From positions 1-64,000 of IMG/VR virus record IMGVR_UViG_3300020171_000728: a stretch of 64,000 nucleotides of DNA; one strand, 5' to 3'. The notes beneath the pieces were generated by a model, which saw only the letters and a list, made by a program, of their open reading frames with translations, made no database searches and was not told the origin of the DNA. This DNA comes from a virus. The position numbers and the translations under genes were made by a program. Shown here one piece after another: positions 1 to 64,000 of this stretch; within the stretch, counting starts at the first letter, position 1, and the number at the start of each line of letters is the position of its first letter.

Positions 1-188
1 AGAGAACTGGGACTTAGGCGAATTAATTTCTTAACTATCCCCCGAAAAGGACAGAAGATAATATTAATTATTTTGGAGATTATTATTGAACATCCGAGTT
101 CTGGTTCTCTGTATTCTAAAAAAGACCATAGAGTCAAAAAAATGAAAACTATCAAGTTACAATCTATTTATTTCAGATAAGCCCACTT

Positions 189-677
189 TTGTGGTGGTGC
201 TTTTTATTTTTATATAGATACAATATGACTAGTCAAGAGAAAAATGCTTATTTAGCTGGGATAGTTGATGGAGAGGGCACTATTACTATTTTTAATCATC
301 AACAATATAAAAGAAAAACAAAACAATATAAACCATGTATTTCTATAGCTAATACAGATGAAAATTTAATGATTTATATTTCTAAAAATTATAGTGAAAA
401 ATATCATGTATTACGATATGAAGGTGAAAAAAATAAAACTTGTTATGTTTGGATGATTAGATCTTTAGATAATATACAGAATATTCTTGATAGAATTATG
501 CCATATTTGATTATCAAAAAGCAACATGCTAAAATTCTATATAAATACATAATGACTAGAAAAAAAGTTAGATTATATAATAAAAATGCACCATATTCTG
601 AAATAGAATATAAATGTTATAAAAAAATTAAAAAACTTAATGAACGAAAACATGAACGAAAACGAAAAAATTTATAA
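189..677 (+). CDS. LAGLIDADG-family homing endonuclease (single motif)
   Basis: ORF translation has YLAGIVDGEGTITI (LAGLIDADG signature) near the N-terminus and a basic C-terminus; 162 aa. Confidence 0.55.
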   Translation: MWWCFLFLYRYNMTSQEKNAYLAGIVDGEGTITIFNHQQYKRKTKQYKPCISIANTDENLMIYISKNYSEKYHVLRYEGEKNKTCYVWMIRSLDNIQNILDRIMPYLIIKKQHAKILYKYIMTRKKVRLYNKNAPYSEIEYKCYKKIKKLNERKHERKRKNL

Positions 678-722
678 GTTATTCTATGGTTTGTAGCCAA
701 CAATATTATTAAAAATTATAAG

Positions 723-795
723 GTGGCGAATAGAAAAGATACTTCAATCCATAAAATTGTATTAAAATCTTTTTTTAATTGTTCCCCTTTTAAAT
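723..795 (+). ncRNA. candidate small RNA unit A (Y-RNA-like)
   Basis: Repeat unit starting GGTGGCGAATAG...GATACTTCA and ending in a T-run; non-coding spacing; next to a Ro60/TROVE-like gene. Confidence 0.25.
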
Positions 796-799
796 ATAT

Positions 800-940
800 A
801 AGATGGCGTAGATGGAAAATACTTCAACGGCTCTGGTTATTGTGGGTTCGAATCCTACCTCCCCGATAAACGGGGAGTGGTCTAATTGGCAAAGACACCA
901 GATTATAAGATTTTCATCGTTTGTTCCTCTTTTAAAATAA
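800..940 (+). ncRNA. candidate small RNA unit B with a tRNA-like module (YrlA-like)
   Basis: Contains GTGGGTTCGAATCCTAC (canonical T-arm: 5-bp stem, TTCGAAT loop) followed by a CCCCG-ATAAA-CGGGG hairpin; 5' end is homologous to units A and C. Confidence 0.3.
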
Positions 941-952
941 TTAATTATAAGG

Positions 953-1016
953 TGGCGTAATATGGAGATACTTCATAAAATTGATTTATTTAAGACTCCA
1001 TGTGCTTGTTCCCCTT
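953..1016 (+). ncRNA. candidate small RNA unit C (Y-RNA-like)
   Basis: GGTGGCGTAATATGGAGATACTTCA...TTGTTCCCCTT, homologous to unit A; overlaps the spurious N-terminal extension of the 981..2513 ORF. Confidence 0.25.
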
Positions 1017-1025
1017 AAAAAAATA

Positions 1026-2513
1026 ATGACAAAATTCAATACTCAAAAAAATAAAATAAAAGAAGCATTAAAAAGACCACATGCAATTAAAAACCTTGCG
1101 GGTGGTATCGCTTATAAAATGGATGATGAATTACGACTTTATACTCGTGTTCTTACTTCATTAGTAGGAGAAGATAAATTCTATAAATCAGGAGATAAAA
1201 GTGATAAAGCTATTTTAGTAAATCTTAAAAAAGTTGACCCATTATTTGTTGCTGGATTAGCTGTTTATGCCAGAGAAAAGTTTTATTTAAGAAGTATCCC
1301 TGTTATGTTATTATCTGAATTATCTGAAATAAGTAAAGGGAGTAAATTGGTTGGAAAAGCTATTGAAAGAATAATTCAAAGACCAGATGAATTAACTGAA
1401 ATGTTGGCTTATAGAATTAACAAATATGGAAGAACAATTCCACATCAAATTAAAAAAGGGCTTGCAAGAGCTTTTGGAAAATTTAATGAATATCAATTAG
1501 CAAAATATAATCGAGCAGGAAGTGTTAAATTGAAAGATGTTTTATTTATGGTTCATCCAAAACCAAAAGATAAAGAACAAGATGAATTATGGAAAAGATT
1601 GATTAATGGTGAAATGAAAATTCCAGATACTTGGGAAACTAAAATTTCAGGTAAAGGTTCTACCAAAGAAAACTGGGAAGAAATTCTAAAATCTGGTAAT
1701 ATGGGGATTATGGCAGTAATTCGAAATTTAAGAAATTTTGTAGAAAAAGAAGTAGATTTAAAACCAGCTATTGAATTGTTAACCAACAAAGAAATAATTC
1801 ATAAATCAAAACAATTTCCATTTAGATTCTTTAATGCTTACATGGCTTTAGAAGAAATTAAAGCACCAGCCGAAATTTTAGATGCAGTAACAGATGCTAT
1901 GGAATTTTCAATAGATAATGTTCCTAAATTAGAAGGAAAAACTCTTATTGCAGTTGACGATAGCGGTAGTATGAGTTCTCTTTTATCTAGTAGGGGAACT
2001 GCTGAATATAGACATATTGCTGCTTTATTATGTGCTATCTATCATAAAAAGAATCCTTACGGAACTACAATTGGTAAATATTCAAATGATTGGGAAGTAG
2101 TAACATTAAATTCCAGAGATAGTGTTTTATCTAATATGAGAAAATTATTCGGACGTGGTGGTACTACTAACACTTATAAAGTATTCGATTGGGTGGGTCA
2201 TCAAAAAGAACAATTTGATAGAATTATTCTATTATCTGATATGCAATCTTGGGATGATGAGTATAGGGGGTGGGCTGGGATTGTGGCTGAGGGGAGTGTT
2301 GAGGGTTCTTATATTAAATCAAAACATAGAGGATATGTATATTCAATTGATTTAGCAGGATACGGAACTTCAGATATTGATACGAAAAATCCTAAAATTA
2401 TTAAATTAGCAGGTTGGAATGAAAAAGTATTTAACTATATTCAAAAGAACGAAGAAGATAAAGGTAAAGTAATTGAAGAAATTAGAAATATCGGAAAAGA
2501 TTTAATTGATTAA
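1026..2513 (+). CDS. rsr: Ro60/TROVE-like protein with C-terminal von Willebrand A domain (MIDAS DxSxS)
   Basis: About 495 aa; C-terminal IAVDDSGSMSS is a classic vWA MIDAS motif; size and vWA position match Ro60 (Rsr) orthologues; the adjacent tRNA-like small-RNA array matches the known rsr/Y-RNA arrangement. Start taken as ATG 1026, not the listed 981, which overlaps RNA unit C. Confidence 0.5.
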   Translation: MTKFNTQKNKIKEALKRPHAIKNLAGGIAYKMDDELRLYTRVLTSLVGEDKFYKSGDKSDKAILVNLKKVDPLFVAGLAVYAREKFYLRSIPVMLLSELSEISKGSKLVGKAIERIIQRPDELTEMLAYRINKYGRTIPHQIKKGLARAFGKFNEYQLAKYNRAGSVKLKDVLFMVHPKPKDKEQDELWKRLINGEMKIPDTWETKISGKGSTKENWEEILKSGNMGIMAVIRNLRNFVEKEVDLKPAIELLTNKEIIHKSKQFPFRFFNAYMALEEIKAPAEILDAVTDAMEFSIDNVPKLEGKTLIAVDDSGSMSSLLSSRGTAEYRHIAALLCAIYHKKNPYGTTIGKYSNDWEVVTLNSRDSVLSNMRKLFGRGGTTNTYKVFDWVGHQKEQFDRIILLSDMQSWDDEYRGWAGIVAEGSVEGSYIKSKHRGYVYSIDLAGYGTSDIDTKNPKIIKLAGWNEKVFNYIQKNEEDKGKVIEEIRNIGKDLID

Positions 2514-2518
2514 AATAA

Positions 2519-2588
2519 GCGGGTGGAAGGTATGGTAATCTTATCGGCCTCATAAACCGAATAAATGAGTTCAATTCTCATACCCGCA
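2519..2588 (+). tRNA. tRNA-like gene, anticodon CAT (Met/Ile2-type), non-canonical arms
   Basis: Hand fold: acceptor GCGGGTG/TACCCGC (7 bp, one G-U); T-arm TGAG-TTCAATT-CTCA; anticodon loop with U33, CAT at 34-36, A37; D-arm and the anticodon-stem closing pair are imperfect. Confidence 0.4.
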
Positions 2589-2598
2589 ACATAAAAAT

Positions 2599-2751
2599 AT
2601 GAAAAAAAATACAAAAATATATGGTCTTGGTTTTATTATAGCAATATTAATAGGAATGTATGGAGCAATGGAAAGCTATTGGGGTATTATTCCATTGATA
2701 ATTTTATGGTTTATCTTAGCTGATTTGATAAATAATAGATTTGATGTATGA
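2599..2751 (+). CDS. small hydrophobic membrane protein (50 aa)
   Basis: ATG..TGA ORF MKKNTKIYGLGFIIAILIGMYGAMESYWGIIPLIILWFILADL..., two predicted TM segments; not in the ORF track, which has a 60-aa cutoff. Confidence 0.3.
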   Translation: MKKNTKIYGLGFIIAILIGMYGAMESYWGIIPLIILWFILADLINNRFDV

Positions 2752-2786
2752 TATTTAAAGGTCGAAGTAAATAAATCAAAACAAAT

Positions 2787-3248
2787 ATGAAATTTAATTT
2801 AGGTGAAAGAGTAAAAGTAATCAATGACCATTATCACATATACGATTCTAATCGAGCTTATAATCCAACCATTGTAAACTCAATGGGTTGTATAATTATT
2901 TATTATCCCGTTAATGCTCCATTCAAATTATATGGGTGGCATACACAAGGAGAAAATAGATATATGATTCGTTTAGATGATGGTCAAAGTTGTCTTGTAA
3001 GAGAACGAGATTTAGAATTAGTTAATCAAACAAATAAAAAAGGAGTTATTATGAAACTAAATTTAATGATGAGGCGGCTATTAAATGCCGATGTTAAAAA
3101 GTTAATTAAAGCAGGTCTTATGAATGGCGACCTTCTTTTAACAGAAGAAGGTAAAAATGCTGTTTATGCAATATTAGTTGAGACTTATAAAAAAGAGTTA
3201 GTTGAGATTGCAAAAGAAATTATAGATGAAGAAAAAGAAGAAAAATAA
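2787..3248 (+). CDS. hypothetical protein
   Basis: 153-aa ORF preceded by the AAAGGTCGAAGTAAA upstream motif. Confidence 0.4.
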   Translation: MKFNLGERVKVINDHYHIYDSNRAYNPTIVNSMGCIIIYYPVNAPFKLYGWHTQGENRYMIRLDDGQSCLVRERDLELVNQTNKKGVIMKLNLMMRRLLNADVKKLIKAGLMNGDLLLTEEGKNAVYAILVETYKKELVEIAKEIIDEEKEEK

Positions 3249-3283
3249 AGGTCGAAGTAAAAAAATATATAAAAAATAAAATT

Positions 3284-4105
3284 ATGAAATATTTTTCAGA
3301 TGAAAATTGGCAAAGTGAAGATGGAGATTTTAAGACTGGGAAATTAATTAAACATATTATTATTGGTTTATTCTCTCTGATTATCTTTTTTGGTGCATGG
3401 GGAACAGTTGGTGCTGGACAAAGAGGAATTCTATTGCAATTCGGAGCAGTTAAAGACAAGGTATTTGATGAAGGATTATATTTTAAAATTCCTTTTGTTC
3501 ATAAAGTGCAGATAATGGATGTTAAGATACAAAAAGCCGAAGTTCCAGTTTCTGCCGCATCTAAAGATTTACAGATAGTTACTTCTGTTATCGCTATTAA
3601 CTATCATTTAGTTCCAGAATCGGTTAATAAAGTATGGCAGGATGTCGGTAAGTCATATAAAGAAAGAATTATTGATCCATCAATTCAAGAAACAGTTAAA
3701 GCGACTACGGCTAAATATACAGCAGAAGAATTAATTACGAAACGAGAAATTGTTAAAGAAGATATTAAAAATAATATTTACGAGAGATTAATAACTCGTC
3801 ATATTTTTGTAGATGAATTTAACATTGTTGAATTTGATTTTTCTGCAGCATTTAATGAAGCTATTGAAGCCAAAGTAACTGCCGAACAATTAAAACTTAA
3901 GGCTGATAGAGATTTAGAAAGAATTGAAGTAGAAGCAGAACAAAGAATTGCTGATGCGAGAGGCAAAGCCGAATCTATTAGAATTGAAGCTATAGCTCTT
4001 AGAGAAAATGCACAAGTAGTCGAATTGCGTTGGATCGAGAAATGGAATGGAAATGTTCCTCAATATTGGGGACAAGCTACACCATTTATTGGATTAAGCA
4101 AATAG
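3284..4105 (+). CDS. SPFH/band-7 (prohibitin/HflK-like) membrane protein
   Basis: N-terminal TM helix, then the characteristic SPFH core (GQRGILLQFGAV...) and a coiled-coil E/A/R-rich C-terminus. Confidence 0.6.
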   Translation: MKYFSDENWQSEDGDFKTGKLIKHIIIGLFSLIIFFGAWGTVGAGQRGILLQFGAVKDKVFDEGLYFKIPFVHKVQIMDVKIQKAEVPVSAASKDLQIVTSVIAINYHLVPESVNKVWQDVGKSYKERIIDPSIQETVKATTAKYTAEELITKREIVKEDIKNNIYERLITRHIFVDEFNIVEFDFSAAFNEAIEAKVTAEQLKLKADRDLERIEVEAEQRIADARGKAESIRIEAIALRENAQVVELRWIEKWNGNVPQYWGQATPFIGLSK

Positions 4106-4112
4106 TTAATAA

Positions 4113-4145
4113 GTTTAGAGGGGGTTTCATCGACCCTCTCTAAAC
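4113..4145 (+). other. 12-bp stem-loop (GTTTAGAGGGGG / CCCTCTCTAAAC) between the SPFH and pilin-like genes, no U-tract
   Basis: Near-perfect inverted repeat 8 nt after the SPFH stop and 8 nt before the pilin ATG. Confidence 0.5.
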
Positions 4146-4152
4146 TCACAAG

Positions 4153-4467
4153 ATGAAAAACATAAAACAAAAAGGATTTACTTTGATTGAATTATTAGTA
4201 GTCGTAGCAATGATTGGTATTTTGGCAACAATAGCTTTAGCTTCTTTGAATTCAGCTAGAACAAAAGCAAAATGCGCAAGTGGGGATGAAGAAGCATGTT
4301 CGGTATTTTCACAAGAAGAAATAGATGAACTGACAAATAAAAAAACCAAACCAAAAGATGAAACTAACTTAGATAGAGCAAAAAGAATTTGCCCTGATGG
4401 CATATTAGAATTTACAGGAAATCCAGATGATACTTGGGGATATGATTTTGAGGTAAAATGTAAATAA
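4153..4467 (+). CDS. type IV pilin/pseudopilin-like protein (prepilin-type N-terminal methylation motif)
   Basis: N-terminus KQKGFTLIELLVVVAMIGILA matches the class III signal peptide G|FTLIE plus hydrophobic helix; 104 aa with two Cys pairs. Confidence 0.6.
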   Translation: MKNIKQKGFTLIELLVVVAMIGILATIALASLNSARTKAKCASGDEEACSVFSQEEIDELTNKKTKPKDETNLDRAKRICPDGILEFTGNPDDTWGYDFEVKCK

Positions 4468-4534
4468 TATTATAATGCATAAAATAAAAAAAATAAAAAA
4501 TAAGTGGCAAATAATTTTATAAAATCGTTAGCTA

Positions 4535-5725
4535 AGAAAACGCAACGGTCTTTAGCTGTTGCTTTAGAATGGTATTGACTTTCTTTAATAGACACATTAA
4601 AATTATATCAATGAAAGTAATAGAATACAAGTTGTATCCCAACAAAGCCCAATTAAGTAGACTTGAAATCACACTTGAACAAGCTAGGCTTTTGTATAAT
4701 GAGGCTTTGGAACGAAGAATATCAAGCTGGAAAGAAAAACAAGAAAGTCTTAACTATTATGACCAAGCTAAATACTTCAAGGGTAAATATCCAATATCTG
4801 CAATGCTCACCCAATGCGTCTTAAAAAGATTGGACACTACATACCAAAGGTTTTTTAAGAAAAACAGCAACTTCCCAAGATTTAAGTCAAAAGATAGATT
4901 TCGTAGTATAGACATAAGACAGTGGGGATTAAATGCTTCTTTAAAAGAAGGAAAGCTAAGGTATGACAAAATGCTAATCAGAACGTCTAATCATAGGGAA
5001 TTAGAAGGAATACAAAAAACAGGAAGAGTTGTTAAAAGAGCTGATGGTTGGTATCTACAGGTAATTTGTGAAGTAGCCAGTTTACCTTTAAAAAAAGAAA
5101 TAAAAACAGCTATTGGATTAGATATGGGATTAAAATATTTGGTTGCTGATAGCGAAGGAAATACAACTAAAGCCCCTCAAATATTTAGAAAGACAGAAGC
5201 AAAGTTAGCTAAACAACAAAGAATAGTAAGCAGGCGGGTGAAAGGAAGTAGTGGAAGGAAAAAGGCAAAAGAAATTATTGCCAAAACACACCTTAAAATA
5301 TCAAGACAACGAAAAGATTTTTTGCATAAAGTTTCACATAAGTATGCCCAATATGATTTAGTTGCAGTAGAGAAATTAAATATTAGAGGAATGTTAAGAA
5401 ATCATCATTTAGCGAAAAGTATTTCTGACGCAAGTTGGAATATACTTCTACAGCTAATACGCTACAAAGCTGGGAACGCTGGTAGCTATTTTGTAGAAGT
5501 TAATCCAAGATATACAAGTCAGAAATGCAACGGTTGTGGGGCGATTGTTCAAAAATCGCTTAGTATCAGGACTCATATTTGTCCTGAATGTTCTCTGATA
5601 ATAGACAGAGACTACAACGCTTCGTTAAACATTTTAAGGTCAGGTATTGACCTTGGTAGAGAGATGGGATTACCCATTTCGTTGAAACCAGAAGCCACTA
5701 GGTCTTTAGCCTAGTGGTAGTTCAC
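4535..5725 (+). mobile_element. IS200/IS605-family (IS1341-like) element carrying tnpB only
   Basis: TnpB ORF flanked by subterminal hairpins with an identical TCTTTAG loop: GCAACGG-TCTTTAG-CTGTTGC (4542-4562) and CCACTAGG-TCTTTAG-CCTAGTGG (5695-5717); no tnpA. Confidence 0.5.
4611..5714 (+). CDS. tnpB: TnpB (OrfB) RNA-guided nuclease-like transposon protein
   Basis: MKVIEYKLYPNKAQ N-terminus; RuvC-like core (IGLDMGLK); C-terminal zinc finger CNGCG...CPECS; 367 aa from ATG 4611. Confidence 0.75.
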   Translation: MKVIEYKLYPNKAQLSRLEITLEQARLLYNEALERRISSWKEKQESLNYYDQAKYFKGKYPISAMLTQCVLKRLDTTYQRFFKKNSNFPRFKSKDRFRSIDIRQWGLNASLKEGKLRYDKMLIRTSNHRELEGIQKTGRVVKRADGWYLQVICEVASLPLKKEIKTAIGLDMGLKYLVADSEGNTTKAPQIFRKTEAKLAKQQRIVSRRVKGSSGRKKAKEIIAKTHLKISRQRKDFLHKVSHKYAQYDLVAVEKLNIRGMLRNHHLAKSISDASWNILLQLIRYKAGNAGSYFVEVNPRYTSQKCNGCGAIVQKSLSIRTHICPECSLIIDRDYNASLNILRSGIDLGREMGLPISLKPEATRSLA

Positions 5726-5919
5726 ATTTCACAAAAGCATATGGATATTACCCATATAGAATAATATTTAGATTTGGTATTTTTAATATCAATAAATTTC
5801 CGCAACCAGGTGAAGTGTTGCATAAAGGGCTTTATAAGGGATTTATTCTTCAATATCAATTCAGACATCCGTTCACTATATTAAAAGAATATTTAGAAAG
5901 AAAAAAATATTAAACAATT

Positions 5920-6324
5920 ATGGCAAAAACAAAAAAAGCACCAATATATTTTGTAAATATCATTAAGGAAGCAGATGATGAGTTTGAGAATGGATTGCAC
6001 GGTATCGGATTATCATTAAGTTGGGTTAATCAGAATCAGGGCAAATCATTTGATGACATACTTAGTGGATTTGATGAAGCAAAACAAAAAGAAATTAAAG
6101 CATGTATAAAATTTAGGTCGGTATCATACGAATATGCATGGACTAAATTTAGATTAAAAAATATTAATAATGAATGGGGAATGGCAGAAACATTGGACTA
6201 TGTTCCAGATAAAAAGATGATTAAAATGAGTGATGGATTAATGAAAACATTAGAAAAATTTGCCAATAAGATAAAAACTAAATTTAATGGAATAGATATA
6301 ACATTTGGACCAACAAAAAAATGA
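5920..6324 (+). CDS. hypothetical protein
   Basis: 134-aa ORF whose stop overlaps the methyltransferase start (ATGA). Confidence 0.35.
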   Translation: MAKTKKAPIYFVNIIKEADDEFENGLHGIGLSLSWVNQNQGKSFDDILSGFDEAKQKEIKACIKFRSVSYEYAWTKFRLKNINNEWGMAETLDYVPDKKMIKMSDGLMKTLEKFANKIKTKFNGIDITFGPTKK

Positions 6325-7073
6325 AAAAGAAAACATCTAACATAGATAGTTTTGTCAATAAAATTATTAACGGAAATTGTTTAAAATTATTAGCAAAAAT
6401 ACCAGATAATTCAATAGATTTGTGCTTAACTGACCCACCGTATGATATTGATTTTTCAAAATATGAAACATTATCAGATAAAGGTGGAAGAAAATTTCAT
6501 CATACAGAAAAATTAAAATGGAATACTGTAGATTTGAAATCATTATCAAAAATACTATTTAAAGAATTGGATAGAATTATTAAACACAATGGTTCAATTA
6601 TAATCTTCGGTCCCCAAGAATGGGGATATTACTACTATAAACCAGCTATTGATAATAACTTTGATTTAAAATGTCAATTAGTGTGGGTTAAAAAAAATCC
6701 TATACCACAATTCAGAAAGAAAAATTATCGTTCAACACATGAAAATATTGTATGGTTTGCTAGATATGAAAAAAATAAATGTCCTTTTACATTTAATTTT
6801 ATTAACCAACAAGAAATGAAAAATGTTTTTACAACACCAATATTACAAGGGGAAGAAAGGTGGGATCATCCAACACAAAAACCATTATCACTAATTGAAA
6901 AGCTAATTACAATCCATAGTAATGAAAATGATATTATTTTTGACCCATTCTCTGGAAGTGGGACAACCGCAGTAGCAAGTCAAAATCTTAAACGTAAATT
7001 TATTGGGATAGAAATAGATTCAAAATATTTTAAAATGTCAAATGATAGACTCGCACAAAAACCAATGCTATAG
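6321..7073 (+). CDS. DNA methyltransferase (N6-adenine or N4-cytosine, beta-class motif order)
   Basis: Motif IV LTDPPYD near the N-terminus and motif I FDPFSGSGTT near the C-terminus. Confidence 0.8.
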   Translation: MKKKTSNIDSFVNKIINGNCLKLLAKIPDNSIDLCLTDPPYDIDFSKYETLSDKGGRKFHHTEKLKWNTVDLKSLSKILFKELDRIIKHNGSIIIFGPQEWGYYYYKPAIDNNFDLKCQLVWVKKNPIPQFRKKNYRSTHENIVWFARYEKNKCPFTFNFINQQEMKNVFTTPILQGEERWDHPTQKPLSLIEKLITIHSNENDIIFDPFSGSGTTAVASQNLKRKFIGIEIDSKYFKMSNDRLAQKPML

Positions 7074-7133
7074 AGATATTGACAAATCAATTTTGGTTCT
7101 TTATAATAATAGAATAAATAATATGAAATAAAA

Positions 7134-7907
7134 ATGGAAAAAAAAGATATTATTATTGGAGGCGGACAAGTCGGTTATGCATTAAATGAAATTCTTGGCT
7201 TTGAATATGATATAGATACATATGATATTAAGAACCATAATATAAATTTTGAAAATAGTTATAGAGTAATGCATGTCTGTTTTCCATATAATGAAAAATT
7301 TGTTAAAGAAGTAAAAAAGTATTTTATAAGATTTAATCCAAAAGTTATTATAATTCATAGCACAGTTAAGGTTGGAACTACACAAAAATTGATTGAAGTT
7401 TTGAAATGTAAATCTACTATACATTCTCCTGTTCGTGGTCAACATCACCAACTAATTGATTCTATAAAAATATTTACAAAATTTATAGGGATTGATTATC
7501 CAAATTATAAAGTTGACGAGATAAGTTTATATGATTTTATACAAGAATATTTCAAAAAAGTATCAATCCATACAGTAATTTATAAAAATAGTCGTATGAC
7601 TGAATTAGCAAAAATGCTTTGTTTATTCCAATACGGAATGCATAATGTAGTGGCGAATGAAGCAAAAAAAATATGTAAACAATTTAATTTAGAATATGAT
7701 AAAACCGTATTATTTTGGAACGAGACATACAATCAGGGATATGATATTTTCAGAACAGATTTTCAAGACTATCACAGACCGCTTTTAAATCCTAATATTA
7801 AAAATGGTTTCGGTGGGACATGTGTATTCCCTGTAAATAAAATGTTATATGAACAAACAAAGAATCAATTAATAAAAAACATACTAAAGTATGGACAAAA
7901 AAAATGA
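7134..7907 (+). CDS. hypothetical protein with N-terminal Rossmann-like GGGQVG dinucleotide-binding motif
   Basis: IIIGGGQVGYAL glycine-rich loop; no further recognisable motifs. Confidence 0.3.
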   Translation: MEKKDIIIGGGQVGYALNEILGFEYDIDTYDIKNHNINFENSYRVMHVCFPYNEKFVKEVKKYFIRFNPKVIIIHSTVKVGTTQKLIEVLKCKSTIHSPVRGQHHQLIDSIKIFTKFIGIDYPNYKVDEISLYDFIQEYFKKVSIHTVIYKNSRMTELAKMLCLFQYGMHNVVANEAKKICKQFNLEYDKTVLFWNETYNQGYDIFRTDFQDYHRPLLNPNIKNGFGGTCVFPVNKMLYEQTKNQLIKNILKYGQKK

Positions 7908-8029
7908 TAATGCACCAATGTGCACAAATAATGGTATAACTTTATGCCAAGTTCATTATCTAGGGATAAGAACCAAAGAAGAGCGATTTAGGAAAATGTT
8001 TTCCTATCTAGTGAATCAAAAGTAAAATT

Positions 8030-9118
8030 TTGAAAATAAAATGTAATCAAAAACAATTAAATATCGGTCTCGGTATGGTGAAGAATATTGTTGGAAAAAA
8101 TATACCAATATTGGGCTGTATATTGCTTTCCGCTAGTAATAATAAGTTACAACTTGCGACTACTAACCTTGAGATATACATGCAACATTCTCTATCTGCT
8201 GAAATTGAAAAAGAAGGACAAATAGCAATTCCGACTAAATTATTAAGTGATTTCGTAGAAAAATTACCAGATGGGGATATACACTTAGAACTTAATAAAG
8301 ATATTCTTGAAATAAAGTGTAAAGGATTTAAATCCAAAATCAATGGATTAGATGCGAAAAATTTCCCAGTTGTACCAGAAGAGCCTACAAGTGAATTTGT
8401 AAGTATGAAGAATAATATACTTAAAGATGCATTACAGAAAGTTGTAAATATGGCATCAAAATCAGAAGCAAGACCAGAAATTGGCGGTATCTTTGTTAAT
8501 TCTAAAGAAGGAATAATCAATTTTGTGGCAACTGATAGTTTTAGATTGAGCGAACAAAGCATTGAATCATCTGTTAATCTTGGCTCATTTATCTTGCCAC
8601 AGCAATCAACTTACGAACTAATAAAAATATTAAATACGAATGAAGATAAAGAAATAAAAATATTTTTAACTTCAGGTCAAGCATTATTTGACAATGGAAA
8701 TACTCAATTATTTGCTAGATTAATAGATGGGCAGTATCCAGATTACAAAGGCATTATCCCTAAAGATTTCCAAGCGAATATTGTTGTTGATAGAAATGAC
8801 TTAATAAATAATATCACAATCGCAAGCCTATTTAGTGAAAAAACAAATGAAATTGAATTAGATATAGATTCAAATCAATCAATAATAAAAGTGAGTTCTG
8901 CTAGTTCTGACAAGGGACAAAATGAATCTGAATTAAAAGCAGATATAGACGGCATATCTTCAAAAATATATTTTAACTATCAATATATTTTAGATGGATT
9001 AAATAATATATTTAGTGATAAAGTGAATATATCTATTGAGAAAGATTCACTTAAAACAATAATTTCACCTATTGGTGATAAAAGTTATATATATTTAGCG
9101 ATGCCATTAAAGAAATAA
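8030..9118 (+). CDS. dnaN: DNA polymerase III beta subunit (sliding clamp)
   Basis: TTG start; conserved DnaN blocks ATDSFRLS, QYPDYKGIIP, FNYQYILDGL and C-terminal AMPL; 362 aa. Confidence 0.8.
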   Translation: MKIKCNQKQLNIGLGMVKNIVGKNIPILGCILLSASNNKLQLATTNLEIYMQHSLSAEIEKEGQIAIPTKLLSDFVEKLPDGDIHLELNKDILEIKCKGFKSKINGLDAKNFPVVPEEPTSEFVSMKNNILKDALQKVVNMASKSEARPEIGGIFVNSKEGIINFVATDSFRLSEQSIESSVNLGSFILPQQSTYELIKILNTNEDKEIKIFLTSGQALFDNGNTQLFARLIDGQYPDYKGIIPKDFQANIVVDRNDLINNITIASLFSEKTNEIELDIDSNQSIIKVSSASSDKGQNESELKADIDGISSKIYFNYQYILDGLNNIFSDKVNISIEKDSLKTIISPIGDKSYIYLAMPLKK

Positions 9119-9126
9119 GCAATAAT

Positions 9127-9154
9127 AAAAAGCCTCTAAAAATGAGGCTTTTTA
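9127..9154. terminator. bidirectional rho-independent terminator
   Basis: AAAA-AGCCTC-TAAAAAT-GAGGCT-TTTTT between convergent dnaN (+) and the holin-like gene (-). Confidence 0.7.
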
Positions 9155-9166
9155 TTATTCTTATAA

Positions 9167-9466
9167 CTATCCTCGCAATCCATTGAGAATAGCCATCACA
9201 GGGGCTTGTAGTCCCTTCAAAACGGTCTTGAAGACACCATATGTAGCTGTCAAACTTAATACAAAGAAACCTACAAAATCAACAAATCCACTAATTTCTA
9301 CATTTTCAAATACAAACACATAAAAAGAAACAGATAACAGAGTAACAACAAATGCTGTGATTTGTTTTCTCAAATCTGTTTTTGCCAATGTAGGAATGAG
9401 CTTAAATAATTCTACGACAATCGAAGATATTACACCGATTATCGCTACTGGAATAATAATATCCAT
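9167..9466 (-). CDS. small membrane protein, holin candidate
   Basis: 99 aa with 2-3 predicted TM helices, immediately downstream of a CHAP-domain lysin gene. Confidence 0.4.
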   Translation of the reverse strand: MDIIIPVAIIGVISSIVVELFKLIPTLAKTDLRKQITAFVVTLLSVSFYVFVFENVEISGFVDFVGFFVLSLTATYGVFKTVLKGLQAPVMAILNGLRG

Positions 9467-9513
9467 TTTTTTGTCCTTTCCTAATTTTTATTCGACCTTT
9501 TAAAATTTGAATC

Positions 9514-10074
9514 CTAATAAATAAATCCTATAACATTCCAATCTAATGGCAATATTCGTTTTGTGACAATTCCAAATCCTGTGACATTCTGTTCAATTAC
9601 AGTGAATGAATCTTCTGTTATTTCTAAAACATAAGCAACATGCCCATATGGATGTTTTACATCTTCAACCATTATAGCATTCTTCCTGGGTATATTCCCA
9701 GTCGCAAAATCAGCATCTAGTGCTTTTTCCAACCACGTTTCTGCGTTTCCTGTCCATGGGACATCACGATAATATCTTACTAATCCTGTGCAATAGCCAT
9801 TTTCAATTTGACCTACTGGTTCTTCTTTTTGAGCAATAATCGCCCCGAGAATACTGTGTTGTGGTAATGGCATTGTTTCCTGTGAAACCTCAAGTTGCAT
9901 TCTATAAATTTCATTAAATGAATCTACAGAATTTTCAATGTAGTTGCTCGCATTGTCGGAATGTATTGGACAAATTAAGAAAAAAAGAATCAATAAGTAT
10001 TTGGATAGTTTTGTACGAATAAATAAATCTCCACATCGTAAATTATAGAATTTACGAGATAATATGTCAAGCAA
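9514..10074 (-). CDS. CHAP-domain peptidoglycan hydrolase (endolysin candidate) with N-terminal hydrophobic segment
   Basis: Cys (GYCTGLVRYY) and His (HPYGHVAYV) spaced as in CHAP amidases/peptidases. Confidence 0.55.
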   Translation of the reverse strand: MLDILSRKFYNLRCGDLFIRTKLSKYLLILFFLICPIHSDNASNYIENSVDSFNEIYRMQLEVSQETMPLPQHSILGAIIAQKEEPVGQIENGYCTGLVRYYRDVPWTGNAETWLEKALDADFATGNIPRKNAIMVEDVKHPYGHVAYVLEITEDSFTVIEQNVTGFGIVTKRILPLDWNVIGFIY

Positions 10075-10076
10075 AT

Positions 10077-11165
10077 TTATTGATTATTAATGAGTTTAAA
10101 TGTTCTAGCGAAATTCACTATTCTGATAAGTTGTTTTCTCTCATCGCTTGCTCCGACTTGTTCTCTAATTTGTTTTTCGGATTTATCAGTAAATGATTGA
10201 ATTTCTTGTTCTGTAGCTTCTCGACAGAGCAACTCATGATGAATATTAATAATAAGATTTTTCTTTTCTTGTGTCATACTAGTTATATTTGGCTGATCAT
10301 ACAGAAAAGTAATATTGAATAATGGTTGCCCATAATTCTCGAACCACTTGCCTGTACCATCTTCACCAAAGTCATCTCCATATGAATTAATATATTTAAT
10401 ATATCTTAATCCATTATTTGGGTCAATTCCATATCCGCAAAAATAAATACAATGTCTTCCGTATCCCGAAACAAATCCACCGAATTGCCAAATGATTTGT
10501 CTGACATCTTCCCAGTTTTGTTCAGTCATAGGAAACAATGTTGGAAGTGCAACATATTTTCTTGATTTATATGTTGATGCGTTTTTTATACTTTCTGGGG
10601 TTTGCTTTTTCTCTCTCATAAAATCTTCATCTGGATTTCCTGTATTATATCTTGTTTTTTCGGGATATGAAGGTATAAATGTTTCTTCACAAACGCCCTT
10701 ATTCACAACTATATCAGCACCTGACCTTATAAATGCCCCACCATCTGGCAACAAATAAATCTGTGAGTAAATATCTTTAGCTGATAAATCTTTTAATAAT
10801 TGCAAAACTTCTTTATTGGTTGTTTCAAGTTTTGCAAATTCATAAAATTCTTGTCTATTTGGTTTTCTATCATATTCCTTAACAAATGAATTTTCAATCA
10901 TTTCGATAATATCAATGGCTTCAGCATATTTAGCCCATCCTTGCCCGCAGCAACTAAGGCTAGATCCCTGGTGCTCTCTTTTAAATCTTATTCTGATGGA
11001 TTTTTCAACATCAAAACCATCCTCAAATGAAGGACAATTTTTATCAGGAACATATGCAATATCACCCAATGTGATATCTCGACTATCTGTGGGGTTTTCG
11101 TAACACCCACAATATCCTTTTTGATATTCTTTTGGAACTGGGTTTAACATTTTTTTCTCTCCCAT
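10077..11165 (-). CDS. hypothetical protein, possible papain-like cysteine peptidase
   Basis: QGSSLSCCGQGWA resembles the C1 peptidase active-site Cys context; otherwise unassigned. Confidence 0.3.
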   Translation of the reverse strand: MGEKKMLNPVPKEYQKGYCGCYENPTDSRDITLGDIAYVPDKNCPSFEDGFDVEKSIRIRFKREHQGSSLSCCGQGWAKYAEAIDIIEMIENSFVKEYDRKPNRQEFYEFAKLETTNKEVLQLLKDLSAKDIYSQIYLLPDGGAFIRSGADIVVNKGVCEETFIPSYPEKTRYNTGNPDEDFMREKKQTPESIKNASTYKSRKYVALPTLFPMTEQNWEDVRQIIWQFGGFVSGYGRHCIYFCGYGIDPNNGLRYIKYINSYGDDFGEDGTGKWFENYGQPLFNITFLYDQPNITSMTQEKKNLIINIHHELLCREATEQEIQSFTDKSEKQIREQVGASDERKQLIRIVNFARTFKLINNQ

Positions 11166-11195
11166 TAAGTTGACTGTAAACTGTTAATCTTTCTT

Positions 11196-11423
11196 TTATT
11201 CTTTTGCTTGTGCCCCCTGGTGCACTTCATTCGAAATGGACTTGTCCATTTCCTTTTTTCCATCAATTAATTCTTTAAGCATTTCTTCTTTGCCTTGCAT
11301 CTTAACAATTTCATTTGTAAGTTGATTCCGCATATTCTCAATATTTTGTAATTCTTGAATTTTTCTATTAATTAATTCTTTTATTTCTTTTTGTTTTGTT
11401 TCTAAATTTTTATTTTGTTCCAT
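11196..11423 (-). CDS. small coiled-coil protein (start at internal Met)
   Basis: MEQNKNLETKQKEIKELINRKIQELQNIENMRNQL...; the AAAGGTCGAAAGAAATAAT motif lies 24 nt upstream of this ATG, inside the listed longer ORF. Confidence 0.3.
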   Translation of the reverse strand: MEQNKNLETKQKEIKELINRKIQELQNIENMRNQLTNEIVKMQGKEEMLKELIDGKKEMDKSISNEVHQGAQAKE

Positions 11424-11488
11424 ATTTTTATTTTTTATATTATTTCTTTCGACCTTTACCAATAGATGCCATAATAATTCTATGCAAT

Positions 11489-14400
11489 TTATAATGTATA
11501 CCAACTTCCTCCAGCTTTACCTCTGAATTGACCCAATGCTGTATCATAATATATTGTTCCATCTGGGACACTAGCAGGAGCAGAAGCCAATTGAAGAAGA
11601 CTAAATGGTTTTAAAGTTCTTAAGTTACCAACCCCACCATCTGCTAACATTGGAACTCCACCCCATGCAATACTAGCACCTGTATTTTTAATATCAAAAG
11701 AACCAGTATATAAATGAAAATCACCATTGACATTTAGTGCTGCAGTAGTTCCAGCTGGCGAATTAATACTAACCTTGGTTGGTGTAATTGTTAATGCGTT
11801 TGAAGTGCTTGAGTGATGGTCGCTAGCCCCAATACTTGTATGAGAAGCATGTGTATGACTTTGAGCGTGGTGTGCGTTTACATTTCCTACATGAGCTACA
11901 ATGTCTGTGCCATCTACTGTGCCATCTACTACAATATTGCCAGAAAGATAAAGATGTTGCCATTTTGCTGTTGATTTTCCTAAATCTGTAGCAGTGGCTG
12001 GATAACAGACTCCCTCTGAAATATATACTATTGTCGAATTTATTCCATCGGCTTTCCATGCTCCTAACTGAAGATAAGGGTCTGCTGCTGGTGGATCAGT
12101 AGCTATTATCCAAGCAATTTCAGCTGGAGATGCAAGATTTTCAAACCAATGGATCCCCCTATCAGCTGCAGCAATTTCTATATATTCATCTTCTGAAACA
12201 TCATAAGCAATCATTTTATGACTCCATCCACTAGAATTTAATTCAATTCTATCTCCAGAAGATGCTGTTTTAAATACTGTACCTATAAAAGTTCCAGCAG
12301 TAATAGTGCCAAATGTCCCATATGCTGCCGCAAGTTCTCCTGAAAAATATGCACTTCCTGTTGTAGCATCAATAGAAAAAGTGGTTGCACCAGCAGTTGC
12401 TCCAATAATCCCCTTACGATACACAGCAACACCAGATCCACTAGTAATTGCGCCAGTAGATGTATCCCATGCAATATCACCAGCTTTTAATGCCCCAGCA
12501 TAGTTAGTAGTTCCAAAATCAAAATCTGATAGTATTTTTTTGGTAGCAGTGTTCATTCTGGCATTTATAACATCTTTAATAAGATTACTAGATGAATCAA
12601 AACCATTAATTGCTAGCATTCCCCCCACAGCACCACTACTACTTCCACTTAAAGTAGAAAGATTTGTAACTATTTCAACTTCAGAAGATGTATCGGTAGT
12701 TGGCTCTAAATCTGTTAAGATTATTTGGTTTTCAGCACTTAAATAGATTTCATAAGCATCTCCATTTGCAACACCATTGGGAACAGATGGTGAAAAAGTA
12801 ATAGTATCTGTGATAGCGACAAAATCAGTGATAGTTCTGATTAGTCCAGCATTATTACCACTTCTAAATTTAATTTCATAACCATTCCAATGGTCATCAA
12901 CTTCTGTTCTGACCGCATCAACCAATGTTGTAGTAGAGCCAGAATCGGCAGTTCCTGTAACATTTAAACTTCCAGTGCCTCTGTCATGGGTTTGTCGTAA
13001 TACAAATTTATGGATTTCATAAGGACAAACTGCATCTGTGGTATCAAAGGGGTCAGAAGAATCAATGTGGACAACACTTGGAGTATTTCTTGTGATAATA
13101 TGTTTTTCAGCACTTCCGCCAGATGGATTCACCCATAAAACATTGCCCTTATATGCATCACTATTTGAGCTCGTATTAGTTGAACTTACCATAAAGGAAT
13201 ATCCATCTGTCACGCTTCCTGTTCCAGTTTCAACCGCAGCACCACCAGTATCTTTTGTACACCAGCAATTCTTTTCATCAACATATAAATAATATTTATA
13301 TGCCGTATTCATAACCCCAGTGTTTCCACTAGCAATAACTCTTCGAACATCACTTGGTAGTGTAAATGTTCCAGCTGTCCAATTAACTTGTGTGCTTGCC
13401 GTATTAGTCGCTGGGGCGAATGACACATCTTCACTTACCCAATGTTGTACGCCAGAATGGATTCGCGTTCCATCAATTCTGCATAATATATCCCCAAACC
13501 ATCTAAGTTGTTTATCTACATATTCTCTATCGGTTTCGACTTGAGTTGTTAAATCTGGTCGAGGTGTTGCTAATTCTAAAACTGCCTCATGCTCTCTTAG
13601 TATTATTTTCTGAATAATCATTCTATTTGGAAATAATGTAGTATCTTTAATATCTCGGATGTTCACAACCTGCCCAGGTTCAAATGTTAAAATATCGTAA
13701 TGAGCATCAGAAACAATTACACTTGCCTCAGCTTTGGCATCTTTATTTTCTTTTAATCTAGCATCAGCATATAAAGTAGCCTGTGTGTCTGTTGTGAGTT
13801 GTGTGTCAGTTATGCGGTCTGCTACAATATCATAGTTTGTTTGTGAGGTTGAATCTTCTTTTATTAAGCGAACTCTTTCACCCTCCACTCCTTTTTCATT
13901 CCAAAAGAAAACCTTATTAACAACTCCTTCAATATTTTTTCTCATTTCCAAACTAATAAGATGTTTATTTAAGAATAATGTATGGTCAGCAGTAGTAGAT
14001 AATTTTTTTATTTTAAATTTTCCTTCGTCGTTAATCCACCAATACCAGAATGCATTAGCGGTATCATTCTTAGGTAAAAACTTGGCAATTTCTCTGATTG
14101 ATTCTAAATGTTTTAAATTGAAATATCTATATGGTATTGAACCAATAGTTGATGTATCTTCTACATAATTCGTATCGGGGCTAGCTCCACCAGGGAAATA
14201 AGTTGTGGCAGCAATCATCGATGGAGCGTAACTACTATGTAATGTATTAATGCTATCTCTATAATGGTCAACTATTGTTTTAATATGGTTATCTATGTCA
14301 TTTAAAGAAACTTCATAGGCTAAATCCGAACCAGTTCTAAGATAGTCATTACTAAGTTTTGAAATAGCACCAAGGCAAGTAACACCAGATTGTTCTTGAT

Positions 14401-14950
14401 TTTCTTGTATGATTGGGTCAATGCTAACTATATAACCATAATATACCAATCTAGGAGTATGGCTATATTTGTTTTTAAAATAAATTTTAATCTTTTTATT
14501 GAAATCTATATCACTAGATAATTCATCAATTTTTTGAGCGAATATTAAAGTTAATGGCCCAGAGCCACCAAATAATGTTTTTTCAATATTAATTTCACCA
14601 GTAATTTCTGTAAGAGTTCTAATATATACATTAGAAGCATTATATAGTTTATAAATAACTTGGTTTGGTGCTGGAGATGGACTTGGGCTTGGAGAAGGGC
14701 TTATAGATGGTGATATAGATGAGCTGATACTTGGAGATAATGATGGGCTTAAAGAGGAAGATAAACTTGGAGATAAAGAAGGAGATATTGACACACTGGG
14801 TGATACTGATGGAGAAATGCTTGGGGACAAACTTACACTTGGGCTTGTTGATGGACTGATAGATGGTGACAATGAAGAACTTGGAGATACAGACAGTGAT
14901 ATGCTCGGACTTATGCTTGGTGATATTGATGGTGATAAACTGATGGCCAT
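11489..14950 (-). CDS. tail fibre / receptor-binding protein with N-terminal about 100-aa SPS[ILV] repeat
   Basis: 1153 aa; follows the tape measure and distal tail genes; Ser/Thr/Gly-rich beta-type C-terminal repeats; N-terminus shares the SPSISPS repeat with the 1919-aa protein. Confidence 0.6.
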   Translation of the reverse strand: MAISLSPSISPSISPSISLSVSPSSSLSPSISPSTSPSVSLSPSISPSVSPSVSISPSLSPSLSSSLSPSLSPSISSSISPSISPSPSPSPSPAPNQVIYKLYNASNVYIRTLTEITGEINIEKTLFGGSGPLTLIFAQKIDELSSDIDFNKKIKIYFKNKYSHTPRLVYYGYIVSIDPIIQENQEQSGVTCLGAISKLSNDYLRTGSDLAYEVSLNDIDNHIKTIVDHYRDSINTLHSSYAPSMIAATTYFPGGASPDTNYVEDTSTIGSIPYRYFNLKHLESIREIAKFLPKNDTANAFWYWWINDEGKFKIKKLSTTADHTLFLNKHLISLEMRKNIEGVVNKVFFWNEKGVEGERVRLIKEDSTSQTNYDIVADRITDTQLTTDTQATLYADARLKENKDAKAEASVIVSDAHYDILTFEPGQVVNIRDIKDTTLFPNRMIIQKIILREHEAVLELATPRPDLTTQVETDREYVDKQLRWFGDILCRIDGTRIHSGVQHWVSEDVSFAPATNTASTQVNWTAGTFTLPSDVRRVIASGNTGVMNTAYKYYLYVDEKNCWCTKDTGGAAVETGTGSVTDGYSFMVSSTNTSSNSDAYKGNVLWVNPSGGSAEKHIITRNTPSVVHIDSSDPFDTTDAVCPYEIHKFVLRQTHDRGTGSLNVTGTADSGSTTTLVDAVRTEVDDHWNGYEIKFRSGNNAGLIRTITDFVAITDTITFSPSVPNGVANGDAYEIYLSAENQIILTDLEPTTDTSSEVEIVTNLSTLSGSSSGAVGGMLAINGFDSSSNLIKDVINARMNTATKKILSDFDFGTTNYAGALKAGDIAWDTSTGAITSGSGVAVYRKGIIGATAGATTFSIDATTGSAYFSGELAAAYGTFGTITAGTFIGTVFKTASSGDRIELNSSGWSHKMIAYDVSEDEYIEIAAADRGIHWFENLASPAEIAWIIATDPPAADPYLQLGAWKADGINSTIVYISEGVCYPATATDLGKSTAKWQHLYLSGNIVVDGTVDGTDIVAHVGNVNAHHAQSHTHASHTSIGASDHHSSTSNALTITPTKVSINSPAGTTAALNVNGDFHLYTGSFDIKNTGASIAWGGVPMLADGGVGNLRTLKPFSLLQLASAPASVPDGTIYYDTALGQFRGKAGGSWYTL

Positions 14951-14963
14951 AATTTTTTATATA

Positions 14964-15755
14964 TTATAAATAAGTAGGATTTTCTAAAAATTCTTCTAAC
15001 TGTTCCTTGTTATTGTTTCTTTTTCCATATATTTTATGAAATTCTACATGTGCTTTTTCTGATAAAGTTATTCCATTGTCGATAGCAAAGCGAAGTTCTG
15101 GGTATTGAGCAAAGTTTTGTATGTGATGAGCATTTAATTTACTACCAATAGTTCCATACTTCTAACAAGTAAAACCATCTCTTGCAAATACTGCTTCTCG
15201 CCATAATCTATATTCTATACTGTTTCTAATTCTTAAATTTTCAGGAGTAATACAATTTTCCCCCTTCCAATGTGGGCTTTTATTTCCACGAGGCACATTG
15301 GCTTTAATATTTGCTTTATGTTCTGCTAAGAATTTTTTACCACTTAATGTTCGACTAACCTTTATTGAAATATTTTTTCTAAAACATGGGTCTTGCCATT
15401 TTTTTAACATTGTCTCACTAATTGCTTTTTTATGTTTATCTGATGTTTGAAAACCCTTTCTTGTATTATTAATGTTTCTTTCCCATCTTCCTATATTATT
15501 TTTAAAATAACAATCTTGACATAATCCACCACTTTTCTTTTTATTATAAGTTTGTCTTTCTTTGCCACATTTTATACATTTAATAATACGAGGACCACCT
15601 TTATAATTTGGATTTTTGAAACCATTATAGTCTCTATTTTGTGCAACTCTTTTCAAAGATTTCAACATCTTCTTGCGAATTTTTGGATTAGCCCATTGCT
15701 TTTTTGCTGCATTAACATAATTTATAGTATTTTTTACTTTTTGCCCTAATATCAT
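14964..15755 (-). CDS. HNH homing endonuclease interrupted by one in-frame TAG (pseudogene or stop-codon readthrough)
   Basis: The listed 197-aa ORF ends ...[11 protein letters not shown]; the same frame continues [17 protein letters not shown]...ENPTYL-TAA, completing an HNH motif (C..C....HH). Confidence 0.5.
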
Positions 15756-15767
15756 TGTAGTAAAATG

Positions 15768-16535
15768 TTATAGAAAATGGGGATTATAAGATATCTTCAA
15801 ATCATATTGAAATGCACCAGAATCTGTTATGGTCACTAAAAATGAATTTGTATTTGTTATAAATTCTGGGAAAACCCCAGTAAAGTCCACATTTATCCCA
15901 TCAACCTGAACAGTTTCATTTAAGCAATTAATTACTAAACTTTCGCTAACAGTAAAACTCCTACTAATTTGTATCCAATCACTGCTTGTTGTATTTTCAA
16001 ATTTGATTGCTGTCATATCTGTTTCCGAATCTATATCGACTGTTAATGTGGGAAATGGACCCATAGAACCAGTCATATTGATAGTGCTTGAATATGTTGC
16101 GGTTGTTTTATTAAGATAACTTTGACTACTTGTGGTTGGAGTTGTGCCCCAGGGTTCACATAAAAACTCAATAGTAAATGGAACTTGGCTTATATACCAT
16201 GCTTCTTCTGGGACATCCATTGATTGAACAGTAGCCTTATAACGAATAGTTCCACTACCATAATCAATATCTAAATTCTTTTCTTGTCCATGTATATTTT
16301 CTTTCATGGTGTCAATAGCTATTCTTAAATTTGCTGCCGTATCTGATTTAACCCATCCAGTAATAGTAATAATTTTTCGTGTAAAACGAGTATCTACAAC
16401 ATCAAAACTACCTCTTCTAAGGTTTGGTTTAGTGTCTAAAACTCTTTCGCCTATTTGTCTGTGGGTTATTGTCCTTGTTATGTAGGTAGAATCCTGAAGA
16501 TCAAATGAATTGTAACTTATGTTATTTATTGCCAT
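15768..16535 (-). CDS. distal tail protein (Dit-like), by position
   Basis: 255 aa immediately downstream of the tape measure gene. Confidence 0.35.
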   Translation of the reverse strand: MAINNISYNSFDLQDSTYITRTITHRQIGERVLDTKPNLRRGSFDVVDTRFTRKIITITGWVKSDTAANLRIAIDTMKENIHGQEKNLDIDYGSGTIRYKATVQSMDVPEEAWYISQVPFTIEFLCEPWGTTPTTSSQSYLNKTTATYSSTINMTGSMGPFPTLTVDIDSETDMTAIKFENTTSSDWIQISRSFTVSESLVINCLNETVQVDGINVDFTGVFPEFITNTNSFLVTITDSGAFQYDLKISYNPHFL

Positions 16536-16549
16536 ATTTTTTTATATTA

Positions 16550-19027
16550 TTAAGCTCCCATTCTTGCCCATTTTGCTTTTTGTCCCATAGCTTGTGATAC
16601 GGCATCAGCTATTCTTTGAATATCTGCTTTTTCACGTATTATAGGATTCTGAATATTTATAGTAATTGCTGATTGGTTTGATGGAATAATAGTTTCGCCA
16701 CCATGAACTATCGCTGGTTGTGGAGCACCTACTGGTCCAGGGACAACACCTCCTTCAGCATATTGAGACGGATTATTCCACGCATTTATAATACCACTAG
16801 AACCAACTGGTGTAGTCAACCCTTTCCATATAGAGCTCCATCCAAATTCAGTTTCTTGCATCCCTCGGTTCAACTCAGCTTGTCCTTCTCGAATTGATTT
16901 CATATATCTTTGATACTGTTCAAGAGTAATTTCTCCTCTTTCATATCTACTCTGAACATCTTTCATCATTTTGCTCCAATCCTTAGATGCATCACTTAAA
17001 CCATCAATATCATTTTTAAGTCCAGTTATTTGGTCTCTAATTTTTTGAAGTGCATAAAGTGCTCCAGTAACAACAATAGCAATAGCAATTGGAGTAGATA
17101 TTGTTGTTGATAAACCGATCCATGCGGTTCTTATTGCGGCAAAACTTCGCAATATTTTAACTTGCATTACAACAAATGCTAAATGAATTTTCCCAGTAGC
17201 AGTTATTATAGACGTTACAATTCCAGGAACCCATGTAATAAGTAAATATGTTGTTATGCCACCAAATATTGATTTAATACTATCTGGTAATTTATTAAAT
17301 TCATCTAAAACTCCTTTTGAAAATGCCAGACCAATATTTCTACTTGCCTCATATACTTCTGTCCAATTTGGCATATGGTCAATTAATTTACTCCACGATT
17401 CACCTATTAAGCCAACACCATCTATTATATCATTGCCTAAATTTCTAAAAAACTTTTTTATTGTTTCAAATGTATCTCTCCATGTTTCCCATTGACTCAA
17501 CCAAAAAATATAATCCTTCCATGTCATTTTCATTTTATCAACCGCAACTGATACAGCCATTGCTTCCGTATTCATCAAATCAGCAATAGTTTGTGACATA
17601 TCTTCTTGTCCACTTTCTTTGTCACTCAAATACCTATTCCAATCTTCATTTTCTCTTTTAATTCGTTTCTTTAAATCTTTTATTTTAATTTGGTCTGCCC
17701 ATAAACCCTTAGATTGTTCTCTTTTTAATTCTTCATTTAAATCTTCTAATCTTCTTTGATGTTGAATTCTTTGTTCTTCTGTTTGTTTTTTATCTTTACC
17801 CGACATTGAATCCGTAACTTCTGTATGAACTTTTCCTATGCTTTTCATTGCATCATTAGCTCCCTGCATTCCCTTCATTACATTTTTAAATCCATTGGCA
17901 TATCTATCCCATGCCCCAGTAAGTTTTAGAACCGTATAAGTAAGGATAGCAATACCAGCTGTTATCCCCATAGAAATCAAAGCAAATTTTGAAAGTGACA
18001 TAGTAGCAAGTCCAGATGCTATACTTAATCCAGCAAGCATTGCTTTAATACCAGCAAATCCAGCAGTAAGCATAGGAAGAATTGCTCCAACCGTAGCAAG
18101 AATAGCTAAAAGCCCAGTCATCACAGCAGTAGTCATTATAGTCATTCCAACAACACCACTCATATGTTCTACTAAAAATTGTAAAGCTTTAGATAATTTT
18201 GATACTAAATCCGCAAAAGGACCTATAATTGGTTTTAATGCATCACCAAGAACTTTTTTAAGATCAAAAACAGCAGCCGAAACTCTTCCAAATGATCCTA
18301 CTAATAATTGCTGTGCATTTTCTGTCATTCCAGTATATCTTTCAGATTCTTTGATTATAACATTAGCAGCAGAATAAGCTTTTTCTAATTTAGTTAATTG
18401 TGAAGCAGTTTTGCCAGTTGCTTTGGATGCATCTTCAATAGCAAGATTAAACAATCCTTGAATAAGTGTTGCATCAGCCAATTGCTCACGATTATATCTC
18501 ATTCCTTCTGATGTTCTTAATATAGCATCTGCATAACCATATTGAGCTTCTCTTGCTACAACAGCTCTATCCATCAATGCATCTATTGCCCTTTCCGTAG
18601 TCTTTATGTCTAATCCGGTTCCCATTATATTTCTTACTATCATTGCTGCTTTATTAAATGGGATTAGTCCACTATCTGTCATTTTTTGAACCAGTTGTTC
18701 TGCTTCTCCAAAATCTCTTCCCCATGCATTTGCCTCAGCACTCAATCCAAGCATTGCTTCTTCTGCTTGCATTGCTGCTTGAGTAAAATTGCTTATACCT
18801 GTAACCATTACAACAGATGCTGTTCCAACAACCAAACTTAAATATCTAAATCTATTACCAAGGCTTTCTAGCGTCCCCATTGTTGATGACATTCCATGTT
18901 GCATTTTTGTATTGGCTTTTGTTGTTTTTTCTCCCAATGCAGTGATGTCTTTTTTAGCTTGCTGAATTGTTTTCTTGCCCTTTACGCCGTATTCAATTGT
19001 AATCTTAACATTATTATCTGTTGCCAT
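16550..19027 (-). CDS. tail tape measure protein
   Basis: 825 aa; helical with a central cluster of TM helices and a C-terminal peptidase-like region; sits between the frameshifted chaperones and the distal tail gene. Confidence 0.7.
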   Translation of the reverse strand: MATDNNVKITIEYGVKGKKTIQQAKKDITALGEKTTKANTKMQHGMSSTMGTLESLGNRFRYLSLVVGTASVVMVTGISNFTQAAMQAEEAMLGLSAEANAWGRDFGEAEQLVQKMTDSGLIPFNKAAMIVRNIMGTGLDIKTTERAIDALMDRAVVAREAQYGYADAILRTSEGMRYNREQLADATLIQGLFNLAIEDASKATGKTASQLTKLEKAYSAANVIIKESERYTGMTENAQQLLVGSFGRVSAAVFDLKKVLGDALKPIIGPFADLVSKLSKALQFLVEHMSGVVGMTIMTTAVMTGLLAILATVGAILPMLTAGFAGIKAMLAGLSIASGLATMSLSKFALISMGITAGIAILTYTVLKLTGAWDRYANGFKNVMKGMQGANDAMKSIGKVHTEVTDSMSGKDKKQTEEQRIQHQRRLEDLNEELKREQSKGLWADQIKIKDLKKRIKRENEDWNRYLSDKESGQEDMSQTIADLMNTEAMAVSVAVDKMKMTWKDYIFWLSQWETWRDTFETIKKFFRNLGNDIIDGVGLIGESWSKLIDHMPNWTEVYEASRNIGLAFSKGVLDEFNKLPDSIKSIFGGITTYLLITWVPGIVTSIITATGKIHLAFVVMQVKILRSFAAIRTAWIGLSTTISTPIAIAIVVTGALYALQKIRDQITGLKNDIDGLSDASKDWSKMMKDVQSRYERGEITLEQYQRYMKSIREGQAELNRGMQETEFGWSSIWKGLTTPVGSSGIINAWNNPSQYAEGGVVPGPVGAPQPAIVHGGETIIPSNQSAITINIQNPIIREKADIQRIADAVSQAMGQKAKWARMGA

Positions 19028-19215
19028 TATTTTTTACTTATACTTTGTTTTTTTTGTTCCCTATTTTTGAATTGATTTTCTATATTGATAATTTTCAAGA
19101 ATGTATCAATTTTATCCCATGGTTGAGAATACAATTCGTCAATTGTCCACCCGAACTCTTTACAAATAAAATATTCTATGTATGCGGGTGGTGTATTTTT
19201 GCCACTTTGTAGCAT
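19027..19215 (-). CDS. tail assembly chaperone -1 frame extension (gpT-like part of a G/GT pair)
   Basis: 62-aa ORF in the -1 frame relative to the upstream 109-aa ORF; it begins 5 nt after the A_AAA_AAG slippery heptamer. Confidence 0.45.
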   Translation of the reverse strand: MLQSGKNTPPAYIEYFICKEFGWTIDELYSQPWDKIDTFLKIINIENQFKNREQKKQSISKK

Positions 19216-19220
19216 TAAAA

Positions 19221-19550
19221 CTACTTTTTTAAGACTTGTTTGCTTTTTTTTTCAGATACTTCAAAAAATTGAGCTATTTTATTTAATAGAATAGTTAAAT
19301 CTTTTACTGGCAATATATCAAAACTGTCTTCAGTAATTGGCAAACTATCACTTTTTTCATCCACAAAATTCCATTCTTTTATCATTAAACGAAGTGAAAC
19401 TATTCCACGTTTGAATCCAGATGTTTCTTTTTCTAATTCTTTCATCTGTCCGAATAACAATCCCTTATATAACTTCACTTCACTTCCTGGGAAAGATGGA
19501 AGTTCTACTGTTTCTATTTCTCTTGTATCTTTTAGGACTACGTTTGTCAT
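19221..19550 (-). CDS. tail assembly chaperone (gpG-like)
   Basis: 109 aa directly upstream of the tape measure; ends ...VLKK on the slippery site. Confidence 0.45.
   Translation of the reverse strand: MTNVVLKDTREIETVELPSFPGSEVKLYKGLLFGQMKELEKETSGFKRGIVSLRLMIKEWNFVDEKSDSLPITEDSFDILPVKDLTILLNKIAQFFEVSEKKSKQVLKK
19224..19230 (-). promoter_or_regulatory. programmed -1 ribosomal frameshift heptamer A_AAA_AAG
   Basis: Minus strand reads ..GTC TTA AAA AAG TAG; A AAA AAG is the dnaX-type slippery site, and a -1 shift reads into the 19027..19215 ORF. Confidence 0.55.
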
Positions 19551-19669
19551 ATGTCTTTAACCAAAATAAGCCCATCTACTTATTTAAATAGATAAATAAG
19601 CCAATGGACTCAATTTGACTTGTGTTAGACTCGAAGTCTGTTATTAAACTTTTAAACTTAAATGTTTCA

Positions 19670-20647
19670 TTAATATGAAGATTTGGTATTTGTAATAATC
19701 ACTTCAATTGATTTTACTGCTGTAGCATCATATTCAGCTACAAAACTTGGATTTTCTGTAACAAATCCTGCGATTGAAGTATCTATTGTTCTATCACTGA
19801 AATGAACTTTTGGCAATCCAATAAATATTTCCTCAAAATCACCACCTGCAATAGCAGGACCAATCATTTGGACAATCAATGCTCGTTTTGTCAAATTCTG
19901 ATAATATCCTTGCTGTGTGGCATCTTCGAAGAATAATGTATAATCTCCTTCAACTTCAAATTGCCCCGCTGCAACATGGTCAACATTAGCAGATCCACTT
20001 ACATAATGTGCTTCTGCATTATTATTTATTCTCAATGAGAATGCTGTCAAATCAGTTGCTGTTGCTGTTCCCGCTACAACTTCTGCTTTCAATGTAGCAT
20101 AAGTTTCTCCAAGATATAATTTATAATCCTTGAATCCCATTATTGTTTCTTCTGTAATTGATTTTGAAGCAGTTCCTGTTGCAGGCATTTTAGATAGGAT
20201 TGATGTTGCTAATGTAGCTAACCCATCAGAAACAGAAAATTCTAAAGTATTTACTGTTCCATATGCGAATTCTCTCACCGCTACTCCATCATAATGAACC
20301 AATGTAACTGTTTTAGGTGCATTGGTAGTTTTTCTAGTAATAGTATGGATATGAGCAGAACCAGCTCCAGATGTGCTAGTAACAGCACCCAATGCTGGTA
20401 TAATCAGATAAGGTGCATTCTCAGCATCTACCAAAATTTCAATATCTCCCTCGCCTCTTGTTGGCCCAGATATAGATCCACCAACTCTTTCTCTAATTCC
20501 TCTTGCAGCTTCATCTACTAATGGTTCTTGAACACCTCTAAGATTACAAGTTGTAAATGGTAAATATTTAGTTGCAGGAACACCTTGTCCTGGAGTGGAT
20601 TCAAATCCGATCCCCAAATAATTTTCTCGCCCAGTTTTTACTGACAT
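19670..20647 (-). CDS. major tail (tube) protein candidate
   Basis: 325 aa, Ala/Thr/Gly-rich, abundant-protein-like; upstream of the chaperone and tape measure genes; preceded by a strong SD (AAGGAGAG) and the AAAGGTCGG motif. Confidence 0.4.
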   Translation of the reverse strand: MSVKTGRENYLGIGFESTPGQGVPATKYLPFTTCNLRGVQEPLVDEAARGIRERVGGSISGPTRGEGDIEILVDAENAPYLIIPALGAVTSTSGAGSAHIHTITRKTTNAPKTVTLVHYDGVAVREFAYGTVNTLEFSVSDGLATLATSILSKMPATGTASKSITEETIMGFKDYKLYLGETYATLKAEVVAGTATATDLTAFSLRINNNAEAHYVSGSANVDHVAAGQFEVEGDYTLFFEDATQQGYYQNLTKRALIVQMIGPAIAGGDFEEIFIGLPKVHFSDRTIDTSIAGFVTENPSFVAEYDATAVKSIEVIITNTKSSY

Positions 20648-20687
20648 TTTTTTAATCTCTCCTTTTTTTAATTTTCTAACCGACCTT

Positions 20688-21518
20688 TTATACTAATTTT
20701 TTAATAACATTTGCACACCAATCTGAATTATTATTTATTTCATCCTCGCTTATTCTAAAAACAATATAACCGTTGTTTACTAAGTCTCTAAAAATTCTTT
20801 TATCTCTTTTTTTAACATATGGTAATGAATGCCAATAGTTTCCATCTGCATAAACTGCTATATTTGGTTTAATAAAAAAATCAGGAATAGTTCTTAAAAA
20901 TGAAATAGATTTATATCTTTCAAAATTTATTTTATATTTTGTTAATGATAATCTTAATTTTTTCTCTATCCCAGTTTCTTTGTTTTCACGTTTAGACCAT
21001 GTTGCCATTTTTAACATTTGATTATCCCTGTATTCTGGATTTTTCCATCTTTTGATACTTGCAAGTTTCATTTTAGTTGTATCTGCAACCTTCCAATGTT
21101 TGCCTTTGTTCACACCAATTCTTCCTGTTAAAGTTTGACTAATCCTTTGTCTTTCTATCGGATTTGAAAATCTCAATATATTTGCTTGTCGTATTTTTTC
21201 TATTGTTTCTGGTGAATTAATATATCCAAGTCTCTTTTTTCTTTCTATTCTAGCATTACTCATTCTTTTCCTAACTTCTGGTCTTTTTGATGGACTCCTA
21301 TCGCCAGTTAAATCTGGTCTTTTTCTTCCTTTGTTAGCCTCACTTATTCTTCTTCGAGTTTCTATTGATGGCGGTCCGTTTTTACGACCAGTTAATGTTT
21401 TTCTAATTTTTTCTTTCCGTTCTTCTGACACTATTCCGCCTTTATTAGAATGTTCATGCGTTTGATAATATATTTTTAATCCTTTTGATATTTTTTTACG
21501 AGTTTTTTCTGATACCAT
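20688..21518 (-). CDS. homing-endonuclease-like protein: NUMOD3 repeats plus C-terminal Vsr/DUF559-like nuclease domain
   Basis: Repeated ...SKRPEVRKRMS / ...ISEANKGRKRPD NUMOD3-like motifs; C-terminus AVYADGNYWH...YIVFRISEDEI resembles the PD-(D/E)xK Vsr-like fold. Confidence 0.5.
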   Translation of the reverse strand: MVSEKTRKKISKGLKIYYQTHEHSNKGGIVSEERKEKIRKTLTGRKNGPPSIETRRRISEANKGRKRPDLTGDRSPSKRPEVRKRMSNARIERKKRLGYINSPETIEKIRQANILRFSNPIERQRISQTLTGRIGVNKGKHWKVADTTKMKLASIKRWKNPEYRDNQMLKMATWSKRENKETGIEKKLRLSLTKYKINFERYKSISFLRTIPDFFIKPNIAVYADGNYWHSLPYVKKRDKRIFRDLVNNGYIVFRISEDEINNNSDWCANVIKKLV

Positions 21519-21550
21519 GTCTTATTGACTTTTTTTCTCTCCTTTTTAAT

Positions 21551-21772
21551 TTATTTCGACTTTTTATATTTTCTATTTTCTTTTAAAATCTCTTTAGAAA
21601 AAATAGGTTCAATCTTTTCGACTTTTATTTGAACTTCTTTGATATGTGGATTATCTAACAATTTATTCGCAATTTTATCTGGTGCATCTTTAATCTCATT
21701 TGCATCAATAGTAAAAACAAAGTCAGAACTATCCCATGTGAGTCTTTTATGATAAGTATTTATTATTTGCAT
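21551..21772 (-). CDS. hypothetical protein
   Basis: 73-aa ORF. Confidence 0.25.
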   Translation of the reverse strand: MQIINTYHKRLTWDSSDFVFTIDANEIKDAPDKIANKLLDNPHIKEVQIKVEKIEPIFSKEILKENRKYKKSK

Positions 21773-21837
21773 ATTAGTATTTTGCTAACATGGATTTTAT
21801 CCAAGCTAACAATCTTTTATAAAACAAACTTATTTTT

Positions 21838-22062
21838 TTAGTCTTTTTTCTTTTTGTCATTTTCTTTTTGTTGTTTTTTTAATTGCATTAAAACTTCGGC
21901 TAATGGTTCTAGATTAAGTTCTAATGTTGAGAAATGATTACACCCATAACATTTTACGCTCAAAATAAAACTATCTTTTATCAATTTATATTTGAATTGT
22001 AATGCATTACATTGAGGACAACGAAACTCTTTATAATTTTTGTCTTTTTGACTTTTATTCAT
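21838..22062 (-). CDS. zinc-ribbon protein
   Basis: CPQCN...CYGCNHF two CxxC pairs; 74 aa. Confidence 0.3.
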   Translation of the reverse strand: MNKSQKDKNYKEFRCPQCNALQFKYKLIKDSFILSVKCYGCNHFSTLELNLEPLAEVLMQLKKQQKENDKKKKD

Positions 22063-22066
22063 AATT

Positions 22067-22531
22067 TTATCTGTTTAATATCCTTGTTACTGAAACTCTG
22101 ATAGATGCCTCGAGGGTTACGTTTTGCTCACGGACGCGGATTCCGTAGTTTATACTCCCAACATTTTCGATAAATAGATTGTCAGCCAATTCTAAATCAT
22201 TTCTTAAAGCATAAATAATAGTGTTTGGCAATGGCGTTCCATTTGAATCTTTTTCTTCTGCTATTTTTGTTAAGAACTGCATTCCAACCATTTCATTTGG
22301 GGCTCTTTTTAATTCCGTTAAAGCATTTATTATTACAAAAATATCTACATCGTGGGTATATTTATCTCGGCTCGTATCTGCTACTTCTATATTTGTGGCA
22401 ACTGGAGTTATTGCAATGCATGGCAATGAAGATAAATTGACTAGGTTGGGGTCGTCAATAAAGTAAGTTCTAATACGATTCCCAAGTTGAGTTTTCAATC
22501 TTGTTTGTAATGTTGTTAAAATATTATACAT
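22067..22531 (-). CDS. hypothetical virion protein (head-tail region)
   Basis: 154-aa ORF in the structural block. Confidence 0.3.
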   Translation of the reverse strand: MYNILTTLQTRLKTQLGNRIRTYFIDDPNLVNLSSLPCIAITPVATNIEVADTSRDKYTHDVDIFVIINALTELKRAPNEMVGMQFLTKIAEEKDSNGTPLPNTIIYALRNDLELADNLFIENVGSINYGIRVREQNVTLEASIRVSVTRILNR

Positions 22532-22593
22532 AGTTCATATAAAGGTCAAATAATTGATTTATACTGTGTGCACCACTGTGCACTTAATCCTTC

Positions 22594-23046
22594 TTACTTC
22601 TTTTTAATAATCCCAACTATCCAATCGAGAAAGGCATCTATTATGAGATGAAGTCTAGTTTTGTCTATTCTTAGCATAACTCTTTGGGGAACTCTTTTAA
22701 AACCAAGCTGATGTTCTTGAAAATATGGAACAGGATTATCAATAGTCATTGTATTCTTTTCTATACTACTTCTGAATCCACCTTTCATTGCTCCTGTTCT
22801 AACAAGTGGTGGCATATCACCATACCCTTCTCGTTTTTTAATAGCAATAGTTGATTTTTTTAATGGTTTCCATGGAACTTTAAATGTTTCTCCCTGACTC
22901 TTAAAGTTTTCCATTATAGCAGCCATCATTATTTTTGATGAATTTTGTAATGGCTCTCTTGGTCTTTCTAAACTGGAAGATATATTGTTTAGCTTCTGGA
23001 TTAATTGCTTATCACCAGTCACATTTATTTTTATATCAATAGCCAT
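22594..23046 (-). CDS. virion morphogenesis / tail completion protein (Mu G-like)
   Basis: About 150 aa; composition and order resemble the Mu G / Phage_tail_S family; placement between head and tail modules. Confidence 0.35.
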   Translation of the reverse strand: MAIDIKINVTGDKQLIQKLNNISSSLERPREPLQNSSKIMMAAIMENFKSQGETFKVPWKPLKKSTIAIKKREGYGDMPPLVRTGAMKGGFRSSIEKNTMTIDNPVPYFQEHQLGFKRVPQRVMLRIDKTRLHLIIDAFLDWIVGIIKKK

Positions 23047-23130
23047 AATGATTAAAACTTGCTTGTAGATAGTGAAATTCGCCCATATTCACCCACCAGA
23101 ACAATTTTTATACAAAAGTTATACAATACC

Positions 23131-24090
23131 CTAACTAGTGGGCGAATCGGGGTCAGTGGCTTTAAAAATTTCATCTCCTACGTTAAATAATTCTCCAACA
23201 TCATTTTTTCCGAGGGAGTAATCATTGCTCCCACTTGCCTCTCCAATCGATGTTCCACCTAATGCATTTCCATCTATATCTCGTAATAATAATTTACCAT
23301 CTACAATCTTATCTAACATATCTTCGGCTCTTACAATCTTTCTTTCACCAGATTTTCCTATTTCTATATCAGCCTCCATACCATATTCTTTACTTAATAA
23401 GAGTCCGCCAGCCAATAATGTAATAATATGTTGAAAAACCTTTGGTTTGGCGCTAAATGGAAGAGAATATGTAGATGCAACAGTAGATTCTGCTTGATTT
23501 TCAGCTTCATCTCTGTAGCGAGAAATCAACTCATCTGGAATATAGTAATTATCCTCAAAACCTGCTTCCTGTCTGATTTTATAAATAGAAGTATAATGTT
23601 CAGAATCTCTCGCCTTTGTAGCAATCGCATCACTTAAAGATGTAGTATCTAATGTTGTTGAGTTATAATATACCGCCTTATACCAAGATGTAGAAGTTCC
23701 ATTAGCATCTTCAAACATTGTTCCATCTGGGCTATCAATTGCAATATCTACTGGGCTACCTTCGCTTGACAAATGTTCATAAGTTCCATCTTCTGTCGCA
23801 CAACGATAAAATTTTCGTTGATTAAATAATATTTGAGTGATTGGTTCCCCTTTAGAATGAGCGAATTTTGTAGCATCTGTTGTAATTGTCACTAAATCAG
23901 CAGAAATGGCTGAAATCTTTTTTATTTCAGCAGTGTCATTCCCACGATATCCCAAAACCACATAATCATTCACAGCAAAATGGCTTGCATTTCCACAAGA
24001 TAATATGGTTTGTCCGATAGCTTCATCTGCTGAGAATTCAGTTAATTCTCCAAAAACTATTTCCTCTGTGGGGGCTTTTAAAATTTCCAT
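23131..24090 (-). CDS. hypothetical virion structural protein
   Basis: 319 aa, acidic, Thr/Ser-rich; first gene downstream of the 1919-aa repeat protein. Confidence 0.3.
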   Translation of the reverse strand: MEILKAPTEEIVFGELTEFSADEAIGQTILSCGNASHFAVNDYVVLGYRGNDTAEIKKISAISADLVTITTDATKFAHSKGEPITQILFNQRKFYRCATEDGTYEHLSSEGSPVDIAIDSPDGTMFEDANGTSTSWYKAVYYNSTTLDTTSLSDAIATKARDSEHYTSIYKIRQEAGFEDNYYIPDELISRYRDEAENQAESTVASTYSLPFSAKPKVFQHIITLLAGGLLLSKEYGMEADIEIGKSGERKIVRAEDMLDKIVDGKLLLRDIDGNALGGTSIGEASGSNDYSLGKNDVGELFNVGDEIFKATDPDSPTS

Positions 24091-24157
24091 TATTTATATT
24101 AATAATACTTACATTGATTTATTGGGTCAAATATGTTTAATTCTAAATAAACTAACT

Positions 24158-27100
24158 TCATTGTCTGGTTAATAAGGTAGTATGGCCATCTCTGGTTAAT
24201 AAGGTAGTATGGCCATCTCTGGTTAATAAGGTAGTATGGCCATCTCTGGTTAATAAGGTAGTATGGCCACCTATTGAAACAGATGGACTGACACTTGGTG
24301 AAATACTTGGACTCAATGATGGGGATATACTTACAGATGGAGAAACAGAAGGACTGAGAGATGGAGACAATGATGGGCTAAGTGATGGTGATAAACTTAC
24401 TGATGGACTTACGCTTGGCGAGATTGATGGACTTATAGAGAGACTGATGGATGGTGATAACGATGGGCTTATGCTGGGTGATATTGAGGGGCTTAATGAT
24501 ACTGATGGACTTACCGATGGAGATATTGAAGGTGAAATACTTGGAGATAATGATGGGGACAAGCTTGGACTTAAACTGGGTGAAATACTTACACTGGGCG
24601 ATACTGATGGGCTGATTGAGGGTGATAATGAAGGCGAAATACTTGGGCTTATACTAAGAGAAATAGAGGGACTGATAGATACTGAAGGTGAAACTGAGGG
24701 GCTGATTGAAGAACTCAAACTTGGACTAATCGATGGAGAAATACTAGGAGAAATAGATGAACTAATACTGGGTGATATTGAGGGTGAAATACTGACCGAT
24801 GGTGATACACTTGGTGAGATTGATGGACTAATCGATGGAGATATACTGGGAGATATAGATGGCGATATTGATGGAGAAAGAGATGGACTTATGCTAGGGC
24901 TAATACTAATAGAGGGGCTTACAGAAGGACTAATGCTCAGAGAAATCGATGGACTAATGCTTGGGGATATTGATGGTGAAATTGAAACGCTTGGGCTTAC
25001 TGATGGGCTGATTGAGGGTGATAATGAAGGCGAAATAGAGGGGCTTAATGATGGACTAATAGATGGGCTAATAGATGGGCTAAGAGATGGACTTATTGAA
25101 ACACTTGGACTTACTGATGGAGAGATTGATGGTGAGATTGAGGGAGAAATAGAGGGGCTTAAACTTAGGGATATTGAAGGAGAGATTGAAACACTAGGAC
25201 TTACAGATGGTGATATGCTAGGGGATATACTAGGAGAAATAGAAGGACTAATACTTGGGCTTATTGAAGGGCTTAAGGAAGGAGATACAGAAGGTGAGAT
25301 AGAGACACTTGGACTTACTGACGGGCTAATAGACGGTGAGATACTCGGACTAACTGATGGCGAAACCGATGGGCTAAGAGACGGACTGATTGAAACCGAA
25401 GGACTAACTGATGGCGAAATACTGGGCGAGAAAGAAGGGGATATACTCGGACTAATAGAAGGTGAAACACTCGGAGATAAAGATACTGATGGACTCACAC
25501 TTGGGCTAATGGAAGGTGAAATACTGGGAGAAATAGATGGTGATATGCTCGGACTGATTGACAAAGAAATACTGGGAGATATAGAGGGTGAGATTGATAC
25601 TGATGGTGAAACACTTGGGGAAATACTGGGGGATATGCTTGGGCTAATAGAAACCGAAGGAGATACAGAAGGACTGATAGAAGAGCTTATGCTTGGTGAA
25701 ATTGAAGGAGATAACGATTCACTTGGGCTTACACTCGGAGAAATACTTGGACTTAAACTTGGTGACAAGGAAGGACTTAAACTTGGACTTAAAGATTCAC
25801 TCGGTGAAACACTTGGGGATATACTAGGACTCAATGATTGGGATAACGATGGTGATAATGACGGAGATAACGATTTAGAAGGACTAACAGATGGAGAAAT
25901 GCTAGGCGATATAGATGGCGACAATGATTCAGATGGTGATACTGACTGACTTATACTGGGAGAAATACTCGGAGAAATACTTGGACTTATTGAAGGACTC
26001 AAAGAGGGACTTAAACTTGGAGATATTGAGACGCTCGGACTAACACTCGACGAGATACTTTGCGAAAGCGAAGGAGATAAACTTGGACTTAATGATGGTG
26101 ACAATGATTGACTTGGACTTGTAGAAAGACTTAAACTTGGTGACAAACTTAGTGATATACTAGGACTTATAGACGGACTTAAACTCGCACTTGGAGATAC
26201 ACTTTGGCTAATAGAAGGGCTTATGCTTGGACTTAAACTAGGTGAAAGTGAGGGTGATAATGACTGACTAGGACTAACTGAAGGGCTTATGCTTGGGCTT
26301 ATGCTTGGGCTGATGCTTTGACTGATTGACGGACTAATACTTGTGCTTGGACTAACAGAAGTCGAGATACTTGGCGAAATACTTGGACTTATGCTTGGAG
26401 ATAACGATGGACTTATTGACTGACTTGGCGATACTGAAGGAGAAATACTTGGACTAATTGACTGACTTATCGAAGGACTTAAACTTGGGGATATAGATTG
26501 ACTAGGACTGACTGATGGACTAATTGAAGGGCTAATACTTGGACTAATACTAGGGCTTATTGAAGGCGAAATTGATTGGCTTGGACTTACTGATGGGCTG
26601 ATACTTGGCGACAGTGACTGACTAAGCGATGGTGACAAAGAAGGACTTAAAGATTGGCTAGGTGAAACTGATGGTGATATACTTTGCGAAATAGACGGTG
26701 ACAATGATGGAGACAAAGAAGGACTTAAACTTGGAGAAATGCTAGGGCTAATACTGGCACTTGGCGACACCGACGGACTTATGGAGGGTGATAAGGAAGC
26801 CGATAAAGATGGCGAAATACTTGGCGAGATTGATTGACTTGGACTTACTGATGGACTGATTGATGGACTTATGCTTTGGCTAAGTGATTGACTTAAACTT
26901 GGAGAAATACTTGGCGATAACGAAGGCGAAAGAGATGGACTTAATGAAGCAGATGGACTTACAGATGGAGAAATACTCGGACTTAATGAAGGTGATAAAC
27001 TTTGAGACAATGACGGAGATAAACTTTGACTAATTGAAGGGCTAATTGATGGACTCAAAGACGCTGAAGGTGATACAGATGGTGAGATTGACTGAGAAAT

Positions 27101-29917
27101 ACTTTGACTAATTGATGGACTAATTGATGGACTTAAACTAGCACTAGGACTAACTGATGGCGAAATACTAGGACTGATTGATTGACTAATACTTGGACTT
27201 AAACTAGGTGACAATGAAGCTGACGGAGATACAGATGGACTTATCGAAGGACTTATCGATTGAGATAAACTTAGTGATAAGCTTGGCGACAATGACTGAC
27301 TAGGACTAACTGACGGAGAGATACTAGGACTTAAACTAGGCGAAATACTTGGAGATATACTTGGCGAAATTGATTGGCTTGGACTTTGCGAAGGACTTAT
27401 TGAGGGACTAATCGAAGGCGATAAACTTGGACTAATACTTGGCGATATACTTTGGCTAGGAGAAACTGACGGTGAAATACTTGGAGATAAACTAGGACTA
27501 ATACTGGGACTTATCGAAGGTGAAAGCGATTGGCTAGGTGAAACAGATGGACTTATAGATAGCGATATAGACGGACTTAGTGAGGGAGATAAACTAGGTG
27601 AAAGTGATTGCGATGGACTCACAGATGGGCTGATACTAGGACTAATAGATGAACTTAAACTTGGACTAATAGATTCTGAAATGGACGGACTAAGTGAAGG
27701 AGAAATACTGGAACTTGGACTTACGGACGGACTTATTGATGGACTAATACTTTGACTAATTGAAGGGCTTAATGATGGACTTAATGAGGCACTAGGAGAA
27801 ACAGATGGACTTATAGAAGGACTTACACTCTCTGAAAGAGATGGTGACAATGAAGGACTTAACGATGGGCTTAGAGAAGGCGATAAACTTTGTGATGGTG
27901 AGACAGACGGAGAGATTGATGGACTTAAACTTTGACTAATACTAGGACTTAGAGACGGACTTAAAGACTGACTTGGGCTTACAGATTGACTTATTGAGGG
28001 ACTTATTGACGGACTTAGGGAAGAAGACAAAGAAGGCGAGAGTGATGGACTCAATGAAGGCGACAATGATACTGAAGGACTAACAGATGGAGAAATAGAG
28101 GGAGATAAACTTTCCGATAAAGATGGACTTAAACTAGGACTTAATGATTGACTTGGACTTACAGATGGACTAATTGAAGGTGAAATACTTTGAGAAATAC
28201 TAGGACTTATACTAGGACTTAAACTTGGCGAGATAGATGGACTTATTGATTGACTTGGCGAAACTGAAGAACTAATACTAGGACTAATACTTTGGCTAAT
28301 ACTAGGCGAAATAGATTGAGAGATACTAGGAGACAGGGACGGAGAAATCGATACACTAGGGCTAACTGATGGACTGATACTTGGGCTTAATGATGGGCTT
28401 AGAGATGGGCTAATAGACGGACTAATAGAAGGGTCTGTATATGTTATTGCAAGATAAGGTATTGCATTAAAAGTACTCTCAAGACTTTCATAATTTCCAT
28501 TGGTTTGTGAATTATTAGTTGAATGAATTTTTATACCATAATTTGTTGAGACACCATCTTTCCAATCTTTGTATAATTGTGTAATATCAACTTCTTTCCA
28601 TCCAGATGAATTCAATGGTGGAAGACTTCCTCTATTAGTCGCATCTTCTGTTGGTAAATTTGTTCTAGTTAATGTAGCACCGGCCCAATCACTAGTAACT
28701 CTACGAACTTGTGCAAGTGGATCACTATTAGATGGTCCATTAACATAAATTCTTAAAACAACACTAGAAACATATACAGAAGCAGGTCCACTAGTAATAT
28801 CAAACTTTAGATAACTATGATACCAATCAGCCCATCCACCAAAGTTATTGATGGGGTCAGTATTATTGGGACCAGGTAAATAAGTAGTTCCATAATAAGT
28901 ATCATCATTTGTTAGAATAATATCAAATCCTGGTGAAGGACTTACAGAAGGCGAAATGCTTGTTGAAGGGCTTAAAGATGAAGACGGTGATACAGAAGGA
29001 CTGATGCTTGGAGAAAGCGAAACAGACGGAGAAACCGAAGGGGAAATAGAAGGGCTAATACTTGGACTTAAACTTGGAGACAAAGACGGTGAAAGTGATA
29101 CACTCGGAGAAACTGAAGGACTAATAGATAAACTTATAGATGGAGAAATACTTAAAGAAATACTTGGTGAGATAGATGGACTGATACTCGGTGAGATAGA
29201 AGCACTTGGACTTACACTTGGGCTAATAGATGGTGAAATAGAAGGACTAATACTTGGAGATACAGATAGTGAAATGCTTGGTGATATAGAGGGCACTATT
29301 CCTGCTTCCCAAGCCAGTCCTCTCATTCCATTAGCACCAAAGTTAAAACTATCAAGGACAGTTGAAGAAAAACCAGAAAATTTCCAAACATATTCACTTC
29401 CTCCCCACCCACCTTGGCTACTCATTAAATTATTATCACCCCAAGCTAAACCAGAACACGCCAGTGATTTTGTAAAACTATCAGTAATAGTAGATGTTAA
29501 TCCTGAATGTTTACGGTGAGAGGATGGATCAGCTCCAGTGACGGAATAAAGATTAGAACCATCATAACAAATACCTCTCGCATTAAAGGCAAAACTATCA
29601 AGAACTGTAGTAGAAAATCCAGAACGCTTCTTTATACCAAGGGTTTCATTTGAAGTCCAAAGATTTCCACTAATCCAAGCAAGTCCTCTTGCATCAACAG
29701 AAGAAATAGAATCAAGAATTGTAGAACTAAATCCTGAATGTTTTGTTATTTTATCTGTAGCAGCTCCACTATTTAAAAGAAATCCAGCAGGATCCCAACC
29801 AAGACCAGACACGTCCGAATCTGGTGCTACAAAACTATCAAGGCAAGTAGTGCTAAACCCAGAGAATTTAAAACATTTATCAACATCAGATGTATTAGCG
29901 TATAAATAATTAGCCAT
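24158..29917 (-). CDS. giant Ser-Pro repeat (mucin-like) protein: N-terminal 5x about 40-aa repeats, SPS[ILVQ] tracts, one globular domain, about 1400 aa of SPS[ILVQ] repeats, C-terminal 4x GHTTLLTRD
   Basis: Uninterrupted 1919-aa ORF. N-terminus has five KxSGFS(S/T)T(I/V)LDSF units. Residues about 330-490 form a non-repetitive beta-rich domain. About 75% of the protein is SPSISPSVSPSQS-type repeats. The final 36 aa are encoded by a 27-bp x4 tandem repeat. Confidence 0.7.
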   Translation of the reverse strand: MANYLYANTSDVDKCFKFSGFSTTCLDSFVAPDSDVSGLGWDPAGFLLNSGAATDKITKHSGFSSTILDSISSVDARGLAWISGNLWTSNETLGIKKRSGFSTTVLDSFAFNARGICYDGSNLYSVTGADPSSHRKHSGLTSTITDSFTKSLACSGLAWGDNNLMSSQGGWGGSEYVWKFSGFSSTVLDSFNFGANGMRGLAWEAGIVPSISPSISLSVSPSISPSISPSISPSVSPSASISPSISPSISPSISLSISPSISLSISPSVSPSVSLSPSLSPSLSPSISPSISPSVSPSVSLSPSISPSVSPSSSLSPSTSISPSVSPSPGFDIILTNDDTYYGTTYLPGPNNTDPINNFGGWADWYHSYLKFDITSGPASVYVSSVVLRIYVNGPSNSDPLAQVRRVTSDWAGATLTRTNLPTEDATNRGSLPPLNSSGWKEVDITQLYKDWKDGVSTNYGIKIHSTNNSQTNGNYESLESTFNAIPYLAITYTDPSISPSISPSLSPSLSPSISPSVSPSVSISPSLSPSISQSISPSISQSISPSISSSVSPSQSISPSISPSLSPSISPSISQSISPSISPSVSPSQSLSPSLSPSLSESLSPSISPSVSPSVSLSPSLSPSLSPSLSSSLSPSISPSISQSVSPSQSLSPSLSPSISQSLSPSISPSVSPSQSLSPSLSPSLSPSLSPSLSESVSPSISPSVSPSASLSPSLSPSISQSISPSISPSVSPSSSISPSLSPSISESISPSLSSSISPSISPSVSPSQSLSPSLSPSLSPSISLSISPSVSPSQSLSPSISPSISPSLSPSISPSVSPSQSISPSISPSLSPSISPSISPSQSPSQSISPSISPSISPSLSPSISPSVSPSQSLSPSLSLSLSQSISPSISPSVSPSASLSPSLSPSISQSISPSISPSVSPSASLSPSISPSISQSISQSISPSVSPSASLSPSISPSISQSLSPSLSQSLSPSLSPSISPSVSPSASLSPSLSPSLSPSISPSLSQSLSQSISPSISPSVSPSQSISPSISPSLSASLSPSISPSVSPSASISPSISPSLSPSLSPSLSPSISQSISPSVSPSQSLSPSLSPSLSQSLSPSISPSVSPSQSISPSISPSISPSISPSISPSVSPSQSISPSLSPSISQSISPSISPSVSPSQSISPSLSPSISPSISPSISTSVSPSTSISPSISQSISPSISPSISPSVSPSQSLSPSLSPSLSPSISPSISQSVSPSASLSPSISPSISLSLSPSLSLSTSPSQSLSPSLSPSLSPSLSQSISSSVSPSVSISPSLSPSLSPSISPSISPSISPSISQSVSPSESLSPSISPSISPSVSPSKSLSPSLSPSLSQSLSPSISPSVSPSESLSPSLSPSLSPSLSPSISPSVSPSESLSPSISPSISSSISPSVSPSVSISPSISPSISPSVSPSVSISPSISPSISLSISPSISPSISPSISPSISPSVSPSVSLSPSVSPSISPSISPSFSPSISPSVSPSVSISPSLSPSVSPSVSPSISPSISPSVSPSVSISPSVSPSLSPSISPSISPSISPSISPSISPSVSPSVSISPSISLSLSPSISPSISPSISPSVSPSVSISPSLSPSISPSISPSLSPSISPSLSPSISPSVSPSVSISPSISPSISPSISLSISPSVSPSISISPSISPSLSPSISPSISPSISPSISPSISPSVSPSVSISPSISPSISSSISPSISPSISPSLSSSISPSVSPSVSISPSISLSISPSISPSLSPSISPSVSPSVSISPSLSPSLSPSLSPSISPSISPSVSPSVSLSPSISPSISPSLSPSISLSISPSISPSVSPSVSLSPSLSPSLSPSLSPSVSPSVSISPSLSPSISPSVSPSVSIGGHTTLLTRDGHTTLLTRDGHTTLLTRDGHTTLLTRQ

Positions 29918-31688
29918 TTTTACTTAAAAGTTTAGCTACATTTAATAGGTCTATCCTTACCCAATGAGAACAAACATATTCCCAATGTGCCCAAACCTTA
30001 AATCTGTTATTTTTTGCTTTTTGACAAAAATAGAAATCTAAACCTAATTCTTGAATTCCATCTTCCGACCATTTTCTTTCAAATGGTGCTTTTACTTTTT
30101 CTAAAACCCTACGAGCTATTAACATACATCCACTTCCAATAGCATCGACCTCTTTTAATCCACCTCTTTTTTCTATTGGAACTTGTTTATATCCATCTTC
30201 TACTCTATCCATAACAACCCAATACATATCATCTTCATGCCATTGAGGACATACACCACCTATTACATCTTTATCTAATTCTACTAAATCCAAAATGTTT
30301 TTTGTAGGGATAATATCGCTATCTATCATTAAGAGATAATCATAATCGGTTTCCAAAAATTCTTTAACTATCAAATTACGATTATTATCTATTGTTTTTC
30401 TTGCTGGTGTTCTTGTTTTAGTTTCATATCTTGGGTCATCTTCTAACATTCTCATATAATAATGCAATGACGGGTGTATATTCCATTCATTAGGTATAGC
30501 TACATAAACTTTTTTCTTATTTTGTAAATTTTGAATCATACCCTTATTGTTATATTTAGTATTCAAATATTCTATATTTTTTTTCGCTATCTGTTCCATA
30601 TTTGGGATAGTTTTAATAGTGGTTCTGTGATGATGGGTTACTATAATAGATGTATTTAAACACAATTTATATCCTTCTTTCTTTATTCTAGTACAATAAT
30701 CATTATCATCTCCCATCCCAATTTCTATATTTTCATCCAATAAACCAATTTTATTTATAACTTCTCTTTTTATTAAACAACAAAAGAAAGCTAAATATTC
30801 TCCTGTCCATTTTTCTTTATAATGACCAAAATACTGTTCTTGATCAATAGCAGATGAAAGAGGTCCAACCGCTCCAACTTCAGTATTTTCAGCACTTTCT
30901 TTTAACATATCCAACCATCCTTCAGAAACTTCAGTATCATTATTCAAAAGAACTACATCATTTTTAGATACTTTTAATCCTTGATTAGTTGCAACAACAA
31001 AACCTTGATTAGTATCACTATCTATTATTATAATTTCTGGAAGTCTGTTTAGTTCTTCAAGATATTTACTAGTTCCATCCGTCGAACCATTGTTAATAAT
31101 GATTAGATTATAATTTTTAGTATTTTTTTGAACACTTTTAATACATTTTTGAGTATATTCAAGCTGGTTAAAAACTGGAATTATTATATCTATTGTTTTA
31201 TTCATAATTTTAGTAGCTTCAATGATAATATCTCTTCCTTCTTTTTCTGTTTCTATTGAATTAATTTCTAATTCTGGAAATCCTTCAAGATATTTTTCAA
31301 TAATTTGTTTATTAAATCCCCACCCATGTTGATTATTTTCATAACCTTGTCCTCCGTAAATAAAACGCAATGCTATATCAAGATTTCCTTTCTTCAATTC
31401 AGACATAGCATAATCTAAATCGGGCAACATTAATACTAATTTTCCTCCTGGTTTCAGAATCCGAATCCATTCTTTTAATACTGGTATTATTTCATTTTTA
31501 TTAAAATGTTCTAATAAATTTGAAGAATAAACTAAATCATAACTTTCATCATCTTTGGGTATTTTTCTAGCATCAGCAATAATGGTAGGATTAACATCTT
31601 TATGAAGGTCTAAATAATCAAATTGATAACCACCAATAACTTTTTTATCTTGACCACAGCCAATATCAATCGCTTTTAAATTACTCAT
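29910..31688 (-). CDS. fusion protein: class I SAM methyltransferase + GT2 glycosyltransferase + C-terminal GT-like domain
   Basis: IDIGCGQDKK (MTase motif I), LKPGGKLVL; then IIIPVFNQ...INNGSTDGT...NNDTEV (GT-A DxD region). Confidence 0.55.
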   Translation of the reverse strand: MSNLKAIDIGCGQDKKVIGGYQFDYLDLHKDVNPTIIADARKIPKDDESYDLVYSSNLLEHFNKNEIIPVLKEWIRILKPGGKLVLMLPDLDYAMSELKKGNLDIALRFIYGGQGYENNQHGWGFNKQIIEKYLEGFPELEINSIETEKEGRDIIIEATKIMNKTIDIIIPVFNQLEYTQKCIKSVQKNTKNYNLIIINNGSTDGTSKYLEELNRLPEIIIIDSDTNQGFVVATNQGLKVSKNDVVLLNNDTEVSEGWLDMLKESAENTEVGAVGPLSSAIDQEQYFGHYKEKWTGEYLAFFCCLIKREVINKIGLLDENIEIGMGDDNDYCTRIKKEGYKLCLNTSIIVTHHHRTTIKTIPNMEQIAKKNIEYLNTKYNNKGMIQNLQNKKKVYVAIPNEWNIHPSLHYYMRMLEDDPRYETKTRTPARKTIDNNRNLIVKEFLETDYDYLLMIDSDIIPTKNILDLVELDKDVIGGVCPQWHEDDMYWVVMDRVEDGYKQVPIEKRGGLKEVDAIGSGCMLIARRVLEKVKAPFERKWSEDGIQELGLDFYFCQKAKNNRFKVWAHWEYVCSHWVRIDLLNVAKLLSKNG

Positions 31689-32152
31689 TTTATTATATCT
31701 TTGGGTAAATATTTTTTAATATCAAAGGGTTTTGTTTTGTTTATACCTATTTCTTCATTATCTGGATCAATTGCATTTTTTTCTTTTTGTGTTAAGACTT
31801 CTCCTTTAATTGCTTTAGCACAAATTTTAATAACTTTTTCTTGGTCGGTAATTTGTTCTACTTGTGGGCTAGAAAATTTCTTACCAAATTCATCGGCCTC
31901 TATTTCATTAATTTCCCAACATTGTCCAGTTGCTATAGCTTTATCAACTAAAGTATTATCATAAACAACAGCTAGTTTAGTGACATAAGTCCCTTTTTCA
32001 TCTTGTCCCTTTTCTGTCTCATCGCTTTCTACAAGCCATTGTGTTTTAGTATCGGTTAAACCAATAGGATAACCTCCACTATAAGAAGTACCACCTTCTG
32101 TTTTTGTATAATAAATTTTTGCTTTAATTATTTTGCTCATTATTCTATCCAC
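31685..32152 (-). CDS. hypothetical protein
   Basis: 155-aa ORF. Confidence 0.3.
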   Translation of the reverse strand: MDRIMSKIIKAKIYYTKTEGGTSYSGGYPIGLTDTKTQWLVESDETEKGQDEKGTYVTKLAVVYDNTLVDKAIATGQCWEINEIEADEFGKKFSSPQVEQITDQEKVIKICAKAIKGEVLTQKEKNAIDPDNEEIGINKTKPFDIKKYLPKDIIK

Positions 32153-32805
32153 TTTTTATAGACAGCATCTACGTCATCTATAAGATGCTCATAGGTACGT
32201 CTATCAAGTGTTTTTTTACTATTTAAACTATATAAATTATATTTTTCAATAGCTTCTTTTAATGATTGGATTGTGTAATGTTTTATTCTTAAATCAGATT
32301 TAATAACTTGTCCAGTTAATCCCTTAATCATTCCTGAATGCCCCGAATATTGTATTGAATCATCCCAATAAATTTTAGATTGATTTCTAAATAACCTAAC
32401 TTGACCATTTTCGGAGAATTGTTTCCAATTTCTATCAATGCGATAATATTTTTTTGAATTAACAAATGGGAATATCCTAAAACAAAAACCAGATACTTTG
32501 TTATTTAATAATTTAATTAACTCCGTTTTAGCTTTTTCTTCAAAAACTTCATCGGCATCCATCCATAAAATCCATTCTGGATTTAATTTTTTAACCATTT
32601 CTAATGCTAATTTTTTATCTTTTCCATCATGTAATCCTTCTGTCTTTTCAATGGTAACATTCTTATATTCTTTTAATATTTCTAATGTCTTATCTGTCGA
32701 ACCATTATCAACAATACAAAAATGATTAACAAAAAGGAGATTGTCTAAACATCTTCTAATATTCTTTTCCTCATTTTTAACTCTTAATTGGCAAACTAGT
32801 TTCAT
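32140..32805 (-). CDS. GT2 family glycosyltransferase
   Basis: QLRVKNEEKNI...VDNGSTDKT and a downstream DAD(E) motif. Confidence 0.5.
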   Translation of the reverse strand: MKLVCQLRVKNEEKNIRRCLDNLLFVNHFCIVDNGSTDKTLEILKEYKNVTIEKTEGLHDGKDKKLALEMVKKLNPEWILWMDADEVFEEKAKTELIKLLNNKVSGFCFRIFPFVNSKKYYRIDRNWKQFSENGQVRLFRNQSKIYWDDSIQYSGHSGMIKGLTGQVIKSDLRIKHYTIQSLKEAIEKYNLYSLNSKKTLDRRTYEHLIDDVDAVYKKWIE

Positions 32806-33116
32806 AATTTTTAATTCTTATATAGCCCATTAAGTACGGAAAAAAGAGAAAGGGGTTCTACAAAACTCTTCTATCCGCAGTAAATAAATTTACTAAAGCG
32901 AATAGACTTTGTCCATTTCATAACTTAATTATTTATATAATAAATTATTAAATAAAAAATCACGTTCAATTTGAAATAAACAGAAGTTTATTTCGCAATT
33001 TATCATAATAATAAACAATAAGAACGTGAATCCGTTTCAAAAAAGTTGTCTACTAATTGCTATTTTGACTTAATTTTATTATACAATCTTAAACTATTGG
33101 GTCAAATATTAAAAAA

Positions 33117-33143
33117 CCCACTAGGATAATAGTGGGCTTTTAT
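33117..33143 (-). terminator. hairpin terminator-like element (CCCACTA-GGATAA-TAGTGGG) with flanking A/T runs
   Basis: 7-bp stem; A6 on one side and CTTTTAT on the other; sits next to a TTGACCC promoter-like element and a GTGCAC palindrome. Confidence 0.4.
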
Positions 33144-33179
33144 GTGCACCAATGTGCATTATATTGAATTTTTGTTGAC

Positions 33180-33707
33180 TTGTCTTTTTGTTTTTGGTAT
33201 ACTTGTGTTATGAACATCAATAATCTTCTTGTCATAAACAATGTCGCTCCTGAATCTATTAATCGAATCTTCCGTAAGATTAGAATTGACCAAAAAACTG
33301 GTTGTTGGAATTGGAATGGTTCTCTTAATAATGGATATGGTGAAATTCGGATTAATAAAAAAATTTATAAAGTTCATCGTTTTATGTATGCTTGGCTTGT
33401 CGCTTCTATTCCAAAAGGTAAGGGAAAAAATATTCCTGTACTTGATCACATTTGTAACAATAGACAATGCTGTAATCCATCTCACCTTAGACTTGTTTCT
33501 GATACCGAAAATATCCTTAGAGGAGATGGAATAACCGCACGAAAAGCACGACAAACTCATTGTAAGAATGGACACTTATTACCTCCTGTTATCAATGGAC
33601 ATAGACGTTGTATGATTTGCCATCGTGCTTGGAATCGTAGAAATTATGCCAAAAATCCTATGAAATTTATACTAAAGGTTAGAGAGAGACGACTCCGACT
33701 CAAGTAA
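33180..33707 (+). CDS. HNH homing endonuclease (NUMOD4/HNH_3-type)
   Basis: CWNWNGS...NGYG...HRFMYAW...DHICNNRQCCNPSHL; a plus-strand gene embedded in the minus-strand glycosyltransferase block. Confidence 0.6.
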   Translation: MSFCFWYTCVMNINNLLVINNVAPESINRIFRKIRIDQKTGCWNWNGSLNNGYGEIRINKKIYKVHRFMYAWLVASIPKGKGKNIPVLDHICNNRQCCNPSHLRLVSDTENILRGDGITARKARQTHCKNGHLLPPVINGHRRCMICHRAWNRRNYAKNPMKFILKVRERRLRLK

Positions 33708-34652
33708 TTTATTTAAATCCTCCTCACTCCATCCAGGAATTGGCCAAAACCTTTTTATAAGCCATGAAAGTGGCTTTTTTTGTTTAGGTAATTTACCTAA
33801 CCAAATTTGTTTTCTTACATTTGCCTTTGTTCTTTGAACATCTCTACCACTTTGAGGATAAGGAAAGCTAAAATTACCGCCTTGCGTCCTAAACATATGG
33901 GCGTACCAAGTTTTATGATTGACCATTACTTTTCCGCCAGATAACCAAGTCTTAACAGCTACTTCGATCCCTTGATTTCCCCAACTACCAAATTCTTCAT
34001 CACAAATATTTAATTCCCAATACTTATCTCTTGTACACACAAAACAAGAACCTTGTAAACTCATTGTTTCTGTAAATCCTGTTTTCTTATCTGTTAAATA
34101 TGGTTCTCTATGTTTATAATCCTCAAAATACTGAAAATGTGGCTCACTATCAAAACTATAAGAGGTGCTATTCACATGTGCTCTTGGTTTCCAAATCATC
34201 TTTCTCCTAATCTTTGTGCTACCACATCTCTCACATTTTTCTGGTGTTGGTCCTTGATACTTTTTCCAATTACAATCTCGGCAATTCCAGCTAAAGGCGT
34301 GAAGGTTTTTCATCACAGGAACCATCGTCCAATCATCTTTCATTTCTTCAATCATCTTTCTATCAAATCCTTTATCAAATGAGCAATGAGCATCACATTT
34401 CATGACAAATTTAGATTCAGAAAGATTAACTCCCAAATTTGTGGCCGCTCGTTGCCCCACCGCCTCAGGAACATAAATTACATTCACTCTCTCATGCTGT
34501 GGAATACCAGGATCAGTCCACGCTCCATCCAATACTGCGATTATTTCTGTATCTGCTTCTATATTTTCTAAAACATCTTGTATAGTGCGAGCCAAGAACA
34601 TTTCCGACCTTGCTGGTATAACGATACTAAGTTCGTGTTTATTTTTATTCAT
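33672..34652 (-). CDS. GT2-like glycosyltransferase with Cys4 insert (paralogue of 38462..39274)
   Basis: LSIVIPARSE...VLDG N-terminal GT-A signature; CRDCNW...CERCGS zinc-ribbon insert; C-terminus shares KTW..GGK.M.N..TW.AH with 38462..39274. Confidence 0.5.
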   Translation of the reverse strand: MNKNKHELSIVIPARSEMFLARTIQDVLENIEADTEIIAVLDGAWTDPGIPQHERVNVIYVPEAVGQRAATNLGVNLSESKFVMKCDAHCSFDKGFDRKMIEEMKDDWTMVPVMKNLHAFSWNCRDCNWKKYQGPTPEKCERCGSTKIRRKMIWKPRAHVNSTSYSFDSEPHFQYFEDYKHREPYLTDKKTGFTETMSLQGSCFVCTRDKYWELNICDEEFGSWGNQGIEVAVKTWLSGGKVMVNHKTWYAHMFRTQGGNFSFPYPQSGRDVQRTKANVRKQIWLGKLPKQKKPLSWLIKRFWPIPGWSEEDLNKLLESESSLSNL

Positions 34653-35241
34653 ATATTTGAAAATATTCTGTCCAATACTCCCTTTCTCTATTTATTTTTA
34701 CATTACACTTAAGACAAAGGGTATTCAAATTATTTTCTTTACAATTACTTTTATCAAAATCTATATGATTTACACATAGTACTCTATTTAATTCTTCTAA
34801 TTCTTCTCTTTCTGTTTTACCGCATAAACAACAAATGAAATTATCTCTTGTCCTAATCTTTAATTTTAGTTCAGAATTAAATTCTTTTGGATATGGATTA
34901 TTAGAAAGACCATCTCGCCAATTTGGATTATTTTTTCCGCTCTTTGCTTTACTCATTTTTTCTCTGACTTCTAGACGATTTACTGCTATTTTTATCGATT
35001 TTTTCTGTTTTGCCTTAGTTATTTTAGATGCTTTTTTACCTAATCTAAATTGTCTTATTTTCTCTCTGACTTCTGGTCTTTTTGATGGATTATCTTCACC
35101 CATACATTTACCCTTGCGATTTCGTCTAATTTTCTCTTTAGCTTTTTTAGATTGTTTTTTACCCAACATCGCTTTATAACCTCTATGACCTTTTATAAAC
35201 CAGCTTTTATTTATTCCATTTTTTGGTATTCCAGTTGGCAT
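34645..35241 (-). CDS. HNH homing endonuclease with NUMOD3 repeats
   Basis: NPSKRPEVREKI and NRLEVREKMSKAKSGKNNPNW (NUMOD3); C-terminal CCLCGK...CVNHID...NL..LC..CN HNH motif. Confidence 0.6.
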   Translation of the reverse strand: MPTGIPKNGINKSWFIKGHRGYKAMLGKKQSKKAKEKIRRNRKGKCMGEDNPSKRPEVREKIRQFRLGKKASKITKAKQKKSIKIAVNRLEVREKMSKAKSGKNNPNWRDGLSNNPYPKEFNSELKLKIRTRDNFICCLCGKTEREELEELNRVLCVNHIDFDKSNCKENNLNTLCLKCNVKINREREYWTEYFQIYE

Positions 35242-35242
35242 G

Positions 35243-35968
35243 TTATTTTATATTAAATAATTTTCGTAAATTCCATCCTGGTATTTCGCTAATATCAACC
35301 TCTCTAAAATTTGTTGGCTTATGCTTAAAACTTTCTAATGTTATCTTCGGAGCTGAAAATGTTCCTCTATGACGAATATCTACATTTGGATATTCTGACT
35401 TTCTTTTTATATGATCTTCATCACTAACTCCTCCATTTCTTCGTTTCTTTGTGCCGGGTTCATAACCAAACTTTCTTGCCCATCTCGGTTCACGACTTCG
35501 TATCTTATCTAATCCCCATTTTTCTATAAGTTCTAATCTATGTTTATAATGTTTAATTGCTAATTCACGATTGCAACATAAACTTGATAGAGAAGTCAAT
35601 TCATCATATGAAATTGCTTTATCATATCCATACCACCATCTCCAGTTATTTACATTATAGTAATAAATATCATCTCTTTCTGGAGTAAAATCAAAATGTG
35701 AAGATCCATATAGCAAATCATGTTCTAAAAAGAAAACATAATCAGCTGTACTAGCTTCAAGTGCCATTAAAATCTGTTCAGCCATTGTTGGATAACTTCT
35801 TAATCTATCTTTTAAAACAATATTTTTGCCAAAATTCATTGGCTTAAGTGTAACAGAAACTATTTTATTTTCATCAAAAACTTTTCTAATTTGTTCTTGA
35901 CAAATATTTAATATTTTTTTATCAAGACGATTATCAGAATAGTATATTGCTCCAATAGTTTTATTCAT
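35243..35968 (-). CDS. hypothetical protein (paralogue of 37576..38214), possibly a nucleotide-sugar transferase
   Basis: Shares IYY(S/T)..R...F...I...SV..KP..FG.NI and a D/E-x-D-C-LY block with 37576..38214. Confidence 0.3.
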   Translation of the reverse strand: MNKTIGAIYYSDNRLDKKILNICQEQIRKVFDENKIVSVTLKPMNFGKNIVLKDRLRSYPTMAEQILMALEASTADYVFFLEHDLLYGSSHFDFTPERDDIYYYNVNNWRWWYGYDKAISYDELTSLSSLCCNRELAIKHYKHRLELIEKWGLDKIRSREPRWARKFGYEPGTKKRRNGGVSDEDHIKRKSEYPNVDIRHRGTFSAPKITLESFKHKPTNFREVDISEIPGWNLRKLFNIK

Positions 35969-35980
35969 AATTTCATATAT

Positions 35981-36565
35981 TTATTCCTTTATCCATAACC
36001 ATGAAAAATATTTATCAGGATCACCGTGTTTTGCTGTTTCTATTCCTCCATATAAATAAAAATTATCTATCTCAAACATTTTAACATAAGCATCAACAAC
36101 AGATTTCACATGACAAACTACATTACTTGAAGTAGGTAGAGTATTAAAATAATCATGTCCAGAAACTACTCCACCAATTCTTACTTTTTTTGACCATTCA
36201 TAAATATCAGAGGCAGTATGTCTAAAATTGTGATCGCCATCTATGTATACGAAATCTAAACTACTATTTTTAAAATCTTCCAGTGCATCCATTGAAGTTT
36301 TTCTAATAATAGAACAATTTTCAAATGGAATTAGAATTTTCTTAGCATCCTCATAATAACTATCTTGAACATATTGGACTTTTTGAGTCCGACCTTGTCC
36401 GGAGAATCCCATCCAAGGGTCTATGGTATATATTTTTAATCCTGCCTTACAGAACTCTTTTGTAAATTCACCTTTGTGAGTTCCTATCTCTACTCCTACT
36501 CTATATCCTATTTCCTTAAATAATATAGGCAGATCATTTCTTGATTTTAATTCTTCAATTTTCAT
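35981..36565 (-). CDS. class I SAM-dependent methyltransferase (TylF/Methyltransf_24-like)
   Basis: GVEIGTHKGEFT...YIDGDHNF...VVSGHDY blocks. Confidence 0.5.
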   Translation of the reverse strand: MKIEELKSRNDLPILFKEIGYRVGVEIGTHKGEFTKEFCKAGLKIYTIDPWMGFSGQGRTQKVQYVQDSYYEDAKKILIPFENCSIIRKTSMDALEDFKNSSLDFVYIDGDHNFRHTASDIYEWSKKVRIGGVVSGHDYFNTLPTSSNVVCHVKSVVDAYVKMFEIDNFYLYGGIETAKHGDPDKYFSWLWIKE

Positions 36566-37128
36566 ATTTTTGATGGACTTAATGATGCTTTTGGTAATAA
36601 TTCTGATAAATCTTTAAAATTACTTAACACTGTTGTTCGTGGATATATCTTCGAATCCCAACGATACTTAAAAAATGGGAAATACTCAGCGTATTTATAA
36701 TACCAATCATTCTTATCATCCGTATCATGAACTACAACATAGTCAGCGTTATTTGCAACTCGCTTCATTTCTTCTCTTCTTCTTGGTCCAGGATTGTGGT
36801 CTATAAAAACTACTCCCCAATGTTCTGAAATATCTATCTTATCCCATTCATTATTTTCAACTAAAATTCTTTGATGATAACTGTAATCATTGTTTGATTC
36901 TCTCTTATCTTCATAATTCCAGGTGTTAAAAAATTCTTTTTTATTCTCATACGAAACCAATTTTCTTTTTGTGTCATAACAAGCCCAATGAAGATATGGA
37001 GTTGAAAATAATCCTGTTCCTAACTCTAAAATTGGACCATCTGATAAACTTAATACTTTCATAAGAATAGGTAAATGAGAACCTCCTCCTATGTGACTAT
37101 GTGCTTTTATTGTGCTATATTTGCTCAT
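36562..37128 (-). CDS. methyltransferase-like protein (Methyltransf_24-like?)
   Basis: ILELGTGLFST glycine loop and VFIDH..G block; weak. Confidence 0.3.
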   Translation of the reverse strand: MSKYSTIKAHSHIGGGSHLPILMKVLSLSDGPILELGTGLFSTPYLHWACYDTKRKLVSYENKKEFFNTWNYEDKRESNNDYSYHQRILVENNEWDKIDISEHWGVVFIDHNPGPRRREEMKRVANNADYVVVHDTDDKNDWYYKYAEYFPFFKYRWDSKIYPRTTVLSNFKDLSELLPKASLSPSKI

Positions 37129-37147
37129 TGTAAATATTTATTATGAA

Positions 37148-37579
37148 TTAAATAGTGTGATAGAGTAACTCCCCTTGTTTTCTCGCTTTAATAGCGTCTT
37201 TTATGTTAATAAAATGACCCAAAGATATATTTTTATTATTAATTTTTATTTGTGACAACCATTTTTTATCTTTTTTAATCCACGACACTCCTTTATATCC
37301 TGATGTATTATGCTTCCACATTCCTGTATTCATTTTGTTCTGACTTCTTGTAACAGCCCTTAAATTTTTTCTTCTATTATCTAAAGTATTTCTATTTATA
37401 TGGTCAGTTTGTAAATTGTCTGAAGTATTATTTATAATCCTATGCATATAAATTCTTCCGTCTTTTTCATCTCTCATTGCATAACCGTGACTAAAATACC
37501 ATTTTTTACTATTTAATAAAATAAAATCTCTATCATCTACTAATACGAATTTTCCTTGTGAAAGTAATATCTTTTTCAT
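37148..37579 (-). CDS. HNH endonuclease with AP2 DNA-binding domain (homing endonuclease)
   Basis: YMHRII...DHINRNTLDNRRKNLR (HNH_3) followed by GYKGVSW.KK.KKW.SQI (AP2). Confidence 0.65.
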   Translation of the reverse strand: MKKILLSQGKFVLVDDRDFILLNSKKWYFSHGYAMRDEKDGRIYMHRIINNTSDNLQTDHINRNTLDNRRKNLRAVTRSQNKMNTGMWKHNTSGYKGVSWIKKDKKWLSQIKINNKNISLGHFINIKDAIKARKQGELLYHTI

Positions 37580-38214
37580 ATATTATTAAAATATTTTTTA
37601 TGGATTGTTTCTGCTTTACCCCAGTATTCTAATTTTGTTACTGGAGATATGCTCCTGTCTAAACTTGTCTTCGTACCTATTCCATCTCCTGTTAAAAAAG
37701 TAATCACAGGACTGCCCTCCCATCTGTCTTCTTTATCAAATATCTTATAAATTACTTTTTTAGGGTCTTCTGATTGGCTTAAAGCGTTTTCTAATCGCTC
37801 TATCCAATACTTTCTACAACACATTTGAGCACCTTCCATTCTTGGTTTTTTCCAAAACTTATTTCTATTCTTCCAGTAAGCCCAAACAGGACTATAACGA
37901 TAAACAATATTTTTCTCTGGCGGTATAAAGGTAAAATATTCTGGTGGATATAAACAATCTGATTCAGCAGCAATACAAAACTCTGTCTTAGCTTCCTTCA
38001 ATCCTATTAACAGTTGTTTCCACTCATTAAGGTATGACTGACCAATATCTCCAACACATATATTGTGTCCAAAATCTATAGGTTTTTGAGAGACACTAAT
38101 AATTGGTAAATCTCCACAGTGTTTTAAAATGTTCTCTTGAATTCTTTTTTCAAAAGATTCTTTTTCACGATTTGAAGTATAATATATACAAGTTACTAGA
38201 TCTTTATTTTTCAT
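37576..38214 (-). CDS. hypothetical protein (paralogue of 35243..35968)
   Basis: See the paralogue comparison at 35243..35968. Confidence 0.3.
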   Translation of the reverse strand: MKNKDLVTCIYYTSNREKESFEKRIQENILKHCGDLPIISVSQKPIDFGHNICVGDIGQSYLNEWKQLLIGLKEAKTEFCIAAESDCLYPPEYFTFIPPEKNIVYRYSPVWAYWKNRNKFWKKPRMEGAQMCCRKYWIERLENALSQSEDPKKVIYKIFDKEDRWEGSPVITFLTGDGIGTKTSLDRSISPVTKLEYWGKAETIHKKYFNNI

Positions 38215-38219
38215 ATATA

Positions 38220-38420
38220 CTATTTTCTATAATGAAAATATCCATCATAAAACTCTTTTTTTTTATATTTTTGTATACTCATTTCATATAAACATTCATC
38301 ATCCTCAGAATGGTCTCCATTTTCTCTTCCACAATATAAACACTGTTTGCCAGATTTTATTTTCTGTAAATTTTCCTTCATTTTTTCTAATGATAATTTA
38401 TTTAATTTATGTTTTTCCAT
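38220..38420 (-). CDS. small Cys-rich protein
   Basis: 66 aa with CLYCG...DDEC. Confidence 0.25.
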   Translation of the reverse strand: MEKHKLNKLSLEKMKENLQKIKSGKQCLYCGRENGDHSEDDECLYEMSIQKYKKKEFYDGYFHYRK

Positions 38421-38461
38421 TTTATTATATCTTGATTTTATTTTTTTTCAAATAATCATAA

Positions 38462-39274
38462 TTATATTTTCCATTTAGGTCTAATTTCTTTTTTATAATA
38501 ATTACCCCATACACCAAGAGAATACTTCCAACTAGCTTCTCTATTTGAAGGATTTTCTGGACTGCCTTCCTGATGAGTTCGAGAAAATGATCTATGTTTA
38601 TGCGCAAACCATGTATTCTTGTTTAACATCAACTTCCCACCTGCCTGCCATGTTTTCATTGTAACTTCTACTGAATCTTGGTATGTTGGACCATATCCCT
38701 CAGTCTGCAACTCCCCTCCACAAACCTCGTCAAACCACTTACGTGGTATTATCCACATACTTCCTTGCATAGCAGTAGTTTCATCAACCATAATATCTTT
38801 TCGTTCCTTATCTCGACTTCTCCAACGTTGACCAGCAAACTTTTTAACACCATTTCCACAATCTTGAATTACAAGTTTTTCATAATCTATATAAGGTATG
38901 TCCATTAATTCCCATTTTACAGGATCTAAGAAATAACGTCTGGCTGTCATAATCTGATTAGGTTCACACGATTCGGTTAAAATTCTATCATACCCTTTCC
39001 CAAATGCACAATGCTCATCTAGCCTCATGAAAAACTCTCCATTTGAAACATCTATTCCTGCATTGATAGCACCTCTCATCCCTCTATTTTGACCAAGATG
39101 TACTATTTTTACTCTACTATCATTTATTAACTCAAAATCAGGCCAGTAACCATCTAAAACCTGAATGATTTCCAATTGGTCACCCAATTCTGAATTCTCT
39201 AAAAGTGAACCAATTGTTTTCTGTGAAAGTGGGTCCTTATATGATGGGATAACTACACTTAATTTTATATTCAT
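38462..39274 (-). CDS. GT2-like glycosyltransferase (paralogue of 33672..34652)
   Basis: LSVVIPSYKD...VLDG; shared C-terminal block with 33672..34652. Confidence 0.5.
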   Translation of the reverse strand: MNIKLSVVIPSYKDPLSQKTIGSLLENSELGDQLEIIQVLDGYWPDFELINDSRVKIVHLGQNRGMRGAINAGIDVSNGEFFMRLDEHCAFGKGYDRILTESCEPNQIMTARRYFLDPVKWELMDIPYIDYEKLVIQDCGNGVKKFAGQRWRSRDKERKDIMVDETTAMQGSMWIIPRKWFDEVCGGELQTEGYGPTYQDSVEVTMKTWQAGGKLMLNKNTWFAHKHRSFSRTHQEGSPENPSNREASWKYSLGVWGNYYKKEIRPKWKI

Positions 39275-39479
39275 AATATTTTATCCGATTGTGTTATTAA
39301 TGTCTATCCTGTGCTCACACATCACGCGTAGTGATGTTTTTATACAAAACTGATACAATATATATACTTAATACTAAAATGGTCTCTAGGACTCACATAT
39401 TCTTGAATCTTTTAGGATACTTATGATGATTAGGAGAGACTTTTCACCACAAATAGCTAAAAGTAAATATGTTAGGTCT

Positions 39480-39713
39480 TTAATTGACTTTCTTTGATGA
39501 GATACTTAATTCTTTTTTTTCGGCTAATGTTAATTGTTTTACATCTAATTCTTCAACACAAATATTATCATTGTCTTTTGCCCAGTTAGGAACCTTGGTA
39601 TACATTTTAGATGTACCATGTTCTATATTGGGATCTGGTGAAAAATTTGATGGTGATGTAATCCTATATACTGTTTTTGTAGTTTTTATAGTTTTTACAG
39701 TTTTTGTTTTCAT
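39480..39713 (-). CDS. stand-alone copy of a 55-aa domain also found inside the 920-aa glycosyltransferase
   Basis: KTVYRITSPSNFSPDPNIEHGTSKMY...WAKDNDNICVEEL matches ETVYRITSPSNFSPDPHIENGTSKIY...WAKNNGNICVEEL in 39722..42484; about 140 bp is about 85% identical at the DNA level (39540-39700 vs 40920-41060). Confidence 0.35.
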   Translation of the reverse strand: MKTKTVKTIKTTKTVYRITSPSNFSPDPNIEHGTSKMYTKVPNWAKDNDNICVEELDVKQLTLAEKKELSISSKKVN

Positions 39714-39721
39714 AATGGTTT

Positions 39722-42484
39722 TTAATTTTTTATTTTTTCTTGAACGACCTTTGATGTCTTTAATTGACTTTTTTTATGTTTTTCTATTATAGCAATTATT
39801 CTATTAGATGTTCGCCCATCCCCAAAAGGATTTTCGCCGAACACAATATTCTTAGAAATAAACTTTTTAATATTTTTTAGGATATTATCCTTTTTTAAAT
39901 CTTTTACTAAAATGCCATAACCTTTCTCTATTAATTCCTGCCTTTCTGTTTCTTTTCTTAAAATAATTACTTTCTTTTTAAATGAGGGGCATTCCTCTAA
40001 AACGCCTCCACTGTCACTTATAACATATTCACAAAATTTCAGATGCCATAGAAAATCTTTATAACTCATTGGGCTAACTGTTTCTAATCCAATCTTCATT
40101 ATCATGTCTTGAACATTTGGATTTGGATGAGCGGGCAATACTACTTTAATTGTTTTTGAAAGTTCTTTTAATGCTAAAAATATTTGCTCCATATCATCTC
40201 CAAAACTTTCTCTACGATGAATTGTTGCTAAAACATATTTTTCTTCGATGGGTCGTTTTTTTGGCAATATTTTTTGAATCATTTTCAGTGCATCAACAAC
40301 TGTGTTACCTACCAAATATGCTCTACCTTGCAAATTTTCATTTTTTAAATTATCAATGGCTTGCTTGGTTGGGGCGAACATAATATCAGCCATTCTGTCT
40401 ATTTGGGTTCTAAACATCTCTTCGGGAAATGGATTATTTTTGTATGTTCGCAATCCAGCCTCAATATGAACTAATGGAATTTTATTAACAAAAGCGACAA
40501 ATGCTCCAGCGAGCGCTGATGATGTATCGCCCTGAACCCAAATCCTATCAAAATTATTTTCTTTAATAATTCTATCCAATTCAATAATACACATTGAAAA
40601 GAATCCTGTCAAACTTTGATTCTCTGTCATTAAATCAAAATTTACATCTGGTTCAATTTCGAAACATTCAAATGCCTCATTAGATAATTCTTTATGTTGT
40701 CCTGTGTGAATAACAAATGGATTCATTTTTAGAATCAGAGGAGCGGATTTGATAATATCGGGTCTTGTTCCAACGATAAAACAATCTTTGTTGTTTTTTT
40801 CTCTCATAACATTTCCTTTTTCAATCCCCTTTGGTCCATCTTTTATATGAGCATTTTTATTTGCCATATTATTTATTTGTGTTCTATAATCTTTATCATC
40901 GGCTGGGTCTAATTTATTAATATTCAATTCTTCAACACAAATATTCCCATTATTTTTAGCCCATTCTGGAATATCAAAGTATATTTTAGATGTTCCATTC
41001 TCTATATGTGGATCTGGTGAAAAATTTGATGGTGATGTTATCCTATATACAGTTTCAATAATAATCATATCAGGCTTATTGTTAATATCATCAATACGAT
41101 CCATTTCTATCGAATAATTTTTATATTTTGAAACAGATTTATTATCATCAATCATATCTAGTAAGCCTATTTCAACACCATCATAAAAAGCTGATATAAT
41201 ATTCGGTGCAGAATATTGGAATTGTGTCCATCCATGTAATAATTTATTATTAGAATATTGACTAATTTTTTCTTTAATTTTTTGTCGTTTAATAACAATG
41301 GCACTTCCACCGACATATTTACTAAAATAAATTTTACTATTTTCAAATTCAATTGATTTTAAATCTTTCATCCATTCTTCAAAATTATTATAACTTTCAT
41401 GCCTGATAGGATGTTTTGCTTGAACAATATCTATATTATTTAAACGCACAACCATTAACAACTCTTTCAACCAATTTTTAGAAACAATCGTATCGTTATC
41501 TACCTTTGCAACATAGGCATCATTGCATGTTAAATTAAAAAATTGGTCCATACTTGCGGCTACTCCTTTATTCTTATGATTAAATATAACCTTAATCTTT
41601 GGATTTTTAATAGTTTTTAACCATTTTTTTGTTGCTTTATTTGACTTATTATCAATGATATAAATCTTAAACTTACCTTCGGTTTTTAATAATGATTTTA
41701 ACGCTATTTTCGTGTAAGCAAGACGGTTATAAACTAAGAACAAGATAGGAATAGTCTTATTATATTTAGAATATTTCTTATATAATTTCATTTTGTTCTT
41801 GTGTATATATTCACCACCCCCACCTATCTCATTTGCTGTTTTACTAACAAAATGATGAATACGGCTAGAAAATATTTCCATTAATTCAAATCCATTTTCC
41901 CATAGACGATACAAATAATCAGTATCTTCATAATAAGCCATTTTAAATCTTTCATCAAAATATCCAACTTTTTTAAAAATATATCTTGGCAAAACAAAAC
42001 AACATCCAAACTTGCTTGTTTTCTTCATTCCATCTACTATTTTACTATTATAAAAATCTTCTGGTATTACATCCCCATCACTTGCGATTGGCGTGGTTAA
42101 CCCAATATTTTTATCTTTGAATGGTTTAATTAGATTTTTCAACCAGTTATCTGAAACAACAATATCATTATTAATAATTGCAATATAATCCGCATTAGAT
42201 GCTTTTAATCCTTGATTCCATGCGGGTCCAACACCTCTATTTGTTTTATTCTTAATATACTTAAATTTAATTTTATTTTGTTCTAAATATTCTTTAATCC
42301 ATTTTTCAGACCCATCTGTGGAATTATTGTCAATAATAATTATCCTAAATAATATTTTGGTGCATTTAATTATACTTTCCAAACATTGTTTTGTATACTC
42401 TAAATTATTTAAAATAGGTATAACAATATCCACATCTTTTTTTATTTCTTTTTTATTCATATAATTACCACAATTTTGGGTCAT
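39722..42484 (-). CDS. multidomain glycosyltransferase: GT2 + GT2 + repeated 55-aa module + UDP-N-acetylglucosamine 2-epimerase (WecB-like)
   Basis: N-terminal VDIVIPILNN...DNNSTDGS (GT2); second domain ILFLVYNRLAYTK...IDNKSN; C-terminal 380 aa with GTRPDIIK..., HTGQH..., HIEAGLRTY... typical of non-hydrolysing UDP-GlcNAc 2-epimerases. Confidence 0.6.
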   Translation of the reverse strand: MTQNCGNYMNKKEIKKDVDIVIPILNNLEYTKQCLESIIKCTKILFRIIIIDNNSTDGSEKWIKEYLEQNKIKFKYIKNKTNRGVGPAWNQGLKASNADYIAIINNDIVVSDNWLKNLIKPFKDKNIGLTTPIASDGDVIPEDFYNSKIVDGMKKTSKFGCCFVLPRYIFKKVGYFDERFKMAYYEDTDYLYRLWENGFELMEIFSSRIHHFVSKTANEIGGGGEYIHKNKMKLYKKYSKYNKTIPILFLVYNRLAYTKIALKSLLKTEGKFKIYIIDNKSNKATKKWLKTIKNPKIKVIFNHKNKGVAASMDQFFNLTCNDAYVAKVDNDTIVSKNWLKELLMVVRLNNIDIVQAKHPIRHESYNNFEEWMKDLKSIEFENSKIYFSKYVGGSAIVIKRQKIKEKISQYSNNKLLHGWTQFQYSAPNIISAFYDGVEIGLLDMIDDNKSVSKYKNYSIEMDRIDDINNKPDMIIIETVYRITSPSNFSPDPHIENGTSKIYFDIPEWAKNNGNICVEELNINKLDPADDKDYRTQINNMANKNAHIKDGPKGIEKGNVMREKNNKDCFIVGTRPDIIKSAPLILKMNPFVIHTGQHKELSNEAFECFEIEPDVNFDLMTENQSLTGFFSMCIIELDRIIKENNFDRIWVQGDTSSALAGAFVAFVNKIPLVHIEAGLRTYKNNPFPEEMFRTQIDRMADIMFAPTKQAIDNLKNENLQGRAYLVGNTVVDALKMIQKILPKKRPIEEKYVLATIHRRESFGDDMEQIFLALKELSKTIKVVLPAHPNPNVQDMIMKIGLETVSPMSYKDFLWHLKFCEYVISDSGGVLEECPSFKKKVIILRKETERQELIEKGYGILVKDLKKDNILKNIKKFISKNIVFGENPFGDGRTSNRIIAIIEKHKKSQLKTSKVVQEKIKN

Positions 42485-43238
42485 TTAAATGTTCTTCACA
42501 CTCTTTTCTAATTTGTTCCTCTGTAATATTATGATGCTGTATAGTCATTCTTTTTTCTAAATTATTTTTACTTTGTCGTTCTTTTCTACCAGCTATTCGT
42601 CTTTCTATTGCAATATCAACATCAACCATTGCCCAATGTGCTCCAAGAAAATTATCAATGGAAATAATAACATCTTTATTTTCTCTATAACGATCATTAC
42701 CTATACCTAAAACAATATTTACTTGAGGTTTAAAAACAATCGGTTTGTTGTATAATGCGTTCATCCCTTCTGTGATATTTGTATCACCATGACACCTTTG
42801 TGTTTTTATTGATAGATTTGCATCTAAATCTGTGTCTGTAATATGCCTATATGTTTGCCACATTTGTGCATATAAAAGATTGCCTTTCTGTTTTGATAAA
42901 AATTCTTTTGGTTCTTCATCTCTACATGGCCATATAAATTCATCTGAATCTACAACATATACCCAATCGCAATCTAATTTCTTTGTGATTTCATTAATTT
43001 TATTTACTTTTAGTATATCATCCATCATATCAGGAAATGTAAAATCTTCAATTTCAACATTAGAATATTGGGAACATATTTCCCTAGTATTGTCATTAGT
43101 ATCCGCATCTAATAATAAGTGTATCTTGTCAACATATTTATAGTGATTCAAAAAGAAAGGAGCTAACTTTTCTTCATTATACCACATTGTTACAATTTCA
43201 ATTTTCATTTGTTTTTTATATCTTTTTTGTTTGCCCAT
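42465..43238 (-). CDS. glycosyltransferase-like protein (GT-A fold, MWYNEE family)
   Basis: IVTMWYNEEKLAPFFLNHY...DADTNDNT resembles GT-A nucleotide-sugar transferases. Confidence 0.35.
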   Translation of the reverse strand: MGKQKRYKKQMKIEIVTMWYNEEKLAPFFLNHYKYVDKIHLLLDADTNDNTREICSQYSNVEIEDFTFPDMMDDILKVNKINEITKKLDCDWVYVVDSDEFIWPCRDEEPKEFLSKQKGNLLYAQMWQTYRHITDTDLDANLSIKTQRCHGDTNITEGMNALYNKPIVFKPQVNIVLGIGNDRYRENKDVIISIDNFLGAHWAMVDVDIAIERRIAGRKERQSKNNLEKRMTIQHHNITEEQIRKECEEHLNDPKLW

Positions 43239-43774
43239 ACCAAAGAAAATACAGGTTCAGATATTTTATTAAATGTTTCATCAATGGCTTTTTTAACACC
43301 ATCATGTTTTATATTTTCTCTATAGTATTTATCATAATCATGAAAGGCTATTGTGCCATTTTCTTTTAATTTGGGTAAACATACCCTAATATCTTCTTTA
43401 ATGCTTTTATAATCATGCATACCATCTATAAAAATAAAATCAAATTTAATATCTATTTGTGGAACAATTTCTTCTGATTTGCCGATATATGTTGTAATGT
43501 TTTTCCAACCTAAAATATTAGATCTAAATTGTTCAAGTGTTGTAAATTTATCTAATTGAGTTATTCCCTCTCCATCTGCCATAAATGTATCAACACTATA
43601 AACTTGTTTAGCAACTTCGGCCATACATATAGTTGTTTTCCCCATAAAACTACCTATTTCCAAACACACTTTATCCATTGCTAATTCTTGTAATTGAATA
43701 CATTCTTTTTTATCATAAATAAAGCCATGTATTTCTTCCCATTTTCTTCTTTTGATTGTATATTTTTCATTCAT
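43205..43774 (-). CDS. class I SAM-dependent methyltransferase (TylF/Methyltransf_24-like)
   Basis: CLEIGSFMGKTT...FIFIDGMHDY...GTIAFHDY. Confidence 0.55.
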   Translation of the reverse strand: MNEKYTIKRRKWEEIHGFIYDKKECIQLQELAMDKVCLEIGSFMGKTTICMAEVAKQVYSVDTFMADGEGITQLDKFTTLEQFRSNILGWKNITTYIGKSEEIVPQIDIKFDFIFIDGMHDYKSIKEDIRVCLPKLKENGTIAFHDYDKYYRENIKHDGVKKAIDETFNKISEPVFSLVWANKKDIKNK

Positions 43775-44654
43775 ATTTTTTATCCTTTTTAATATCTTCC
43801 CTATAATTACTAGGGTCCCATGTTAATCTATTTTTTTCTATTTCTTTAATTGTTAATTTTTTATCATAAATTTCTATATCTTTTTCTGATAATCTTGGTA
43901 ATTTATGTTTTTTAAATAATGTTAAATTTCCTTGAGAAAATTTTTCTTTTTTTGTTTTTAAATATTCCCTTTCTATTGGTATAATCATTCCACAATATTT
44001 ACAATATCTATTTACTTGATCTTGAAAATCTTTAGGTTCTTTTTTCCACCAATCTTTTTCAACTGGATAACCACCGGGGCCATCTAAAATAGAATCTATC
44101 GCATATGCTATTTCACAGAAAAATGCACCTTTTGGAGAAATAGTTGGACACCATGTTTTTTGTACCCAACAATCATCAATAAGTTGTTTCCTATATTTTT
44201 TATCTTTTATAACATCTTTGATAGCTATTGTCATGGGTTGATGCCTACATGTGCCTTGTTGATAGTCATTATGTTCATTGTAAGCAGTAAAACTAAATGT
44301 TTGAGCAATTAATTCTTTATACTCCTCATATTTAATACCTCCTGTAGTAAATAACTCAAATTTCTTTTTAAGTCCCATTTCTTGTATAATCAAACATATT
44401 TCCTTAAATTGTGGATGTAATGTTGGTTCACCGCCAATAATTCCAATTCTACTTGGCCATCCTTCCAATGAATCAAGAGCTTTTTTAAAGAAATCTAAAT
44501 CCATAAAAAATCTTTGGTCTTGTCTAGTGTGTCTAATATACCGCGAGCAATATATACAATCCTTATTGCATATATTTGTTATATCAATTTGACACAACCA
44601 TGCTTTTTGAATTGGTTTCATATTATTTATTGTATAAATTATCAAAATATTCAA
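43767..44654 (-). CDS. radical SAM enzyme with SPASM-like C-terminal Cys cluster
   Basis: ITNICNKDCIYCSRY contains the CxxxCxxC radical SAM motif; GGEPTLHP glycine-rich SAM-binding motif; C-terminal C...C...CKYCG cluster. Confidence 0.6.
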   Translation of the reverse strand: MNILIIYTINNMKPIQKAWLCQIDITNICNKDCIYCSRYIRHTRQDQRFFMDLDFFKKALDSLEGWPSRIGIIGGEPTLHPQFKEICLIIQEMGLKKKFELFTTGGIKYEEYKELIAQTFSFTAYNEHNDYQQGTCRHQPMTIAIKDVIKDKKYRKQLIDDCWVQKTWCPTISPKGAFFCEIAYAIDSILDGPGGYPVEKDWWKKEPKDFQDQVNRYCKYCGMIIPIEREYLKTKKEKFSQGNLTLFKKHKLPRLSEKDIEIYDKKLTIKEIEKNRLTWDPSNYREDIKKDKKYE

Positions 44655-45279
44655 ATTCTTTTAAATTTAATATTTCTTTACGATTTATATCTAAATCCTT
44701 ATAAGTCATATTATCAATATCATTAATTGAATAATTAAGCATATCTTCTGGCTTACCTCTTGTAATAACTCCAACTCCATAATCTTCATTCACAACAAAA
44801 ATATTTAAATCATTTTGTGTCGACCTTAATCTAATAATAGTTTTCCACACATTACCACACCAAAGACCATTCCAACCATCCATTTTTTCTGCTTTTTCTA
44901 TTGGTATAGTCGCACTAACTTTTGTAGTAGGGCTACAATCATGTATAATAATTACACCACCATTATTTAGGTATTGTAAACAATTATTAAAATCTTTTAA
45001 TGATTGTTTATATGTATGCATTCCATCAATAAAAGCAACATCTATGCCATTCTTAATACAAACATCAGAATGTTCTTCAAAAAAAGTATCACTAGTCATC
45101 TTAAAAAACTGACTTGTTATATTATCACATAAATGAGCTATTTGAGACTTTGGATCTATAGCTATTTTTCTTTTTATTTTGATAGGAAAGAAAGTTATAC
45201 CACCTTCTACACCAACTTCTATGTATGTTTTTGCCTTTATTCTATCTATTACTGATTGTATAATATCTAATCTATTCAT
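44623..45279 (-). CDS. class I SAM-dependent methyltransferase (TylF/Methyltransf_24-like)
   Basis: YIEVGVEGG...VAFIDGMHTY...VIIIHDC. Confidence 0.5.
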   Translation of the reverse strand: MNRLDIIQSVIDRIKAKTYIEVGVEGGITFFPIKIKRKIAIDPKSQIAHLCDNITSQFFKMTSDTFFEEHSDVCIKNGIDVAFIDGMHTYKQSLKDFNNCLQYLNNGGVIIIHDCSPTTKVSATIPIEKAEKMDGWNGLWCGNVWKTIIRLRSTQNDLNIFVVNEDYGVGVITRGKPEDMLNYSINDIDNMTYKDLDINRKEILNLKEFEYFDNLYNK

Positions 45280-45332
45280 TTTGTTTTATGTTTTTAAATA
45301 TTGTATGTTTAGAAAATGTAATCATAATAATT

Positions 45333-46127
45333 TTATTTACAATATAAATTCATTCCTTCTTTATATTTTTTAAAATTCTCTAAAATTAAATAGTGAGATT
45401 CATCTTTCATTTTTCTAACATTTTGATATAAATACTTACCACTATTATTAATCAATTCCTTATAATCTTCTGGACAATTTGGGAATATTTCACAATGATA
45501 CATTTTAACACCACAATCAGAATGTCTGCAAATATATTTAAATTTAAAACCAGATAGTTCAACTCTTTCTTTGTAATCAAGGTCTTCCCATAAAAAAGGA
45601 CCATACTCTTCGTTCCAATAACCTATCTTATTAATAACTTTTCTACTAATCATCATAACACAACCAGTGAAGGTTTCACATAAACCTATTCCGTTTACAC
45701 TCTCCATAACTTTTCTTCTATTTGCCATAGTAACAAACCCCAAATCTAAAGATGTTAAAACATTTTCATATTTTATAAGCCATTCTTTATCTACAAAAAC
45801 AACATCATCATCTACTTTTATAACATAATCACCTGAACATTGTCTGAATATATGATTGAGATTTTTGGGATAATGATTATCTTTTAAATAATATACCTTT
45901 AATCCTTTAATTTCTTTTAAAAAGTTTAAGTCTTCTTCTTTGGGATAATACATAACATCTCTAAATCGTTCATCATCCACTACGCCCATATGTATATTAA
46001 CTATTCTATCACCAAAATTACATTTCAAAAGTGATTTTATACATTCTCTAAAAAATGGGTATCTTTGAATAGGTGCTACTATTACAATATCATGAGTTGT
46101 TTTTTTTAATGACATTTTATTTATCAA
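45333..46127 (-). CDS. GT-A-fold glycosyltransferase candidate
   Basis: HDIVIVAPIQRYPF...IKVDDDVVF (DxD) architecture. Confidence 0.4.
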   Translation of the reverse strand: MINKMSLKKTTHDIVIVAPIQRYPFFRECIKSLLKCNFGDRIVNIHMGVVDDERFRDVMYYPKEEDLNFLKEIKGLKVYYLKDNHYPKNLNHIFRQCSGDYVIKVDDDVVFVDKEWLIKYENVLTSLDLGFVTMANRRKVMESVNGIGLCETFTGCVMMISRKVINKIGYWNEEYGPFLWEDLDYKERVELSGFKFKYICRHSDCGVKMYHCEIFPNCPEDYKELINNSGKYLYQNVRKMKDESHYLILENFKKYKEGMNLYCK

Positions 46128-46836
46128 GAATAAGTTTCCATCCTCTTTTTATATATTCATCGAAAAGATTAAAACGTTCTTTATTGTGTTCTTTATTTAC
46201 AAGCCAGGATGCCACAGAATCACATCCATATTCCATTGCTTTTTTAGGGTCTGACCCCCATAAAGACTTATTTTTAATCGGATGTGGCGGAACATATGTC
46301 GGAATATTACCAAAAATCTGTGCATTAGCTGAAAGTTGTATATCTTCACCATTATTATGTTCAAGTATATCGTCAAACCACATATATTTTAGATTTTCTG
46401 TTCTTAAAAACCATGAATGTCCTCCAAAATCCACAAGAATTTCATTGTCTGATGGGTCTCCCCAACCTGGACAATGTTGTTTATTACTTTCTATATCAAC
46501 TATTCTACCATTTGTCACGCAAATACAATCGTGTTTTTTGATAGTATCAATGCAATTTAAATGCCAATCCTTACCAGGTACAGTGTCATCATCATAAAAT
46601 GCCACATATTCAGTATCCACCAATAGGCCAATAGCAAATCTTAAATGGAATTTCATATTCTTTGAAGAATATATTACATGGTCTATTTCCTTAGGATAAT
46701 TAAATTTTACTCCACCTTCATTTTGAACAACAATGATTTTTGAAGAAATAGTTTGATTCTTAATAGCTTCAAGTTGTTCTTGAAAATATTCTGGTCGTTT
46801 GTATGTTTGTAAAATAGTAGTTATATTTATTTTCAT
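46117..46836 (-). CDS. GT-A-fold glycosyltransferase candidate
   Basis: INITTILQTYKRPEY...AFYDDDT (DxD). Confidence 0.4.
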   Translation of the reverse strand: MKINITTILQTYKRPEYFQEQLEAIKNQTISSKIIVVQNEGGVKFNYPKEIDHVIYSSKNMKFHLRFAIGLLVDTEYVAFYDDDTVPGKDWHLNCIDTIKKHDCICVTNGRIVDIESNKQHCPGWGDPSDNEILVDFGGHSWFLRTENLKYMWFDDILEHNNGEDIQLSANAQIFGNIPTYVPPHPIKNKSLWGSDPKKAMEYGCDSVASWLVNKEHNKERFNLFDEYIKRGWKLILDK

Positions 46837-46838
46837 AT

Positions 46839-47807
46839 TTAATTCATATAAATATCATCCCATTTATATCCACTTTTTCCTGTTTCAATAACATTTAAAA
46901 GATTTTTAACTAGTGGCTTGTAATCAAAATATCTAAGAATAAATGCTTGCCCTCTTTTTGCAATCATTTTTCTTTCTCTTTCATTTTTAAGATAATATTG
47001 TATTTTTTCTTCCATTTCTTCAACTGTATCAAACCAATCTAAATGATAACCTCTTTTAAATATTTTGTCTATATTCCCAAAATTATGACACAAATAAAAT
47101 GTTCCACATGCCATATAGTTCCCTAGTCGGTCAGAAGACCATTTTACTGTATGGTTGAAACTATTAACACCAATTCCGATTTTTGTGCTATTTATCGCAT
47201 ATAAATATTCTGGGTCTCCTAGCCAACCAGACAAACCATACACCCTAGCATTTTTATATTTCAAAAGTTTATCAATCACTTCATTTCTCAAGTCATTATT
47301 CCCTGTAGATTTAGTCCCAGTCCATAAAATATCAGATTCCCATTCTGGCAAAGGTTTAATATCTTTATAATAATCAGAATCTGTAAAAGCGATTATAGAA
47401 CAAACTCCTTTCATATTAGGAAGTAAATGTTTTTTAAGATAATCTCCACCGAATGTTCCAAAAAAATAATCAATATGTTTATTATGTGCTAAGTCATGTT
47501 CTGTTGGTTCGATGCGAACATCTGCCGCCCATTTTACAAAAACTGCACCAGGGTGCATACTCCTTAACTGTTCTATCGTTTCTGGTAATATTCTCTCACA
47601 TTTTCCAAACCAAAAAATATCTGGCTTAATTTGCTCAGATATTTCTAATAATCTTTGATTAGGTTCAGGCTCAGCTCTGTAATCAATTCTTGTTACTTTA
47701 TATCCATTGGCTTCAAGCCCATTCGCAAAAACTTGGTCACCGCAATAAGGGCTTGCCTGATGAATATGTCTTGGGTTGTATACCCCGACTGTAATAGCTT
47801 TTTTCAT
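46839..47807 (-). CDS. glycosyltransferase-like protein (possibly GT-B/CgeB-like)
   Basis: 322 aa, Rossmann-like alternating pattern; weak. Confidence 0.3.
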   Translation of the reverse strand: MKKAITVGVYNPRHIHQASPYCGDQVFANGLEANGYKVTRIDYRAEPEPNQRLLEISEQIKPDIFWFGKCERILPETIEQLRSMHPGAVFVKWAADVRIEPTEHDLAHNKHIDYFFGTFGGDYLKKHLLPNMKGVCSIIAFTDSDYYKDIKPLPEWESDILWTGTKSTGNNDLRNEVIDKLLKYKNARVYGLSGWLGDPEYLYAINSTKIGIGVNSFNHTVKWSSDRLGNYMACGTFYLCHNFGNIDKIFKRGYHLDWFDTVEEMEEKIQYYLKNERERKMIAKRGQAFILRYFDYKPLVKNLLNVIETGKSGYKWDDIYMN

Positions 47808-47820
47808 ACTTTAAAAGTAT

Positions 47821-48087
47821 TTATCGATAGATTACATATGCCTTAGGCGATGTGCCTGTAAGCGTTGCGTATAAACCAGTTGCCGCTTTAACCCCTGGTT
47901 GTGTTATTGTAAAAATTTCAGTTGTATTGGCAGCAGCTTTTAATGTTGCTAAAACACTACCGCTTCCATCAGAACTATCATCTACTGCCACGCTGGCAGC
48001 GTCAGAACCAGCTGTAAGAATTATGGAAGATAAACGTGTATTCCCAGTAACTACAAGTCCAGATGTTGTTTTTTCTACACTAATCAT
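47821..48087 (-). CDS. small Ser/Thr/Ala-rich protein
   Basis: 88-aa ORF, beta-rich composition. Confidence 0.25.
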   Translation of the reverse strand: MISVEKTTSGLVVTGNTRLSSIILTAGSDAASVAVDDSSDGSGSVLATLKAAANTTEIFTITQPGVKAATGLYATLTGTSPKAYVIYR

Positions 48088-48751
48088 TTTTATTCTCTCC
48101 TTTCATTAACTCAATTTGTTTTAAAAAATCTACTTGATTTATTATCGGTGGATCGCCTATGTGCCCGATTTCTATAGATGGATCGCAATAAATTTTATAA
48201 CCCCCCTTTTTGGCTTTTTGACAGAATCTCATATCCACCGACCAATGTTTTCCTTCTGAATCATAATCCGTCCAAAACCATGGATATTTTATTTTTTTGA
48301 AAACTTCTGTTTTAATAAGTAGAACAGAAGAACCTATCGCATCAACTTCGCAAAATTTATTTGGAAGAATCGGGAAATACTGTTTATCTCTTTTGGCGTA
48401 TACGCATGGAGCAAAATCTCCTCTACGTTTAAATGCCAATACTCCTATAATGTCTTTGTCATGTTCATTTAATCTAAAATAAACATCTGGCGGAATTGTC
48501 ATATCGTCATCGATCATTAAAATCTTTTCATACTCGTAATCAGTGTCTTCTAATACTTTTTGAACAATTTGATTACGAGCAAAATCTATCATTACTCTTG
48601 GCAACCAAACAACTTTTGTATTTTCAGGAATTCCTATTGTCATTAATGAACTAGCAAATCTATAATCTACTGTTCCTAATGTTGGTATTCCTATAACTAA
48701 TTTTGATTTTATTTTTTGTCTCATAGACTGTTTGTCTTGAGGTCTCTCCAA
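48080..48751 (-). CDS. GT2 family glycosyltransferase
   Basis: LVIGIPTLGTVDYRF...ILMIDDDMTIPP (DxD). Confidence 0.5.
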   Translation of the reverse strand: MERPQDKQSMRQKIKSKLVIGIPTLGTVDYRFASSLMTIGIPENTKVVWLPRVMIDFARNQIVQKVLEDTDYEYEKILMIDDDMTIPPDVYFRLNEHDKDIIGVLAFKRRGDFAPCVYAKRDKQYFPILPNKFCEVDAIGSSVLLIKTEVFKKIKYPWFWTDYDSEGKHWSVDMRFCQKAKKGGYKIYCDPSIEIGHIGDPPIINQVDFLKQIELMKGENKND

Positions 48752-48838
48752 TCTTATAACACAACCTATAATAAGAAGTAGGTTAGCGTGTTATAAGATA
48801 ACTCAAGGATTATTTAATAACTATTAATCACTAAAAGA

Positions 48839-49465
48839 TTATGGAGTCGATGCAAAACCAAGTCTCCAGTTACCCCAAGCAACAAATCCACGCCAGTCGC
48901 AACCATAATACCATTTCTTCCTTAAGAAGGCTGATTCCGTATCACCAATAAGGTTTTGGAATTCAGGTGCCCTTCTCATTTGAAGAATAATTGGATTCAT
49001 GACATGCGTAGTATCAAATAGATACCAAGCGTCTGCATCTGTCAAATAAGGACTGATAACTAAGTCAAGAGAACCCTTCAACACGTTTATAGCCAATTTT
49101 GTTGTAGTTGTTCCTTCTTCTGGATAATAAGTGGACTTAAGGATTTCCTTAGCTTCCCACTCATTAGCAGGAGCGACAACTAATACATTTGGTCTAACGT
49201 GAGCTGGCTTTCCCTTGTCATCTTTGAAGTTAACCATTGCCGTGATAGCTGTTTGAAGAGCTGTTGCACTCAAGGCACTGCTACCAAGATTAGATTGTGT
49301 TCCTGAATCTCCTTCACTGTGATTAGTTGCGTAAAAAGCTTTAGCGTCATAACAACTAACTGTCTTATTCTCAAAGTGAGAACCAGAACTACCAGTTGTA
49401 TTTTCGCCTTGCAGTATTAAACCAAAAACCAATTCATCAAAGAATCTTTTGGCTTCAACAGCCAA
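48839..49465 (-). CDS. major capsid protein, exon 2 (Mu gpT-like C-terminal part)
   Basis: 208-aa ORF in the capsid position after the protease/scaffold and decoration genes; continues the N-terminal fragment at 50257..50640 across an endonuclease-containing gap; the true 5' boundary is unknown. Confidence 0.5.
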   Translation of the reverse strand: MAVEAKRFFDELVFGLILQGENTTGSSGSHFENKTVSCYDAKAFYATNHSEGDSGTQSNLGSSALSATALQTAITAMVNFKDDKGKPAHVRPNVLVVAPANEWEAKEILKSTYYPEEGTTTTKLAINVLKGSLDLVISPYLTDADAWYLFDTTHVMNPIILQMRRAPEFQNLIGDTESAFLRKKWYYGCDWRGFVAWGNWRLGFASTP

Positions 49466-50256
49466 TTCTTTAACACGGATTTTGATTTGTCCATATTGCC
49501 TATTGTCTCATGCCTGGACATTTCTGCCAGGACTCCGATTACTCGGAGGTTCAGATTATATCTTACACTCAAGTTTATATTCAGGATAAACCTTGAGTAT
49601 TTCTGCGCTTAATGGTGATTTACTTAACATTTGATACTTTAAATCAATTTTATAATACATTGATGGTGGAATAAATGGTTTAATAAGTTGAATAAACTTT
49701 AAACCCTCTTTTACTCCACAATATAAAGCAAATTGATTTCTAAGTTTGAAAATGTGCCATGAAATGTCCCATTTTCTTTCGAAATAATTTTGAATTAGAT
49801 TTTGTTCTTTCAGTGTGAATCCACCTGTATAAAGCAATATTTTTCTATCACCTTTTTTACCGTTTTTTCTATCACTTCTTGAAAATCTAAAACTTCCATC
49901 ATCCATATACCAAATAGCTAATGAGAGAGGAGTTAATTTGGAAAGTATTCTTTGGTCTATTTTCTTTTTACCAGATTTATAGAACACATTCCTGCGTAAA
50001 TGAGTAAAGTATGGATATACTGTAGTTCTAAACCCAACTTGTTCAAATCTCTTATCATTAAAGCCACAACCAACAGTTCTTTTAAATTGTTTAGTTTTCC
50101 ACAATTTTGAAACTATCGTATGTAGCCATTCAGAGTATTCTTTGTGCTGAATACACTGAATATGTTCGAGTCTTGAATTTCTATTTTTATTAGGTAGAGG
50201 ACTAAGATAACCATCACCCATTAAAATGCCATAGGCAATTTCCTCTTTCGTAAATC
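49466..50256 (-). other. candidate group I intron interrupting the major capsid gene
   Basis: About 790 bp between the two capsid ORF fragments, carrying a free-standing double-motif LAGLIDADG ORF; exact splice boundaries not determined. Confidence 0.4.
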
Positions 50257-50260
50257 TCAT
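49556..50260 (-). CDS. double-motif LAGLIDADG homing endonuclease (intron-encoded)
   Basis: Two LAGLIDADG motifs, ILMGDGYL and IWYMDDGSF; 234 aa; its start codon overlaps the stop of the capsid exon-1 ORF (ATATGA). Confidence 0.6.
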   Translation of the reverse strand: MRFTKEEIAYGILMGDGYLSPLPNKNRNSRLEHIQCIQHKEYSEWLHTIVSKLWKTKQFKRTVGCGFNDKRFEQVGFRTTVYPYFTHLRRNVFYKSGKKKIDQRILSKLTPLSLAIWYMDDGSFRFSRSDRKNGKKGDRKILLYTGGFTLKEQNLIQNYFERKWDISWHIFKLRNQFALYCGVKEGLKFIQLIKPFIPPSMYYKIDLKYQMLSKSPLSAEILKVYPEYKLECKI

Positions 50261-50640
50261 ATAATCGTTGCACCTTCCCCCCGCCAGGGGCTTGGCTCAG
50301 AGTAATCCCGAAGGACTTCCTCTGAATTCACAGAATTTATAGACGAGCAATAATAAGGCTTCTCGTCTTCAATCGCATCTCTATCAACTGAGATTGTGCT
50401 TTCCCAGCTGTAGTTTGATACAGTAAAGTAGTATTCAGTCAAATCTTCCTCTTTTCTTTCATCTTTCCATTCTTTCATTTTCGGAACGGCTCCAAGCCAT
50501 GGGTATGTTTCTTCAGACTTTTTGGATTCTAACGTGGTAGTAATCCTGTCATAGTCAGCAGTTGCTGTCTCATACGCGCCCATGAACTCAGTTCTCATTC
50601 CAGCTGTTAATAGTTTGGGGATATCGCCTTTTGTAATCAT
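50257..50640 (-). CDS. major capsid protein, exon 1 (Mu gpT-like N-terminal part)
   Basis: ETYPWLGAVPKMKEWKDER matches the conserved Y.WLG..P.mreW..eR block of Mu-like major head subunits; the ORF stops right at the endonuclease start. Confidence 0.5.
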   Translation of the reverse strand: MITKGDIPKLLTAGMRTEFMGAYETATADYDRITTTLESKKSEETYPWLGAVPKMKEWKDERKEEDLTEYYFTVSNYSWESTISVDRDAIEDEKPYYCSSINSVNSEEVLRDYSEPSPWRGEGATII

Positions 50641-51053
50641 TATTTCGTGGCTAGATCAATTCTGATACGAACAGTTGAGCTACTTGGGACATCTACGACA
50701 TATCCTGCCAAAATCGAGTTGGTGCTTGATGCAGCAACCGTTTGGTCATCTTCGATATACATAGCTGTTCCGATATCCGTTTGTGATGCTGAAGCCTTTG
50801 TGAATACATAGGTTCCAGTTTTATACAAACGAACAGCTTTAGCTCCGTCTGTTGCGCTACCTGAATTGTCTGATTTTTCTACTGATACGCCTAAAAACGT
50901 ATAAGCTCCGGCATCGGAGCCAGGTGAGGCATATCCAGTCCCTAAATCAACAACTAATGCTCCCTTATAGATAGTAGCACTTCCTTTGACTGGGTAACTT
51001 ACAATTTCTCCGTCTTGTCTCTTAGTGTCATAATTAGCACTAAGTGCGGTCAT
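50640..51053 (-). CDS. capsid decoration/stabilisation protein candidate (DUF2190-like)
   Basis: 137 aa, Gly/Ala/Ser/Thr-rich beta protein between the scaffold and capsid genes. Confidence 0.35.
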   Translation of the reverse strand: MTALSANYDTKRQDGEIVSYPVKGSATIYKGALVVDLGTGYASPGSDAGAYTFLGVSVEKSDNSGSATDGAKAVRLYKTGTYVFTKASASQTDIGTAMYIEDDQTVAASSTNSILAGYVVDVPSSSTVRIRIDLATK

Positions 51054-51073
51054 ATATTTATATTGTAATGAAC

Positions 51074-53167
51074 TTAAAACAAAGTTGATTTATCTTCTTT
51101 AGCCTTATTAGCTGCCTTTCGAGCATATTTCCATGCTTCACGAGTTTGATTTTCATCTAAACCCATGTTGCCATAGAAATCTTTAACATCCTGAGGAACA
51201 CCTTTATTCTTTTTCTTTTTCAACTTAGCAATTTCTTGTGTTCCTTTTTCCTCAAAATCAACTATTTTAGGCTGTTTATCTAAGAAAGAAGTTAAAATCT
51301 TTTTGATGTCGACCTGCTCATCTCCGAGATTTACCTCTGACTTCGATGTTAAGAGCGAAATTACGACTTCTTTTTGAGCGGGGACTACTTTCCCTTTCCC
51401 AAGATATTCATAATACACCCTTTCGGCTTCAGCAAGATCAACTTTATGCTCACTGACTACCGCTTCAGAACGATTTTTAAGTTCAGCATCGGACTTTACT
51501 CCTAATGCTTTACTTATTTTGTCTTCCAAAGATTTTACTTCGACTTTAATGTCTTTACTTATTGTTTTACTTTTTTTAATTTTTTTCATTGTTTTATTTT
51601 CTTTTGTCTTTTCATCGACCTTTTTTTCTACTTTATTTTCACTTACATCCTTTTTTAATTCTTCCTTACATATTTTAGCAGCTTCAGCCATGGTCTTACC
51701 ATCTTTCATTTCTCTTCCGATACATTTGCTATATGCAGATTTTTTAACAACTTTCTTTTTCTTTTTCTTTTTTGGTTTTTCTTCTTGTTCTTCTTCCTGT
51801 CCCTCTTCATCCTGCTTTTCTATTTTCTTTTTTTCTTTCTTTTCTTCTTTATTCTCTTCTTTCTTTTTCATTTTTTTCTTTTTTCTTTCTTCTTCTAATT
51901 CTAATTTTATTTCTTTGGTAATTTGTTTTTTCAAATCATTTTTAAATAATTCTATCATATCTTCTGTTGTTGGTTTTGTATCAGACAAAGAAATAATATT
52001 TTTATCACTAAATTCTTCTGACAATTCCGTGAATCCACTCATTCCTTTAATATATGGTTCAGCAACCAATGCGGCATGAAGTAATGTTGGACCTACTTGT
52101 TCCCCACTTTTTTTATTCATATAATCTTCATCAATACTAGCCGAAACACATTTGATTAAACCATCTCTGATTTTTTGAGCAACTTTTTCATCTTTAATCT
52201 CACAAATTATGTCAAGACCATCTTCTGTAGGAATTAGGTCAACAACCTCTCCAGCATTTTTAATTGGGTCAGAAGTATGTGAAAGAGGAACATAAACATG
52301 TTCAATTGTTTTATCTTTAAAATTCTTAGCAATTGTGTTTATAGAATCTTTATTGATATCTAATATTCCACCATCTGCATCCCAATGATACCACTTACCA
52401 GTTTTTAGAAGTTGCTTTCTAAATTTATTTCCATCCAATTCAATAGTATCAGTATTATTAATCTCATAAACATTTTCGGATTTATCTGACAATCCAAGTA
52501 TATTAGATTTGATATCTTTTATTTTCTTTACATTTTTAATTTTATTTTTTTTCATTTCTTCTAATTTAATAGCTTTTTCAACATACCAGTTAATTGCCCT
52601 AGCTTTTACATTAGCAGGAATAGAAACTAATGATGCTTCAAAAAGCTCTAATCTTGTTATTTTTCTAACAAATTTATCTGGGTTCATAAACATCCGATAT
52701 CTCAAGCTACCCTCATCTTCATCTTTATCGCCTTCTTTCTTTTTCTTTGGATTAATTTCTTCTATAGCTTCTTTAATAACTTTTCCTTTAATAGAAAATT
52801 TAGAGATAATTCCTTCTTGAACTTTCGTCCATATTTTACCCTCAGATTTTGATAATTTAATTTTAACCCAAAGACCATTCTTATCAAAATCAGTTTCTAA
52901 TATTTTACCAATAGGGCGATCCATATTATGGTTAAATAAAACTGTAGAATATTTTAAAAGGTCATTTTTTGAATGCTTAATAGCCTCATCTGTAATTATT
53001 GTATTACCTGAGTCAATATCTGAAGTCATTATATATCCCTCAATAATATAATCACCTTTTTGTATTTTTTTATCTTTCTTAACAACTTTTATGCTTTTTT
53101 CAACACTTTCAATACTGTGATAATTTTTCACAATATCAGCATCAAAGCTAAATTGTATAATTTTCAT
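51074..53167 (-). CDS. prohead protease - scaffold fusion with long K/E-rich linker
   Basis: N-terminal about 250 aa protease-like region; central EEERKKKKMKKKEENKEEKKEKKK charged coiled-coil; C-terminal helical scaffold-like region; position between portal and capsid. Confidence 0.45.
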   Translation of the reverse strand: MKIIQFSFDADIVKNYHSIESVEKSIKVVKKDKKIQKGDYIIEGYIMTSDIDSGNTIITDEAIKHSKNDLLKYSTVLFNHNMDRPIGKILETDFDKNGLWVKIKLSKSEGKIWTKVQEGIISKFSIKGKVIKEAIEEINPKKKKEGDKDEDEGSLRYRMFMNPDKFVRKITRLELFEASLVSIPANVKARAINWYVEKAIKLEEMKKNKIKNVKKIKDIKSNILGLSDKSENVYEINNTDTIELDGNKFRKQLLKTGKWYHWDADGGILDINKDSINTIAKNFKDKTIEHVYVPLSHTSDPIKNAGEVVDLIPTEDGLDIICEIKDEKVAQKIRDGLIKCVSASIDEDYMNKKSGEQVGPTLLHAALVAEPYIKGMSGFTELSEEFSDKNIISLSDTKPTTEDMIELFKNDLKKQITKEIKLELEEERKKKKMKKKEENKEEKKEKKKIEKQDEEGQEEEQEEKPKKKKKKKVVKKSAYSKCIGREMKDGKTMAEAAKICKEELKKDVSENKVEKKVDEKTKENKTMKKIKKSKTISKDIKVEVKSLEDKISKALGVKSDAELKNRSEAVVSEHKVDLAEAERVYYEYLGKGKVVPAQKEVVISLLTSKSEVNLGDEQVDIKKILTSFLDKQPKIVDFEEKGTQEIAKLKKKKNKGVPQDVKDFYGNMGLDENQTREAWKYARKAANKAKEDKSTLF

Positions 53168-53290
53168 AATTTTTCTTACTCTCCTATTGTTTGTTTATAA
53201 TAAAACTAATTTTATAAAAGGGTCAAATAAATAATTATTTATAAATAATTATTTTTTATAAATTCCCAATACGTGAAGTCCAAATCACTT

Positions 53291-53701
53291 TTATTTTACT
53301 TTACTTTTCGCTGAACATGAATGATAACTTTGCTGTTTATCATAATCTTGTGGTGTTAGATTGCAATGTTCTTCTTTTCTCTTTTCCCAATAACTATCCG
53401 ACAAAAGGAAATCAGACATTGCCCCTTCTAATTCTCGTTTTGCTCCTACAATATATTCCCTAAAAACAGTATCTCCCAAAAAATCAAATCTAATGTTTTC
53501 AAGTATCTCATAAGCATTTGTAATCTGGCTTCTAACAACACTTGCTCTTATCTTTGCGATTTTAATTTCTCGCCCTTTTTGTTTATATGCCCTATCCATT
53601 AACTCTATTTTAGAAAATGGTCTTGGCATTGGCATTTCTATTTTTCCAATAGTTTTTTTAGTCATAATTTTCATTTCTTCCAAATGAACTTTGAACTTCA
53701 C
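53291..53701 (-). CDS. hypothetical protein
   Basis: 136-aa ORF. Confidence 0.3.
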   Translation of the reverse strand: MKFKVHLEEMKIMTKKTIGKIEMPMPRPFSKIELMDRAYKQKGREIKIAKIRASVVRSQITNAYEILENIRFDFLGDTVFREYIVGAKRELEGAMSDFLLSDSYWEKRKEEHCNLTPQDYDKQQSYHSCSAKSKVK

Positions 53702-53752
53702 ATATTGAGAGGGGAGGTTGTTTTTTTACCTCCCCATTAATTAGCATAGAAA

Positions 53753-53935
53753 TTACTCATAGCGTTCGCCATATTCCTTCACGGCGCACTCGTAGCATAA
53801 TCCGTTGATATGCTTACCAGAAATCTCTGGCAGGCAAAAGGACTGGTCAGAACAATTTTTACAGGTTTCCGTTTTATTGGAAACATCGTCTATACAACCA
53901 ACTAAAATGTCGCAATGTCCGCAAACTATTATCAT
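53753..53935 (-). CDS. small Cys-rich (zinc-ribbon-like) protein
   Basis: CGHCD...C...CKNC...C...CYEC in 60 aa. Confidence 0.3.
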   Translation of the reverse strand: MIIVCGHCDILVGCIDDVSNKTETCKNCSDQSFCLPEISGKHINGLCYECAVKEYGERYE

Positions 53936-54207
53936 ATCTCTACTCCTTCCTTTCTCAGAAGTTCAATCATTAAAAGTTCATTTCCTATCTCACCTTTGAA
54001 ATAGAATGTGTGCTTATCAAGGTCAAACCTGACCTTACATCCGCACTCATCAGCCAGTCTTTGTATCATCATTACAAGTGCATTTTCTTCCATCTTTACA
54101 CCTCTTCTTGAAATCTTGACAAAATCTTCCTTCTTGGAACGGATAGGCAACCACTTCGTTTTTAACATCGCAAATAAAAGTTCCGAATGTGCGATAGAAA
54201 TGGTCAC
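53932..54207 (-). CDS. small hypothetical protein
   Basis: 91-aa ORF; overlaps 54050..54238 in another frame. Confidence 0.25.
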   Translation of the reverse strand: MTISIAHSELLFAMLKTKWLPIRSKKEDFVKISRRGVKMEENALVMMIQRLADECGCKVRFDLDKHTFYFKGEIGNELLMIELLRKEGVEI

Positions 54208-54239
54208 AACTTACGCATCTATGTTCGAAGTTAGGCATA

Positions 54240-54437
54240 TCACTCCTCCTTTATTATCCAAATAGTAGTATGACATTCGTCTTTTTCCATTTCGATATCA
54301 ACTATTATCCGTTTCGGTTGTCTGCATTGCTTGCAACAGACAAGAGCATTATGTATTTCTAATAGCGCCATCTTTCCATCATAAATATTTATCATACCCT
54401 TAATACTTTTCATTTTTACCTCCCACAATGTTGACAT
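54240..54437 (-). CDS. small Cys-containing protein
   Basis: 65 aa with CCKQCRQ. Confidence 0.25.
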   Translation of the reverse strand: MSTLWEVKMKSIKGMINIYDGKMALLEIHNALVCCKQCRQPKRIIVDIEMEKDECHTTIWIIKEE

Positions 54438-54634
54438 ATTCGTTTATGTTTTGTTGTTTTGAGGCAACTATTATGATAGCGACATTCTAAGCAAAATGTG
54501 TCCTGTCCACTGTAGTTCAAACAATATTCCATTTCACAAACAGGGCAAGACGCTTTTAGGTTCTCATATTCGCTTCGTTCCCGTCGTGTCATCTGCCTCG
54601 CGATAGCCCAGCAAGCGTCATTAAGTTTGCTCAT
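54416..54634 (-). CDS. small zinc-finger protein
   Basis: CPVCE..C...CLEC...C...CQHCG in 72 aa. Confidence 0.3.
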   Translation of the reverse strand: MSKLNDACWAIARQMTRRERSEYENLKASCPVCEMEYCLNYSGQDTFCLECRYHNSCLKTTKHKRICQHCGR

Positions 54635-54868
54635 ATTCTACCTCTATAACGGTTAAGTGTATGGGTGAATAACCTTTACAATTGCTATTCTCTTCACTGT
54701 GCTGACATTCTGGACATCTGCCCCATCCGTCTACATAAAACGGTGCTTCGGGGCGGAATACTTGATAAAAGCATCGTTTCATTGGCTTCTCCTTTCTATG
54801 CTTATTTTCATTGCTTTATTCGGCAACGGTTTTTAAGGAACTACTAACCCAATCATTTTCAACTTTTA

Positions 54869-55156
54869 TCAAAAATACTTTCCAATAATAAATCCTGCTA
54901 ATCCCAAACAAATTGAAATAAGGGCGGTCATCGTTATCCAAAATAGTTTGGAACTTTTTATTTTTTCTTTTATTTTAATATCCTCCTTTTCAAGGGCAAT
55001 AATCCCTCCCTTGTTAATGGCTGATTTTTCCTCGTGCTTTGTCATTCTTCCGTTCGTTATGTCTAAACGCCTATGGACACCAGTAAAACCAGTCGCCATT
55101 TTTTCAGTTAGGTTATTAATTTTTTCTAATAATAATTCAAGTGTTATTTGGGACAT
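54869..55156 (-). CDS. small protein with C-terminal TM helix
   Basis: 95 aa, coiled-coil N-terminus, hydrophobic C-terminal 25 aa. Confidence 0.3.
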   Translation of the reverse strand: MSQITLELLLEKINNLTEKMATGFTGVHRRLDITNGRMTKHEEKSAINKGGIIALEKEDIKIKEKIKSSKLFWITMTALISICLGLAGFIIGKYF

Positions 55157-55158
55157 AC

Positions 55159-55485
55159 TTATATAATATCTAAGTCATCTCTTTTATAATGTTTTAATTT
55201 TCTATTTTTCAATTCATTAACAATTATAGAATGGATACTTACAATCATTTTATTTTTTTCTATTTGATGCAAATAGTGATGTGCATCTAATAACCCTTTA
55301 TCAGTTAATAGTGTTATAGATTTTTTTATTTTTTTTGTATGTGTTTCTCCAAGGTGAGGAACATCATTTTTATCCCAGCAAATATTTCTATACTGATTTT
55401 TCTTTAATTTCCATCTTTTGCTTGGACCTGATACTCTCCTAACTCTACCTTTTTCACGAATGCACTTGTCAAATTTAATTGGCAT
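55159..55485 (-). CDS. hypothetical basic protein
   Basis: 108-aa ORF. Confidence 0.25.
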   Translation of the reverse strand: MPIKFDKCIREKGRVRRVSGPSKRWKLKKNQYRNICWDKNDVPHLGETHTKKIKKSITLLTDKGLLDAHHYLHQIEKNKMIVSIHSIIVNELKNRKLKHYKRDDLDII

Positions 55486-55591
55486 TTATATATCTCTTTA
55501 ATCATCATTATAAACTATGGGTATTAATGGTTTACCACATTTTGAACAATATTCTCGACCTTTCTTGTTTTTAGCCCCACAGAATTTACAC

Positions 55592-57244
55592 TTAATTTTT
55601 CCCTCTTTTGAATTTTTCATAAATATATTGATAACCAATATCAAAACAATTTTTTATAGTCTTAGGACTATCGTCTAATTTCAATATCTGTTTTTTAATT
55701 TCCATAGGTGTCACTGGAGCTGAAATACCCAAAGCATTAGAGGCTTGTATTTTTCCTTTTTCAAAAGCATCCAAAGCATCCAAAGCTTTAGTTATTTTTT
55801 TCTCTTTTTTCTTTTCTTCTTTAATCTTTACATCGTTGTTTTTTGGCTTTTCTTTCGGTTCTTCCTTTAATTTGTCTTTCGGTTCATCTTTTGGTTCGTC
55901 AATTTTTGGCTCTTCAGTATCAAGTTTTTTAATTACTGGTTTCTTTTCAGACCATTCTAATTCCATCTTCTTGCCAATTTTTTTAGTTACCTCTTCAATA
56001 AAGTCTGATGGGATTTCAATTTCTTTTCTACTAAGAATCTTATCAAATACACGTGCTAACAATATTTGCACTTCATCTGTTAAATTCTCAAGTTTAATTT
56101 GTGGATAAGATTGAGATGCAAAGTTCCAATCAATTAATGGTGCAACCGCATAAGTATTTAATGTTGTTTCCATTTGCCTCATAATAGAATGTATAGCCAT
56201 GCCAAGATATTTAGATTGTTCAGTTCCTTTCCCATATGGATAAGCATATTTTACTTGAGATACTATTTGTGTCAAAGCAGAAATAGACATCTGGTCATTA
56301 TGATGAGAAATCAATGGTAATACATCAAACCCTCCCGTAGCCCTATTTATTTCTAATTCTAATCCTTGTGGTAATGTGATTCTTGAATTAACTCCAATAG
56401 TATCTACTGTATTCTCGGCAGCAGTTCTTTCGGCAGAAGTAAGGTTCTGGTTAATTTTTAATATCTTTAATCCCAACGCTTCTATCTCAGCTTTTTTATG
56501 AGCGATATAATAAAGTTTATGTTTCTTGTCATAATGATAATAAGCAGCTTTTAAAATAGATTCTCCATAGAGCCAATGCTTTTCTTTTTGAAACGTATAT
56601 AAGATACACTTGTCAGGAGGAATATTTACATCAACAGTTCTTTTCCCAAATGAACATGATTGATGAGCCCCATTAAAACCACCATGCTCATCTGCCCTTA
56701 AAGAAATTGTTGAAACATCTCTTGGTGCTAATTTTCTCCAACCTATCTTCCCACTATATGGACCATCCTTAATAATATGAGCAACCTTTTCATATAATCT
56801 AAATCCCTCGAATATAGCCCTTGTCATATCTGCTACAATAAATTGCAACGGAGTAGTCATGCCACCCATATACTCTGGGCCCATAAATACTGTTTCTATA
56901 AATTCCTTTTCTCCTTTATCATTTTTACCAGGTATAATAGTAATTGGAGTCGATTGAATCGGTAAAGAAAGCAATCTAACAATTGCTTGTATCTCGCCAT
57001 CGTTCTGTTGCATTGAAATATAAGTTTCAGGACCTAAGTCATCAGGATTTTCTTCATCGTCATAAGAGCCAATAACGCCAGAGCGAGATAAGCCAAGTTC
57101 TTCCATGAACTCCTGAACCGTTAAAACCTTTTTTCTATCTAAGTCATCATCCCTAGGAATTTGTGGTTCTGGTTTTACATTTCTTGTGAGGAAATTATAC
57201 CATGCCATATAAATAAAAATAAACACAATTAGACAAAGGGTCAA
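55592..57244 (-). CDS. portal protein candidate (Mu gp29/DUF935-like)
   Basis: 550 aa at the head of the minus-strand head module, followed by protease/scaffold and capsid genes; acidic C-terminal tail (EPKDEPKDKLKEEPKEKPK). Confidence 0.45.
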   Translation of the reverse strand: MTLCLIVFIFIYMAWYNFLTRNVKPEPQIPRDDDLDRKKVLTVQEFMEELGLSRSGVIGSYDDEENPDDLGPETYISMQQNDGEIQAIVRLLSLPIQSTPITIIPGKNDKGEKEFIETVFMGPEYMGGMTTPLQFIVADMTRAIFEGFRLYEKVAHIIKDGPYSGKIGWRKLAPRDVSTISLRADEHGGFNGAHQSCSFGKRTVDVNIPPDKCILYTFQKEKHWLYGESILKAAYYHYDKKHKLYYIAHKKAEIEALGLKILKINQNLTSAERTAAENTVDTIGVNSRITLPQGLELEINRATGGFDVLPLISHHNDQMSISALTQIVSQVKYAYPYGKGTEQSKYLGMAIHSIMRQMETTLNTYAVAPLIDWNFASQSYPQIKLENLTDEVQILLARVFDKILSRKEIEIPSDFIEEVTKKIGKKMELEWSEKKPVIKKLDTEEPKIDEPKDEPKDKLKEEPKEKPKNNDVKIKEEKKKEKKITKALDALDAFEKGKIQASNALGISAPVTPMEIKKQILKLDDSPKTIKNCFDIGYQYIYEKFKRGKN

Positions 57245-57345
57245 ATATTTAATTTACTTGACTTTACTTAATTTGACTTGACAAGTAAATATTCAATGAT
57301 ATTATAACATTAATAACCAACAATAATCAATTAAATAAATTAAAT

Positions 57346-57540
57346 ATGTCATTAATCGAATGGAAAGCATATAGGAACATTAGAATCAAAGAGGATAAAG
57401 ATTCAATCAAATCAGTATCACAAAAACTTGGCATAGACATAATGCTCGCAAGAGAAATTCTTAATGGAACATACGACCATCAAACAAGAGAATGGGAAAG
57501 AATGGGAAAAAACAAATTAATAAAAGAAAAATTAATATAA
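57346..57540 (+). CDS. hypothetical small protein
   Basis: 64-aa ORF downstream of a TTGACA-N17-TATTAT promoter-like element. Confidence 0.3.
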   Translation: MSLIEWKAYRNIRIKEDKDSIKSVSQKLGIDIMLAREILNGTYDHQTREWERMGKNKLIKEKLI

Positions 57541-57607
57541 CTTATTTACAAACTCTATAAAATAGCCAACAAACTCTTTTATCGGGAAGATAAATAAGAA
57601 AACAACG

Positions 57608-57946
57608 ATGGATAAGACTCTCAACAAACAAGAAGTAATGTCAATGTTAAACAATAGCATTGATAGCGAGTCATTAAATATTAATGGCAATACAACAAGT
57701 GGAACAATATGCAGTCAAACAGTAGGGGGAAATAGTTCACAATTCTTTTCTGCTTGGGACTATTGGAATAATTATTACTATCCATATATATACCCATCAT
57801 ATCCAGTCTATATCCAAGAAAGAGCAAAAGATAGCAGCAAACAAGCATTTGAAATAGTTAAAATGCTTAATGATAAAAAGAAACTAAATATCAAAACAGT
57901 AAAAGACTTCATAGATATTATGGATTTGTTGATTAAAGTCCTATAA
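57608..57946 (+). CDS. hypothetical protein
   Basis: 112-aa ORF. Confidence 0.3.
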   Translation: MDKTLNKQEVMSMLNNSIDSESLNINGNTTSGTICSQTVGGNSSQFFSAWDYWNNYYYPYIYPSYPVYIQERAKDSSKQAFEIVKMLNDKKKLNIKTVKDFIDIMDLLIKVL

Positions 57947-58000
57947 TATTATAAAAGAAAGCAACAAAGTCGCTTTTGGCGTATTTGAGAAAATTTTTTC

Positions 58001-58136
58001 AGTAGAAAAATGACTTTGTCATTTTAGTAGAAAAATGACTTTGTCATTTTAGTAGAAAAATGACTTTGTCATTTTAGTAGAAAAATGACTTTGTCATTTT
58101 AGTAGAAAAATGACTTTGTCATTTTAGTAGAAAAAC
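58001..58136 (+). repeat. 5.5 tandem copies of a 25-bp iteron AGTAGAAAAATGACTTTGTCATTTT, each with an AAATGAC/GTCATTT inverted repeat
   Basis: Perfect direct repeats read directly in the sequence. Confidence 0.9.
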
Positions 58137-58476
58137 GGGATAAGGTTGAAAAACCATATTCTGTTTTTTTTGGCGTTTTTGTGAATATTCTCTTAGTGTG
58201 GAGGGAACTTGACAAAAAGGCAACTTCGTTGTTGAAAATAAGCGAGTTTGTGGAAATTTTCTCAGTGGGGAATGGGGGTAGAGGGGGAATTTTTTTTCTT
58301 TCTCTTTTTTTTTCTGATGTCGTTTGATAACAATAACAATCTCCGCAAGGTTTCACGCGGAACATAAAAAAACGCTTTTAGTTTCACCGATGTTTCACTA
58401 TAAAAAAAAAATATGTCAAGCGTTATCGGTTCGGGCTTGTTTAATATCCTATTGACAAAAAGATTTTTTCGTGTCT

Positions 58477-58485
58477 GTGGATAAC
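58477..58485 (-). promoter_or_regulatory. DnaA-box consensus (TTATCCACA)
   Basis: TGTGGATAA on the plus strand is the reverse complement of the 9-mer consensus. Confidence 0.4.
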
Positions 58486-58680
58486 TTCGTTTGACAACGC
58501 CAGTGCAAATGTTAAAATGTAAGCGGTAGGGATCGGGTCTGATATACTCGCTAACTATAGTACCTTGACAAAACAAAAAAAACAAGACGAAGCGATAAGT
58601 GATCAGAAAGTTAAAAAGCGAAGCAAGCGGACGGCAAGCGATCAGAAGTTTTTGATCTCGCTTGTTTCGTATAAAGTTTT

Positions 58681-58893
58681 ATGGATAAAAAAAAACACGG
58701 CACAAAAAAACAAAGGATCAGGTACTTAGAGTTAGAGAGAAAAGCAAGACAAGCGTACGCGGCAAGCATAATCAAAGGGACGGGGCTTGCAGATATAGCT
58801 TGTTTCCTTACTCATGAAGAAGAGACGGAGATCTTCAAGTTAGACGCGGCGATCTTTGGAGATCTGTTGCAATGGGAAAAGGGGGGGTTATGA
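58681..58893 (+). CDS. hypothetical protein in GC-richer segment
   Basis: 70-aa ORF. Confidence 0.25.
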   Translation: MDKKKHGTKKQRIRYLELERKARQAYAASIIKGTGLADIACFLTHEEETEIFKLDAAIFGDLLQWEKGGL

Positions 58894-59118
58894 TCTGGAG
58901 TTATATGGATCACAAGAGAAAAGAAAAGAGGCGGCGGCTGTTGCGGTATATCATAGCGGCGGGGGTTATGTTTTTGGCGGTGGAGGTGTTTTGTATGCTG
59001 TTGCGGTGGTCTGTTTGGCAGTATAACGCGATCATTAGATAGTTTTGATCGCTTGCCGTTTCGTCTTGTTTGTTATCTTATGCCGTCAGTCCGCTGATCC
59101 GCTGTTATCAGTTAAATA

Positions 59119-59544
59119 ATGGCTGTTATTATTATGAATAAAAAGACAAAAGAAGTCAAGACGGTTTCAAAAGTCAAGGCGGTAGAAGTCAGGGATTTAT
59201 CCCTTGCGGGGTTGCTCCGATCACACATAGGCGATTTCCAAAAAGAGCGAAAGGCATCGGCTTGCTTATACAACGGGAGCAGGAAGGCGCCAAGATGGGC
59301 GGGGTCTATCACGGGCGGGGGGGTTTTTACTCTTTCCCACTATAGTACCCCGATCCTAAAGATCGGGCTGTCCGATCAAAAAGCGGAGTTAGTTAAGTTG
59401 CCGGAGGCACGGCTTGCGAAAGGATATAGCAACGGGGATCTCCGCGGGATAAACACAACGCTGGAAGTTTTGAAGCCAAAGAACGCCGCGAAGGCGATCA
59501 AGCGGCAAGGGTACACCTCGTTCGTTTCAGTAAGTAGTTTATAA
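59119..59544 (+). CDS. hypothetical protein in GC-richer segment
   Basis: 141-aa ORF. Confidence 0.3.
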   Translation: MAVIIMNKKTKEVKTVSKVKAVEVRDLSLAGLLRSHIGDFQKERKASACLYNGSRKAPRWAGSITGGGVFTLSHYSTPILKIGLSDQKAELVKLPEARLAKGYSNGDLRGINTTLEVLKPKNAAKAIKRQGYTSFVSVSSL

Positions 59545-59679
59545 AAGTTTTGATCGTTATCTTTTATGATAACGGCGGCGGGTTGGCGGGATAAGATAAC
59601 AGAAGAGGGCAGAAGCCAAAAGCGATTATTATATGATCGCTTTTTAGGATTGGGGAAGTTTATGCAATCGCTGATTTTT

Positions 59680-59737
59680 GGTTTCACGGGGTTTCACGGT
59701 TTCACGGGGTTTCACGGTTTCACGAGGTTTCACGGGG
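59680..59737 (+). repeat. six tandem copies of GGTTTCACG(G) (9/10-nt units)
   Basis: Direct repeats read directly, followed by GGGGGCAGGGGGACAGG. Confidence 0.85.
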
Positions 59738-59980
59738 GCAGGGGGACAGGATTGCAAAACGCTAATTACTAATTACAATTAAGAATTAAAATTAGGAATT
59801 GAAATCAGTAATTAGAGGTGCAGAATTAAGATTTGTAATTAAGTAATTATGATTAAGAATTAAATTTTGCAATTGAAATGATAGATTAACAATTACTTGT
59901 TATCTGCCATTTACATTGCAAGAGGAAGCAATTAGTGCGATAAAAGCAATTGAATGCGTAAGCACATACAATTGAATGCA

Positions 59981-60021
59981 AAAGTTATCCACAGGCAAAA
60001 ATCGGTTTTTCGTGTTATAAT
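59981..60021 (+). promoter_or_regulatory. conserved 45-nt promoter-like element containing TTATCCACA (copy 1)
   Basis: AAAGTTATCCACAGGCAAAAATCGGTTTTTCGTGTTATAAT, followed by SD AAGGAGGTG and ATG 60047. Confidence 0.5.
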
Positions 60022-60046
60022 AAGAAAAAGAAAGGAGGTGAACATT

Positions 60047-60238
60047 ATGAGAAAACAATTGAATACATTAAATACAAAAGAAAACTTTATCAATGTATTA
60101 GTAGATTGTGATGGATATAGTGAAGAAGATGCAATTGACTTCGCTGAAGAATATCACAATGACCTTGAGAAGTGGATAATAGATCGTGGTGGCGATGAAA
60201 GAGCAATTGAAGAATGTAGAAAATTTTGCGGGATTTGA
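60047..60238 (+). CDS. hypothetical small protein
   Basis: Start at the internal Met of the listed ORF, 7 nt after SD AAGGAGGTG. Confidence 0.4.
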   Translation: MRKQLNTLNTKENFINVLVDCDGYSEEDAIDFAEEYHNDLEKWIIDRGGDERAIEECRKFCGI

Positions 60239-60415
60239 CTTCTGACATTGCATCTAAGCAATTGGATGCAATAATGAGAAGTTAATTGAAACAAAAATAT
60301 TCGGAATATTTCGTTTCTAACAGCACATTGACAATTGAATACTAATCACCTCATCCGATCAGTTGCCAGATCAATTGTTATTAATTTAATTGGCGGCTGA
60401 AGAAAGGACAATTAT

Positions 60416-60706
60416 ATGTTTGATGAAGTTTTCAATGACATGGCGAAGTCCGCTGCAATGGAGATTGGATTGACAGAGGACGAAGCCGAGCGAGAAGTTG
60501 ACGAATTCAATTGTACTCATGATAGTGGTAGGTTTTGCGATGATTGCGGAGTGCAATTGAATGACGGAGTTAATTGTGCGGATTTTCTTTCGGATTACTG
60601 CAATGAGTGTTGGGATAAATTTCTTAAGGAGTATTTTCCCAATGTTAAAAAGGAATTAAAGCAGGAGACATTGAATAAGGAAATGAATGAAGAATTGGCG
60701 AAATAA
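60416..60706 (+). CDS. hypothetical acidic Cys-containing protein
   Basis: 96-aa ORF. Confidence 0.35.
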   Translation: MFDEVFNDMAKSAAMEIGLTEDEAEREVDEFNCTHDSGRFCDDCGVQLNDGVNCADFLSDYCNECWDKFLKEYFPNVKKELKQETLNKEMNEELAK

Positions 60707-61157
60707 ATAACAATAGCAATTGATCAGATGAGGGGATTATGACGGATTGCCTTGTTTAGCTGATTGTTGAGCCAATTGTTGACATATTCAATTGCGAATA
60801 TGTAATTGAATATGGGAGAATAAGTGCACCAATGTGCACACCGACAATTAGAGAAAGCAATTAAATGAAAAAAACAAAAATTAAAAAGAAAAAACCAATT
60901 AATGAATTATATCATAGAATTGGCAGGTATTTAGAAAAAAAGCAATTGGGATTCTGTTTTCTTCCCAATGGAGAATTTGTAAGTAGAGAGCAATGCGAAA
61001 AATACGGATACAAATTCAATTAGAAAACGACTTCGTTGTTTTCATAAAATATTTCTCGACAATTGGCTTAACAAGGTAATCAATTGAAAATCAAGCAAGC
61101 AATTGCAGATTTTAAATGCGTGTGATTGCGAGTGCACAATTGGTGCACACGATGAGA

Positions 61158-61209
61158 AGCAATTAGATAAAGCAATTAAGTGCAGCAATTAAGAGTAGCA
61201 ATTATACTC
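61158..61209 (+). repeat. four tandem 13-bp units each starting AGCAATTA
   Basis: AGCAATTAGATAA AGCAATTAAGTGC AGCAATTAAGAGT AGCAATTATACTC. Confidence 0.8.
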
Positions 61210-61738
61210 TTGGATTTTCTAATATCCATCCGACAACGAAAGAAGCAATGTCTTTTACTTCGACATGATTCAATCTAAACCATTCGCCTCTTACTCTTTG
61301 ATTTTTGTAATTGTTGTGCAAATAGCGTTCTAATGATTGTGGGTCAGGTAACATTGTGCTAAATATCAATCGTATTCTAAATGGATTTCCTGTTTGCATT
61401 GCGGAAATACGGCTTCTTACATCTGTAGCAAAACCAATTTTATAATAATCACTTTTACATTGAATAATATAAATAAAATCTCTTTTTAATTCAGAATGTC
61501 CAATTTTCAATTGATTTCTTCTATAAGCAATTCGGCAAGCATCATTGCAGAATAAGCGGGCTTTCTTTCCAATTATTTGTTTTATTTCTTTATTACATTG
61601 TAAACATTTACTTACGGTTAAATTGCTTTTCTTTGGAACGGTAAGACGATTGTATTTGATACGGCAATTAGTTGAACAAAACTTTGATGTTGCCCTAATT
61701 GGTTCGTATTCTTTCCCACATTGTAAACATTTATTCAT
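61202..61738 (-). CDS. GIY-YIG (T5orf172/MUG113-type) nuclease domain protein with two N-terminal zinc ribbons
   Basis: CLQCGK...CSTNC and CLQCNK...CNDAC; then FIYIIQCKSDYYKIGFATDVRSRISAMQTGNP (GIY-YIG T5orf172 signature). Confidence 0.55.
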   Translation of the reverse strand: MNKCLQCGKEYEPIRATSKFCSTNCRIKYNRLTVPKKSNLTVSKCLQCNKEIKQIIGKKARLFCNDACRIAYRRNQLKIGHSELKRDFIYIIQCKSDYYKIGFATDVRSRISAMQTGNPFRIRLIFSTMLPDPQSLERYLHNNYKNQRVRGEWFRLNHVEVKDIASFVVGWILENPRV

Positions 61739-61858
61739 TGATTTTCACCACCTTTCTTTTATAAATATTACCAAATGGATGAGCAGATGTCAAGGGTTTT
61801 TCAATTGATTTACATTGGTTTCGTGAAACATAGAGCCAAATAATTCAATTGGTGGCAA

Positions 61859-61898
61859 AAGTTATCCACTTTAGATTTTTCGGTTTTTATGATAGAAT
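61859..61898 (+). promoter_or_regulatory. diverged copy 2 of the 45-nt promoter-like element (TTATCCACT, then TTATACACA)
   Basis: AAAGTTATCCACTTTAGATTTTTCGGTTTTTATGATAGAAT...GGTTATACACAGG. Confidence 0.4.
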
Positions 61899-62206
61899 AA
61901 GGTTATACACAGGAAGCAAAAAATGAGCAGATAGAAGCACATTGACAACAAAACAAATAAATAATTGGCAGGTAGGCAATCGGCATGTAATAGTGTGTAA
62001 TTGCCATCGGGGGAGTATAGAGATTACAGTAATCAATTGGCTTGGTTAAGCCAATCGTTTAAATCCGTACTCTAAAATCAATTAAAAATCCCACCAAAAA
62101 GGGTGAATTGCGAGTGAATTGTGAGTTTTTCGCAATTATCGGGGCAAATCAATGGCATAGTTAAGCCATTGGTATCCCAAATCGTGGGGGTTTATCAAGC
62201 CAACAA

Positions 62207-62809
62207 TTGAATGGCATAGATAAGCCAATTGAAAAGTTGCTAATCTGTAGAAAAACTATGTTAATTAAAATTTTTAAGGAGTTCGGGCGACAATCGGAGC
62301 TGAAGTCATTGTGTAGGAGTGAGGTTAAAGATTTTCTCAATGACAATCGGTTACAGGATGGCACAGTTAAGCGAGTAATTGAATTGCTTGGGTCTAATCT
62401 TCCGATGATTACCATAAAAAAGAAGCCATACAGAGCCAAAAACGGGGATTTGATGGCGTTTCTGGCGGGATATGGGGCGGGGGGTTGTGAGGGCGACAAA
62501 CTGGGGGGGACGGGGGCAGAGGGCGACAAGATGGAGGGCGGAAGCACAAGCGGAAGCGACAAGATAGCCAAAGCAAGAGCCAAAGCAAGGGAGCTGGAAA
62601 GGGACGGGGAAGATGAAGAAGGAGTTATCATTCAATGTAAGTTCTTACGGAAGAGTTACATTGGGGAGGGGATGATTATTAAAATGGGCGGCAAAATCAA
62701 GGAATTGAAAGGGGAAGGAAGAAGTTTTGAACAGACATTGCTTGCGTTAAAGCGGGGTTGTAGCATTACTATACGATATGTTGATGATTACAATTGGGGG
62801 GTTTTATAA
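62207..62809 (+). CDS. hypothetical protein with Gly/Asp-rich central tract
   Basis: 200-aa ORF; central purine-rich DNA encodes GAGGCEGDKLGGTGAEGDKMEGG. Confidence 0.3.
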   Translation: MNGIDKPIEKLLICRKTMLIKIFKEFGRQSELKSLCRSEVKDFLNDNRLQDGTVKRVIELLGSNLPMITIKKKPYRAKNGDLMAFLAGYGAGGCEGDKLGGTGAEGDKMEGGSTSGSDKIAKARAKARELERDGEDEEGVIIQCKFLRKSYIGEGMIIKMGGKIKELKGEGRSFEQTLLALKRGCSITIRYVDDYNWGVL

Positions 62810-62995
62810 GATGGCGGGCAATTATAATGATTATTACCTGCCAATTATTTATTTGTAAATCTGTGGGGGCTAATTGATATTATTCACTTTTAGATTTTAA
62901 TTGAATGTGGGTGGATATTTTGTCAATTGACCAAATGGGGGAATTGTGGTGTTTGTGTTTTTTGTGTAATTAGTTCTTAATACCTAGTAAAATCA

Positions 62996-63253
62996 ATGAA
63001 ATACGATATTAAAGTAAACCAATTGGATACTCATATCAGAGTTTACACATTGGAAGATGGTAAATTGCCAGAGAAAATAAAGGTTGATTTATATTTGTCT
63101 AATAATCAATGGAGAGTTAATTGGTCGGCTTGTGGAGACCAAGACATTGAATTTGCCGATGAATTTATGGCAGTAATGAAGAAAGCAATTAAGATAATGA
63201 TAGAATTGAATTTAGAGTTATGGGATAAAGCAATCAAAGATGCGGGGTTATAA
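62996..63253 (+). CDS. hypothetical small protein
   Basis: 85-aa ORF. Confidence 0.3.
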   Translation: MKYDIKVNQLDTHIRVYTLEDGKLPEKIKVDLYLSNNQWRVNWSACGDQDIEFADEFMAVMKKAIKIMIELNLELWDKAIKDAGL

Positions 63254-63299
63254 TTAGTTTATGCATTGCCAATCATAAAATTATACTAGGTTAATTGAT

Positions 63300-63515
63300 A
63301 TGGTTGGCAAACATAAGGGAATTATTGATGGGCGGCAATCGGATGATAATCGGGTGATAATTGGGCGGCAATTAGTTCCTTGCAAAAAGCAAACAACGGA
63401 AGGAAGTATGTCGAAGCATTTTCAATGGTGGAAATGTGGGGATGACTGTCCCCGACCTTCTCAATGCATTAAATGCTATGCGATGCAATGTTGTTTGCTT
63501 TTTGGGGGGAGTTAA
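63300..63515 (+). CDS. small Cys-rich protein
   Basis: 71 aa with CGDDCPRPSQCIKCYAMQCC. Confidence 0.25.
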   Translation: MVGKHKGIIDGRQSDDNRVIIGRQLVPCKKQTTEGSMSKHFQWWKCGDDCPRPSQCIKCYAMQCCLLFGGS

Positions 63516-63779
63516 TTGGGCGGGCGAGTGCACATTGGTGCACATCAAATTAAGAGTTTAATTAGTGAGTTAGGCACTTTTACAATTATGAAAAAATATA
63601 ATTTACTAATTGCAATTTATGAAAAAGTATTTTGCAATGTATGTAATTCAGAAAAAACTAAAAAAACATATAAACCATTGCAAAGTAGTAATGGCGAAAT
63701 ATACAAATTAACAAAAGAACAATGTTTAAAATACATTGATACTTACTTAATAAACGATTATAAAATTGTAGAAATATAA
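63516..63779 (+). CDS. hypothetical small protein with CxxC
   Basis: 87-aa ORF. Confidence 0.3.
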   Translation: MGGRVHIGAHQIKSLISELGTFTIMKKYNLLIAIYEKVFCNVCNSEKTKKTYKPLQSSNGEIYKLTKEQCLKYIDTYLINDYKIVEI

Positions 63780-63862
63780 ATCAATTACCATTTAGAATAG
63801 ATAATTGTATATCCTAACAATACATTTATCTATTCAACATTGGTGCACATCAATTGATACAA

Positions 63863-63903
63863 AAAGTTATCCACAGGAGAAAATCAGTTTTCTATGATAT
63901 AAT
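63863..63903 (+). promoter_or_regulatory. copy 3 of the 45-nt promoter-like element containing TTATCCACA
   Basis: AAAAGTTATCCACAGGAGAAAATCAGTTTTCTATGATATAAT, followed by SD AAGAGGAGGTG and ATG 63943. Confidence 0.5.
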
Positions 63904-63942
63904 AAAAGAGTAAAAAACAAATAAAAAGAGGAGGTGAAAAAT

Positions 63943-64000
63943 ATGAAAAAAGCAATTAAAAATGAAAAGGGATTTTTCAAAAACTATAAACAAACTAAAA
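63943..64000 (+). CDS. hypothetical protein, 5' partial at window end
   Basis: ATG 7 nt after a strong SD; MKKAIKNEKGFFKNYKQTK..., truncated by the window edge. Confidence 0.35.
   Translation, partial: MKKAIKNEKGFFKNYKQTK

What the first reader, a model, noticed from the sequence alone, without database searches (positions are those of the whole stretch)
690..2513. Three tandem small-RNA-like units, one with a canonical tRNA T-arm, directly upstream of a Ro60/TROVE-vWA gene: candidate Y-RNA (YrlA-like) locus
Seen: three related units (723-795, 800-940, 953-1016) share 5' GGTGGCG..GATACTTCA and 3' TTGTTCCCCTT. Each is preceded by a TTGTTC-N17-TATAAG promoter-like element. The middle unit contains GTGGG-TTCGAAT-CCTAC (tRNA T-arm) plus a CCCCG/CGGGG hairpin. 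The adjacent ORF ends in a vWA domain with MIDAS DDSGS and has Ro60-like size. Established: bacterial and some phage Ro60 (rsr) genes are flanked by Y RNAs whose tRNA-like domains are well described. Inference: this is an rsr/Y-RNA module with an unusual three-unit array.
Basis: partly seen in the sequence, partly recalled or inferred. Interest (0 to 1): 0.6.

Follow-up and report, generated by a model that had tools for sequence, protein, structure and literature searches.

The report
Phage Ro60 gene with three Y RNAs
A phage carries a Ro60 (RNA quality-control) gene preceded by three small Y-RNA genes, one mimicking tRNA; this is a typical, not unusual, example of an arrangement that is widespread in phages and bacteria but that the Rfam RNA-family library does not detect at its curated threshold.

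Summary
Three related units lie at 719-790, 799-932 and 948-1017 (+), directly upstream of a 495-aa TROVE + vWA (Ro60/Rsr) gene at 1026-2513, in a tailed-phage genome. Each unit has the same predicted docking helix: NAAGG-U-GG-CG(A/U)A... at the 5' end paired with ...UUG-UU-CC-CCUUN at the 3' end. A second stem follows whose sequence differs between units but stays paired, then an invariant AUACUUC.

- **Unit 2** carries a permuted tRNA-like body (T arm, 7-bp acceptor-like hairpin, D arm). It hits Rfam YrlA at 38 bits, below the gathering score of 69.
- **Units 1 and 3** are short hairpin types. A covariance model built only from unrelated phage loci finds them as the only two hits in the 64 kb.

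The same unit design, in arrays of 1-6 units (mostly 2-4), lies next to rsr in dozens of phage contigs and bacterial genomes. Caulobacter phage CcrColossus is one example. So a three-unit array is ordinary.

The proposed per-unit TTGTTC-N17-TATAAG promoters are wrong. The spacers are 20, 12 and 19 nt, and both hexamers belong to the covarying RNA helix. The units are probably cut from one precursor that also carries rsr.

Verdict: a new member of a known kind, of moderate interest.

The parts
719..790 (+). Unit 1: short Y-RNA-like hairpin (YrlB-like class). Terminal helix AAGG(720-723)/CCUU(786-789), bulged U, GG/CC, CG/UG. Second stem AGAAAAGA/UCUUUUUU. Invariant AUACUUC. A/U-rich apical loop.
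   Evidence: The repeat family and motif counts are, and the fold is. Model R1 scores it 41.1 bits. The leave-out model R2, built without the window, L001 or L002, scores it 36.1 bits, E 4.9e-8.
799..932 (+). Unit 2: YrlA-like Y RNA. Terminal helix AAGA(800-803)/UCUU(928-931). Second stem GAUGGAAA/UUUUCAUC. AUACUUC. tRNA-like body at 833-901: closing stem CUGG 833-836/CCAG 898-901, T arm 842-858, 7-bp acceptor-like hairpin 859-877, D arm 880-896.
   Evidence: It hits Rfam YrlA RF02553 at 38.4 bits over the whole model 1-114, E 5.5e-7. RNAalifold on 16 tRNA-like units recovers all five helices, with compensatory changes in 23 of 28 pairs. The L001 ortholog shows a C-G to U-A change in the acceptor-like hairpin.
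948..1017 (+). Unit 3: short Y-RNA-like hairpin, a paralog of unit 1 (both loops hold CAUAAAAUUG). Terminal helix UAAGG/CCUUA. Second stem UAUGGAG/CUCCAUG.
   Evidence: The repeat family and fold are. R1 scores it 50.8 bits and leave-out R2 scores it 48.4 bits, E 1.2e-11. It ends 8 nt before the rsr ATG.
1026..2513 (+). rsr: Ro60 ortholog of 495 aa, with a TROVE/HEAT-repeat ring plus a vWA domain carrying the DDSGS MIDAS motif.
   Evidence: Pfam gives TROVE at 1.9e-24 and vWA_Ro60 at 1.3e-5. The best solved relative is Thermus phage phiLo Ro60 9KOP/9L5Y, E 7e-34 over residues 22-476, and D. radiodurans Rsr 2NVO also matches. The search scored 1301 homologs, and nearly all of the 120 listed carry PF05731.
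2518..2590 (+). tRNA-Met(CAT), starting 5 nt after the rsr stop codon. It is probably on the same transcript. It is a neighbour, not a proven part of the system.
   Evidence: ARAGORN finds it and the Rfam tRNA model scores it 37.1 bits. rsr/Y arrays lie beside tRNA genes in other phage loci as well.

Best explanation
This is a phage-encoded Ro60 ribonucleoprotein module: three Y RNA genes followed by the gene for the Ro60 protein that binds them.

**Shown**
- All three RNAs share one terminal helix, formed by their 5' and 3' ends. It carries the conserved bases GG-CG(U/A)A(G) on one strand and (C)G-YUUG-UU-CC on the other.
- This is a variant of the GNCGAAN0-1G Rsr-recognition motif of bacterial Y RNAs.
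- Above this helix each RNA has a variable but always paired second stem, an invariant (U/A)UACUUC, and then a different apical module.

**Inferred**
1. The terminal helix docks each RNA on the outer face of the Ro60 ring.
2. The modules recruit different partners. Unit 2's permuted tRNA-like body (T arm, 7-bp acceptor-like hairpin, D arm) is the YrlA-type module that tethers Ro60 to the host 3'-5' exoribonuclease PNPase and is recognised by tRNA enzymes. Units 1 and 3, with A/U-rich loops, act as alternative adaptors or simply as gates that occupy Ro60.
3. The units have no promoters of their own. They are separated by only 8 and 15 nt, and the last ends 8 nt before the rsr ATG. So they are most likely made as one precursor with rsr, and perhaps with the tRNA-Met, and trimmed to the edges protected by Ro60.
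4. During infection the RNPs would redirect host RNA decay or quality control, or blunt an RNA-targeting or nuclease defence, to the phage's benefit.
For: **Protein identity.** TROVE and vWA domains are present, and the protein is similar over its full length to the solved phage Ro60.

**Phage context.** Portal, prohead protease/capsid, tape-measure-like and tail proteins lie in the same window.

**Unit 2.** It hits Rfam YrlA over the whole model. It shares a covarying structure with 15 other tRNA-like units; 23 of 28 pairs show compensatory changes.

**Terminal helix and second stem, on 45 units from about 30 loci.**
- 93.9% of cells are paired, against 68.5% after shuffling.
- 13 of 17 pairs show double changes.
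- The covariation score is 0.698, against 0.193 after shuffling and at most 0.18 when the partners are slid.

**Test free of selection bias.**
- When the 3' end is chosen by one stem, the other stem pairs at 4.36 of 5 positions with its own partner, against 2.74 with another unit's partner.
- The reverse test gives 5.98 of 7 against 3.89.

**Leave-out model R2.** It finds units 1 and 3 as the only hits in 64 kb.

**Link to Ro60 without using protein information.**
- 27 of 60 viral contigs and 25 of 120 genome contigs found by the RNA pattern alone have a TROVE gene in the fetched flank. Where oriented, the units are mostly upstream of it on the same strand.
- 7 of 12 protein-seeded viral loci have model hits beside rsr.

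**Co-transcription.** The gap from the last unit to the rsr start has a median of 34 nt, and 25 of 31 gaps are 40 nt or less.

**Literature.**
- The GNCGAAN0-1G motif, at least two Y RNAs per species, and M. smegmatis YrlA and YrlB cut from one precursor upstream of rsr (PMC4201824).
- Thermus phage phiLo Ro60 binds two upstream Yrl RNAs and host PNPase in vitro (PMC12135203).
- The Ro60-like gp130 of phage Bas63 counters the ppl defence (PMC11482910).
Against: - There are no expression, end-mapping or binding data. Everything here comes from a metagenomic contig.
- Unit 2 is below Rfam's gathering score (38.4 against 69). None of 20 related loci reaches it either.
- The motif is a variant, GGCGUAG or GGCGAAUAG, and not an exact GNCGAAN0-1G.
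- Single-sequence folds are weak in this A/T-rich DNA, with z-scores of -0.98, -2.04 and -2.24.
- The 45 units in A1 were picked partly for pairing, so the percentage paired is inflated.
- The effector (PNPase or another partner) and the benefit to the phage rest on analogy only.
- The promoter that drives the array was not found.
Confidence: 0.88

Rival explanations
1. The units act mainly in cis, as a structured 5' leader of the rsr mRNA. Ro60 would bind the last unit, which ends 8 nt before an ATG that has no Shine-Dalgarno sequence. By occlusion or by processing it would set its own translation. Free Y RNAs would then be a by-product or absent.
For: Gaps of 8, 8 and 5 nt with no SD are seen in the window, L001 and L002. 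Across loci the array nearly always abuts rsr on the same strand, with a median gap of 34 nt. No internal promoter was found.
Against: - In most other loci a normal SD sits in the gap, so occlusion is not general.
- Some loci have the array downstream of rsr: L036, L053, L059 and L065.
- Characterised bacterial and phage Y RNAs accumulate as, or bind Ro60 as, separate RNAs (PMC4201824, PMC12135203).
- Diverse apical modules, including a complete tRNA mimic, are not needed for a leader.
- This idea is compatible with the main explanation rather than exclusive of it.
Confidence: 0.2
2. These are repeated transcription signals. Each unit would be a promoter (TTGTTC...TATAAG) and/or a terminator copy, not a functional RNA.
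For: The hexamers resemble -35 and -10 elements in an A/T-rich spacer. Single-sequence fold z-scores are weak.
Against: - The spacers are 20, 12 and 19 nt, and the scan finds no site there.
- TTGTTCC and the bases before GGCG are conserved or covary in G+C-rich phages and in Acidobacteriota, where the flanks are not TATAAG-like.
- AAGG/CCUU changes to AAGA/UCUU within the window itself.
- No terminator-like T tract follows the units.
Confidence: 0.03
3. This is a decayed tRNA gene (unit 2) with two partial duplicates, left over from a phage tRNA cluster and without function.
For: - A tRNA-Met lies 5 nt after rsr.
- rsr loci often sit in tRNA clusters.
- tRNA models pick up parts of related units.
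- CcrColossus carries a 'tRNA-Gln' annotation over one unit.
Against: - The arm order is permuted (T arm, closed acceptor-like hairpin, D arm), and this order is conserved with compensatory changes across distant phages.
- ARAGORN does not call unit 2 a tRNA.
- Units 1 and 3 have no tRNA parts, yet they match a conserved family found beside rsr.
Confidence: 0.03

Closest known systems
Bacterial YrlA/YrlB Y RNAs with Rsr (S. Typhimurium, M. smegmatis; Chen et al. 2014, PMC4201824; Rfam RF02553)
   Same: - They are encoded within a few hundred nt of rsr on the same strand.
- They carry a 5' GNCGAA-type motif.
- One RNA has T, acceptor-like and D stem-loops in permuted order, and one or more further RNAs are plain hairpins.
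- M. smegmatis YrlA and YrlB lie upstream of rsr and come from one precursor.
- The conserved YUAY of YrlA corresponds to the UAC of AUACUUC here.
   Different: - The motif here is mostly GGCGUAG.
- A 7-8-bp variable stem lies between that motif and the UACUUC element.
- The 3' strand CG-YUUGUUCC is strongly conserved.
- There are three units, not two.
- Unit 2 scores only 38 bits against the Rfam model, and units 1 and 3 match no Rfam family.
Thermus phage phiLo Ro60 with Yrl1 and Yrl2 (PMC12135203; PDB 9KOP, 9L5Y)
   Same: - It is a phage-encoded Ro60 and the closest solved relative of this protein (E 7e-34).
- Its Y-like RNAs lie directly upstream of the gene and were identified by a CGAA motif within a 5'-3' stem.
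- It binds host PNPase in vitro.
   Different: It has two RNAs, and no tRNA-like domain is mentioned in the paper ('tRNA-like' occurs 0 times in its text). I did not compare its RNA sequences with the units here.
Caulobacter phage CcrColossus / CcrPW rsr locus (NC_019406; listed among phages with YrlA-like RNAs in PMC4201824 as cited by PMC12135203)
   Same: It has the same unit design. At least 6 units lie in the 1.4-kb gene-free stretch upstream of the 'RNA-binding protein' gp139.
   Different: It is G+C-rich, and its Ro60 is only 31% identical. It has more units. The record annotates none of them as Y RNA and labels part of one unit as tRNA-Gln.
Metazoan Y RNAs (hY1, hY3, hY4, hY5) with Ro60
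   Same: Several paralogous small RNAs share a Ro60-binding bulged helix made from their 5' and 3' ends and differ in their loops (from my own knowledge and PMC4201824).
   Different: They are separate Pol III genes with no tRNA-like domain. Their helix sequence is GGUCCGA/UUGAC, with the bulge on the 5' strand. Here the UU bulge is on the 3' strand.
Listeria phage CKA15: three highly transcribed regions upstream of an Rsr-like gene (PMC12282133)
   Same: There are three abundant candidate ncRNAs within 2 kb upstream of a phage Rsr homolog and in the same direction.
   Different: Their identity as Y RNAs is only suggested in that paper. I did not compare the sequences.

Membership tests
Ro60/Rsr protein (TROVE family) | TROVE (HEAT-repeat ring) domain, including the N-terminal part | tested here: met
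   Pfam PF05731 matches at E 1.9e-24 and 87 bits against a cutoff of 23. phmmer aligns residues 22-476 to residues 22-483 of phage Ro60 9L5Y/9KOP, E 7e-34.
Ro60/Rsr protein (TROVE family) | C-terminal vWA domain with a MIDAS motif | tested here: met
   Pfam vWA_Ro60 scores 25.6 bits, just under its 27.7 cutoff, E 1.3e-5. The DxSxS motif DDSGS can be read in the translation. The D. radiodurans Rsr 2NVO vWA region aligns.
Ro60/Rsr protein (TROVE family) | Binds Y RNA on the outer surface of the ring | not testable with these tools
   This needs EMSA or RIP with the recombinant protein.
YrlA (Rfam RF02553; Chen et al. 2014), unit 2 | Reaches Rfam's curated gathering score | tested here: not met
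   It scores 38.4 bits against 69. It is absent from the gathering-threshold scan and is found only in the E-value scan. None of 20 related loci reaches the score either.
YrlA (Rfam RF02553; Chen et al. 2014), unit 2 | T, acceptor-like (AS) and D stem-loops in that order, closed by one stem | tested here: met
   All four helices align to the model. RNAalifold recovers the T arm, AS hairpin and D arm with covariation. The T loop is UUCGAAU and the D loop contains GG.
YrlA (Rfam RF02553; Chen et al. 2014), unit 2 | GNCGAAN0-1G motif near the 5' end | tested here: inconclusive
   Unit 2 has GGCGUAG, with one mismatch (U for A). The family consensus here is GGCG(U/A)AG, and GGCG is invariant in all 45 units.
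YrlA (Rfam RF02553; Chen et al. 2014), unit 2 | Encoded within 4 kb of a Ro60 ortholog on the same strand | tested here: met
   Unit 2 ends at 932 and rsr starts at 1026 on the same strand.
YrlA (Rfam RF02553; Chen et al. 2014), unit 2 | tRNA-type modifications, and stability dependent on Rsr | not testable with these tools
   This needs RNA from infected cells.
Y RNA in the general sense (Ro60-bound small RNA), units 1 and 3 | The 5' and 3' ends pair into a helix that carries the conserved Ro60-binding bases | tested here: met
   13 of 17 pairs show compensatory changes, and the covariation score is 0.698 against 0.193 after shuffling. A cross-selection test supports the pairing. Leave-out model R2 scores the units 36 and 48 bits.
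Y RNA in the general sense (Ro60-bound small RNA), units 1 and 3 | Matches a curated Y-RNA family (Y_RNA, YrlA or others in Rfam 15) | tested here: not met
   There is no Rfam hit for 719-790 or 948-1017, even at E up to 10.
Y RNA in the general sense (Ro60-bound small RNA), units 1 and 3 | Physically bound by Ro60 and expressed as a discrete small RNA | not testable with these tools
   No transcriptome exists for this metagenomic phage.

The most novel reading that the evidence does not exclude
Tandem Y-RNA arrays are a general organisation of rsr loci in phages and bacteria that I did not find described as such. On this reading one polycistronic leader yields a set of adaptors. All share one Ro60-docking helix, and each displays a different effector module: short A/U loops, two kinds of tRNA mimic, and ~200-nt inserts in close relatives. 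One Ro60 could thus be plugged into several host machines. In this phage lineage the last unit ends 5-8 nt before a start codon without a Shine-Dalgarno sequence, so Ro60 binding or processing would also set Ro60's own translation. The system as a whole would serve as a counter-defence against RNA- or tRNA-targeting immunity.
Probability: 0.25. Interest if true: 0.6.

Novelty: new member of a known kind. Interest (0 to 1): 0.4.

Why it matters
The result adds a clear phage example of a Ro60/Y-RNA module. More usefully, it exposes a sharply defined Y-RNA core: GGYGGCG(U/A)AG, a stem, UUACUUC, a variable module, the return strand of the stem, then CG-YUUGUUCC.

- Rfam does not capture this core at its curated threshold.
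- A simple DNA pattern or a 53-position covariance model recovers it beside rsr in many phages and bacteria.
- It could therefore be used to annotate Y RNAs systematically.
- It could correct mis-annotations, such as the 'tRNA-Gln' in CcrColossus.
- It could help choose tractable phages for testing what phage Ro60 RNPs do during infection.

The locus itself does not change current understanding.

Tried and rejected
1. **Per-unit sigma-70 promoters.** Rejected on spacing, on the promoter scan, and because the hexamers covary as RNA.
2. **A promoter for the array.**
   - The only strong one is a 12/12 consensus site that lies 188-161 nt before the window start, on the identical contig L078. It is followed by about 350 nt without an ORF, a terminator-like hairpin at window 183-197, and the LAGLIDADG gene.
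   - Its extended motif GGGTTGACA does not recur in the window.
   - A 10/12 site at 552-581, inside the LAGLIDADG ORF, is only a candidate.
3. **LAGLIDADG ORF as part of a group I intron interrupting an RNA gene.** There is no intron hit at E up to 1 in L078 1000-2500 or in window 1-760.
4. **Finding unit 2 with the core models R1 and R2.** Both missed it, even with filters off, because of its ~100-nt insert. The evidence for unit 2 rests on Rfam and on alignment A2.
5. **A target complementary to the shared loop word CATAAAATTG.** It occurs only in the two loops themselves, and two occurrences is not above chance (17 of 100 shuffles reach 2).
6. **RNA-repair partners near rsr (RtcB, ligases).** None was found. 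The neighbours are Band7/SPFH, a pilin-like N_methyl protein, TnpB, a DNA methylase, a sliding clamp and a CHAP domain protein.
7. **The 2020 Annual Review on bacterial Ro60 (PMC10870794).** It is not held, so I cannot exclude that multi-unit arrays are described there.
8. **Single-sequence folding energies.** They are not significant for unit 1 and only marginal for units 2 and 3.
Full report
**What is there**

The first 2.6 kb of the window read as follows:
- a LAGLIDADG homing-endonuclease ORF at 225-677
- three related non-coding units
- a 495-aa ORF at 1026-2513
- a tRNA-Met(CAT) at 2518-2590

The window is part of a tailed-phage genome of about 30% G+C. It encodes a Mu-type portal, a prohead protease/capsid fusion, tape-measure-like and tail proteins, and a sliding clamp.

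The repeats are real. The repeat finder returns a 39-nt 5' family and a 16-nt 3' family, each with three copies. TGGCG-N10-ATACTTCA and TTGTTCCYCTT each occur exactly three times in 64 kb, against 0.06 and 0.13 expected.

**The protein**

- Pfam gives TROVE at E 1.9e-24 and the Ro60 vWA domain at E 1.3e-5.
- The MIDAS-type DDSGS motif is present.
- The best solved relative is the Ro60 of Thermus phage phiLo (9KOP/9L5Y), aligned over residues 22-476 at E 7e-34. D. radiodurans Rsr also matches.
- The start codon is the ATG at 1026. An identical contig calls it, and close relatives begin M(T/A)KFNT.

**Anatomy of the units**

Each unit folds with its two ends paired. Read from the outside inward:
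1. An outer stem, (U)AAGG with CCUU(A).
2. A bulged U.
3. GG paired with CC.
4. A UU bulge on the 3' strand.
5. CG paired with UG.
6. A small internal loop.
7. A 7-8-bp second stem.
8. The invariant AUACUUC.
9. The apical part.

The second stem differs in sequence between the three paralogs but stays paired:
- AGAAAAGA/UCUUUUUU in unit 1
- GAUGGAAA/UUUUCAUC in unit 2
- UAUGGAG/CUCCAUG in unit 3

In unit 2 the outer stem changes from AAGG/CCUU to AAGA/UCUU, a double change inside the window itself.

Unit 2's apical part aligns to the whole Rfam YrlA model at 38.4 bits, E 5.5e-7 in a 501-nt search. It has a closing stem, a T arm with loop UUCGAAU, a 7-bp hairpin in the place of the acceptor stem, and a D arm with GG in its loop. 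That score is below Rfam's gathering score of 69, so the default scan misses it.

Units 1 and 3 have A/U-rich loops of about 28 nt that share CAUAAAAUUG. They match no Rfam family.

**Relatives**

The two closest Ro60 homologs, at 85% and 71% identity, lie on contigs L001 and L002. Five and at least five units of the same design lie upstream of their rsr genes. These include two kinds of tRNA mimic and a ~200-nt unit.

A search of IMG/VR with the RNA pattern alone (GGTGGCGTAG-N6-12-TTACTTC) returned 60 contigs. Of these, 27 have a TROVE gene in the fetched flank, mostly just downstream on the same strand. The same pattern in one-genome-per-species bacterial contigs gave 120 or more hits. Of these, 25 have TROVE nearby and 1-4 motif copies (2-4 in most) on the same strand within 1.5 kb of the gene, mostly upstream, many in Acidobacteriota.

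Conversely, 7 of 12 viral loci fetched by protein similarity have covariance-model hits beside rsr.

Units per locus range from 1 to 6, mostly 2-4. These are lower bounds. The cultured Caulobacter phage CcrColossus has at least 6 units in the 1.4 kb upstream of its rsr gene. One of them is partly annotated as tRNA-Gln.

**Structure tests**

I built 53-nt core constructs from 45 units (alignment A1). On these the proposed structure gives:
- 93.9% of cells paired, against 68.5% after shuffling
- compensatory changes at 13 of 17 pairs, in 207 cells
- a covariation score of 0.698, against 0.193 after shuffling and at most 0.18 for slid partners

Those units were chosen partly for pairing, so I also ran a test in which the 3' end was chosen by one stem only and the other stem was scored. 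Cognate ends pair at 4.36 of 5 positions (outer stem) and 5.98 of 7 (second stem). Non-cognate ends pair at 2.74 and 3.89.

A model built without any sequence from the window, L001 or L002 (R2) finds units 3 and 1 at 48.4 and 36.1 bits. These are the only hits in the window on either strand.

For the tRNA-like class, RNAalifold on 16 units including unit 2 recovers the outer stem, second stem, T arm, acceptor-like hairpin and D arm without guidance. Of its 28 pairs, 23 carry compensatory changes.

The 'TTGTTC-N17-TATAAG promoter' before each unit does not exist as described.
- The spacers are 20, 12 and 19 nt, and the first hexamer before unit 1 is TTGTAG.
- The scan finds no promoter there.
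- TTGTTCC is the conserved 3' strand of the preceding unit's docking helix, and AAG(G/A) is the paired 5' end of the next unit. Both persist in G+C-rich genomes, where the flanks look nothing like TATAAG.

The array is also not unusual in size.

**How it probably works**

The conserved GGCG(U/A)AG is a one-base variant of the GNCGAAN0-1G motif that Chen et al. proposed as the Rsr recognition site. UAC within AUACUUC corresponds to their conserved YUAY. [quoted passage not shown] In M. smegmatis both are cut from one precursor upstream of rsr (PMC4201824).

Several facts make a single precursor the most economical reading (inference):
- The gaps between units here are 8 and 15 nt.
- The last unit ends 8 nt before the ATG.
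- The tRNA starts 5 nt after the stop codon.
- Across 31 loci the gap from the last unit to rsr has a median of 34 nt.

By analogy with the D. radiodurans and Salmonella systems and with phage phiLo, each RNA would dock on Ro60 through the shared helix. The apical module would then recruit a partner, most likely host PNPase for the tRNA-like unit (PMC4201824, PMC12135203). A counter-defence role is possible, since the Ro60-like gp130 of phage Bas63 counters the ppl system (PMC11482910). The identity of the partners and the benefit to the phage are not shown.

**Comparison and novelty**

- The protein is a member of the Ro60 family.
- Unit 2 has every structural feature that defines YrlA. It fails the Rfam score and has a variant motif, so I call it YrlA-like.
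- Units 1 and 3 are Y RNAs in the general, functional sense only.
- Phage Ro60 genes with upstream Y-like RNAs are already known in mycobacteriophages, CcrColossus, Bacillus phage G and phiLo, and three candidates exist in Listeria phage CKA15 (PMC4201824, PMC12135203, PMC12282133).

The locus is therefore a new member of a known kind.

Four points go somewhat beyond what I could find in the papers held:
- how uniform and how widespread the extended core is
- how common 2-6-unit arrays are
- that Rfam misses all of them at its threshold
- that in this lineage the last unit sits 5-8 nt from a start codon with no Shine-Dalgarno sequence

I could not read the 2020 Annual Review, so some of this may already be described.

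**Limits**

- There are no expression or binding data.
- The promoter is unknown.
- Single-sequence folding energies are weak.
- The core models cannot see units with long inserts.

Noticed in passing
window 2518-2590 (+): A tRNA-Met(CAT) starts 5 nt after the rsr stop codon. In other phage loci, rsr/Y arrays also sit inside or beside tRNA gene clusters (L014, L002, L051, L020).
   Followed up: partly
window 225-677 (+): A LAGLIDADG homing-endonuclease ORF lies directly upstream of the Y array. It is absent at this position in the close relatives L001 and L002, so it is probably a recent mobile insertion. No group I intron signal surrounds it.
   Followed up: partly
L078 1273-1668 (= 188 nt before the window start, up to window 207): A perfect sigma-70 consensus promoter (TTGACA-16-TATAAT) is followed by about 350 nt without an ORF. 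The stretch ends at a terminator-like hairpin with a T run at window 183-197. This is a candidate independent non-coding transcript with no convincing Rfam match.
   Followed up: partly
window 4569-5714 (+): A TnpB (IS605 OrfB / Cas12f-like) gene lies 2 kb downstream of rsr. It is also present on the identical contig L078.
   Followed up: no
window 3284-4467 (+); L002 7538-8677: rsr is followed by an SPFH/Band 7 protein and a small protein with a type IV pilin-like N-terminal methylation motif, both here and in the 71%-identical relative. The synteny is conserved and its meaning is unknown.
   Followed up: no
L001 2135-2340; L002 4930-5120; L002 4782-4908: Close relatives carry further unit types with the same docking ends. 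One is a ~200-nt unit with a large insert conserved between L001 and L002. Another has a body that the Rfam tRNA model scores at 51.6 bits over positions 4-67, i.e. a non-permuted tRNA-like core set on the Y stem.
   Followed up: partly
L079 2119-2186 (Caulobacter phage CcrColossus NC_019406, 109217-109284): The annotated 'tRNA-Gln' overlaps the 5' half of a Y-like unit that begins GGGUGGCGUAG. ARAGORN calls no tRNA in this stretch. At least 6 Y-like units fill the 1.4 kb upstream of the rsr gene gp139.
   Followed up: partly
L085, L113, L114, L116, L132, L133, L168-L196 (bacterial genome contigs): The same unit design, in arrays of 2-4 units upstream of rsr, occurs in bacterial chromosomes, notably in Acidobacteriota (for example Granulicella aggregans). 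The design is therefore not specific to phages.
   Followed up: partly
window 1018-1025; L001 2428-2435; L002 5996-6000: Only 5-8 nt and no Shine-Dalgarno sequence separate the last Y unit from the rsr ATG in this lineage. Most other loci have 17-40 nt with a clear AGGAGG.
   Followed up: partly
L002 4630-4770: A ~140-nt G+C-richer stretch (GGGCGAAAGCCCC...) lies between two Y units, lacks the docking motifs and is unexplained.
   Followed up: no

What the first reader, a model, noticed from the sequence alone, without database searches (positions are those of the whole stretch)
24158..29917. 1919-aa ORF that is largely a SPS[I/L/V/Q] tetrapeptide-type repeat (mucin-like), with N-terminal 5x KFSGFSTT repeats and a C-terminal GHTTLLTRD x4
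Seen in sequence: an uninterrupted 5.76-kb ORF on the structural strand. Roughly 1500 residues are SPSISPSVSPSQS-type repeats encoded by about 4.5 kb of low-complexity DNA, with many spurious antisense GD-repeat ORFs. A non-repetitive beta-rich domain occupies residues about 330-490. Five 40-aa KxSGFS(S/T)T(I/V)LDSF units form the N-terminus. A perfect 27-bp x4 tandem repeat lies at the 3' end (24158-24262). The tail fibre gene (11489..14950) starts with about 100 aa of the same repeat, suggesting a shared module or anchor. Inference: such Ser-Pro tracts are typical O-glycosylation substrates and extended stalks; this could be a capsid or fibre decoration protein. The repeat DNA should be highly length-variable between isolates.
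Basis: partly seen in the sequence, partly recalled or inferred. Interest (0 to 1): 0.75.

Follow-up and report, generated by a model that had tools for sequence, protein, structure and literature searches.

The report
Phage mucin-like protein with glycosylation cassette
A 1,919-residue phage protein in which every second residue is serine for about 1,500 residues lies directly behind about 19 kb of sugar-transferring enzymes, two of which resemble the animal enzymes that start mucin glycosylation, and the same pairing recurs in dozens of uncultivated phages, which suggests an undescribed way for phages to make sugar-coated fibres.

Summary
The ORF (24158..29917, minus strand, 1919 aa) is real. 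It is best described as a Ser-X dipeptide repeat with tracts of 60 and 693 dipeptides and no phase slip, and all six Ser codons are used.

Its parts, in order:
- a five-bladed beta-propeller (AF2 pLDDT 93)
- a short SX tract
- a DNRLRE/CBM96-type domain
- a long SX tract
- (GHTTLLTRD)x4

An independent assembly is 100% identical across all the SX DNA. Only the 27-bp C-terminal array differs, with 2 copies instead of 4.

The context is decisive. An 18.8-kb island of soluble glycosyltransferases, methyltransferases, a radical-SAM enzyme and a UDP-GlcNAc 2-epimerase lies directly upstream. Its conserved core is GT270-p212-p188-MT194-p241-GT326. This core recurs collinearly in front of giant SX ORFs: 26 of 69 SX-bearing viral loci have it, against 0 of 68 loci without SX. 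It also occurs in Patescibacteria MAGs.

GT326 and GT270 are specifically related to animal polypeptide GalNAc-transferases (GT27), with a profile E-value of 2e-17 and the three catalytic-core motifs conserved.

In relatives, SX tracts are fused to a head-decoration-type protein and to a tail protein; in this window one is fused to the tail-tip protein.

Best reading (inferred, not shown): SX is a portable O-glycosylation acceptor, and this ORF is a glycosylated fibre roughly 350-430 nm long. No published description was found.

The parts
24158..29917 (-). Giant Ser-X repeat ORF, 1919 aa, 42% Ser. No signal peptide, TM segment or LPXTG motif.
29294..29917 (-). N-terminal five-bladed beta-propeller (residues 1-208; 5 units of about 40 aa, motif [KR]xSGFSxT[IV]xDSF).
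   Evidence: AF2 with alignment A1: pLDDT 92.7, pTM 0.89, 20 strands. Foldseek finds generic propellers; the best TM (0.70) is to a five-bladed enzyme. Only 12 homologs, standalone proteins in phage tail modules.
28931..29290 (-). SX1: 60 Ser-X dipeptides.
28442..28825 (-). DNRLRE / CBM96-type beta-sandwich domain (residues 365-492).
   Evidence: Pfam PF24517, E 5.7e-15, above cut-off. NCBIfam NF033679, E 1.2e-17, above cut-off.
24272..28429 (-). SX2: 693 consecutive Ser-X dipeptides. Contour length about 350-430 nm if extended.
24164..24269 (-). Perfect 27-bp x3.9 array encoding (GHTTLLTRD)x4. Copy number is 2 in an independent assembly. The TTLLT core is shared with the C-terminus of a relative's SX protein.
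29910..31688 (-). Methyltransferase + GT2 + Anp1/GT223-like fusion (592 aa). Its stop overlaps the SX start by 8 nt (ATGGCTAA).
31685..32805 (-). p155 (unknown function) and a 221-aa GT2. A p155-like gene, a GT and propeller genes are also neighbours in L001.
33672..34652 (-). GT326: GT27-like (polypeptide GalNAc-transferase-like) enzyme with a CxxC..CxxC insertion. In other loci it sits directly upstream of the SX ORF.
35243..38214 (-). Conserved cassette core: p241, MT194 (Methyltransf_24), p188 and p212, interrupted by an HNH/AP2 endonuclease gene at 37148..37579. p241 and p212 are paralogs of an uncharacterised family.
38462..39274 (-). GT270: second GT27-like transferase, a paralog of GT326 (30% identity).
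39722..48751 (-). Rest of the glycosylation island: a 2xGT2 + UDP-GlcNAc 2-epimerase fusion, several GT2-type genes, a GT1-like gene, two Methyltransf_24 genes, a radical-SAM gene, p88 and the GT223 gene that follows the capsid gene.
14672..14941 (-). 45 Ser-X dipeptides at the N-terminus of the 1153-aa tail protein (11489..14950), which is encoded after Dit.
50640..51053 (-). 137-aa virion structural / decoration-type protein with no SX tail here. Its orthologs in L006, L007 and L008 carry C-terminal SX tails of 17-43 dipeptides.

Best explanation
**What it is.** The ORF encodes a very long, extended, mucin-like fibre protein of a tailed phage. Two small globular domains likely to bind glycans (a five-bladed propeller and a DNRLRE/CBM96-type sandwich) are carried on Ser-X stalks. 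Each stalk serine is a potential O-glycosylation site.

**How it is made.** During late gene expression in the host cytoplasm, two soluble phage enzymes related to polypeptide GalNAc-transferases (GT326 and GT270) would put the first sugar on the stalk serines. The remaining nine or ten glycosyltransferase domains, four methyltransferase domains, the radical-SAM enzyme and the UDP-GlcNAc 2-epimerase of the island would then extend and decorate the glycan.

**The tract as a module.** The Ser-X tract behaves as a portable acceptor module. This phage lineage also fuses it to other virion surface proteins: the tail-tip protein in this window, and a head-decoration-type protein and a tail protein in relatives.

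**Likely result.** A particle carrying a hydrated glycan brush and long glycosylated tethers. These could present binding domains far from the capsid for adhesion to cell-surface or matrix glycans, and could shield the particle.

**Shown:** the architecture, protein-level selection on the repeat, gene adjacency and its recurrence, conservation of the GT27 motifs, soluble enzymes, and stable assembly.

**Inferred:** that glycosylation happens at all, the identity of the sugars, incorporation into virions, and the biological role.
For: 1. **The repeat is under protein-level selection.** There are 693 in-phase Ser-X dipeptides, all six Ser codons are used, and the DNA is almost as scrambled as synonymous shuffles.
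2. **The island lies directly upstream.** It spans 18.8 kb, and the SX start overlaps the stop of the last island gene.
3. **The pairing recurs in loci fetched by the repeat alone.** Loci retrieved only by a codon-degenerate SX DNA pattern carry the collinear cassette GT270-p212-(p188)-MT194-p241-GT326 followed by the SX ORF.
4. **The association is specific.** GT326/GT270-family genes occur in 26 of 69 SX loci and 0 of 68 non-SX loci (Fisher p = 1.6e-9). Of 38 large SX ORFs with upstream sequence, 15 have such a gene on the same strand within 3 kb, 9 of them within 100 bp.
5. **The reciprocal search agrees.** Loci fetched by GT326 alone carry SX or Ser-rich giant ORFs downstream: L144, L145, L146, L149, L150, L153.
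6. **GT326 is specifically GT27-like.** All single-sequence PDB hits are polypeptide GalNAc-transferases, apart from one chain deposited only as 'Glycosyl transferase'. With a profile the top 15 are all ppGalNAc-Ts, E down to 1.9e-17, and the next GT-A enzyme is at 1.5e-8.
7. **The catalytic-core motifs align and are conserved.** The DxH, Gal/GalNAc-T and HxFR motifs align and are conserved in 35 homologs.
8. **GT270 is a paralog of GT326**.
9. **The enzymes look soluble.** No island protein and not the SX protein has a TM-like or signal-like segment, and no domain search flagged a flippase or polymerase.
10. **SX tails sit on bona fide structural proteins.** These are the PHROG 1731 virion protein, the L082 homolog of tail protein 19670..20647 and this window's tail-tip protein.
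11. **Other SX proteins carry glycan-related heads.** These include beta-helix, LamG-like, GH18-like and DNRLRE-like domains.
Against: - There is no biochemical, proteomic or structural evidence that the protein is made, glycosylated or part of the virion.
- Only 39% of testable large SX ORFs have the GT27-like gene within 3 kb upstream, so the pairing is frequent but not obligatory.
- The non-SX control loci are not phylogenetically matched.
- The same cassette with a 2323-aa SX ORF lies in a 240-kb WWE3 MAG contig with cellular flanks. The system is therefore not exclusively viral and could serve the cell surface.
- How a protein with about 400 nm of stalk would attach to a particle is unknown.
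- The GT27 relation rests on sequence alone. The donor sugar and the acceptor are untested.
Confidence: 0.58

Rival explanations
1. The island and the SX protein are an auxiliary (moron or AMG) module that remodels the host cell surface. The SX glycoprotein would be displayed on the infected, probably Patescibacteria, cell as an adhesin rather than built into the virion.
For: - The same cassette with a 2323-aa SX ORF sits among cellular genes (TatC, a sugar epimerase, IS200) in a 240-kb WWE3 MAG contig.
- A Niyogibacteria contig has the cassette followed by a 56%-Ser ORF.
- Published work on Patescibacteria phages reads lectin-like and sugar-pathway genes as host-adhesion AMGs (PMC12911398).
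Against: - Neither the SX protein nor the L145 ORF has a signal peptide, TM segment or sorting motif.
- The gene lies inside the late structural operon between head and neck/tail genes, on the same strand and overlapping its upstream neighbour.
- SX tracts are fused to proteins that are structural by homology.
- All island enzymes look soluble, and no export or flippase component was found.
Confidence: 0.22
2. The Ser-X tracts are unmodified flexible or extended spacers, and the neighbouring glycosyltransferases act on something else, such as the capsid protein, host polysaccharide or DNA.
For: - Pro-rich alternating tracts can act as extended linkers without modification (established knowledge of PT and PPII linkers).
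- 43 of 69 SX loci show no GT326-family gene in the sequence available.
Against: - Strict conservation of Ser at every second position over 693 dipeptides, across TCN and AGY codons, is hard to explain for a mere spacer.
- The GT27-like genes are found only in SX loci (26 against 0) and typically abut the SX ORF.
- Many 'GT-negative' loci are short fragments that end inside or next to the SX ORF.
Confidence: 0.12
3. The ORF is an assembly artefact or non-coding low-complexity DNA, or the antisense 'GD-repeat' frame is the real gene.
For: - An automated gene caller on an independent assembly did not call this ORF. It called antisense ORFs of 197 and 1336 aa instead.
- The 1919-aa protein is absent from the protein database: the N-terminal query found no self-hit.
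Against: - The independent assembly is 100.000% identical over 12,851 bp including all SX DNA.
- The longest exact repeat in the tract is 40 bp, so reads can place it uniquely.
- The frame is open for 5.76 kb in a 30%-GC genome and joins two domains with independent homology or structure support.
- The antisense ORF needs 25 TGA read-throughs, while TGA terminates 8 of 52 genes here.
Confidence: 0.02

Closest known systems
Mycobacteriophage virion glycosylation (Che8, Rita and others; Freeman et al. 2023, as summarised in PMC11256854)
   Same: Phage-encoded glycosyltransferases modify the phage's own structural proteins in the host cytoplasm and give a glycan coat on the particle. From my own recollection of that work, methyltransferases accompany the GTs and the glycans sit on terminal extensions of capsid and tail-tube subunits.
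   Different: - That system has two to four GTs and short extensions. Here there are about 11-12 GT domains in about 19 kb.
- Here the initiating enzymes are GT27-like.
- Here there is a dedicated strictly alternating Ser-X acceptor of up to 693 dipeptides, and a separate giant fibre protein.
- The host lineage differs: low-GC and probably Patescibacteria, not Actinobacteria.
- Nothing is experimentally shown here.
Serine-rich repeat glycoproteins of Gram-positive bacteria (Fap1, GspB, PsrP, SraP) with their GtfA/B and accessory Sec loci
   Same: - Ser-X dipeptide repeats of hundreds of units.
- The layout: a short SRR, a non-repeat binding region, then a long SRR.
- Cytoplasmic O-glycosylation by dedicated transferases encoded next to the substrate gene (established knowledge).
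- A GalT1 chain (5hea) is among the weaker profile hits of GT326. Its assignment to an SRRP glycosylation pathway is my own recollection.
   Different: - No signal peptide, no KxYKxGKxW motif and no LPXTG.
- No SecA2/SecY2/Asp proteins or GtfA/B-type GT4 pair were found in the annotated window.
- X is Pro alternating with I/L/V/Q rather than A/V/E/T.
- The context is a phage structural operon.
Staphylococcal Ser-Asp repeat proteins (ClfA, SdrC/D/E) glycosylated by SdgA/SdgB (PMC3794999)
   Same: A dipeptide Ser-X stalk holds a binding domain away from the surface, and the stalk serines are glycosylated by dedicated enzymes.
   Different: The NCBIfam hits to ClfA, SdrC and SdrD are far below their cut-offs and reflect composition only (229 bits against 1150, and so on). 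X is not Asp, there is no cell-wall anchor, and the enzymes are of a different family.
Animal mucins and polypeptide GalNAc-transferases (CAZy GT27)
   Same: - GT326/GT270 share the DxH, Gal/GalNAc-T and HxFR motifs with GT27 enzymes.
- They match GT27 enzymes about nine orders of magnitude better than any other solved GT-A.
- The substrate is a long Ser/Pro-rich tandem-repeat polypeptide.
   Different: - No ricin-type lectin domain and no membrane anchor.
- A zinc-ribbon-like CxxC..CxxC insertion is present.
- The enzymes would work in the cytoplasm, not the Golgi.
- The acceptor is Ser only, in strict alternation.
- Donor sugar and stereochemistry are unknown.
Glycosylated fibrils of giant viruses (Mimivirus) made by virus-encoded glycosylation machinery (own knowledge)
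   Same: A virus-encoded multi-enzyme glycosylation island produces heavily glycosylated surface fibres used for adhesion.
   Different: That is a eukaryotic giant virus with unrelated fibril proteins and enzyme sets. Here it is a tailed phage contig of about 70 kb.

Membership tests
Serine-rich repeat protein (SRRP) adhesins / accessory Sec system | Long Ser-X dipeptide repeat regions flanking a non-repeat binding region | tested here: met
   Tracts of 60 and 693 dipeptides flank a DNRLRE/CBM96 domain.
Serine-rich repeat protein (SRRP) adhesins / accessory Sec system | Extended N-terminal signal peptide (KxYKxGKxW) and C-terminal LPXTG anchor | tested here: not met
   Neither motif is present, and the maximum 19-residue hydropathy is 1.19.
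Serine-rich repeat protein (SRRP) adhesins / accessory Sec system | Linked secA2/secY2/asp genes and a GtfA/GtfB (GT4) pair | tested here: not met
   Pfam and PHROG annotation of the window's ORFs found none. The GTs are GT2/GT27-like plus one Glyco_trans_1_2.
SD-repeat MSCRAMMs (ClfA/Sdr) | Whole-protein match to the NCBIfam family models | tested here: not met
   229, 154 and 148 bits against cut-offs of 1150, 1700 and 2500. Only the repeat region matches.
NCBIfam ser_rich_anae_1 (NF033849) | Score above the curated cut-off | tested here: not met
   382 bits against a cut-off of 650, in repeat-only stretches.
CBM96 / DNRLRE domain (for residues 365-492) | Sequence match above the curated thresholds | tested here: met
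   Pfam PF24517, 56 bits against 26. NCBIfam NF033679, 64.5 bits against 34.
CBM96 / DNRLRE domain (for residues 365-492) | Binding of alginate or another polyuronate, as in the founding member (PMC9971899) | not testable with these tools
   Only the title and abstract of the founding paper were seen. No binding data exist for this protein.
GT27 polypeptide GalNAc-transferases (for GT326 and GT270) | GT-A catalytic core with the DxH motif, the Gal/GalNAc-T motif and a downstream metal-ligand His | tested here: met
   CDAHC, WGNQGIEVAVKTWLSGG and AHMFR align to LDAHCE, WGGENIEMSFRVWQCGG and GHVFR. They are conserved in 35 homologs. Profile E-value to GalNAc-T1 is 1.9e-17.
GT27 polypeptide GalNAc-transferases (for GT326 and GT270) | C-terminal ricin-type lectin domain and type II membrane anchor | tested here: not met
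   The proteins are 326 and 270 aa. Pfam finds only Glycos_transf_2, and there is no hydrophobic segment.
GT27 polypeptide GalNAc-transferases (for GT326 and GT270) | Transfer of GalNAc from UDP-GalNAc to Ser/Thr of a polypeptide | not testable with these tools
   This needs enzyme assays. The only support is gene adjacency to SX ORFs.
Phage virion glycosylation (mycobacteriophage type) | Phage-encoded GTs next to structural genes | tested here: met
   The island lies between the capsid gene and the neck/tail genes.
Phage virion glycosylation (mycobacteriophage type) | Glycans covalently attached to virion proteins | not testable with these tools
   This requires virion mass spectrometry or glycan staining.
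Five-bladed beta-propeller (N-terminal domain) | Five four-stranded blades closing a ring | tested here: met
   AF2 pLDDT 92.7, pTM 0.89, 20 strands in 5 sequence repeats. TM 0.70 and rmsd 2.4 A to a five-bladed enzyme, 2faw. No specific propeller family could be assigned: there is no Pfam hit and only 12 homologs.

The most novel reading that the evidence does not exclude
A widespread and so far undescribed 'phage mucin' system. It would consist of:
- a conserved cassette built around two GT27-like polypeptide glycosyltransferases, a Methyltransf_24 enzyme and a new protein family (p241/p212);
- a portable, strictly alternating (Ser-X)n tag that the cassette O-glycosylates. Uncultivated phages, probably of Patescibacteria/CPR bacteria, append this tag to capsid-decoration, tail and giant fibre proteins.

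Gene callers systematically miss these proteins, so the system has stayed invisible. The GT326 family would be a large prokaryotic and viral sister group of the animal enzymes that initiate mucin-type O-glycosylation.
Probability: 0.45. Interest if true: 0.9.

Novelty: new variant of a known kind. Interest (0 to 1): 0.8.

Why it matters
**If the inference holds**
- It shows that tailed phages can spend a large share of their genome on glycosylation. The island is 18.8 kb, about 29% of this 64-kb window, and would build mucin-like glycoprotein fibres hundreds of nanometres long.
- It defines a simple, transplantable acceptor tag, (Ser-X)n, with its cognate soluble enzymes. That would be useful for glyco-engineering of phages and proteins.
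- It gives a prokaryotic and viral relative of the GT27 family, which is regarded as essentially eukaryotic (own knowledge).
- It offers a structural reading of genes that Patescibacteria-phage surveys currently classify as host-adhesion AMGs.
- It suggests how phages of ultra-small episymbiotic bacteria might tether to cell surfaces or matrices.

**Independent of the mechanism**
- Automated gene calling fails on these loci. It calls antisense ORFs with TGA read-through, and the true protein is absent from the protein database. A whole class of giant viral proteins is therefore under-represented in protein catalogues.

Tried and rejected
- **Single-sequence AF2 of the N-terminal domain failed** (pLDDT 31). 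The alignment-based run worked.
- **Fold searches gave only generic propellers**, so no function could be assigned.
- **No close phage in GenBank.** Megablast of the island found nothing, and the best portal match is 32% identical.
- **The GT-fusion protein found no relative in viral contigs**.
- **No ortholog of this exact protein in metagenome contigs.** The only matches were standalone propellers at 32% identity. Between-isolate variation could be assessed only through one independent assembly.
- **p241, p212 and p188 have no Pfam, PHROG or PDB relative**, even with profiles. The MHC hits at E of about 0.3 are noise.
- **No Rfam intron model** reaches threshold in the split capsid gene.
- **The Freeman 2023 paper is not in the library**, so it is cited through PMC11256854.
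- **Rejected: SRRP or MSCRAMM membership.** The defining export and anchor features are absent.
- **Rejected: the antisense ORF as the real gene**.
- **Rejected: an alternative genetic code.** TGA is used as a stop by 8 of 52 genes.
- **Rejected: the tail-protein tract as a recent DNA copy** of the giant ORF (64-69% identity).
- **C-terminal tandem peptides are enriched but not universal** in SX proteins (11 of 40 against 57 of 600 controls).
Full report
**1. Observation**

The ORF at 24158..29917 on the minus strand is present as described: ATG start, 1919 codons. It lies on the same strand as the whole structural block.

Residues 497-1882 are 693 consecutive Ser-X dipeptides with no phase slip; the only off-phase serines are eight dipeptides in which X is itself Ser. 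A second tract of 60 dipeptides lies at residues 210-329.

X alternates between Pro and I/L/V/Q. Identity between X positions is 0.009 at lag 1 and 0.51 at lag 2. A 13-dipeptide (26 aa, 78 bp) super-unit ending in SVSPS[Q/V/A/E] is the commonest higher-order unit.

The DNA is not a simple repeat:
- All six Ser codons are used, both the TCN and the AGY families.
- Tandem Repeats Finder sees only 60-95% matches between units.
- The longest exact repeat in 4.2 kb is 40 bp, against 24 +/- 2.7 bp in synonymous-codon shuffles. Only 2.3% of 20-mers are repeated.

So serine at every second position is held by selection on the protein, and duplications in the tract are old.

Only three such tracts exist in the window. 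The third is 45 dipeptides at the N-terminus of the 1153-aa tail protein 11489..14950. Its DNA is 64-69% identical to any part of the giant ORF, so it is not a recent copy.

**2. Robustness**

An independent assembly (ENA ERZ27247124, contig k141_616565, locus L157) is 100.000% identical to the window over 12,851 bp. That stretch includes both SX tracts. The only length difference is two copies of the 27-bp unit instead of four, giving 1901 aa against 1919 aa.

This excludes an assembly artefact in the SX tract. It also shows that the perfect 27-bp array (24164-24269), not the SX tract, is the length-variable element.

The gene caller used for that assembly did not call this ORF. It called antisense ORFs instead, one of 1336 aa. 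That ORF needs 25 TGA read-throughs, while 8 of 52 genes in the window end in TGA, so the standard code applies. The true protein is missing from the protein database: the N-terminal query found no self-hit.

**3. Anatomy of the non-repeat parts**

- **Residues 1-208.** Five sequence units of about 40 aa. Modelled with an alignment of the only 12 detectable homologs, they fold as a five-bladed beta-propeller (pLDDT 92.7, pTM 0.89, 20 strands).
  - Structural neighbours are generic propellers. The best geometric match is a five-bladed enzyme (TM 0.70, rmsd 2.4 A).
  - The homologs are unnamed standalone proteins of 200-350 aa. Two of them were looked up, and both lie in tail-gene neighbourhoods of other phage-sized contigs.
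- **Residues 365-492.** They pass the curated thresholds of Pfam CBM96 and of the NCBIfam DNRLRE domain. The founding CBM96 member binds alginate (PMC9971899).
- **C-terminus.** It is (GHTTLLTRD)x4.
  - In a relative whose portal is 68% identical, an 827-aa protein consists of 40 residues, 374 SX dipeptides and (KDKTTLLTQ)x3-4. The TTLLT core is therefore conserved while the N-terminal domains are exchanged.
  - Short tandem peptides after the last SX tract are about three times more frequent than in control C-termini (11 of 40 against 57 of 600).
  - Their role is unexplained.
- **Export and anchoring signals.** There is no signal peptide, TM segment, LPXTG or SRRP-type signal motif.

**4. 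Context in the window**

The window is a tailed-phage genome of about 30% GC. Identified structural genes are:
- a Mu-type portal;
- a prohead protease/scaffold gene;
- a Mu gpT-type capsid gene;
- a neck protein;
- a tape measure, Dit and tail proteins.

Between the capsid gene and the giant ORF lies an 18.8-kb island, 29910-48751. It contains:
- ten genes with GT2, GT27-like, GT1-like or Anp1-like glycosyltransferase domains, about 11-12 domains in total;
- three Methyltransf_24 proteins and a fourth methyltransferase domain;
- a radical-SAM enzyme;
- a UDP-GlcNAc 2-epimerase domain;
- five proteins without annotation;
- homing-endonuclease insertions.

The last island gene is a methyltransferase-GT2-GT fusion, and its stop overlaps the giant ORF's start by 8 nt. 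None of the island proteins has a TM-like segment, and none of the domain searches flagged a flippase, polymerase or lipid-carrier transferase. This fits stepwise cytoplasmic glycosylation of a protein better than envelope polysaccharide synthesis.

**5. Comparative evidence**

*Close relatives.* Phages related by portal (up to 79% identity) exist in IMG/VR. In the three closest, SPS[I/L/V] tracts of 17-43 dipeptides form C-terminal tails on small proteins encoded between the scaffold and capsid genes. These are homologs of window protein 50640..51053, which matches PHROG 1731 'virion structural protein' (E 1e-27) and, weakly, head decoration. There are one to three paralogs per genome, some with a tail and some without, and glycosyltransferases follow the capsid gene in all three.

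*Tail module.* In L082, a close relative of this tail module, the homolog of tail protein 19670..20647 ends in 16 SX dipeptides.

*Breadth.* A codon-degenerate DNA pattern for SPSISPSISPSVSPS found at least 119 stretches in viral contigs. Across all the loci held at that point, 94 ORFs in 69 loci have at least 12 SX dipeptides, and the largest is a 2411-aa protein with 946.

*The cassette.* These loci were chosen only by the repeat, yet many carry close homologs of a core of the window's island, with E-values down to 1e-168. The order and strand are constant: GT270 - p212 - (p188) - MT194 - p241 - GT326 -> SX ORF.

*Statistics.*
- GT326/GT270-family genes are in 26 of 69 SX loci and in 0 of 68 fetched viral loci without an SX ORF (Fisher p = 1.6e-9).
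- Of 38 large SX ORFs with at least 1.5 kb of upstream sequence, 15 have such a gene on the same strand within 3 kb, 9 of them within 100 bp.
- The controls are not phylogenetically matched, and many negative loci are fragments. The figure therefore shows specificity, not obligatory linkage.

*Reciprocal search.* Fetching loci by GT326 from cellular genome collections gave 11 contigs, mostly Patescibacteria/CPR MAGs. Six of them have SX or Ser-rich giant ORFs just downstream.

*Variable heads.* The non-repeat domains of other SX proteins differ from locus to locus. From reading the translations, they include beta-helix-like, LamG-like, DNRLRE-like and propeller-repeat domains and a GH18-type motif. 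The constant elements are the SX stalk and the cassette.

**6. The enzymes**

- For GT326, every single-sequence match among solved structures is an animal polypeptide GalNAc-transferase, apart from one chain deposited only as 'Glycosyl transferase'.
- The alignment covers the Mn-binding DxH motif, the Gal/GalNAc-T motif and the downstream His. These are conserved in 35 homologs.
- With a 20-sequence profile, the 15 best hits are all polypeptide GalNAc-transferases, with E down to 1.9e-17. The next GT-A enzymes follow at 1.5e-8 or weaker.
- GT270 is a paralog (30% identity, E 2e-34) with the same best hits.
- The family is discrete: 1162 representatives at E <= 1e-3 among 1.84 billion proteins. 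It is also abundant in metagenomes: 5880 clusters at E <= 1e-10, named only as generic glycosyltransferases.
- It lacks the lectin domain and membrane anchor of GT27 enzymes. I therefore call it GT27-like and do not file it as a member.
- p241 and p212 are paralogs (HHalign 99.9%). They have no detectable relative in Pfam, PHROGs or the PDB.

**7. Interpretation**

The most economical reading is that (Ser-X)n is a portable O-glycosylation acceptor served by the GT27-like cassette, and that this ORF is a glycosylated fibre. If extended, the long tract alone would span about 350-430 nm. It carries two small glycan-binding-type domains at its N-terminal end.

Not shown: that glycosylation occurs, what the glycan is made of, whether the protein is in the virion, and which end is anchored.

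The main rival is a host-surface (AMG) role. It is supported by the cassette and a 2323-aa SX ORF in an apparently cellular WWE3 locus and by current readings of Patescibacteria phage genes (PMC12911398). Against it are the lack of any export signal, the position inside the structural operon, and SX tags on structural proteins.

The host assignment to Patescibacteria is only a lead. It rests on MAG binning and on one protein named as from Curtissbacteria.

**8. Relation to what is known**

- **Phage virion glycosylation** by phage GTs is known in mycobacteriophages (PMC11256854, citing Freeman 2023).
- **Ser-X dipeptide stalks** glycosylated by dedicated enzymes are known in Gram-positive SRRPs and in staphylococcal SD-repeat proteins (PMC3794999). 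This protein works like those, but it fails their defining export, anchor and enzyme features.
- **Literature searches** found no description of Ser-X glycoprotein cassettes or GT27-like enzymes in phages.
- **Rating.** I rate it a new variant of a known kind, with high interest, because it is widespread, mechanistically specific and directly testable.

Noticed in passing
window 48839-50640 (-): The Mu gpT-type major capsid gene is split. ORF 50257..50640 matches roughly the first 100 residues of the L006 capsid protein (through 'VDRDAIED') and then diverges. A LAGLIDADG_2 endonuclease ORF (49556..50260) follows. ORF 48839..49465 resumes the capsid sequence at 'VEAKRFFDEL'. This is probably an intron (or intein) carrying a homing endonuclease, although no Rfam intron family reached threshold.
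   Followed up: partly
window 981-2590 (+): A Ro60/TROVE + vWA protein (981..2513) is followed 5 nt later by the only 'tRNA' in the window (tRNA-Met, 2518-2590). From my own knowledge of bacterial and phage rsr/Y-RNA loci, this could be the tRNA-like module of a YrlA-type Y RNA rather than a working tRNA.
   Followed up: no
window 20688-21518, 33180-33707 (+), 34645-35241, 37148-37579, 189-677: There are many homing-endonuclease-type genes (PHROG homing endonuclease, HNH_3, NUMOD3, HNH_3+AP2, LAGLIDADG_1). Several interrupt the otherwise conserved glycosylation cassette.
   Followed up: no
window 4569-5714 (+): A TnpB / IS605 OrfB protein with a Cas12f-like TNB domain lies in the phage's non-structural arm. 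Nearby are an SPFH/Band-7 protein, an N6/N4 DNA methylase and a DNA polymerase III beta clamp.
   Followed up: no
window 57997-58135 and 59680-59737: A 25-bp unit is repeated 5.6 times at 99% identity (TTTTAGTAGAAAAATGACTTTGTCA), and GGTTTCACGG is repeated about 6 times. Both are in the region beyond the portal gene where GC skew changes sign, so they could be origin or regulatory iterons.
   Followed up: no
L157 (ENA ERZ27247124 k141_616565) 7146-12854: The automated gene caller missed the 1901-aa SX ORF. It called antisense ORFs of 197 and 1336 aa, and the latter is possible only with TGA read-through. The window's protein is likewise absent from the 5.8-billion-protein database. Giant Ser-X proteins are probably under-called systematically.
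   Followed up: yes
L010, L011, L019-L021 (more distant portal relatives): Homologs of the 137-aa decoration-type protein carry poly-Ser tracts at or near their C-termini (for example SWSSSSSSSSSSS...) instead of SP-SX tails. In L016 and L019-L021, homologs of the window's GT2-epimerase fusion lie downstream. Ser-rich tails together with GTs seem general in this clade.
   Followed up: partly
L145 (WWE3 MAG contig QZJF01000017.1, 180768-201700): The same cassette is followed by a 2323-aa SPSAS-type ORF of 919 dipeptides. The flanks are cellular (TatC, an NAD-epimerase, an IS200 transposase with an SH3 domain). The ORF has no signal peptide, and its internal domain is shared with the viral SX protein of L040.
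   Followed up: partly
L001 7649-10792 and window 29294-32152: A second conserved neighbourhood: a p155-like gene, an Anp1/GT223-like glycosyltransferase and then propeller gene(s). In L001 there are two tandem standalone propellers in a tail module. This raises the possibility that the Ser/Thr-rich blade motif HSGFSSTILDSF is itself a GT target.
   Followed up: no
window 33672-34652 (GT326), residues about 122-145: A CxxC...CxxC insertion (WNCRDCNWKKYQGPTPEKCERCGSTK), zinc-ribbon-like, sits inside the GT27-like catalytic domain. Cys124 and Cys140 are nearly invariant in the alignment of homologs.
   Followed up: no
contig IMGVR_UViG_3300031227_000173, positions 1-9794 (L074+L117+L048+L122+L032): The relative has at least three consecutive SX-bearing genes on one strand:
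- a protein of at least 2283 aa with beta-helix-like and propeller-like domains and tracts of 536 and 113 dipeptides;
- an 827-aa protein that is almost all stalk;
- a tail-fibre-like protein with 28 N-terminal dipeptides.
The C-terminal domain of the first is shared with L103 and L066.
   Followed up: partly

What the first reader, a model, noticed from the sequence alone, without database searches (positions are those of the whole stretch)
29910..48751. About 19 kb sugar-biosynthesis / glycosyltransferase island inside the virion structural module, next to a giant Ser-Pro repeat protein
Seen in sequence: at least 10 ORFs have GT-A/GT2 signatures (DxD, NNGSTDG-type motifs). At least four have class I SAM-methyltransferase motifs of the TylF/Methyltransf_24 type. 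One has a CxxxCxxC radical-SAM motif. A 920-aa fusion ends in a UDP-GlcNAc 2-epimerase-like domain. All sit co-directionally between the major capsid gene and the head-tail genes. Paralogous pairs (33672/38462 and 35243/37576, plus the three MTases) indicate in-situ expansion. Inference: directly downstream lies a 1919-aa protein that is about 75% SPS[ILVQ] repeat, and the tail fibre carries the same repeat, so the island may build methylated or otherwise modified glycans onto these proteins. That would be a phage-encoded mucin-like virion glycoprotein system. The alternative reading is a lysogenic-conversion module that modifies host surface polysaccharide.
Basis: partly seen in the sequence, partly recalled or inferred. 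Interest (0 to 1): 0.85.

Follow-up and report, generated by a model that had tools for sequence, protein, structure and literature searches.

The report
Probable phage virion glycosylation island
An uncultivated phage carries a 19 kb block of sugar-transferring and methylating enzymes inside its capsid/tail gene module, next to virion proteins bearing long Ser-Pro-Ser repeat tracts. This most likely means the phage coats its own particle with sugars, a behaviour proven so far only in a few mycobacteriophages.

Summary
Window 29910-48751 (minus strand) has 10 ORFs with glycosyltransferase (GT) domains, 3 Methyltransf_24 proteins, 1 Methyltransf_11 domain, a radical-SAM protein and a GT2-GT2-WecB epimerase fusion. 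It also holds two homing endonucleases. It lies between the major capsid gene and a Mu gp36-like adaptor.

Directly downstream is a 1919-aa protein that is 42% Ser and 72% S-x-S-x repeat. The tail fibre starts with the same repeat.

New evidence:
- GT genes after the capsid gene are conserved across the clade (3 to more than 20 genes) and absent from distant capsid relatives.
- In relatives the SPS or poly-Ser tract sits on decoration-protein C-termini, tail-tube C-termini and tail-fibre N-terminal or internal regions.
- Of six phage proteins found only by their SPS repeat, four lie beside capsid genes and GT/methyltransferase clusters.
- No island protein has a membrane segment.

Best reading: cytoplasmic O-glycosylation of virion proteins, with Ser-rich tracts as acceptors and the giant protein as a mucin-like fibre. 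This is a new variant of actinobacteriophage virion glycosylation. No experiment supports it yet, and some relatives have islands without visible SP repeats.

The parts
48080..48751 (-). Core GT-A glycosyltransferase, directly after the capsid gene (the 'o48080 family')
   Evidence: Invariant DDD motif in 21 homologues. AF2 model pLDDT 90. Best PDB neighbours are STIV A197, Mimivirus R699, COLGALT1, LH3 and ppGalNAc-T2. It follows the capsid gene in nearly all relatives with capsid identity of 45% or more.
47821..48087 (-). Conserved 88-aa protein of unknown function, always paired with the core GT
   Evidence: No Pfam or PHROG match. Homologue adjacent to the core GT in L012, L018 and L052.
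46839..47807 (-). GT-B-like glycosyltransferase (Glyco_trans_1_2)
   Evidence: Pfam E 4.8e-19. Conserved second island gene in many relatives.
46117..46836 (-). GT2-like protein (weak match), conserved in relatives
   Evidence: Pfam GT2 E 8e-4, below the cut-off. 52-69% identical homologues in L013, L020, L023 and L054-L067.
45333..46127 (-). GT2 glycosyltransferase
   Evidence: Pfam E 1.5e-7.
44623..45279 (-). Methyltransf_24 SAM methyltransferase
   Evidence: Pfam E 7.7e-12.
43767..44654 (-). Radical SAM enzyme, subfamily unresolved
   Evidence: Pfam Radical_SAM E 3e-11. All NCBIfam matches are far below their cut-offs.
43205..43774 (-). Methyltransf_24 SAM methyltransferase
   Evidence: Pfam E 1.8e-17.
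42465..43238 (-). GT2-type glycosyltransferase (Glyco_tranf_2_4)
   Evidence: Pfam E 2.8e-6.
39722..42484 (-). 920-aa fusion: two GT2 domains plus a non-hydrolysing UDP-GlcNAc 2-epimerase (WecB type)
   Evidence: Pfam Epimerase_2 E 7.5e-88 and GT2 E 7e-46 in 2 stretches. NCBIfam wecB 291 bits against a cut-off of 210.
38462..39274 (-). GT2 glycosyltransferase, paralogue of 33672-34652
   Evidence: Pfam E 1.9e-11. blastp 30% identity, E 4e-33.
37576..38214 (-). Candidate GT-A-like protein, paralogue of 35243-35968
   Evidence: blastp E 1e-17. Conserved E-x-D motif. hhalign to the core GT family gives only 41% probability.
37148..37579 (-). Free-standing HNH_3-AP2 homing endonuclease; a passenger, not a sugar enzyme
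   Evidence: Pfam. PHROG 99 E 1.4e-36.
36562..37128 (-). Unknown 188-aa protein with a methyltransferase motif-I-like 'ILELGTG'
   Evidence: No family match. hhalign to the Methyltransf_24 paralogues is not significant.
35981..36565 (-). Methyltransf_24 SAM methyltransferase
   Evidence: Pfam E 3.1e-16.
35243..35968 (-). Candidate GT-A-like protein, paralogue of 37576-38214
34645..35241 (-). Free-standing HNH/NUMOD3 homing endonuclease; a passenger
   Evidence: Pfam NUMOD3. PHROG HNH endonuclease E 1e-11.
33672..34652 (-). GT2 glycosyltransferase
   Evidence: Pfam E 6.9e-12.
33078..33141 (-). Terminator-like hairpin (12-bp stem plus T run) followed by a promoter-like site (11 of 12 matches). 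It may split the island into two transcription units.
   Evidence: Overall site counts are no better than shuffles, so this is only suggestive.
32140..32805 (-). GT2 glycosyltransferase; first gene of the overlapping run that ends in the giant gene
   Evidence: Pfam E 3.3e-16. Gene overlaps.
31685..32152 (-). Unknown 155-aa protein
   Evidence: No significant family match.
29910..31688 (-). Trifunctional fusion: Methyltransf_11 + GT2 + core-GT-like domain. Its stop overlaps the giant gene's start by 8 nt.
   Evidence: Pfam. C-terminal domain is 37% identical to 48080-48751. Best PDB sequence hit for the GT2 domain is 5HEA, deposited as 'Putative glycosyltransferase (GalT1)', E 1e-10.
29285..29917 (-). 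Giant protein aa 1-211: five-bladed beta-propeller
   Evidence: Five repeats of about 43 aa. AF2 pLDDT 92 with 20 strands. Fold matches to generic propellers, including one from an S-layer protein. Stand-alone homologues lie downstream of the tape-measure gene (L014) or in a run of BNR/PKD-domain genes (L016/L017) on other presumably viral contigs.
28979..29284 (-). Giant protein aa 212-313: short SPS[ILV] repeat tract
28424..28978 (-). Giant protein aa 314-498: CBM96 / DNRLRE carbohydrate-binding-type domain
   Evidence: Pfam CBM96 E 5.7e-15. NCBIfam DNRLRE_dom 64.5 bits against a cut-off of 34.
24272..28423 (-). Giant protein aa 499-1882: long SPS[ILVQ] repeat tract, proposed O-glycosylation stalk
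   Evidence: All six Ser codons are used. DNA self-similarity is at most 0.535, against 0.78 for the protein at lag 26 aa.
24158..24271 (-). Giant protein C-terminus: four copies of GHTTLLTR[DQ]. Proposed docking motif; function unknown.
   Evidence: Related basic T-x-L-L-T-K/R motifs end the proteins in the same gene slot in L004, L001 and L059, and fill a 93-aa ORF in L005.
23131..24090 (-). 319-aa protein that bounds the insertion slot; probable head-tail adaptor
   Evidence: Weak Pfam Phage_Mu_Gp36 match, E 0.015. Conserved synteny with the neck gene 22594-23046.
14666..14950 (-). N-terminal SPS[ILV] tract (about 95 aa) of the 1153-aa tail protein 11489-14950
   Evidence: Homologues in L004 and L005 carry poly-Ser tracts instead.
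48839..50640 (-). Major capsid gene (Mu gpT-like), upstream boundary of the island. It is interrupted by an 864-nt intron-like insertion at 49499-50362.
   Evidence: PHROG 371. Exon mapping against L018.

Best explanation
The island is a phage-encoded, cytoplasmic glycosylation system that acts on the phage's own virion proteins.

Proposed mechanism (inferred):
- Soluble Leloir-type GTs (about 12 GT domains) use host nucleotide sugars.
- The WecB domain would supply UDP-ManNAc from UDP-GlcNAc.
- The GTs build O-linked oligosaccharides that four SAM methyltransferases, and possibly the radical-SAM enzyme, then decorate.

Proposed acceptors (inferred): Ser-rich low-complexity tracts, SPS[ILV] here and poly-Ser in some relatives. 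This phage group appends them to surface-exposed ends of virion proteins.

In this phage the tracts are the first 95 aa of the tail fibre and a 1919-aa protein built like a serine-rich-repeat adhesin. From N to C that protein has a beta-propeller, a short repeat, a CBM96 domain, a repeat of about 1380 aa, and a basic C-terminal motif that may dock it to the particle. Fully extended, the repeat could project the binding domains hundreds of nanometres as a mucin-like fibre.

Shown: the enzyme domains, the absence of membrane segments, the conserved position, the recurrence of the tracts on virion proteins, and their co-occurrence with GT clusters.

Inferred: that the tracts are the acceptors, that the giant protein is in the virion, and what the glycan does (shielding, adhesion or stability).
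For: 1. Enzyme content is confirmed.

2. No island ORF reaches the hydrophobicity of a membrane helix, and neither does the giant protein. No phage-encoded flippase, polymerase or polyprenyl-phosphate transferase is therefore visible.

3. The slot between capsid gene and gp36-like adaptor holds GT genes in nearly all relatives with capsid identity of 45% or more. The size ranges from 3 genes to at least 10 kb. Capsid relatives at 42% identity or less go straight to connector genes.

4. Ser-rich tracts sit on the following virion proteins:
- Decoration-protein C-termini in L012, L018/L051 and L052.
- Tail-tube C-termini in L128/L129 (SPS type) and L004/L005 (poly-Ser).
- Tail fibres in the window, L004 and L005.
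- Giant proteins in the window and L004.

5. Proteins retrieved only by the repeat are a small globular domain plus an SPS tail. In 4 of 6 phage contexts they lie next to a capsid gene and a GT/methyltransferase/epimerase cluster (L133, L135, L137, L138).

6. The repeat is maintained at protein level, not DNA level.

7. The giant gene overlaps the methyltransferase-GT2-GT fusion gene by 8 nt.

8. Precedent:
- Mycobacteriophages carry O-linked glycans at capsid and tail-tube C-termini, made by phage GTs (Freeman 2023, as cited in PMC12619734, PMC11600133 and PMC13445384).
- Cluster J phages have 8-10 genes with 5 GTs and a methyltransferase between the capsid and connector genes (PMC3706429).
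- BAKA gp11, the first GT after the BAKA capsid gene, is a weak homologue of the core GT.
Against: - No glycan has been observed. All evidence is genomic association.
- Several relatives have islands but no visible Ser-rich tract: L001 and L057 (same contig), L059/L130, and L078/L079. Not all their virion genes are in view.
- Two SPS-tailed proteins have no GT within 10 kb (L134, L139).
- Poly-Ser and Ser-Pro tracts can serve as plain flexible linkers.
- GT-A and GT2 folds do not reveal the acceptor type.
- The window's proteins have no detectable similarity to the first 40 kb of Corndog, which includes its GT genes.
- Presence of the giant protein in the virion is unproven.
Confidence: 0.55

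Rival explanations
1. The GTs glycosylate virion proteins, but at other sites such as the capsid protein or short termini, as in mycobacteriophages. The Ser-rich tracts would then be unglycosylated flexible linkers or spacers, and their co-occurrence with GT clusters would reflect shared lineage or host.
For: Islands exist without visible Ser tracts (L001, L059/L130, L078/L079). In L004 and L005 the Ser tracts also act as inter-domain linkers inside tail fibres. Corndog and BAKA capsid and tail proteins lack long repeats.
Against: The tracts are mostly terminal appendages, not linkers. Examples are decoration and tail-tube C-termini ending in '...SPST*'. They recur next to GT clusters in phages with different portal and terminase Pfam types. 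A repeat of about 1380 aa is far longer than any linker needs.
Confidence: 0.15
2. The island modifies host envelope glycans such as wall polysaccharide, teichoic acid or S-layer glycan. The purpose would be superinfection exclusion or lysogenic conversion.
For: GT2 domains give weak sub-threshold matches to teichoic or teichuronic acid, EPS and O-antigen enzymes. WecB supplies UDP-ManNAc, a common wall-polymer precursor.
Against: No membrane-spanning protein, flippase, polymerase or lipid-carrier transferase is encoded in the island. No integrase was found among the ORFs scanned. The genes run in the same direction as, and interleave with, late head and tail genes at a position conserved across the clade. 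More than 20 genes is excessive for seroconversion.
Confidence: 0.1
3. The island hypermodifies phage DNA by glycosylating and methylating hydroxymethyl-pyrimidines, to evade restriction.
For: Phage GT arrays that hypermodify DNA are known (Pyle et al., listed). The genome carries a DNA methylase.
Against: No hydroxymethylase, TET/5mYOX or other base-activating enzyme was found among the window ORFs scanned. The island sits in the head module, not with the replication genes. About 6 kb of the 70 kb source contig lies outside the window.
Confidence: 0.07
4. The genes are auxiliary metabolic genes that reprogramme host nucleotide-sugar metabolism, or that make a free polysaccharide, with no covalent link to the virion.
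For: Viral GTs and nucleotide-sugar enzymes are commonly reported as auxiliary metabolic genes in groundwater viromes (PMC10980836).
Against: Only one nucleotide-sugar enzyme is present against about 12 transferase domains. There is no export machinery. The tight, conserved placement after the capsid gene is not explained.
Confidence: 0.08

Closest known systems
Mycobacteriophage virion glycosylation (Che8, Corndog and others; Freeman et al. 2023) and the Cluster J GT insertion between capsid and connector genes (Pope et al. 2013, PMC3706429)
   Same: Phage-encoded soluble GTs plus an O-methyltransferase lie inside or next to the structural module. In Cluster J they fill exactly the same slot between capsid and head-tail connector genes. 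The targets are capsid and tail-tube termini. The first GT after the BAKA capsid gene is a weak homologue of the core GT, 20% identity, E 6e-4.
   Different: - Size: 19 kb and 22 ORFs here, against 4-10 genes.
- Extra functions: WecB epimerase fusion, radical SAM, GT-B enzyme.
- Long genetically encoded Ser-Pro-Ser or poly-Ser tracts (30 to about 1400 aa) on virion proteins, and a giant mucin-like protein. Corndog and BAKA capsid and tail proteins have no such repeats.
- No detectable similarity to the first 40 kb of Corndog, which includes its GT genes.
- Low-GC uncultivated phage with an unknown host.
Serine-rich repeat adhesins of Gram-positive bacteria (GspB, Fap1, SraP, PsrP) with their GtfA/B glycosylation and accessory Sec system, and the SdgA/SdgB-glycosylated Ser-Asp repeat proteins (PMC3794999)
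   Same: Alternating S-x-S-x repeats. The domain order is short repeat, ligand-binding region, very long repeat, C-terminal anchoring element. Dedicated GTs are encoded beside the substrate gene. Cytoplasmic O-glycosylation happens before assembly or export (established knowledge of serine-rich repeat adhesins). The NCBIfam 'serine-rich protein' and MSCRAMM repeat models hit the tract by composition. The best PDB sequence hit of the fusion GT2 domain is entry 5HEA, 'Putative glycosyltransferase (GalT1)'; its link to the Fap1 pathway is my recollection, not a tool result.
   Different: No signal peptide, no LPXTG motif and no SecA2/SecY2 genes in the regions examined. No GtfA/GtfB pair. The repeat is Ser-Pro-Ser-[ILV], not Ser-Ala/Val/Glu/Thr or Ser-Asp. 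The protein is phage-encoded within a virion module. This is a functional analogy, not family membership.
Glycosylated capsids and fibrils of archaeal and giant viruses (STIV A197 GT; Mimivirus R699 and collagen-type GTs; chloroviruses)
   Same: The virus encodes its own GT-A enzymes for structural-protein glycosylation. The predicted fold of the core GT is closest to STIV A197, then Mimivirus R699, COLGALT1 and LH3.
   Different: Sequence identity is only 10-20%. The host domain and virion architecture differ. The GT-A fold is generic.

Membership tests
Actinobacteriophage-type virion glycosylation system | Phage-encoded soluble GT(s) with an adjacent methyltransferase | tested here: met
   Pfam and NCBIfam domains. 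No membrane segments.
Actinobacteriophage-type virion glycosylation system | Genes placed within the structural module (Cluster J: between capsid and head-tail connector genes) | tested here: met
   Island lies between capsid gene 48839-50640 and adaptor/neck genes 22594-24090. Compared with BAKA and Corndog maps and PMC3706429.
Actinobacteriophage-type virion glycosylation system | Sequence homology of the GTs to the mycobacteriophage enzymes | tested here: inconclusive
   The core GT matches Cluster J gp11-type GTs at 20% identity, E 6e-5 to 6e-4. No window protein matches Corndog positions 1-40000 at E below 1e-3.
Actinobacteriophage-type virion glycosylation system | O-linked glycans demonstrated on capsid or tail proteins | not testable with these tools
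   Needs glycoproteomics of particles or of recombinant proteins.
Serine-rich repeat adhesin / accessory Sec system | N-terminal signal peptide and C-terminal LPXTG cell-wall anchor | tested here: not met
   The N-terminus is not hydrophobic (maximum KD19 of 1.19, and not at the N-terminus). The C-terminus is 4 copies of GHTTLLTR[DQ] with no LPXTG.
Serine-rich repeat adhesin / accessory Sec system | GtfA/GtfB GT pair and SecA2/SecY2/Asp genes beside the substrate gene | tested here: not met
   No such domains among the island or flank ORFs scanned. Only one GT-B-like protein (Glyco_trans_1_2) is present.
Serine-rich repeat adhesin / accessory Sec system | Domain order: short repeat, binding region, long repeat | tested here: met
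   SPS tract aa 212-313, CBM96 aa 367-492, SPS tract aa 499-1882.
Lipid-carrier-dependent seroconversion or O-antigen / teichoic acid modification (Gtr, Wzx/Wzy) | Integral-membrane flippase, polymerase or bactoprenol-linked GT | tested here: not met
   No island ORF has a 19-residue window with mean Kyte-Doolittle hydropathy of 1.6 or more. No such Pfam families were found.
Lipid-carrier-dependent seroconversion or O-antigen / teichoic acid modification (Gtr, Wzx/Wzy) | Temperate phage with an integrase, and a moron-like position near the attachment site | tested here: not met
   No integrase among the window ORFs scanned. The island is in the late head module. About 6 kb of the source contig is unseen.
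Phage DNA hypermodification glycosyltransferase systems | A base-activating enzyme (dCMP/dUMP hydroxymethylase, or 5mC methyltransferase plus TET/5mYOX) with GTs near the replication genes | tested here: not met
   None among the window ORFs scanned. Only an N6/N4 DNA methylase at 6321-7073 was found.

The most novel reading that the evidence does not exclude
Several lineages of uncultivated phages, which differ in portal and terminase Pfam types, may use a modular, genetically portable Ser-Pro-Ser (or poly-Ser) tag. At least one related contig comes from a 0.1 µm groundwater fraction. The tag would work as a programmable O-glycosylation acceptor. It is attached to decoration proteins, tail tubes, fibres or giant stand-alone proteins, and is serviced by a fast-evolving GT/methyltransferase island after the capsid gene. 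In this phage the system would have produced a 1919-aa mucin-like virion fibre that converges on the architecture of bacterial serine-rich repeat adhesins.
Probability: 0.4. Interest if true: 0.8.

Novelty: new variant of a known kind. Interest (0 to 1): 0.6.

Why it matters
Virion glycosylation has been shown experimentally in only a few mycobacteriophages, where it alters antibody recognition.

If this reading is right, self-glycosylation is widespread among environmental phages. It would be far more elaborate than known, with more than 10 transferases and methylated sugars. It would also use a recognisable sequence tag, which would make glycosylated virion proteins predictable from sequence alone.

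The reading also points to very long mucin-like fibres on phage particles, relevant to adsorption, aggregation and persistence. It offers a compact tag-plus-enzyme toolkit for cytoplasmic O-glycosylation of recombinant proteins. Finally, it warns against scoring such GT clusters in viromes as host-metabolism genes.

Tried and rejected
- Rfam on the island (E up to 0.1): nothing, so the 250-450 nt gaps are not recognisable introns or RNAs.
- Promoter and terminator scans: counts equal those of shuffles. Only the 33078-33141 pair looks notable.
- PDB sequence searches for 48080-48751 and 46839-47807: no hits. The radical-SAM protein got only a marginal hit, so its subfamily stays open. An anSME-like role is unlikely, because the repeat lacks the S-x-P-x-R motif (my reading of the sequence).
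- hhalign of 36562-37128 against the Methyltransf_24 paralogues: not significant. It is not counted as a methyltransferase.
- hhalign of the 35243/37576 family against the core GT family: 41% probability only. These are kept as candidates.
- tblastn of all window proteins against Corndog positions 1-40000: nothing.
- The Freeman 2023 paper is not held and was cited through papers that cite it.
- Host assignment: the closest genome records are metagenome-assembled genomes (MAGs) labelled Patescibacteria, Woesearchaeota or Nanoarchaeota. They carry the phage head module itself, so they are probably binned phage contigs, not host evidence. DnaN and a CHAP lysin indicate a bacterial host.
- The apparent Ser-rich hits in the high-GC outgroup loci were out-of-frame artefacts or short S/T/G-rich stretches inside other proteins, none an SPS-type tract.

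Full report
**Context**

The window is part of a low-GC (about 30%) tailed-phage genome. From about 9.5 to 57.2 kb the genes run on the minus strand in this order:
- Mu-type portal, 55592-57244.
- Protease/scaffold fusion, 51074-53167.
- Decoration-like protein, 50640-51053.
- Mu gpT-like major capsid gene, 48839-50640.
- The island, 29910-48751.
- A 1919-aa protein, 24158-29917.
- A 319-aa protein with a weak Mu gp36 (head-tail adaptor) match, 23131-24090.
- Neck protein, 22594-23046.
- Tail tube, tape-measure protein, distal tail protein (Dit).
- A 1153-aa tail protein, 11489-14950.
- A CHAP-domain lysin.

The nearest cultured phages are very distant: at most 32% identity in the portal.

**Check of the observation**

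- Ten ORFs carry glycosyltransferase (GT) domains, about 12 domains in all.
- There are three Methyltransf_24 proteins and one Methyltransf_11 domain.
- There is one radical-SAM protein.
- The 920-aa GT2-GT2 fusion ends in a domain that passes the curated cut-off for non-hydrolysing UDP-GlcNAc 2-epimerase (291 bits against 210).
- The two paralogous pairs are real but old, at about 30% identity.

Two ORFs inside the island are free-standing homing endonucleases. Four are unknowns. Two of those unknowns (35243, 37576) have an E-x-D motif and a weak profile match to the GT-A core.

The 1919-aa protein is 42% serine and 72% S-x-S-x repeat. The tail protein begins with about 95 aa of the same repeat.

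The repeat uses all six Ser codons. Its DNA self-similarity peaks at only 0.535, while the protein reaches 0.78 at a 26-aa period. It is therefore kept by selection on the peptide and is not a recent slippage or assembly artefact.

**Is it a polysaccharide or seroconversion pathway?**

No island protein, and not the giant protein, has a segment hydrophobic enough for a membrane helix. The tape-measure protein and a small lysis-region ORF do have such segments, which serves as a positive control. No flippase, polymerase or polyprenyl-phosphate transferase family was found, and no integrase among the ORFs scanned. No base-activating enzyme for DNA hypermodification was seen either. These results argue against the two classical roles of phage GTs.

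**Synteny**

I collected more than 100 related loci. I mapped window proteins onto them. Results:
- In nearly every phage whose capsid protein is 45% or more identical, the gene right after the capsid gene is a homologue of 48080-48751. It is usually followed by an 88-aa protein, the Glyco_trans_1_2 protein, the 46117-like protein, an epimerase and a variable set of GTs and methyltransferases.
- Island size varies widely. L078/L079 have three genes, where the island runs directly into the adaptor gene. L018/L051 and L020 have at least 10 kb. The window has 19 kb.
- Content differs even between phages whose capsids are 90-95% identical (L018 against the window).
- One clade member (L074) has no island.
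- Capsid relatives at 42% identity or less go straight from capsid to connector genes.

The island is therefore an old, rapidly diversifying occupant of one fixed slot in the head module.

**The core enzyme**

The 48080 family has an invariant DDD motif and a confident GT-A model with pLDDT 90. Its nearest solved structures are the STIV virus GT A197, Mimivirus R699, the human collagen galactosyl- and glucosyltransferases, and polypeptide GalNAc-transferases. Many of these act on proteins, but the GT-A fold is generic, so this is only suggestive. The C-terminal domain of the methyltransferase-GT2 fusion 29910-31688 is a second copy of this family. That gene's stop overlaps the giant gene's start by 8 nt.

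**The Ser-rich tracts**

Ser-rich tracts recur on undoubted virion proteins of relatives:
- Decoration proteins of L012 (two of three paralogues), L018/L051 and L052 end in 34-86 aa of SPS[ILV] repeat.
- The tail tube of L128/L129, 79% identical to the window's, ends in 32 aa of it.
- L004 and L005 have poly-Ser tails on the tail tube and poly-Ser tracts in the tail fibre.
- L004 has two giant poly-Ser proteins in the same slot as the window's giant.

The window's own decoration and tail-tube proteins lack the tract. It therefore moves between virion proteins.

**Independent test of the association**

I searched 5.8 billion proteins with 157 aa of pure repeat. The hits are small globular domains with SPS tails. 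I looked up seven on long contigs. The choice depended only on the repeat.
- Six are on phage contigs and one is on a cellular contig.
- In four of the six phage contexts (L133, L135, L137, L138) the protein lies beside a GT/methyltransferase/epimerase cluster. In three of these a capsid gene (Phage_capsid_4) is also called nearby; no capsid family is on record for L138.
- These contigs differ in portal and terminase Pfam types.

**The giant protein**

Its domains, from N to C:
- A five-bladed beta-propeller, aa 1-211 (pLDDT 92).
- A 100-aa SPS tract.
- A CBM96/DNRLRE domain.
- A 1380-aa SPS tract.
- Four copies of GHTTLLTR[DQ].

Stand-alone homologues of the propeller lie downstream of the tape-measure gene (L014), or in a run of BNR/PKD-domain genes (L016/L017), on other presumably viral contigs.

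The same gene slot in relatives holds other large proteins: 2432 aa in L001, 1213 aa in L059, 982 aa in L005 and 1016 aa in L004. Their bodies differ, but those of L001, L059 and L004 end in a similar basic T-x-L-L-T-K/R motif. In L005 the motif lies instead in a 93-aa ORF just downstream of the 982-aa protein. I interpret the motif as a docking element, but that is untested.

The order short repeat, binding domain, long repeat, anchor mirrors bacterial serine-rich repeat adhesins. However, there is no signal peptide, no LPXTG motif and no accessory Sec or GtfA/B genes. This is an analogy, not membership.

**Comparison with known systems**

Mycobacteriophages carry O-linked glycans on capsid and tail-tube C-termini, made by phage GTs with an O-methyltransferase. 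This is Freeman 2023, read through papers that cite it.

Cluster J phages have 8-10 genes with five GTs and a methyltransferase exactly between the capsid and connector genes (PMC3706429; BAKA map). BAKA gp11 is a weak homologue of the core GT.

The kind of system is therefore known. What differs here:
- The scale.
- The extra chemistry (WecB, radical SAM, GT-B).
- The long encoded Ser tracts. Corndog and BAKA capsid and tail proteins have none.
- The giant mucin-like protein.
- The spread over uncultivated phage lineages.

Full-text searches for a described phage mucin-like or SP-repeat virion glycoprotein found nothing.

**Verdict**

Virion-protein glycosylation is the best explanation (confidence about 0.55), and Ser-rich tracts are the likely acceptors. 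The island is older and more widespread than the SP repeat, and some islands occur without visible repeats. Everything rests on genomic association.

Novelty: a new variant of a known kind. Interest: 0.6.

Noticed in passing
window 49499-50362 (minus strand), within the capsid gene 48839-50640: The major capsid gene is interrupted by a clean 864-nt insertion that carries a LAGLIDADG endonuclease ORF (49556-50260). There are two sub-threshold Rfam group I intron hits (27 and 23.5 bits; E 1.4e-4 and 1.6e-3). Relatives (L012, L013, L018) have an uninterrupted gene, and the exon ends align to L018 nt 278/280.
   Followed up: partly
window 981-2590 (+): A Ro60/TROVE-like protein (510 aa) is followed 5 nt later by a tRNA-Met-like gene. 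This may be a phage Ro60 with a tRNA-like Y-RNA partner.
   Followed up: no
window 4569-5714 (+): TnpB / IS605 OrfB-type protein (OrfB_IS605 plus Cas12f1-like TNB domain) inside the phage genome.
   Followed up: no
window 189-677, 15162-15755, 20688-21518, 34645-35241, 37148-37579, 49556-50260: An unusually high load of homing endonucleases (LAGLIDADG, HNH, HNH-AP2, NUMOD3) is scattered through the structural module and the island.
   Followed up: no
window 57300-64000: About 7 kb with no ORF above 200 aa, higher GC (0.40 at 58-60 kb) and reversed GC skew. It has a 25-nt tandem repeat of 5.6 copies at 57997-58135 and GGTTTCAC repeats at 59680-59737. No terminase gene is visible in the window.
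   Followed up: no
window 24158-24271; L004 about 5080-5197; L001 end of ORF 15588-22886; L059 end of ORF 14267-17905; L005 9592-9873: A shared basic motif [KRH]-T-x-L-[LIV]-T-[KR], often repeated, lies at the C-terminus of otherwise unrelated giant proteins occupying the same gene slot. In L005 it forms a separate 93-aa ORF. Its function is unknown.
   Followed up: partly
L012 6703-8840: Three tandem paralogues of the decoration protein. Two carry SPS tails and one does not.
   Followed up: partly
L021-L025 (genome-contig hits): Metagenome-assembled genomes labelled Patescibacteria, Woesearchaeota, 'uncultured archaeon' and Nanoarchaeota contain homologues of this phage's core GT. L021-L024 also carry its head module and are probably phage contigs binned into ultra-small-cell genomes. 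L025 matches only the core GT and the C-terminal domain of 29910-31688.
   Followed up: partly
L136 1217-1690: A cellular contig (TatA/TatC, Rho, LysM-M23 peptidase) encodes a 157-aa protein with an N-terminal SPS repeat. The repeat is therefore not restricted to phages and may also occur in host-lineage proteins.
   Followed up: no
window 30001-46000: Island GC content (0.26-0.31) is lower than in the flanking head and tail genes (0.33-0.35) and much lower than in the repeat gene (0.41).
   Followed up: no
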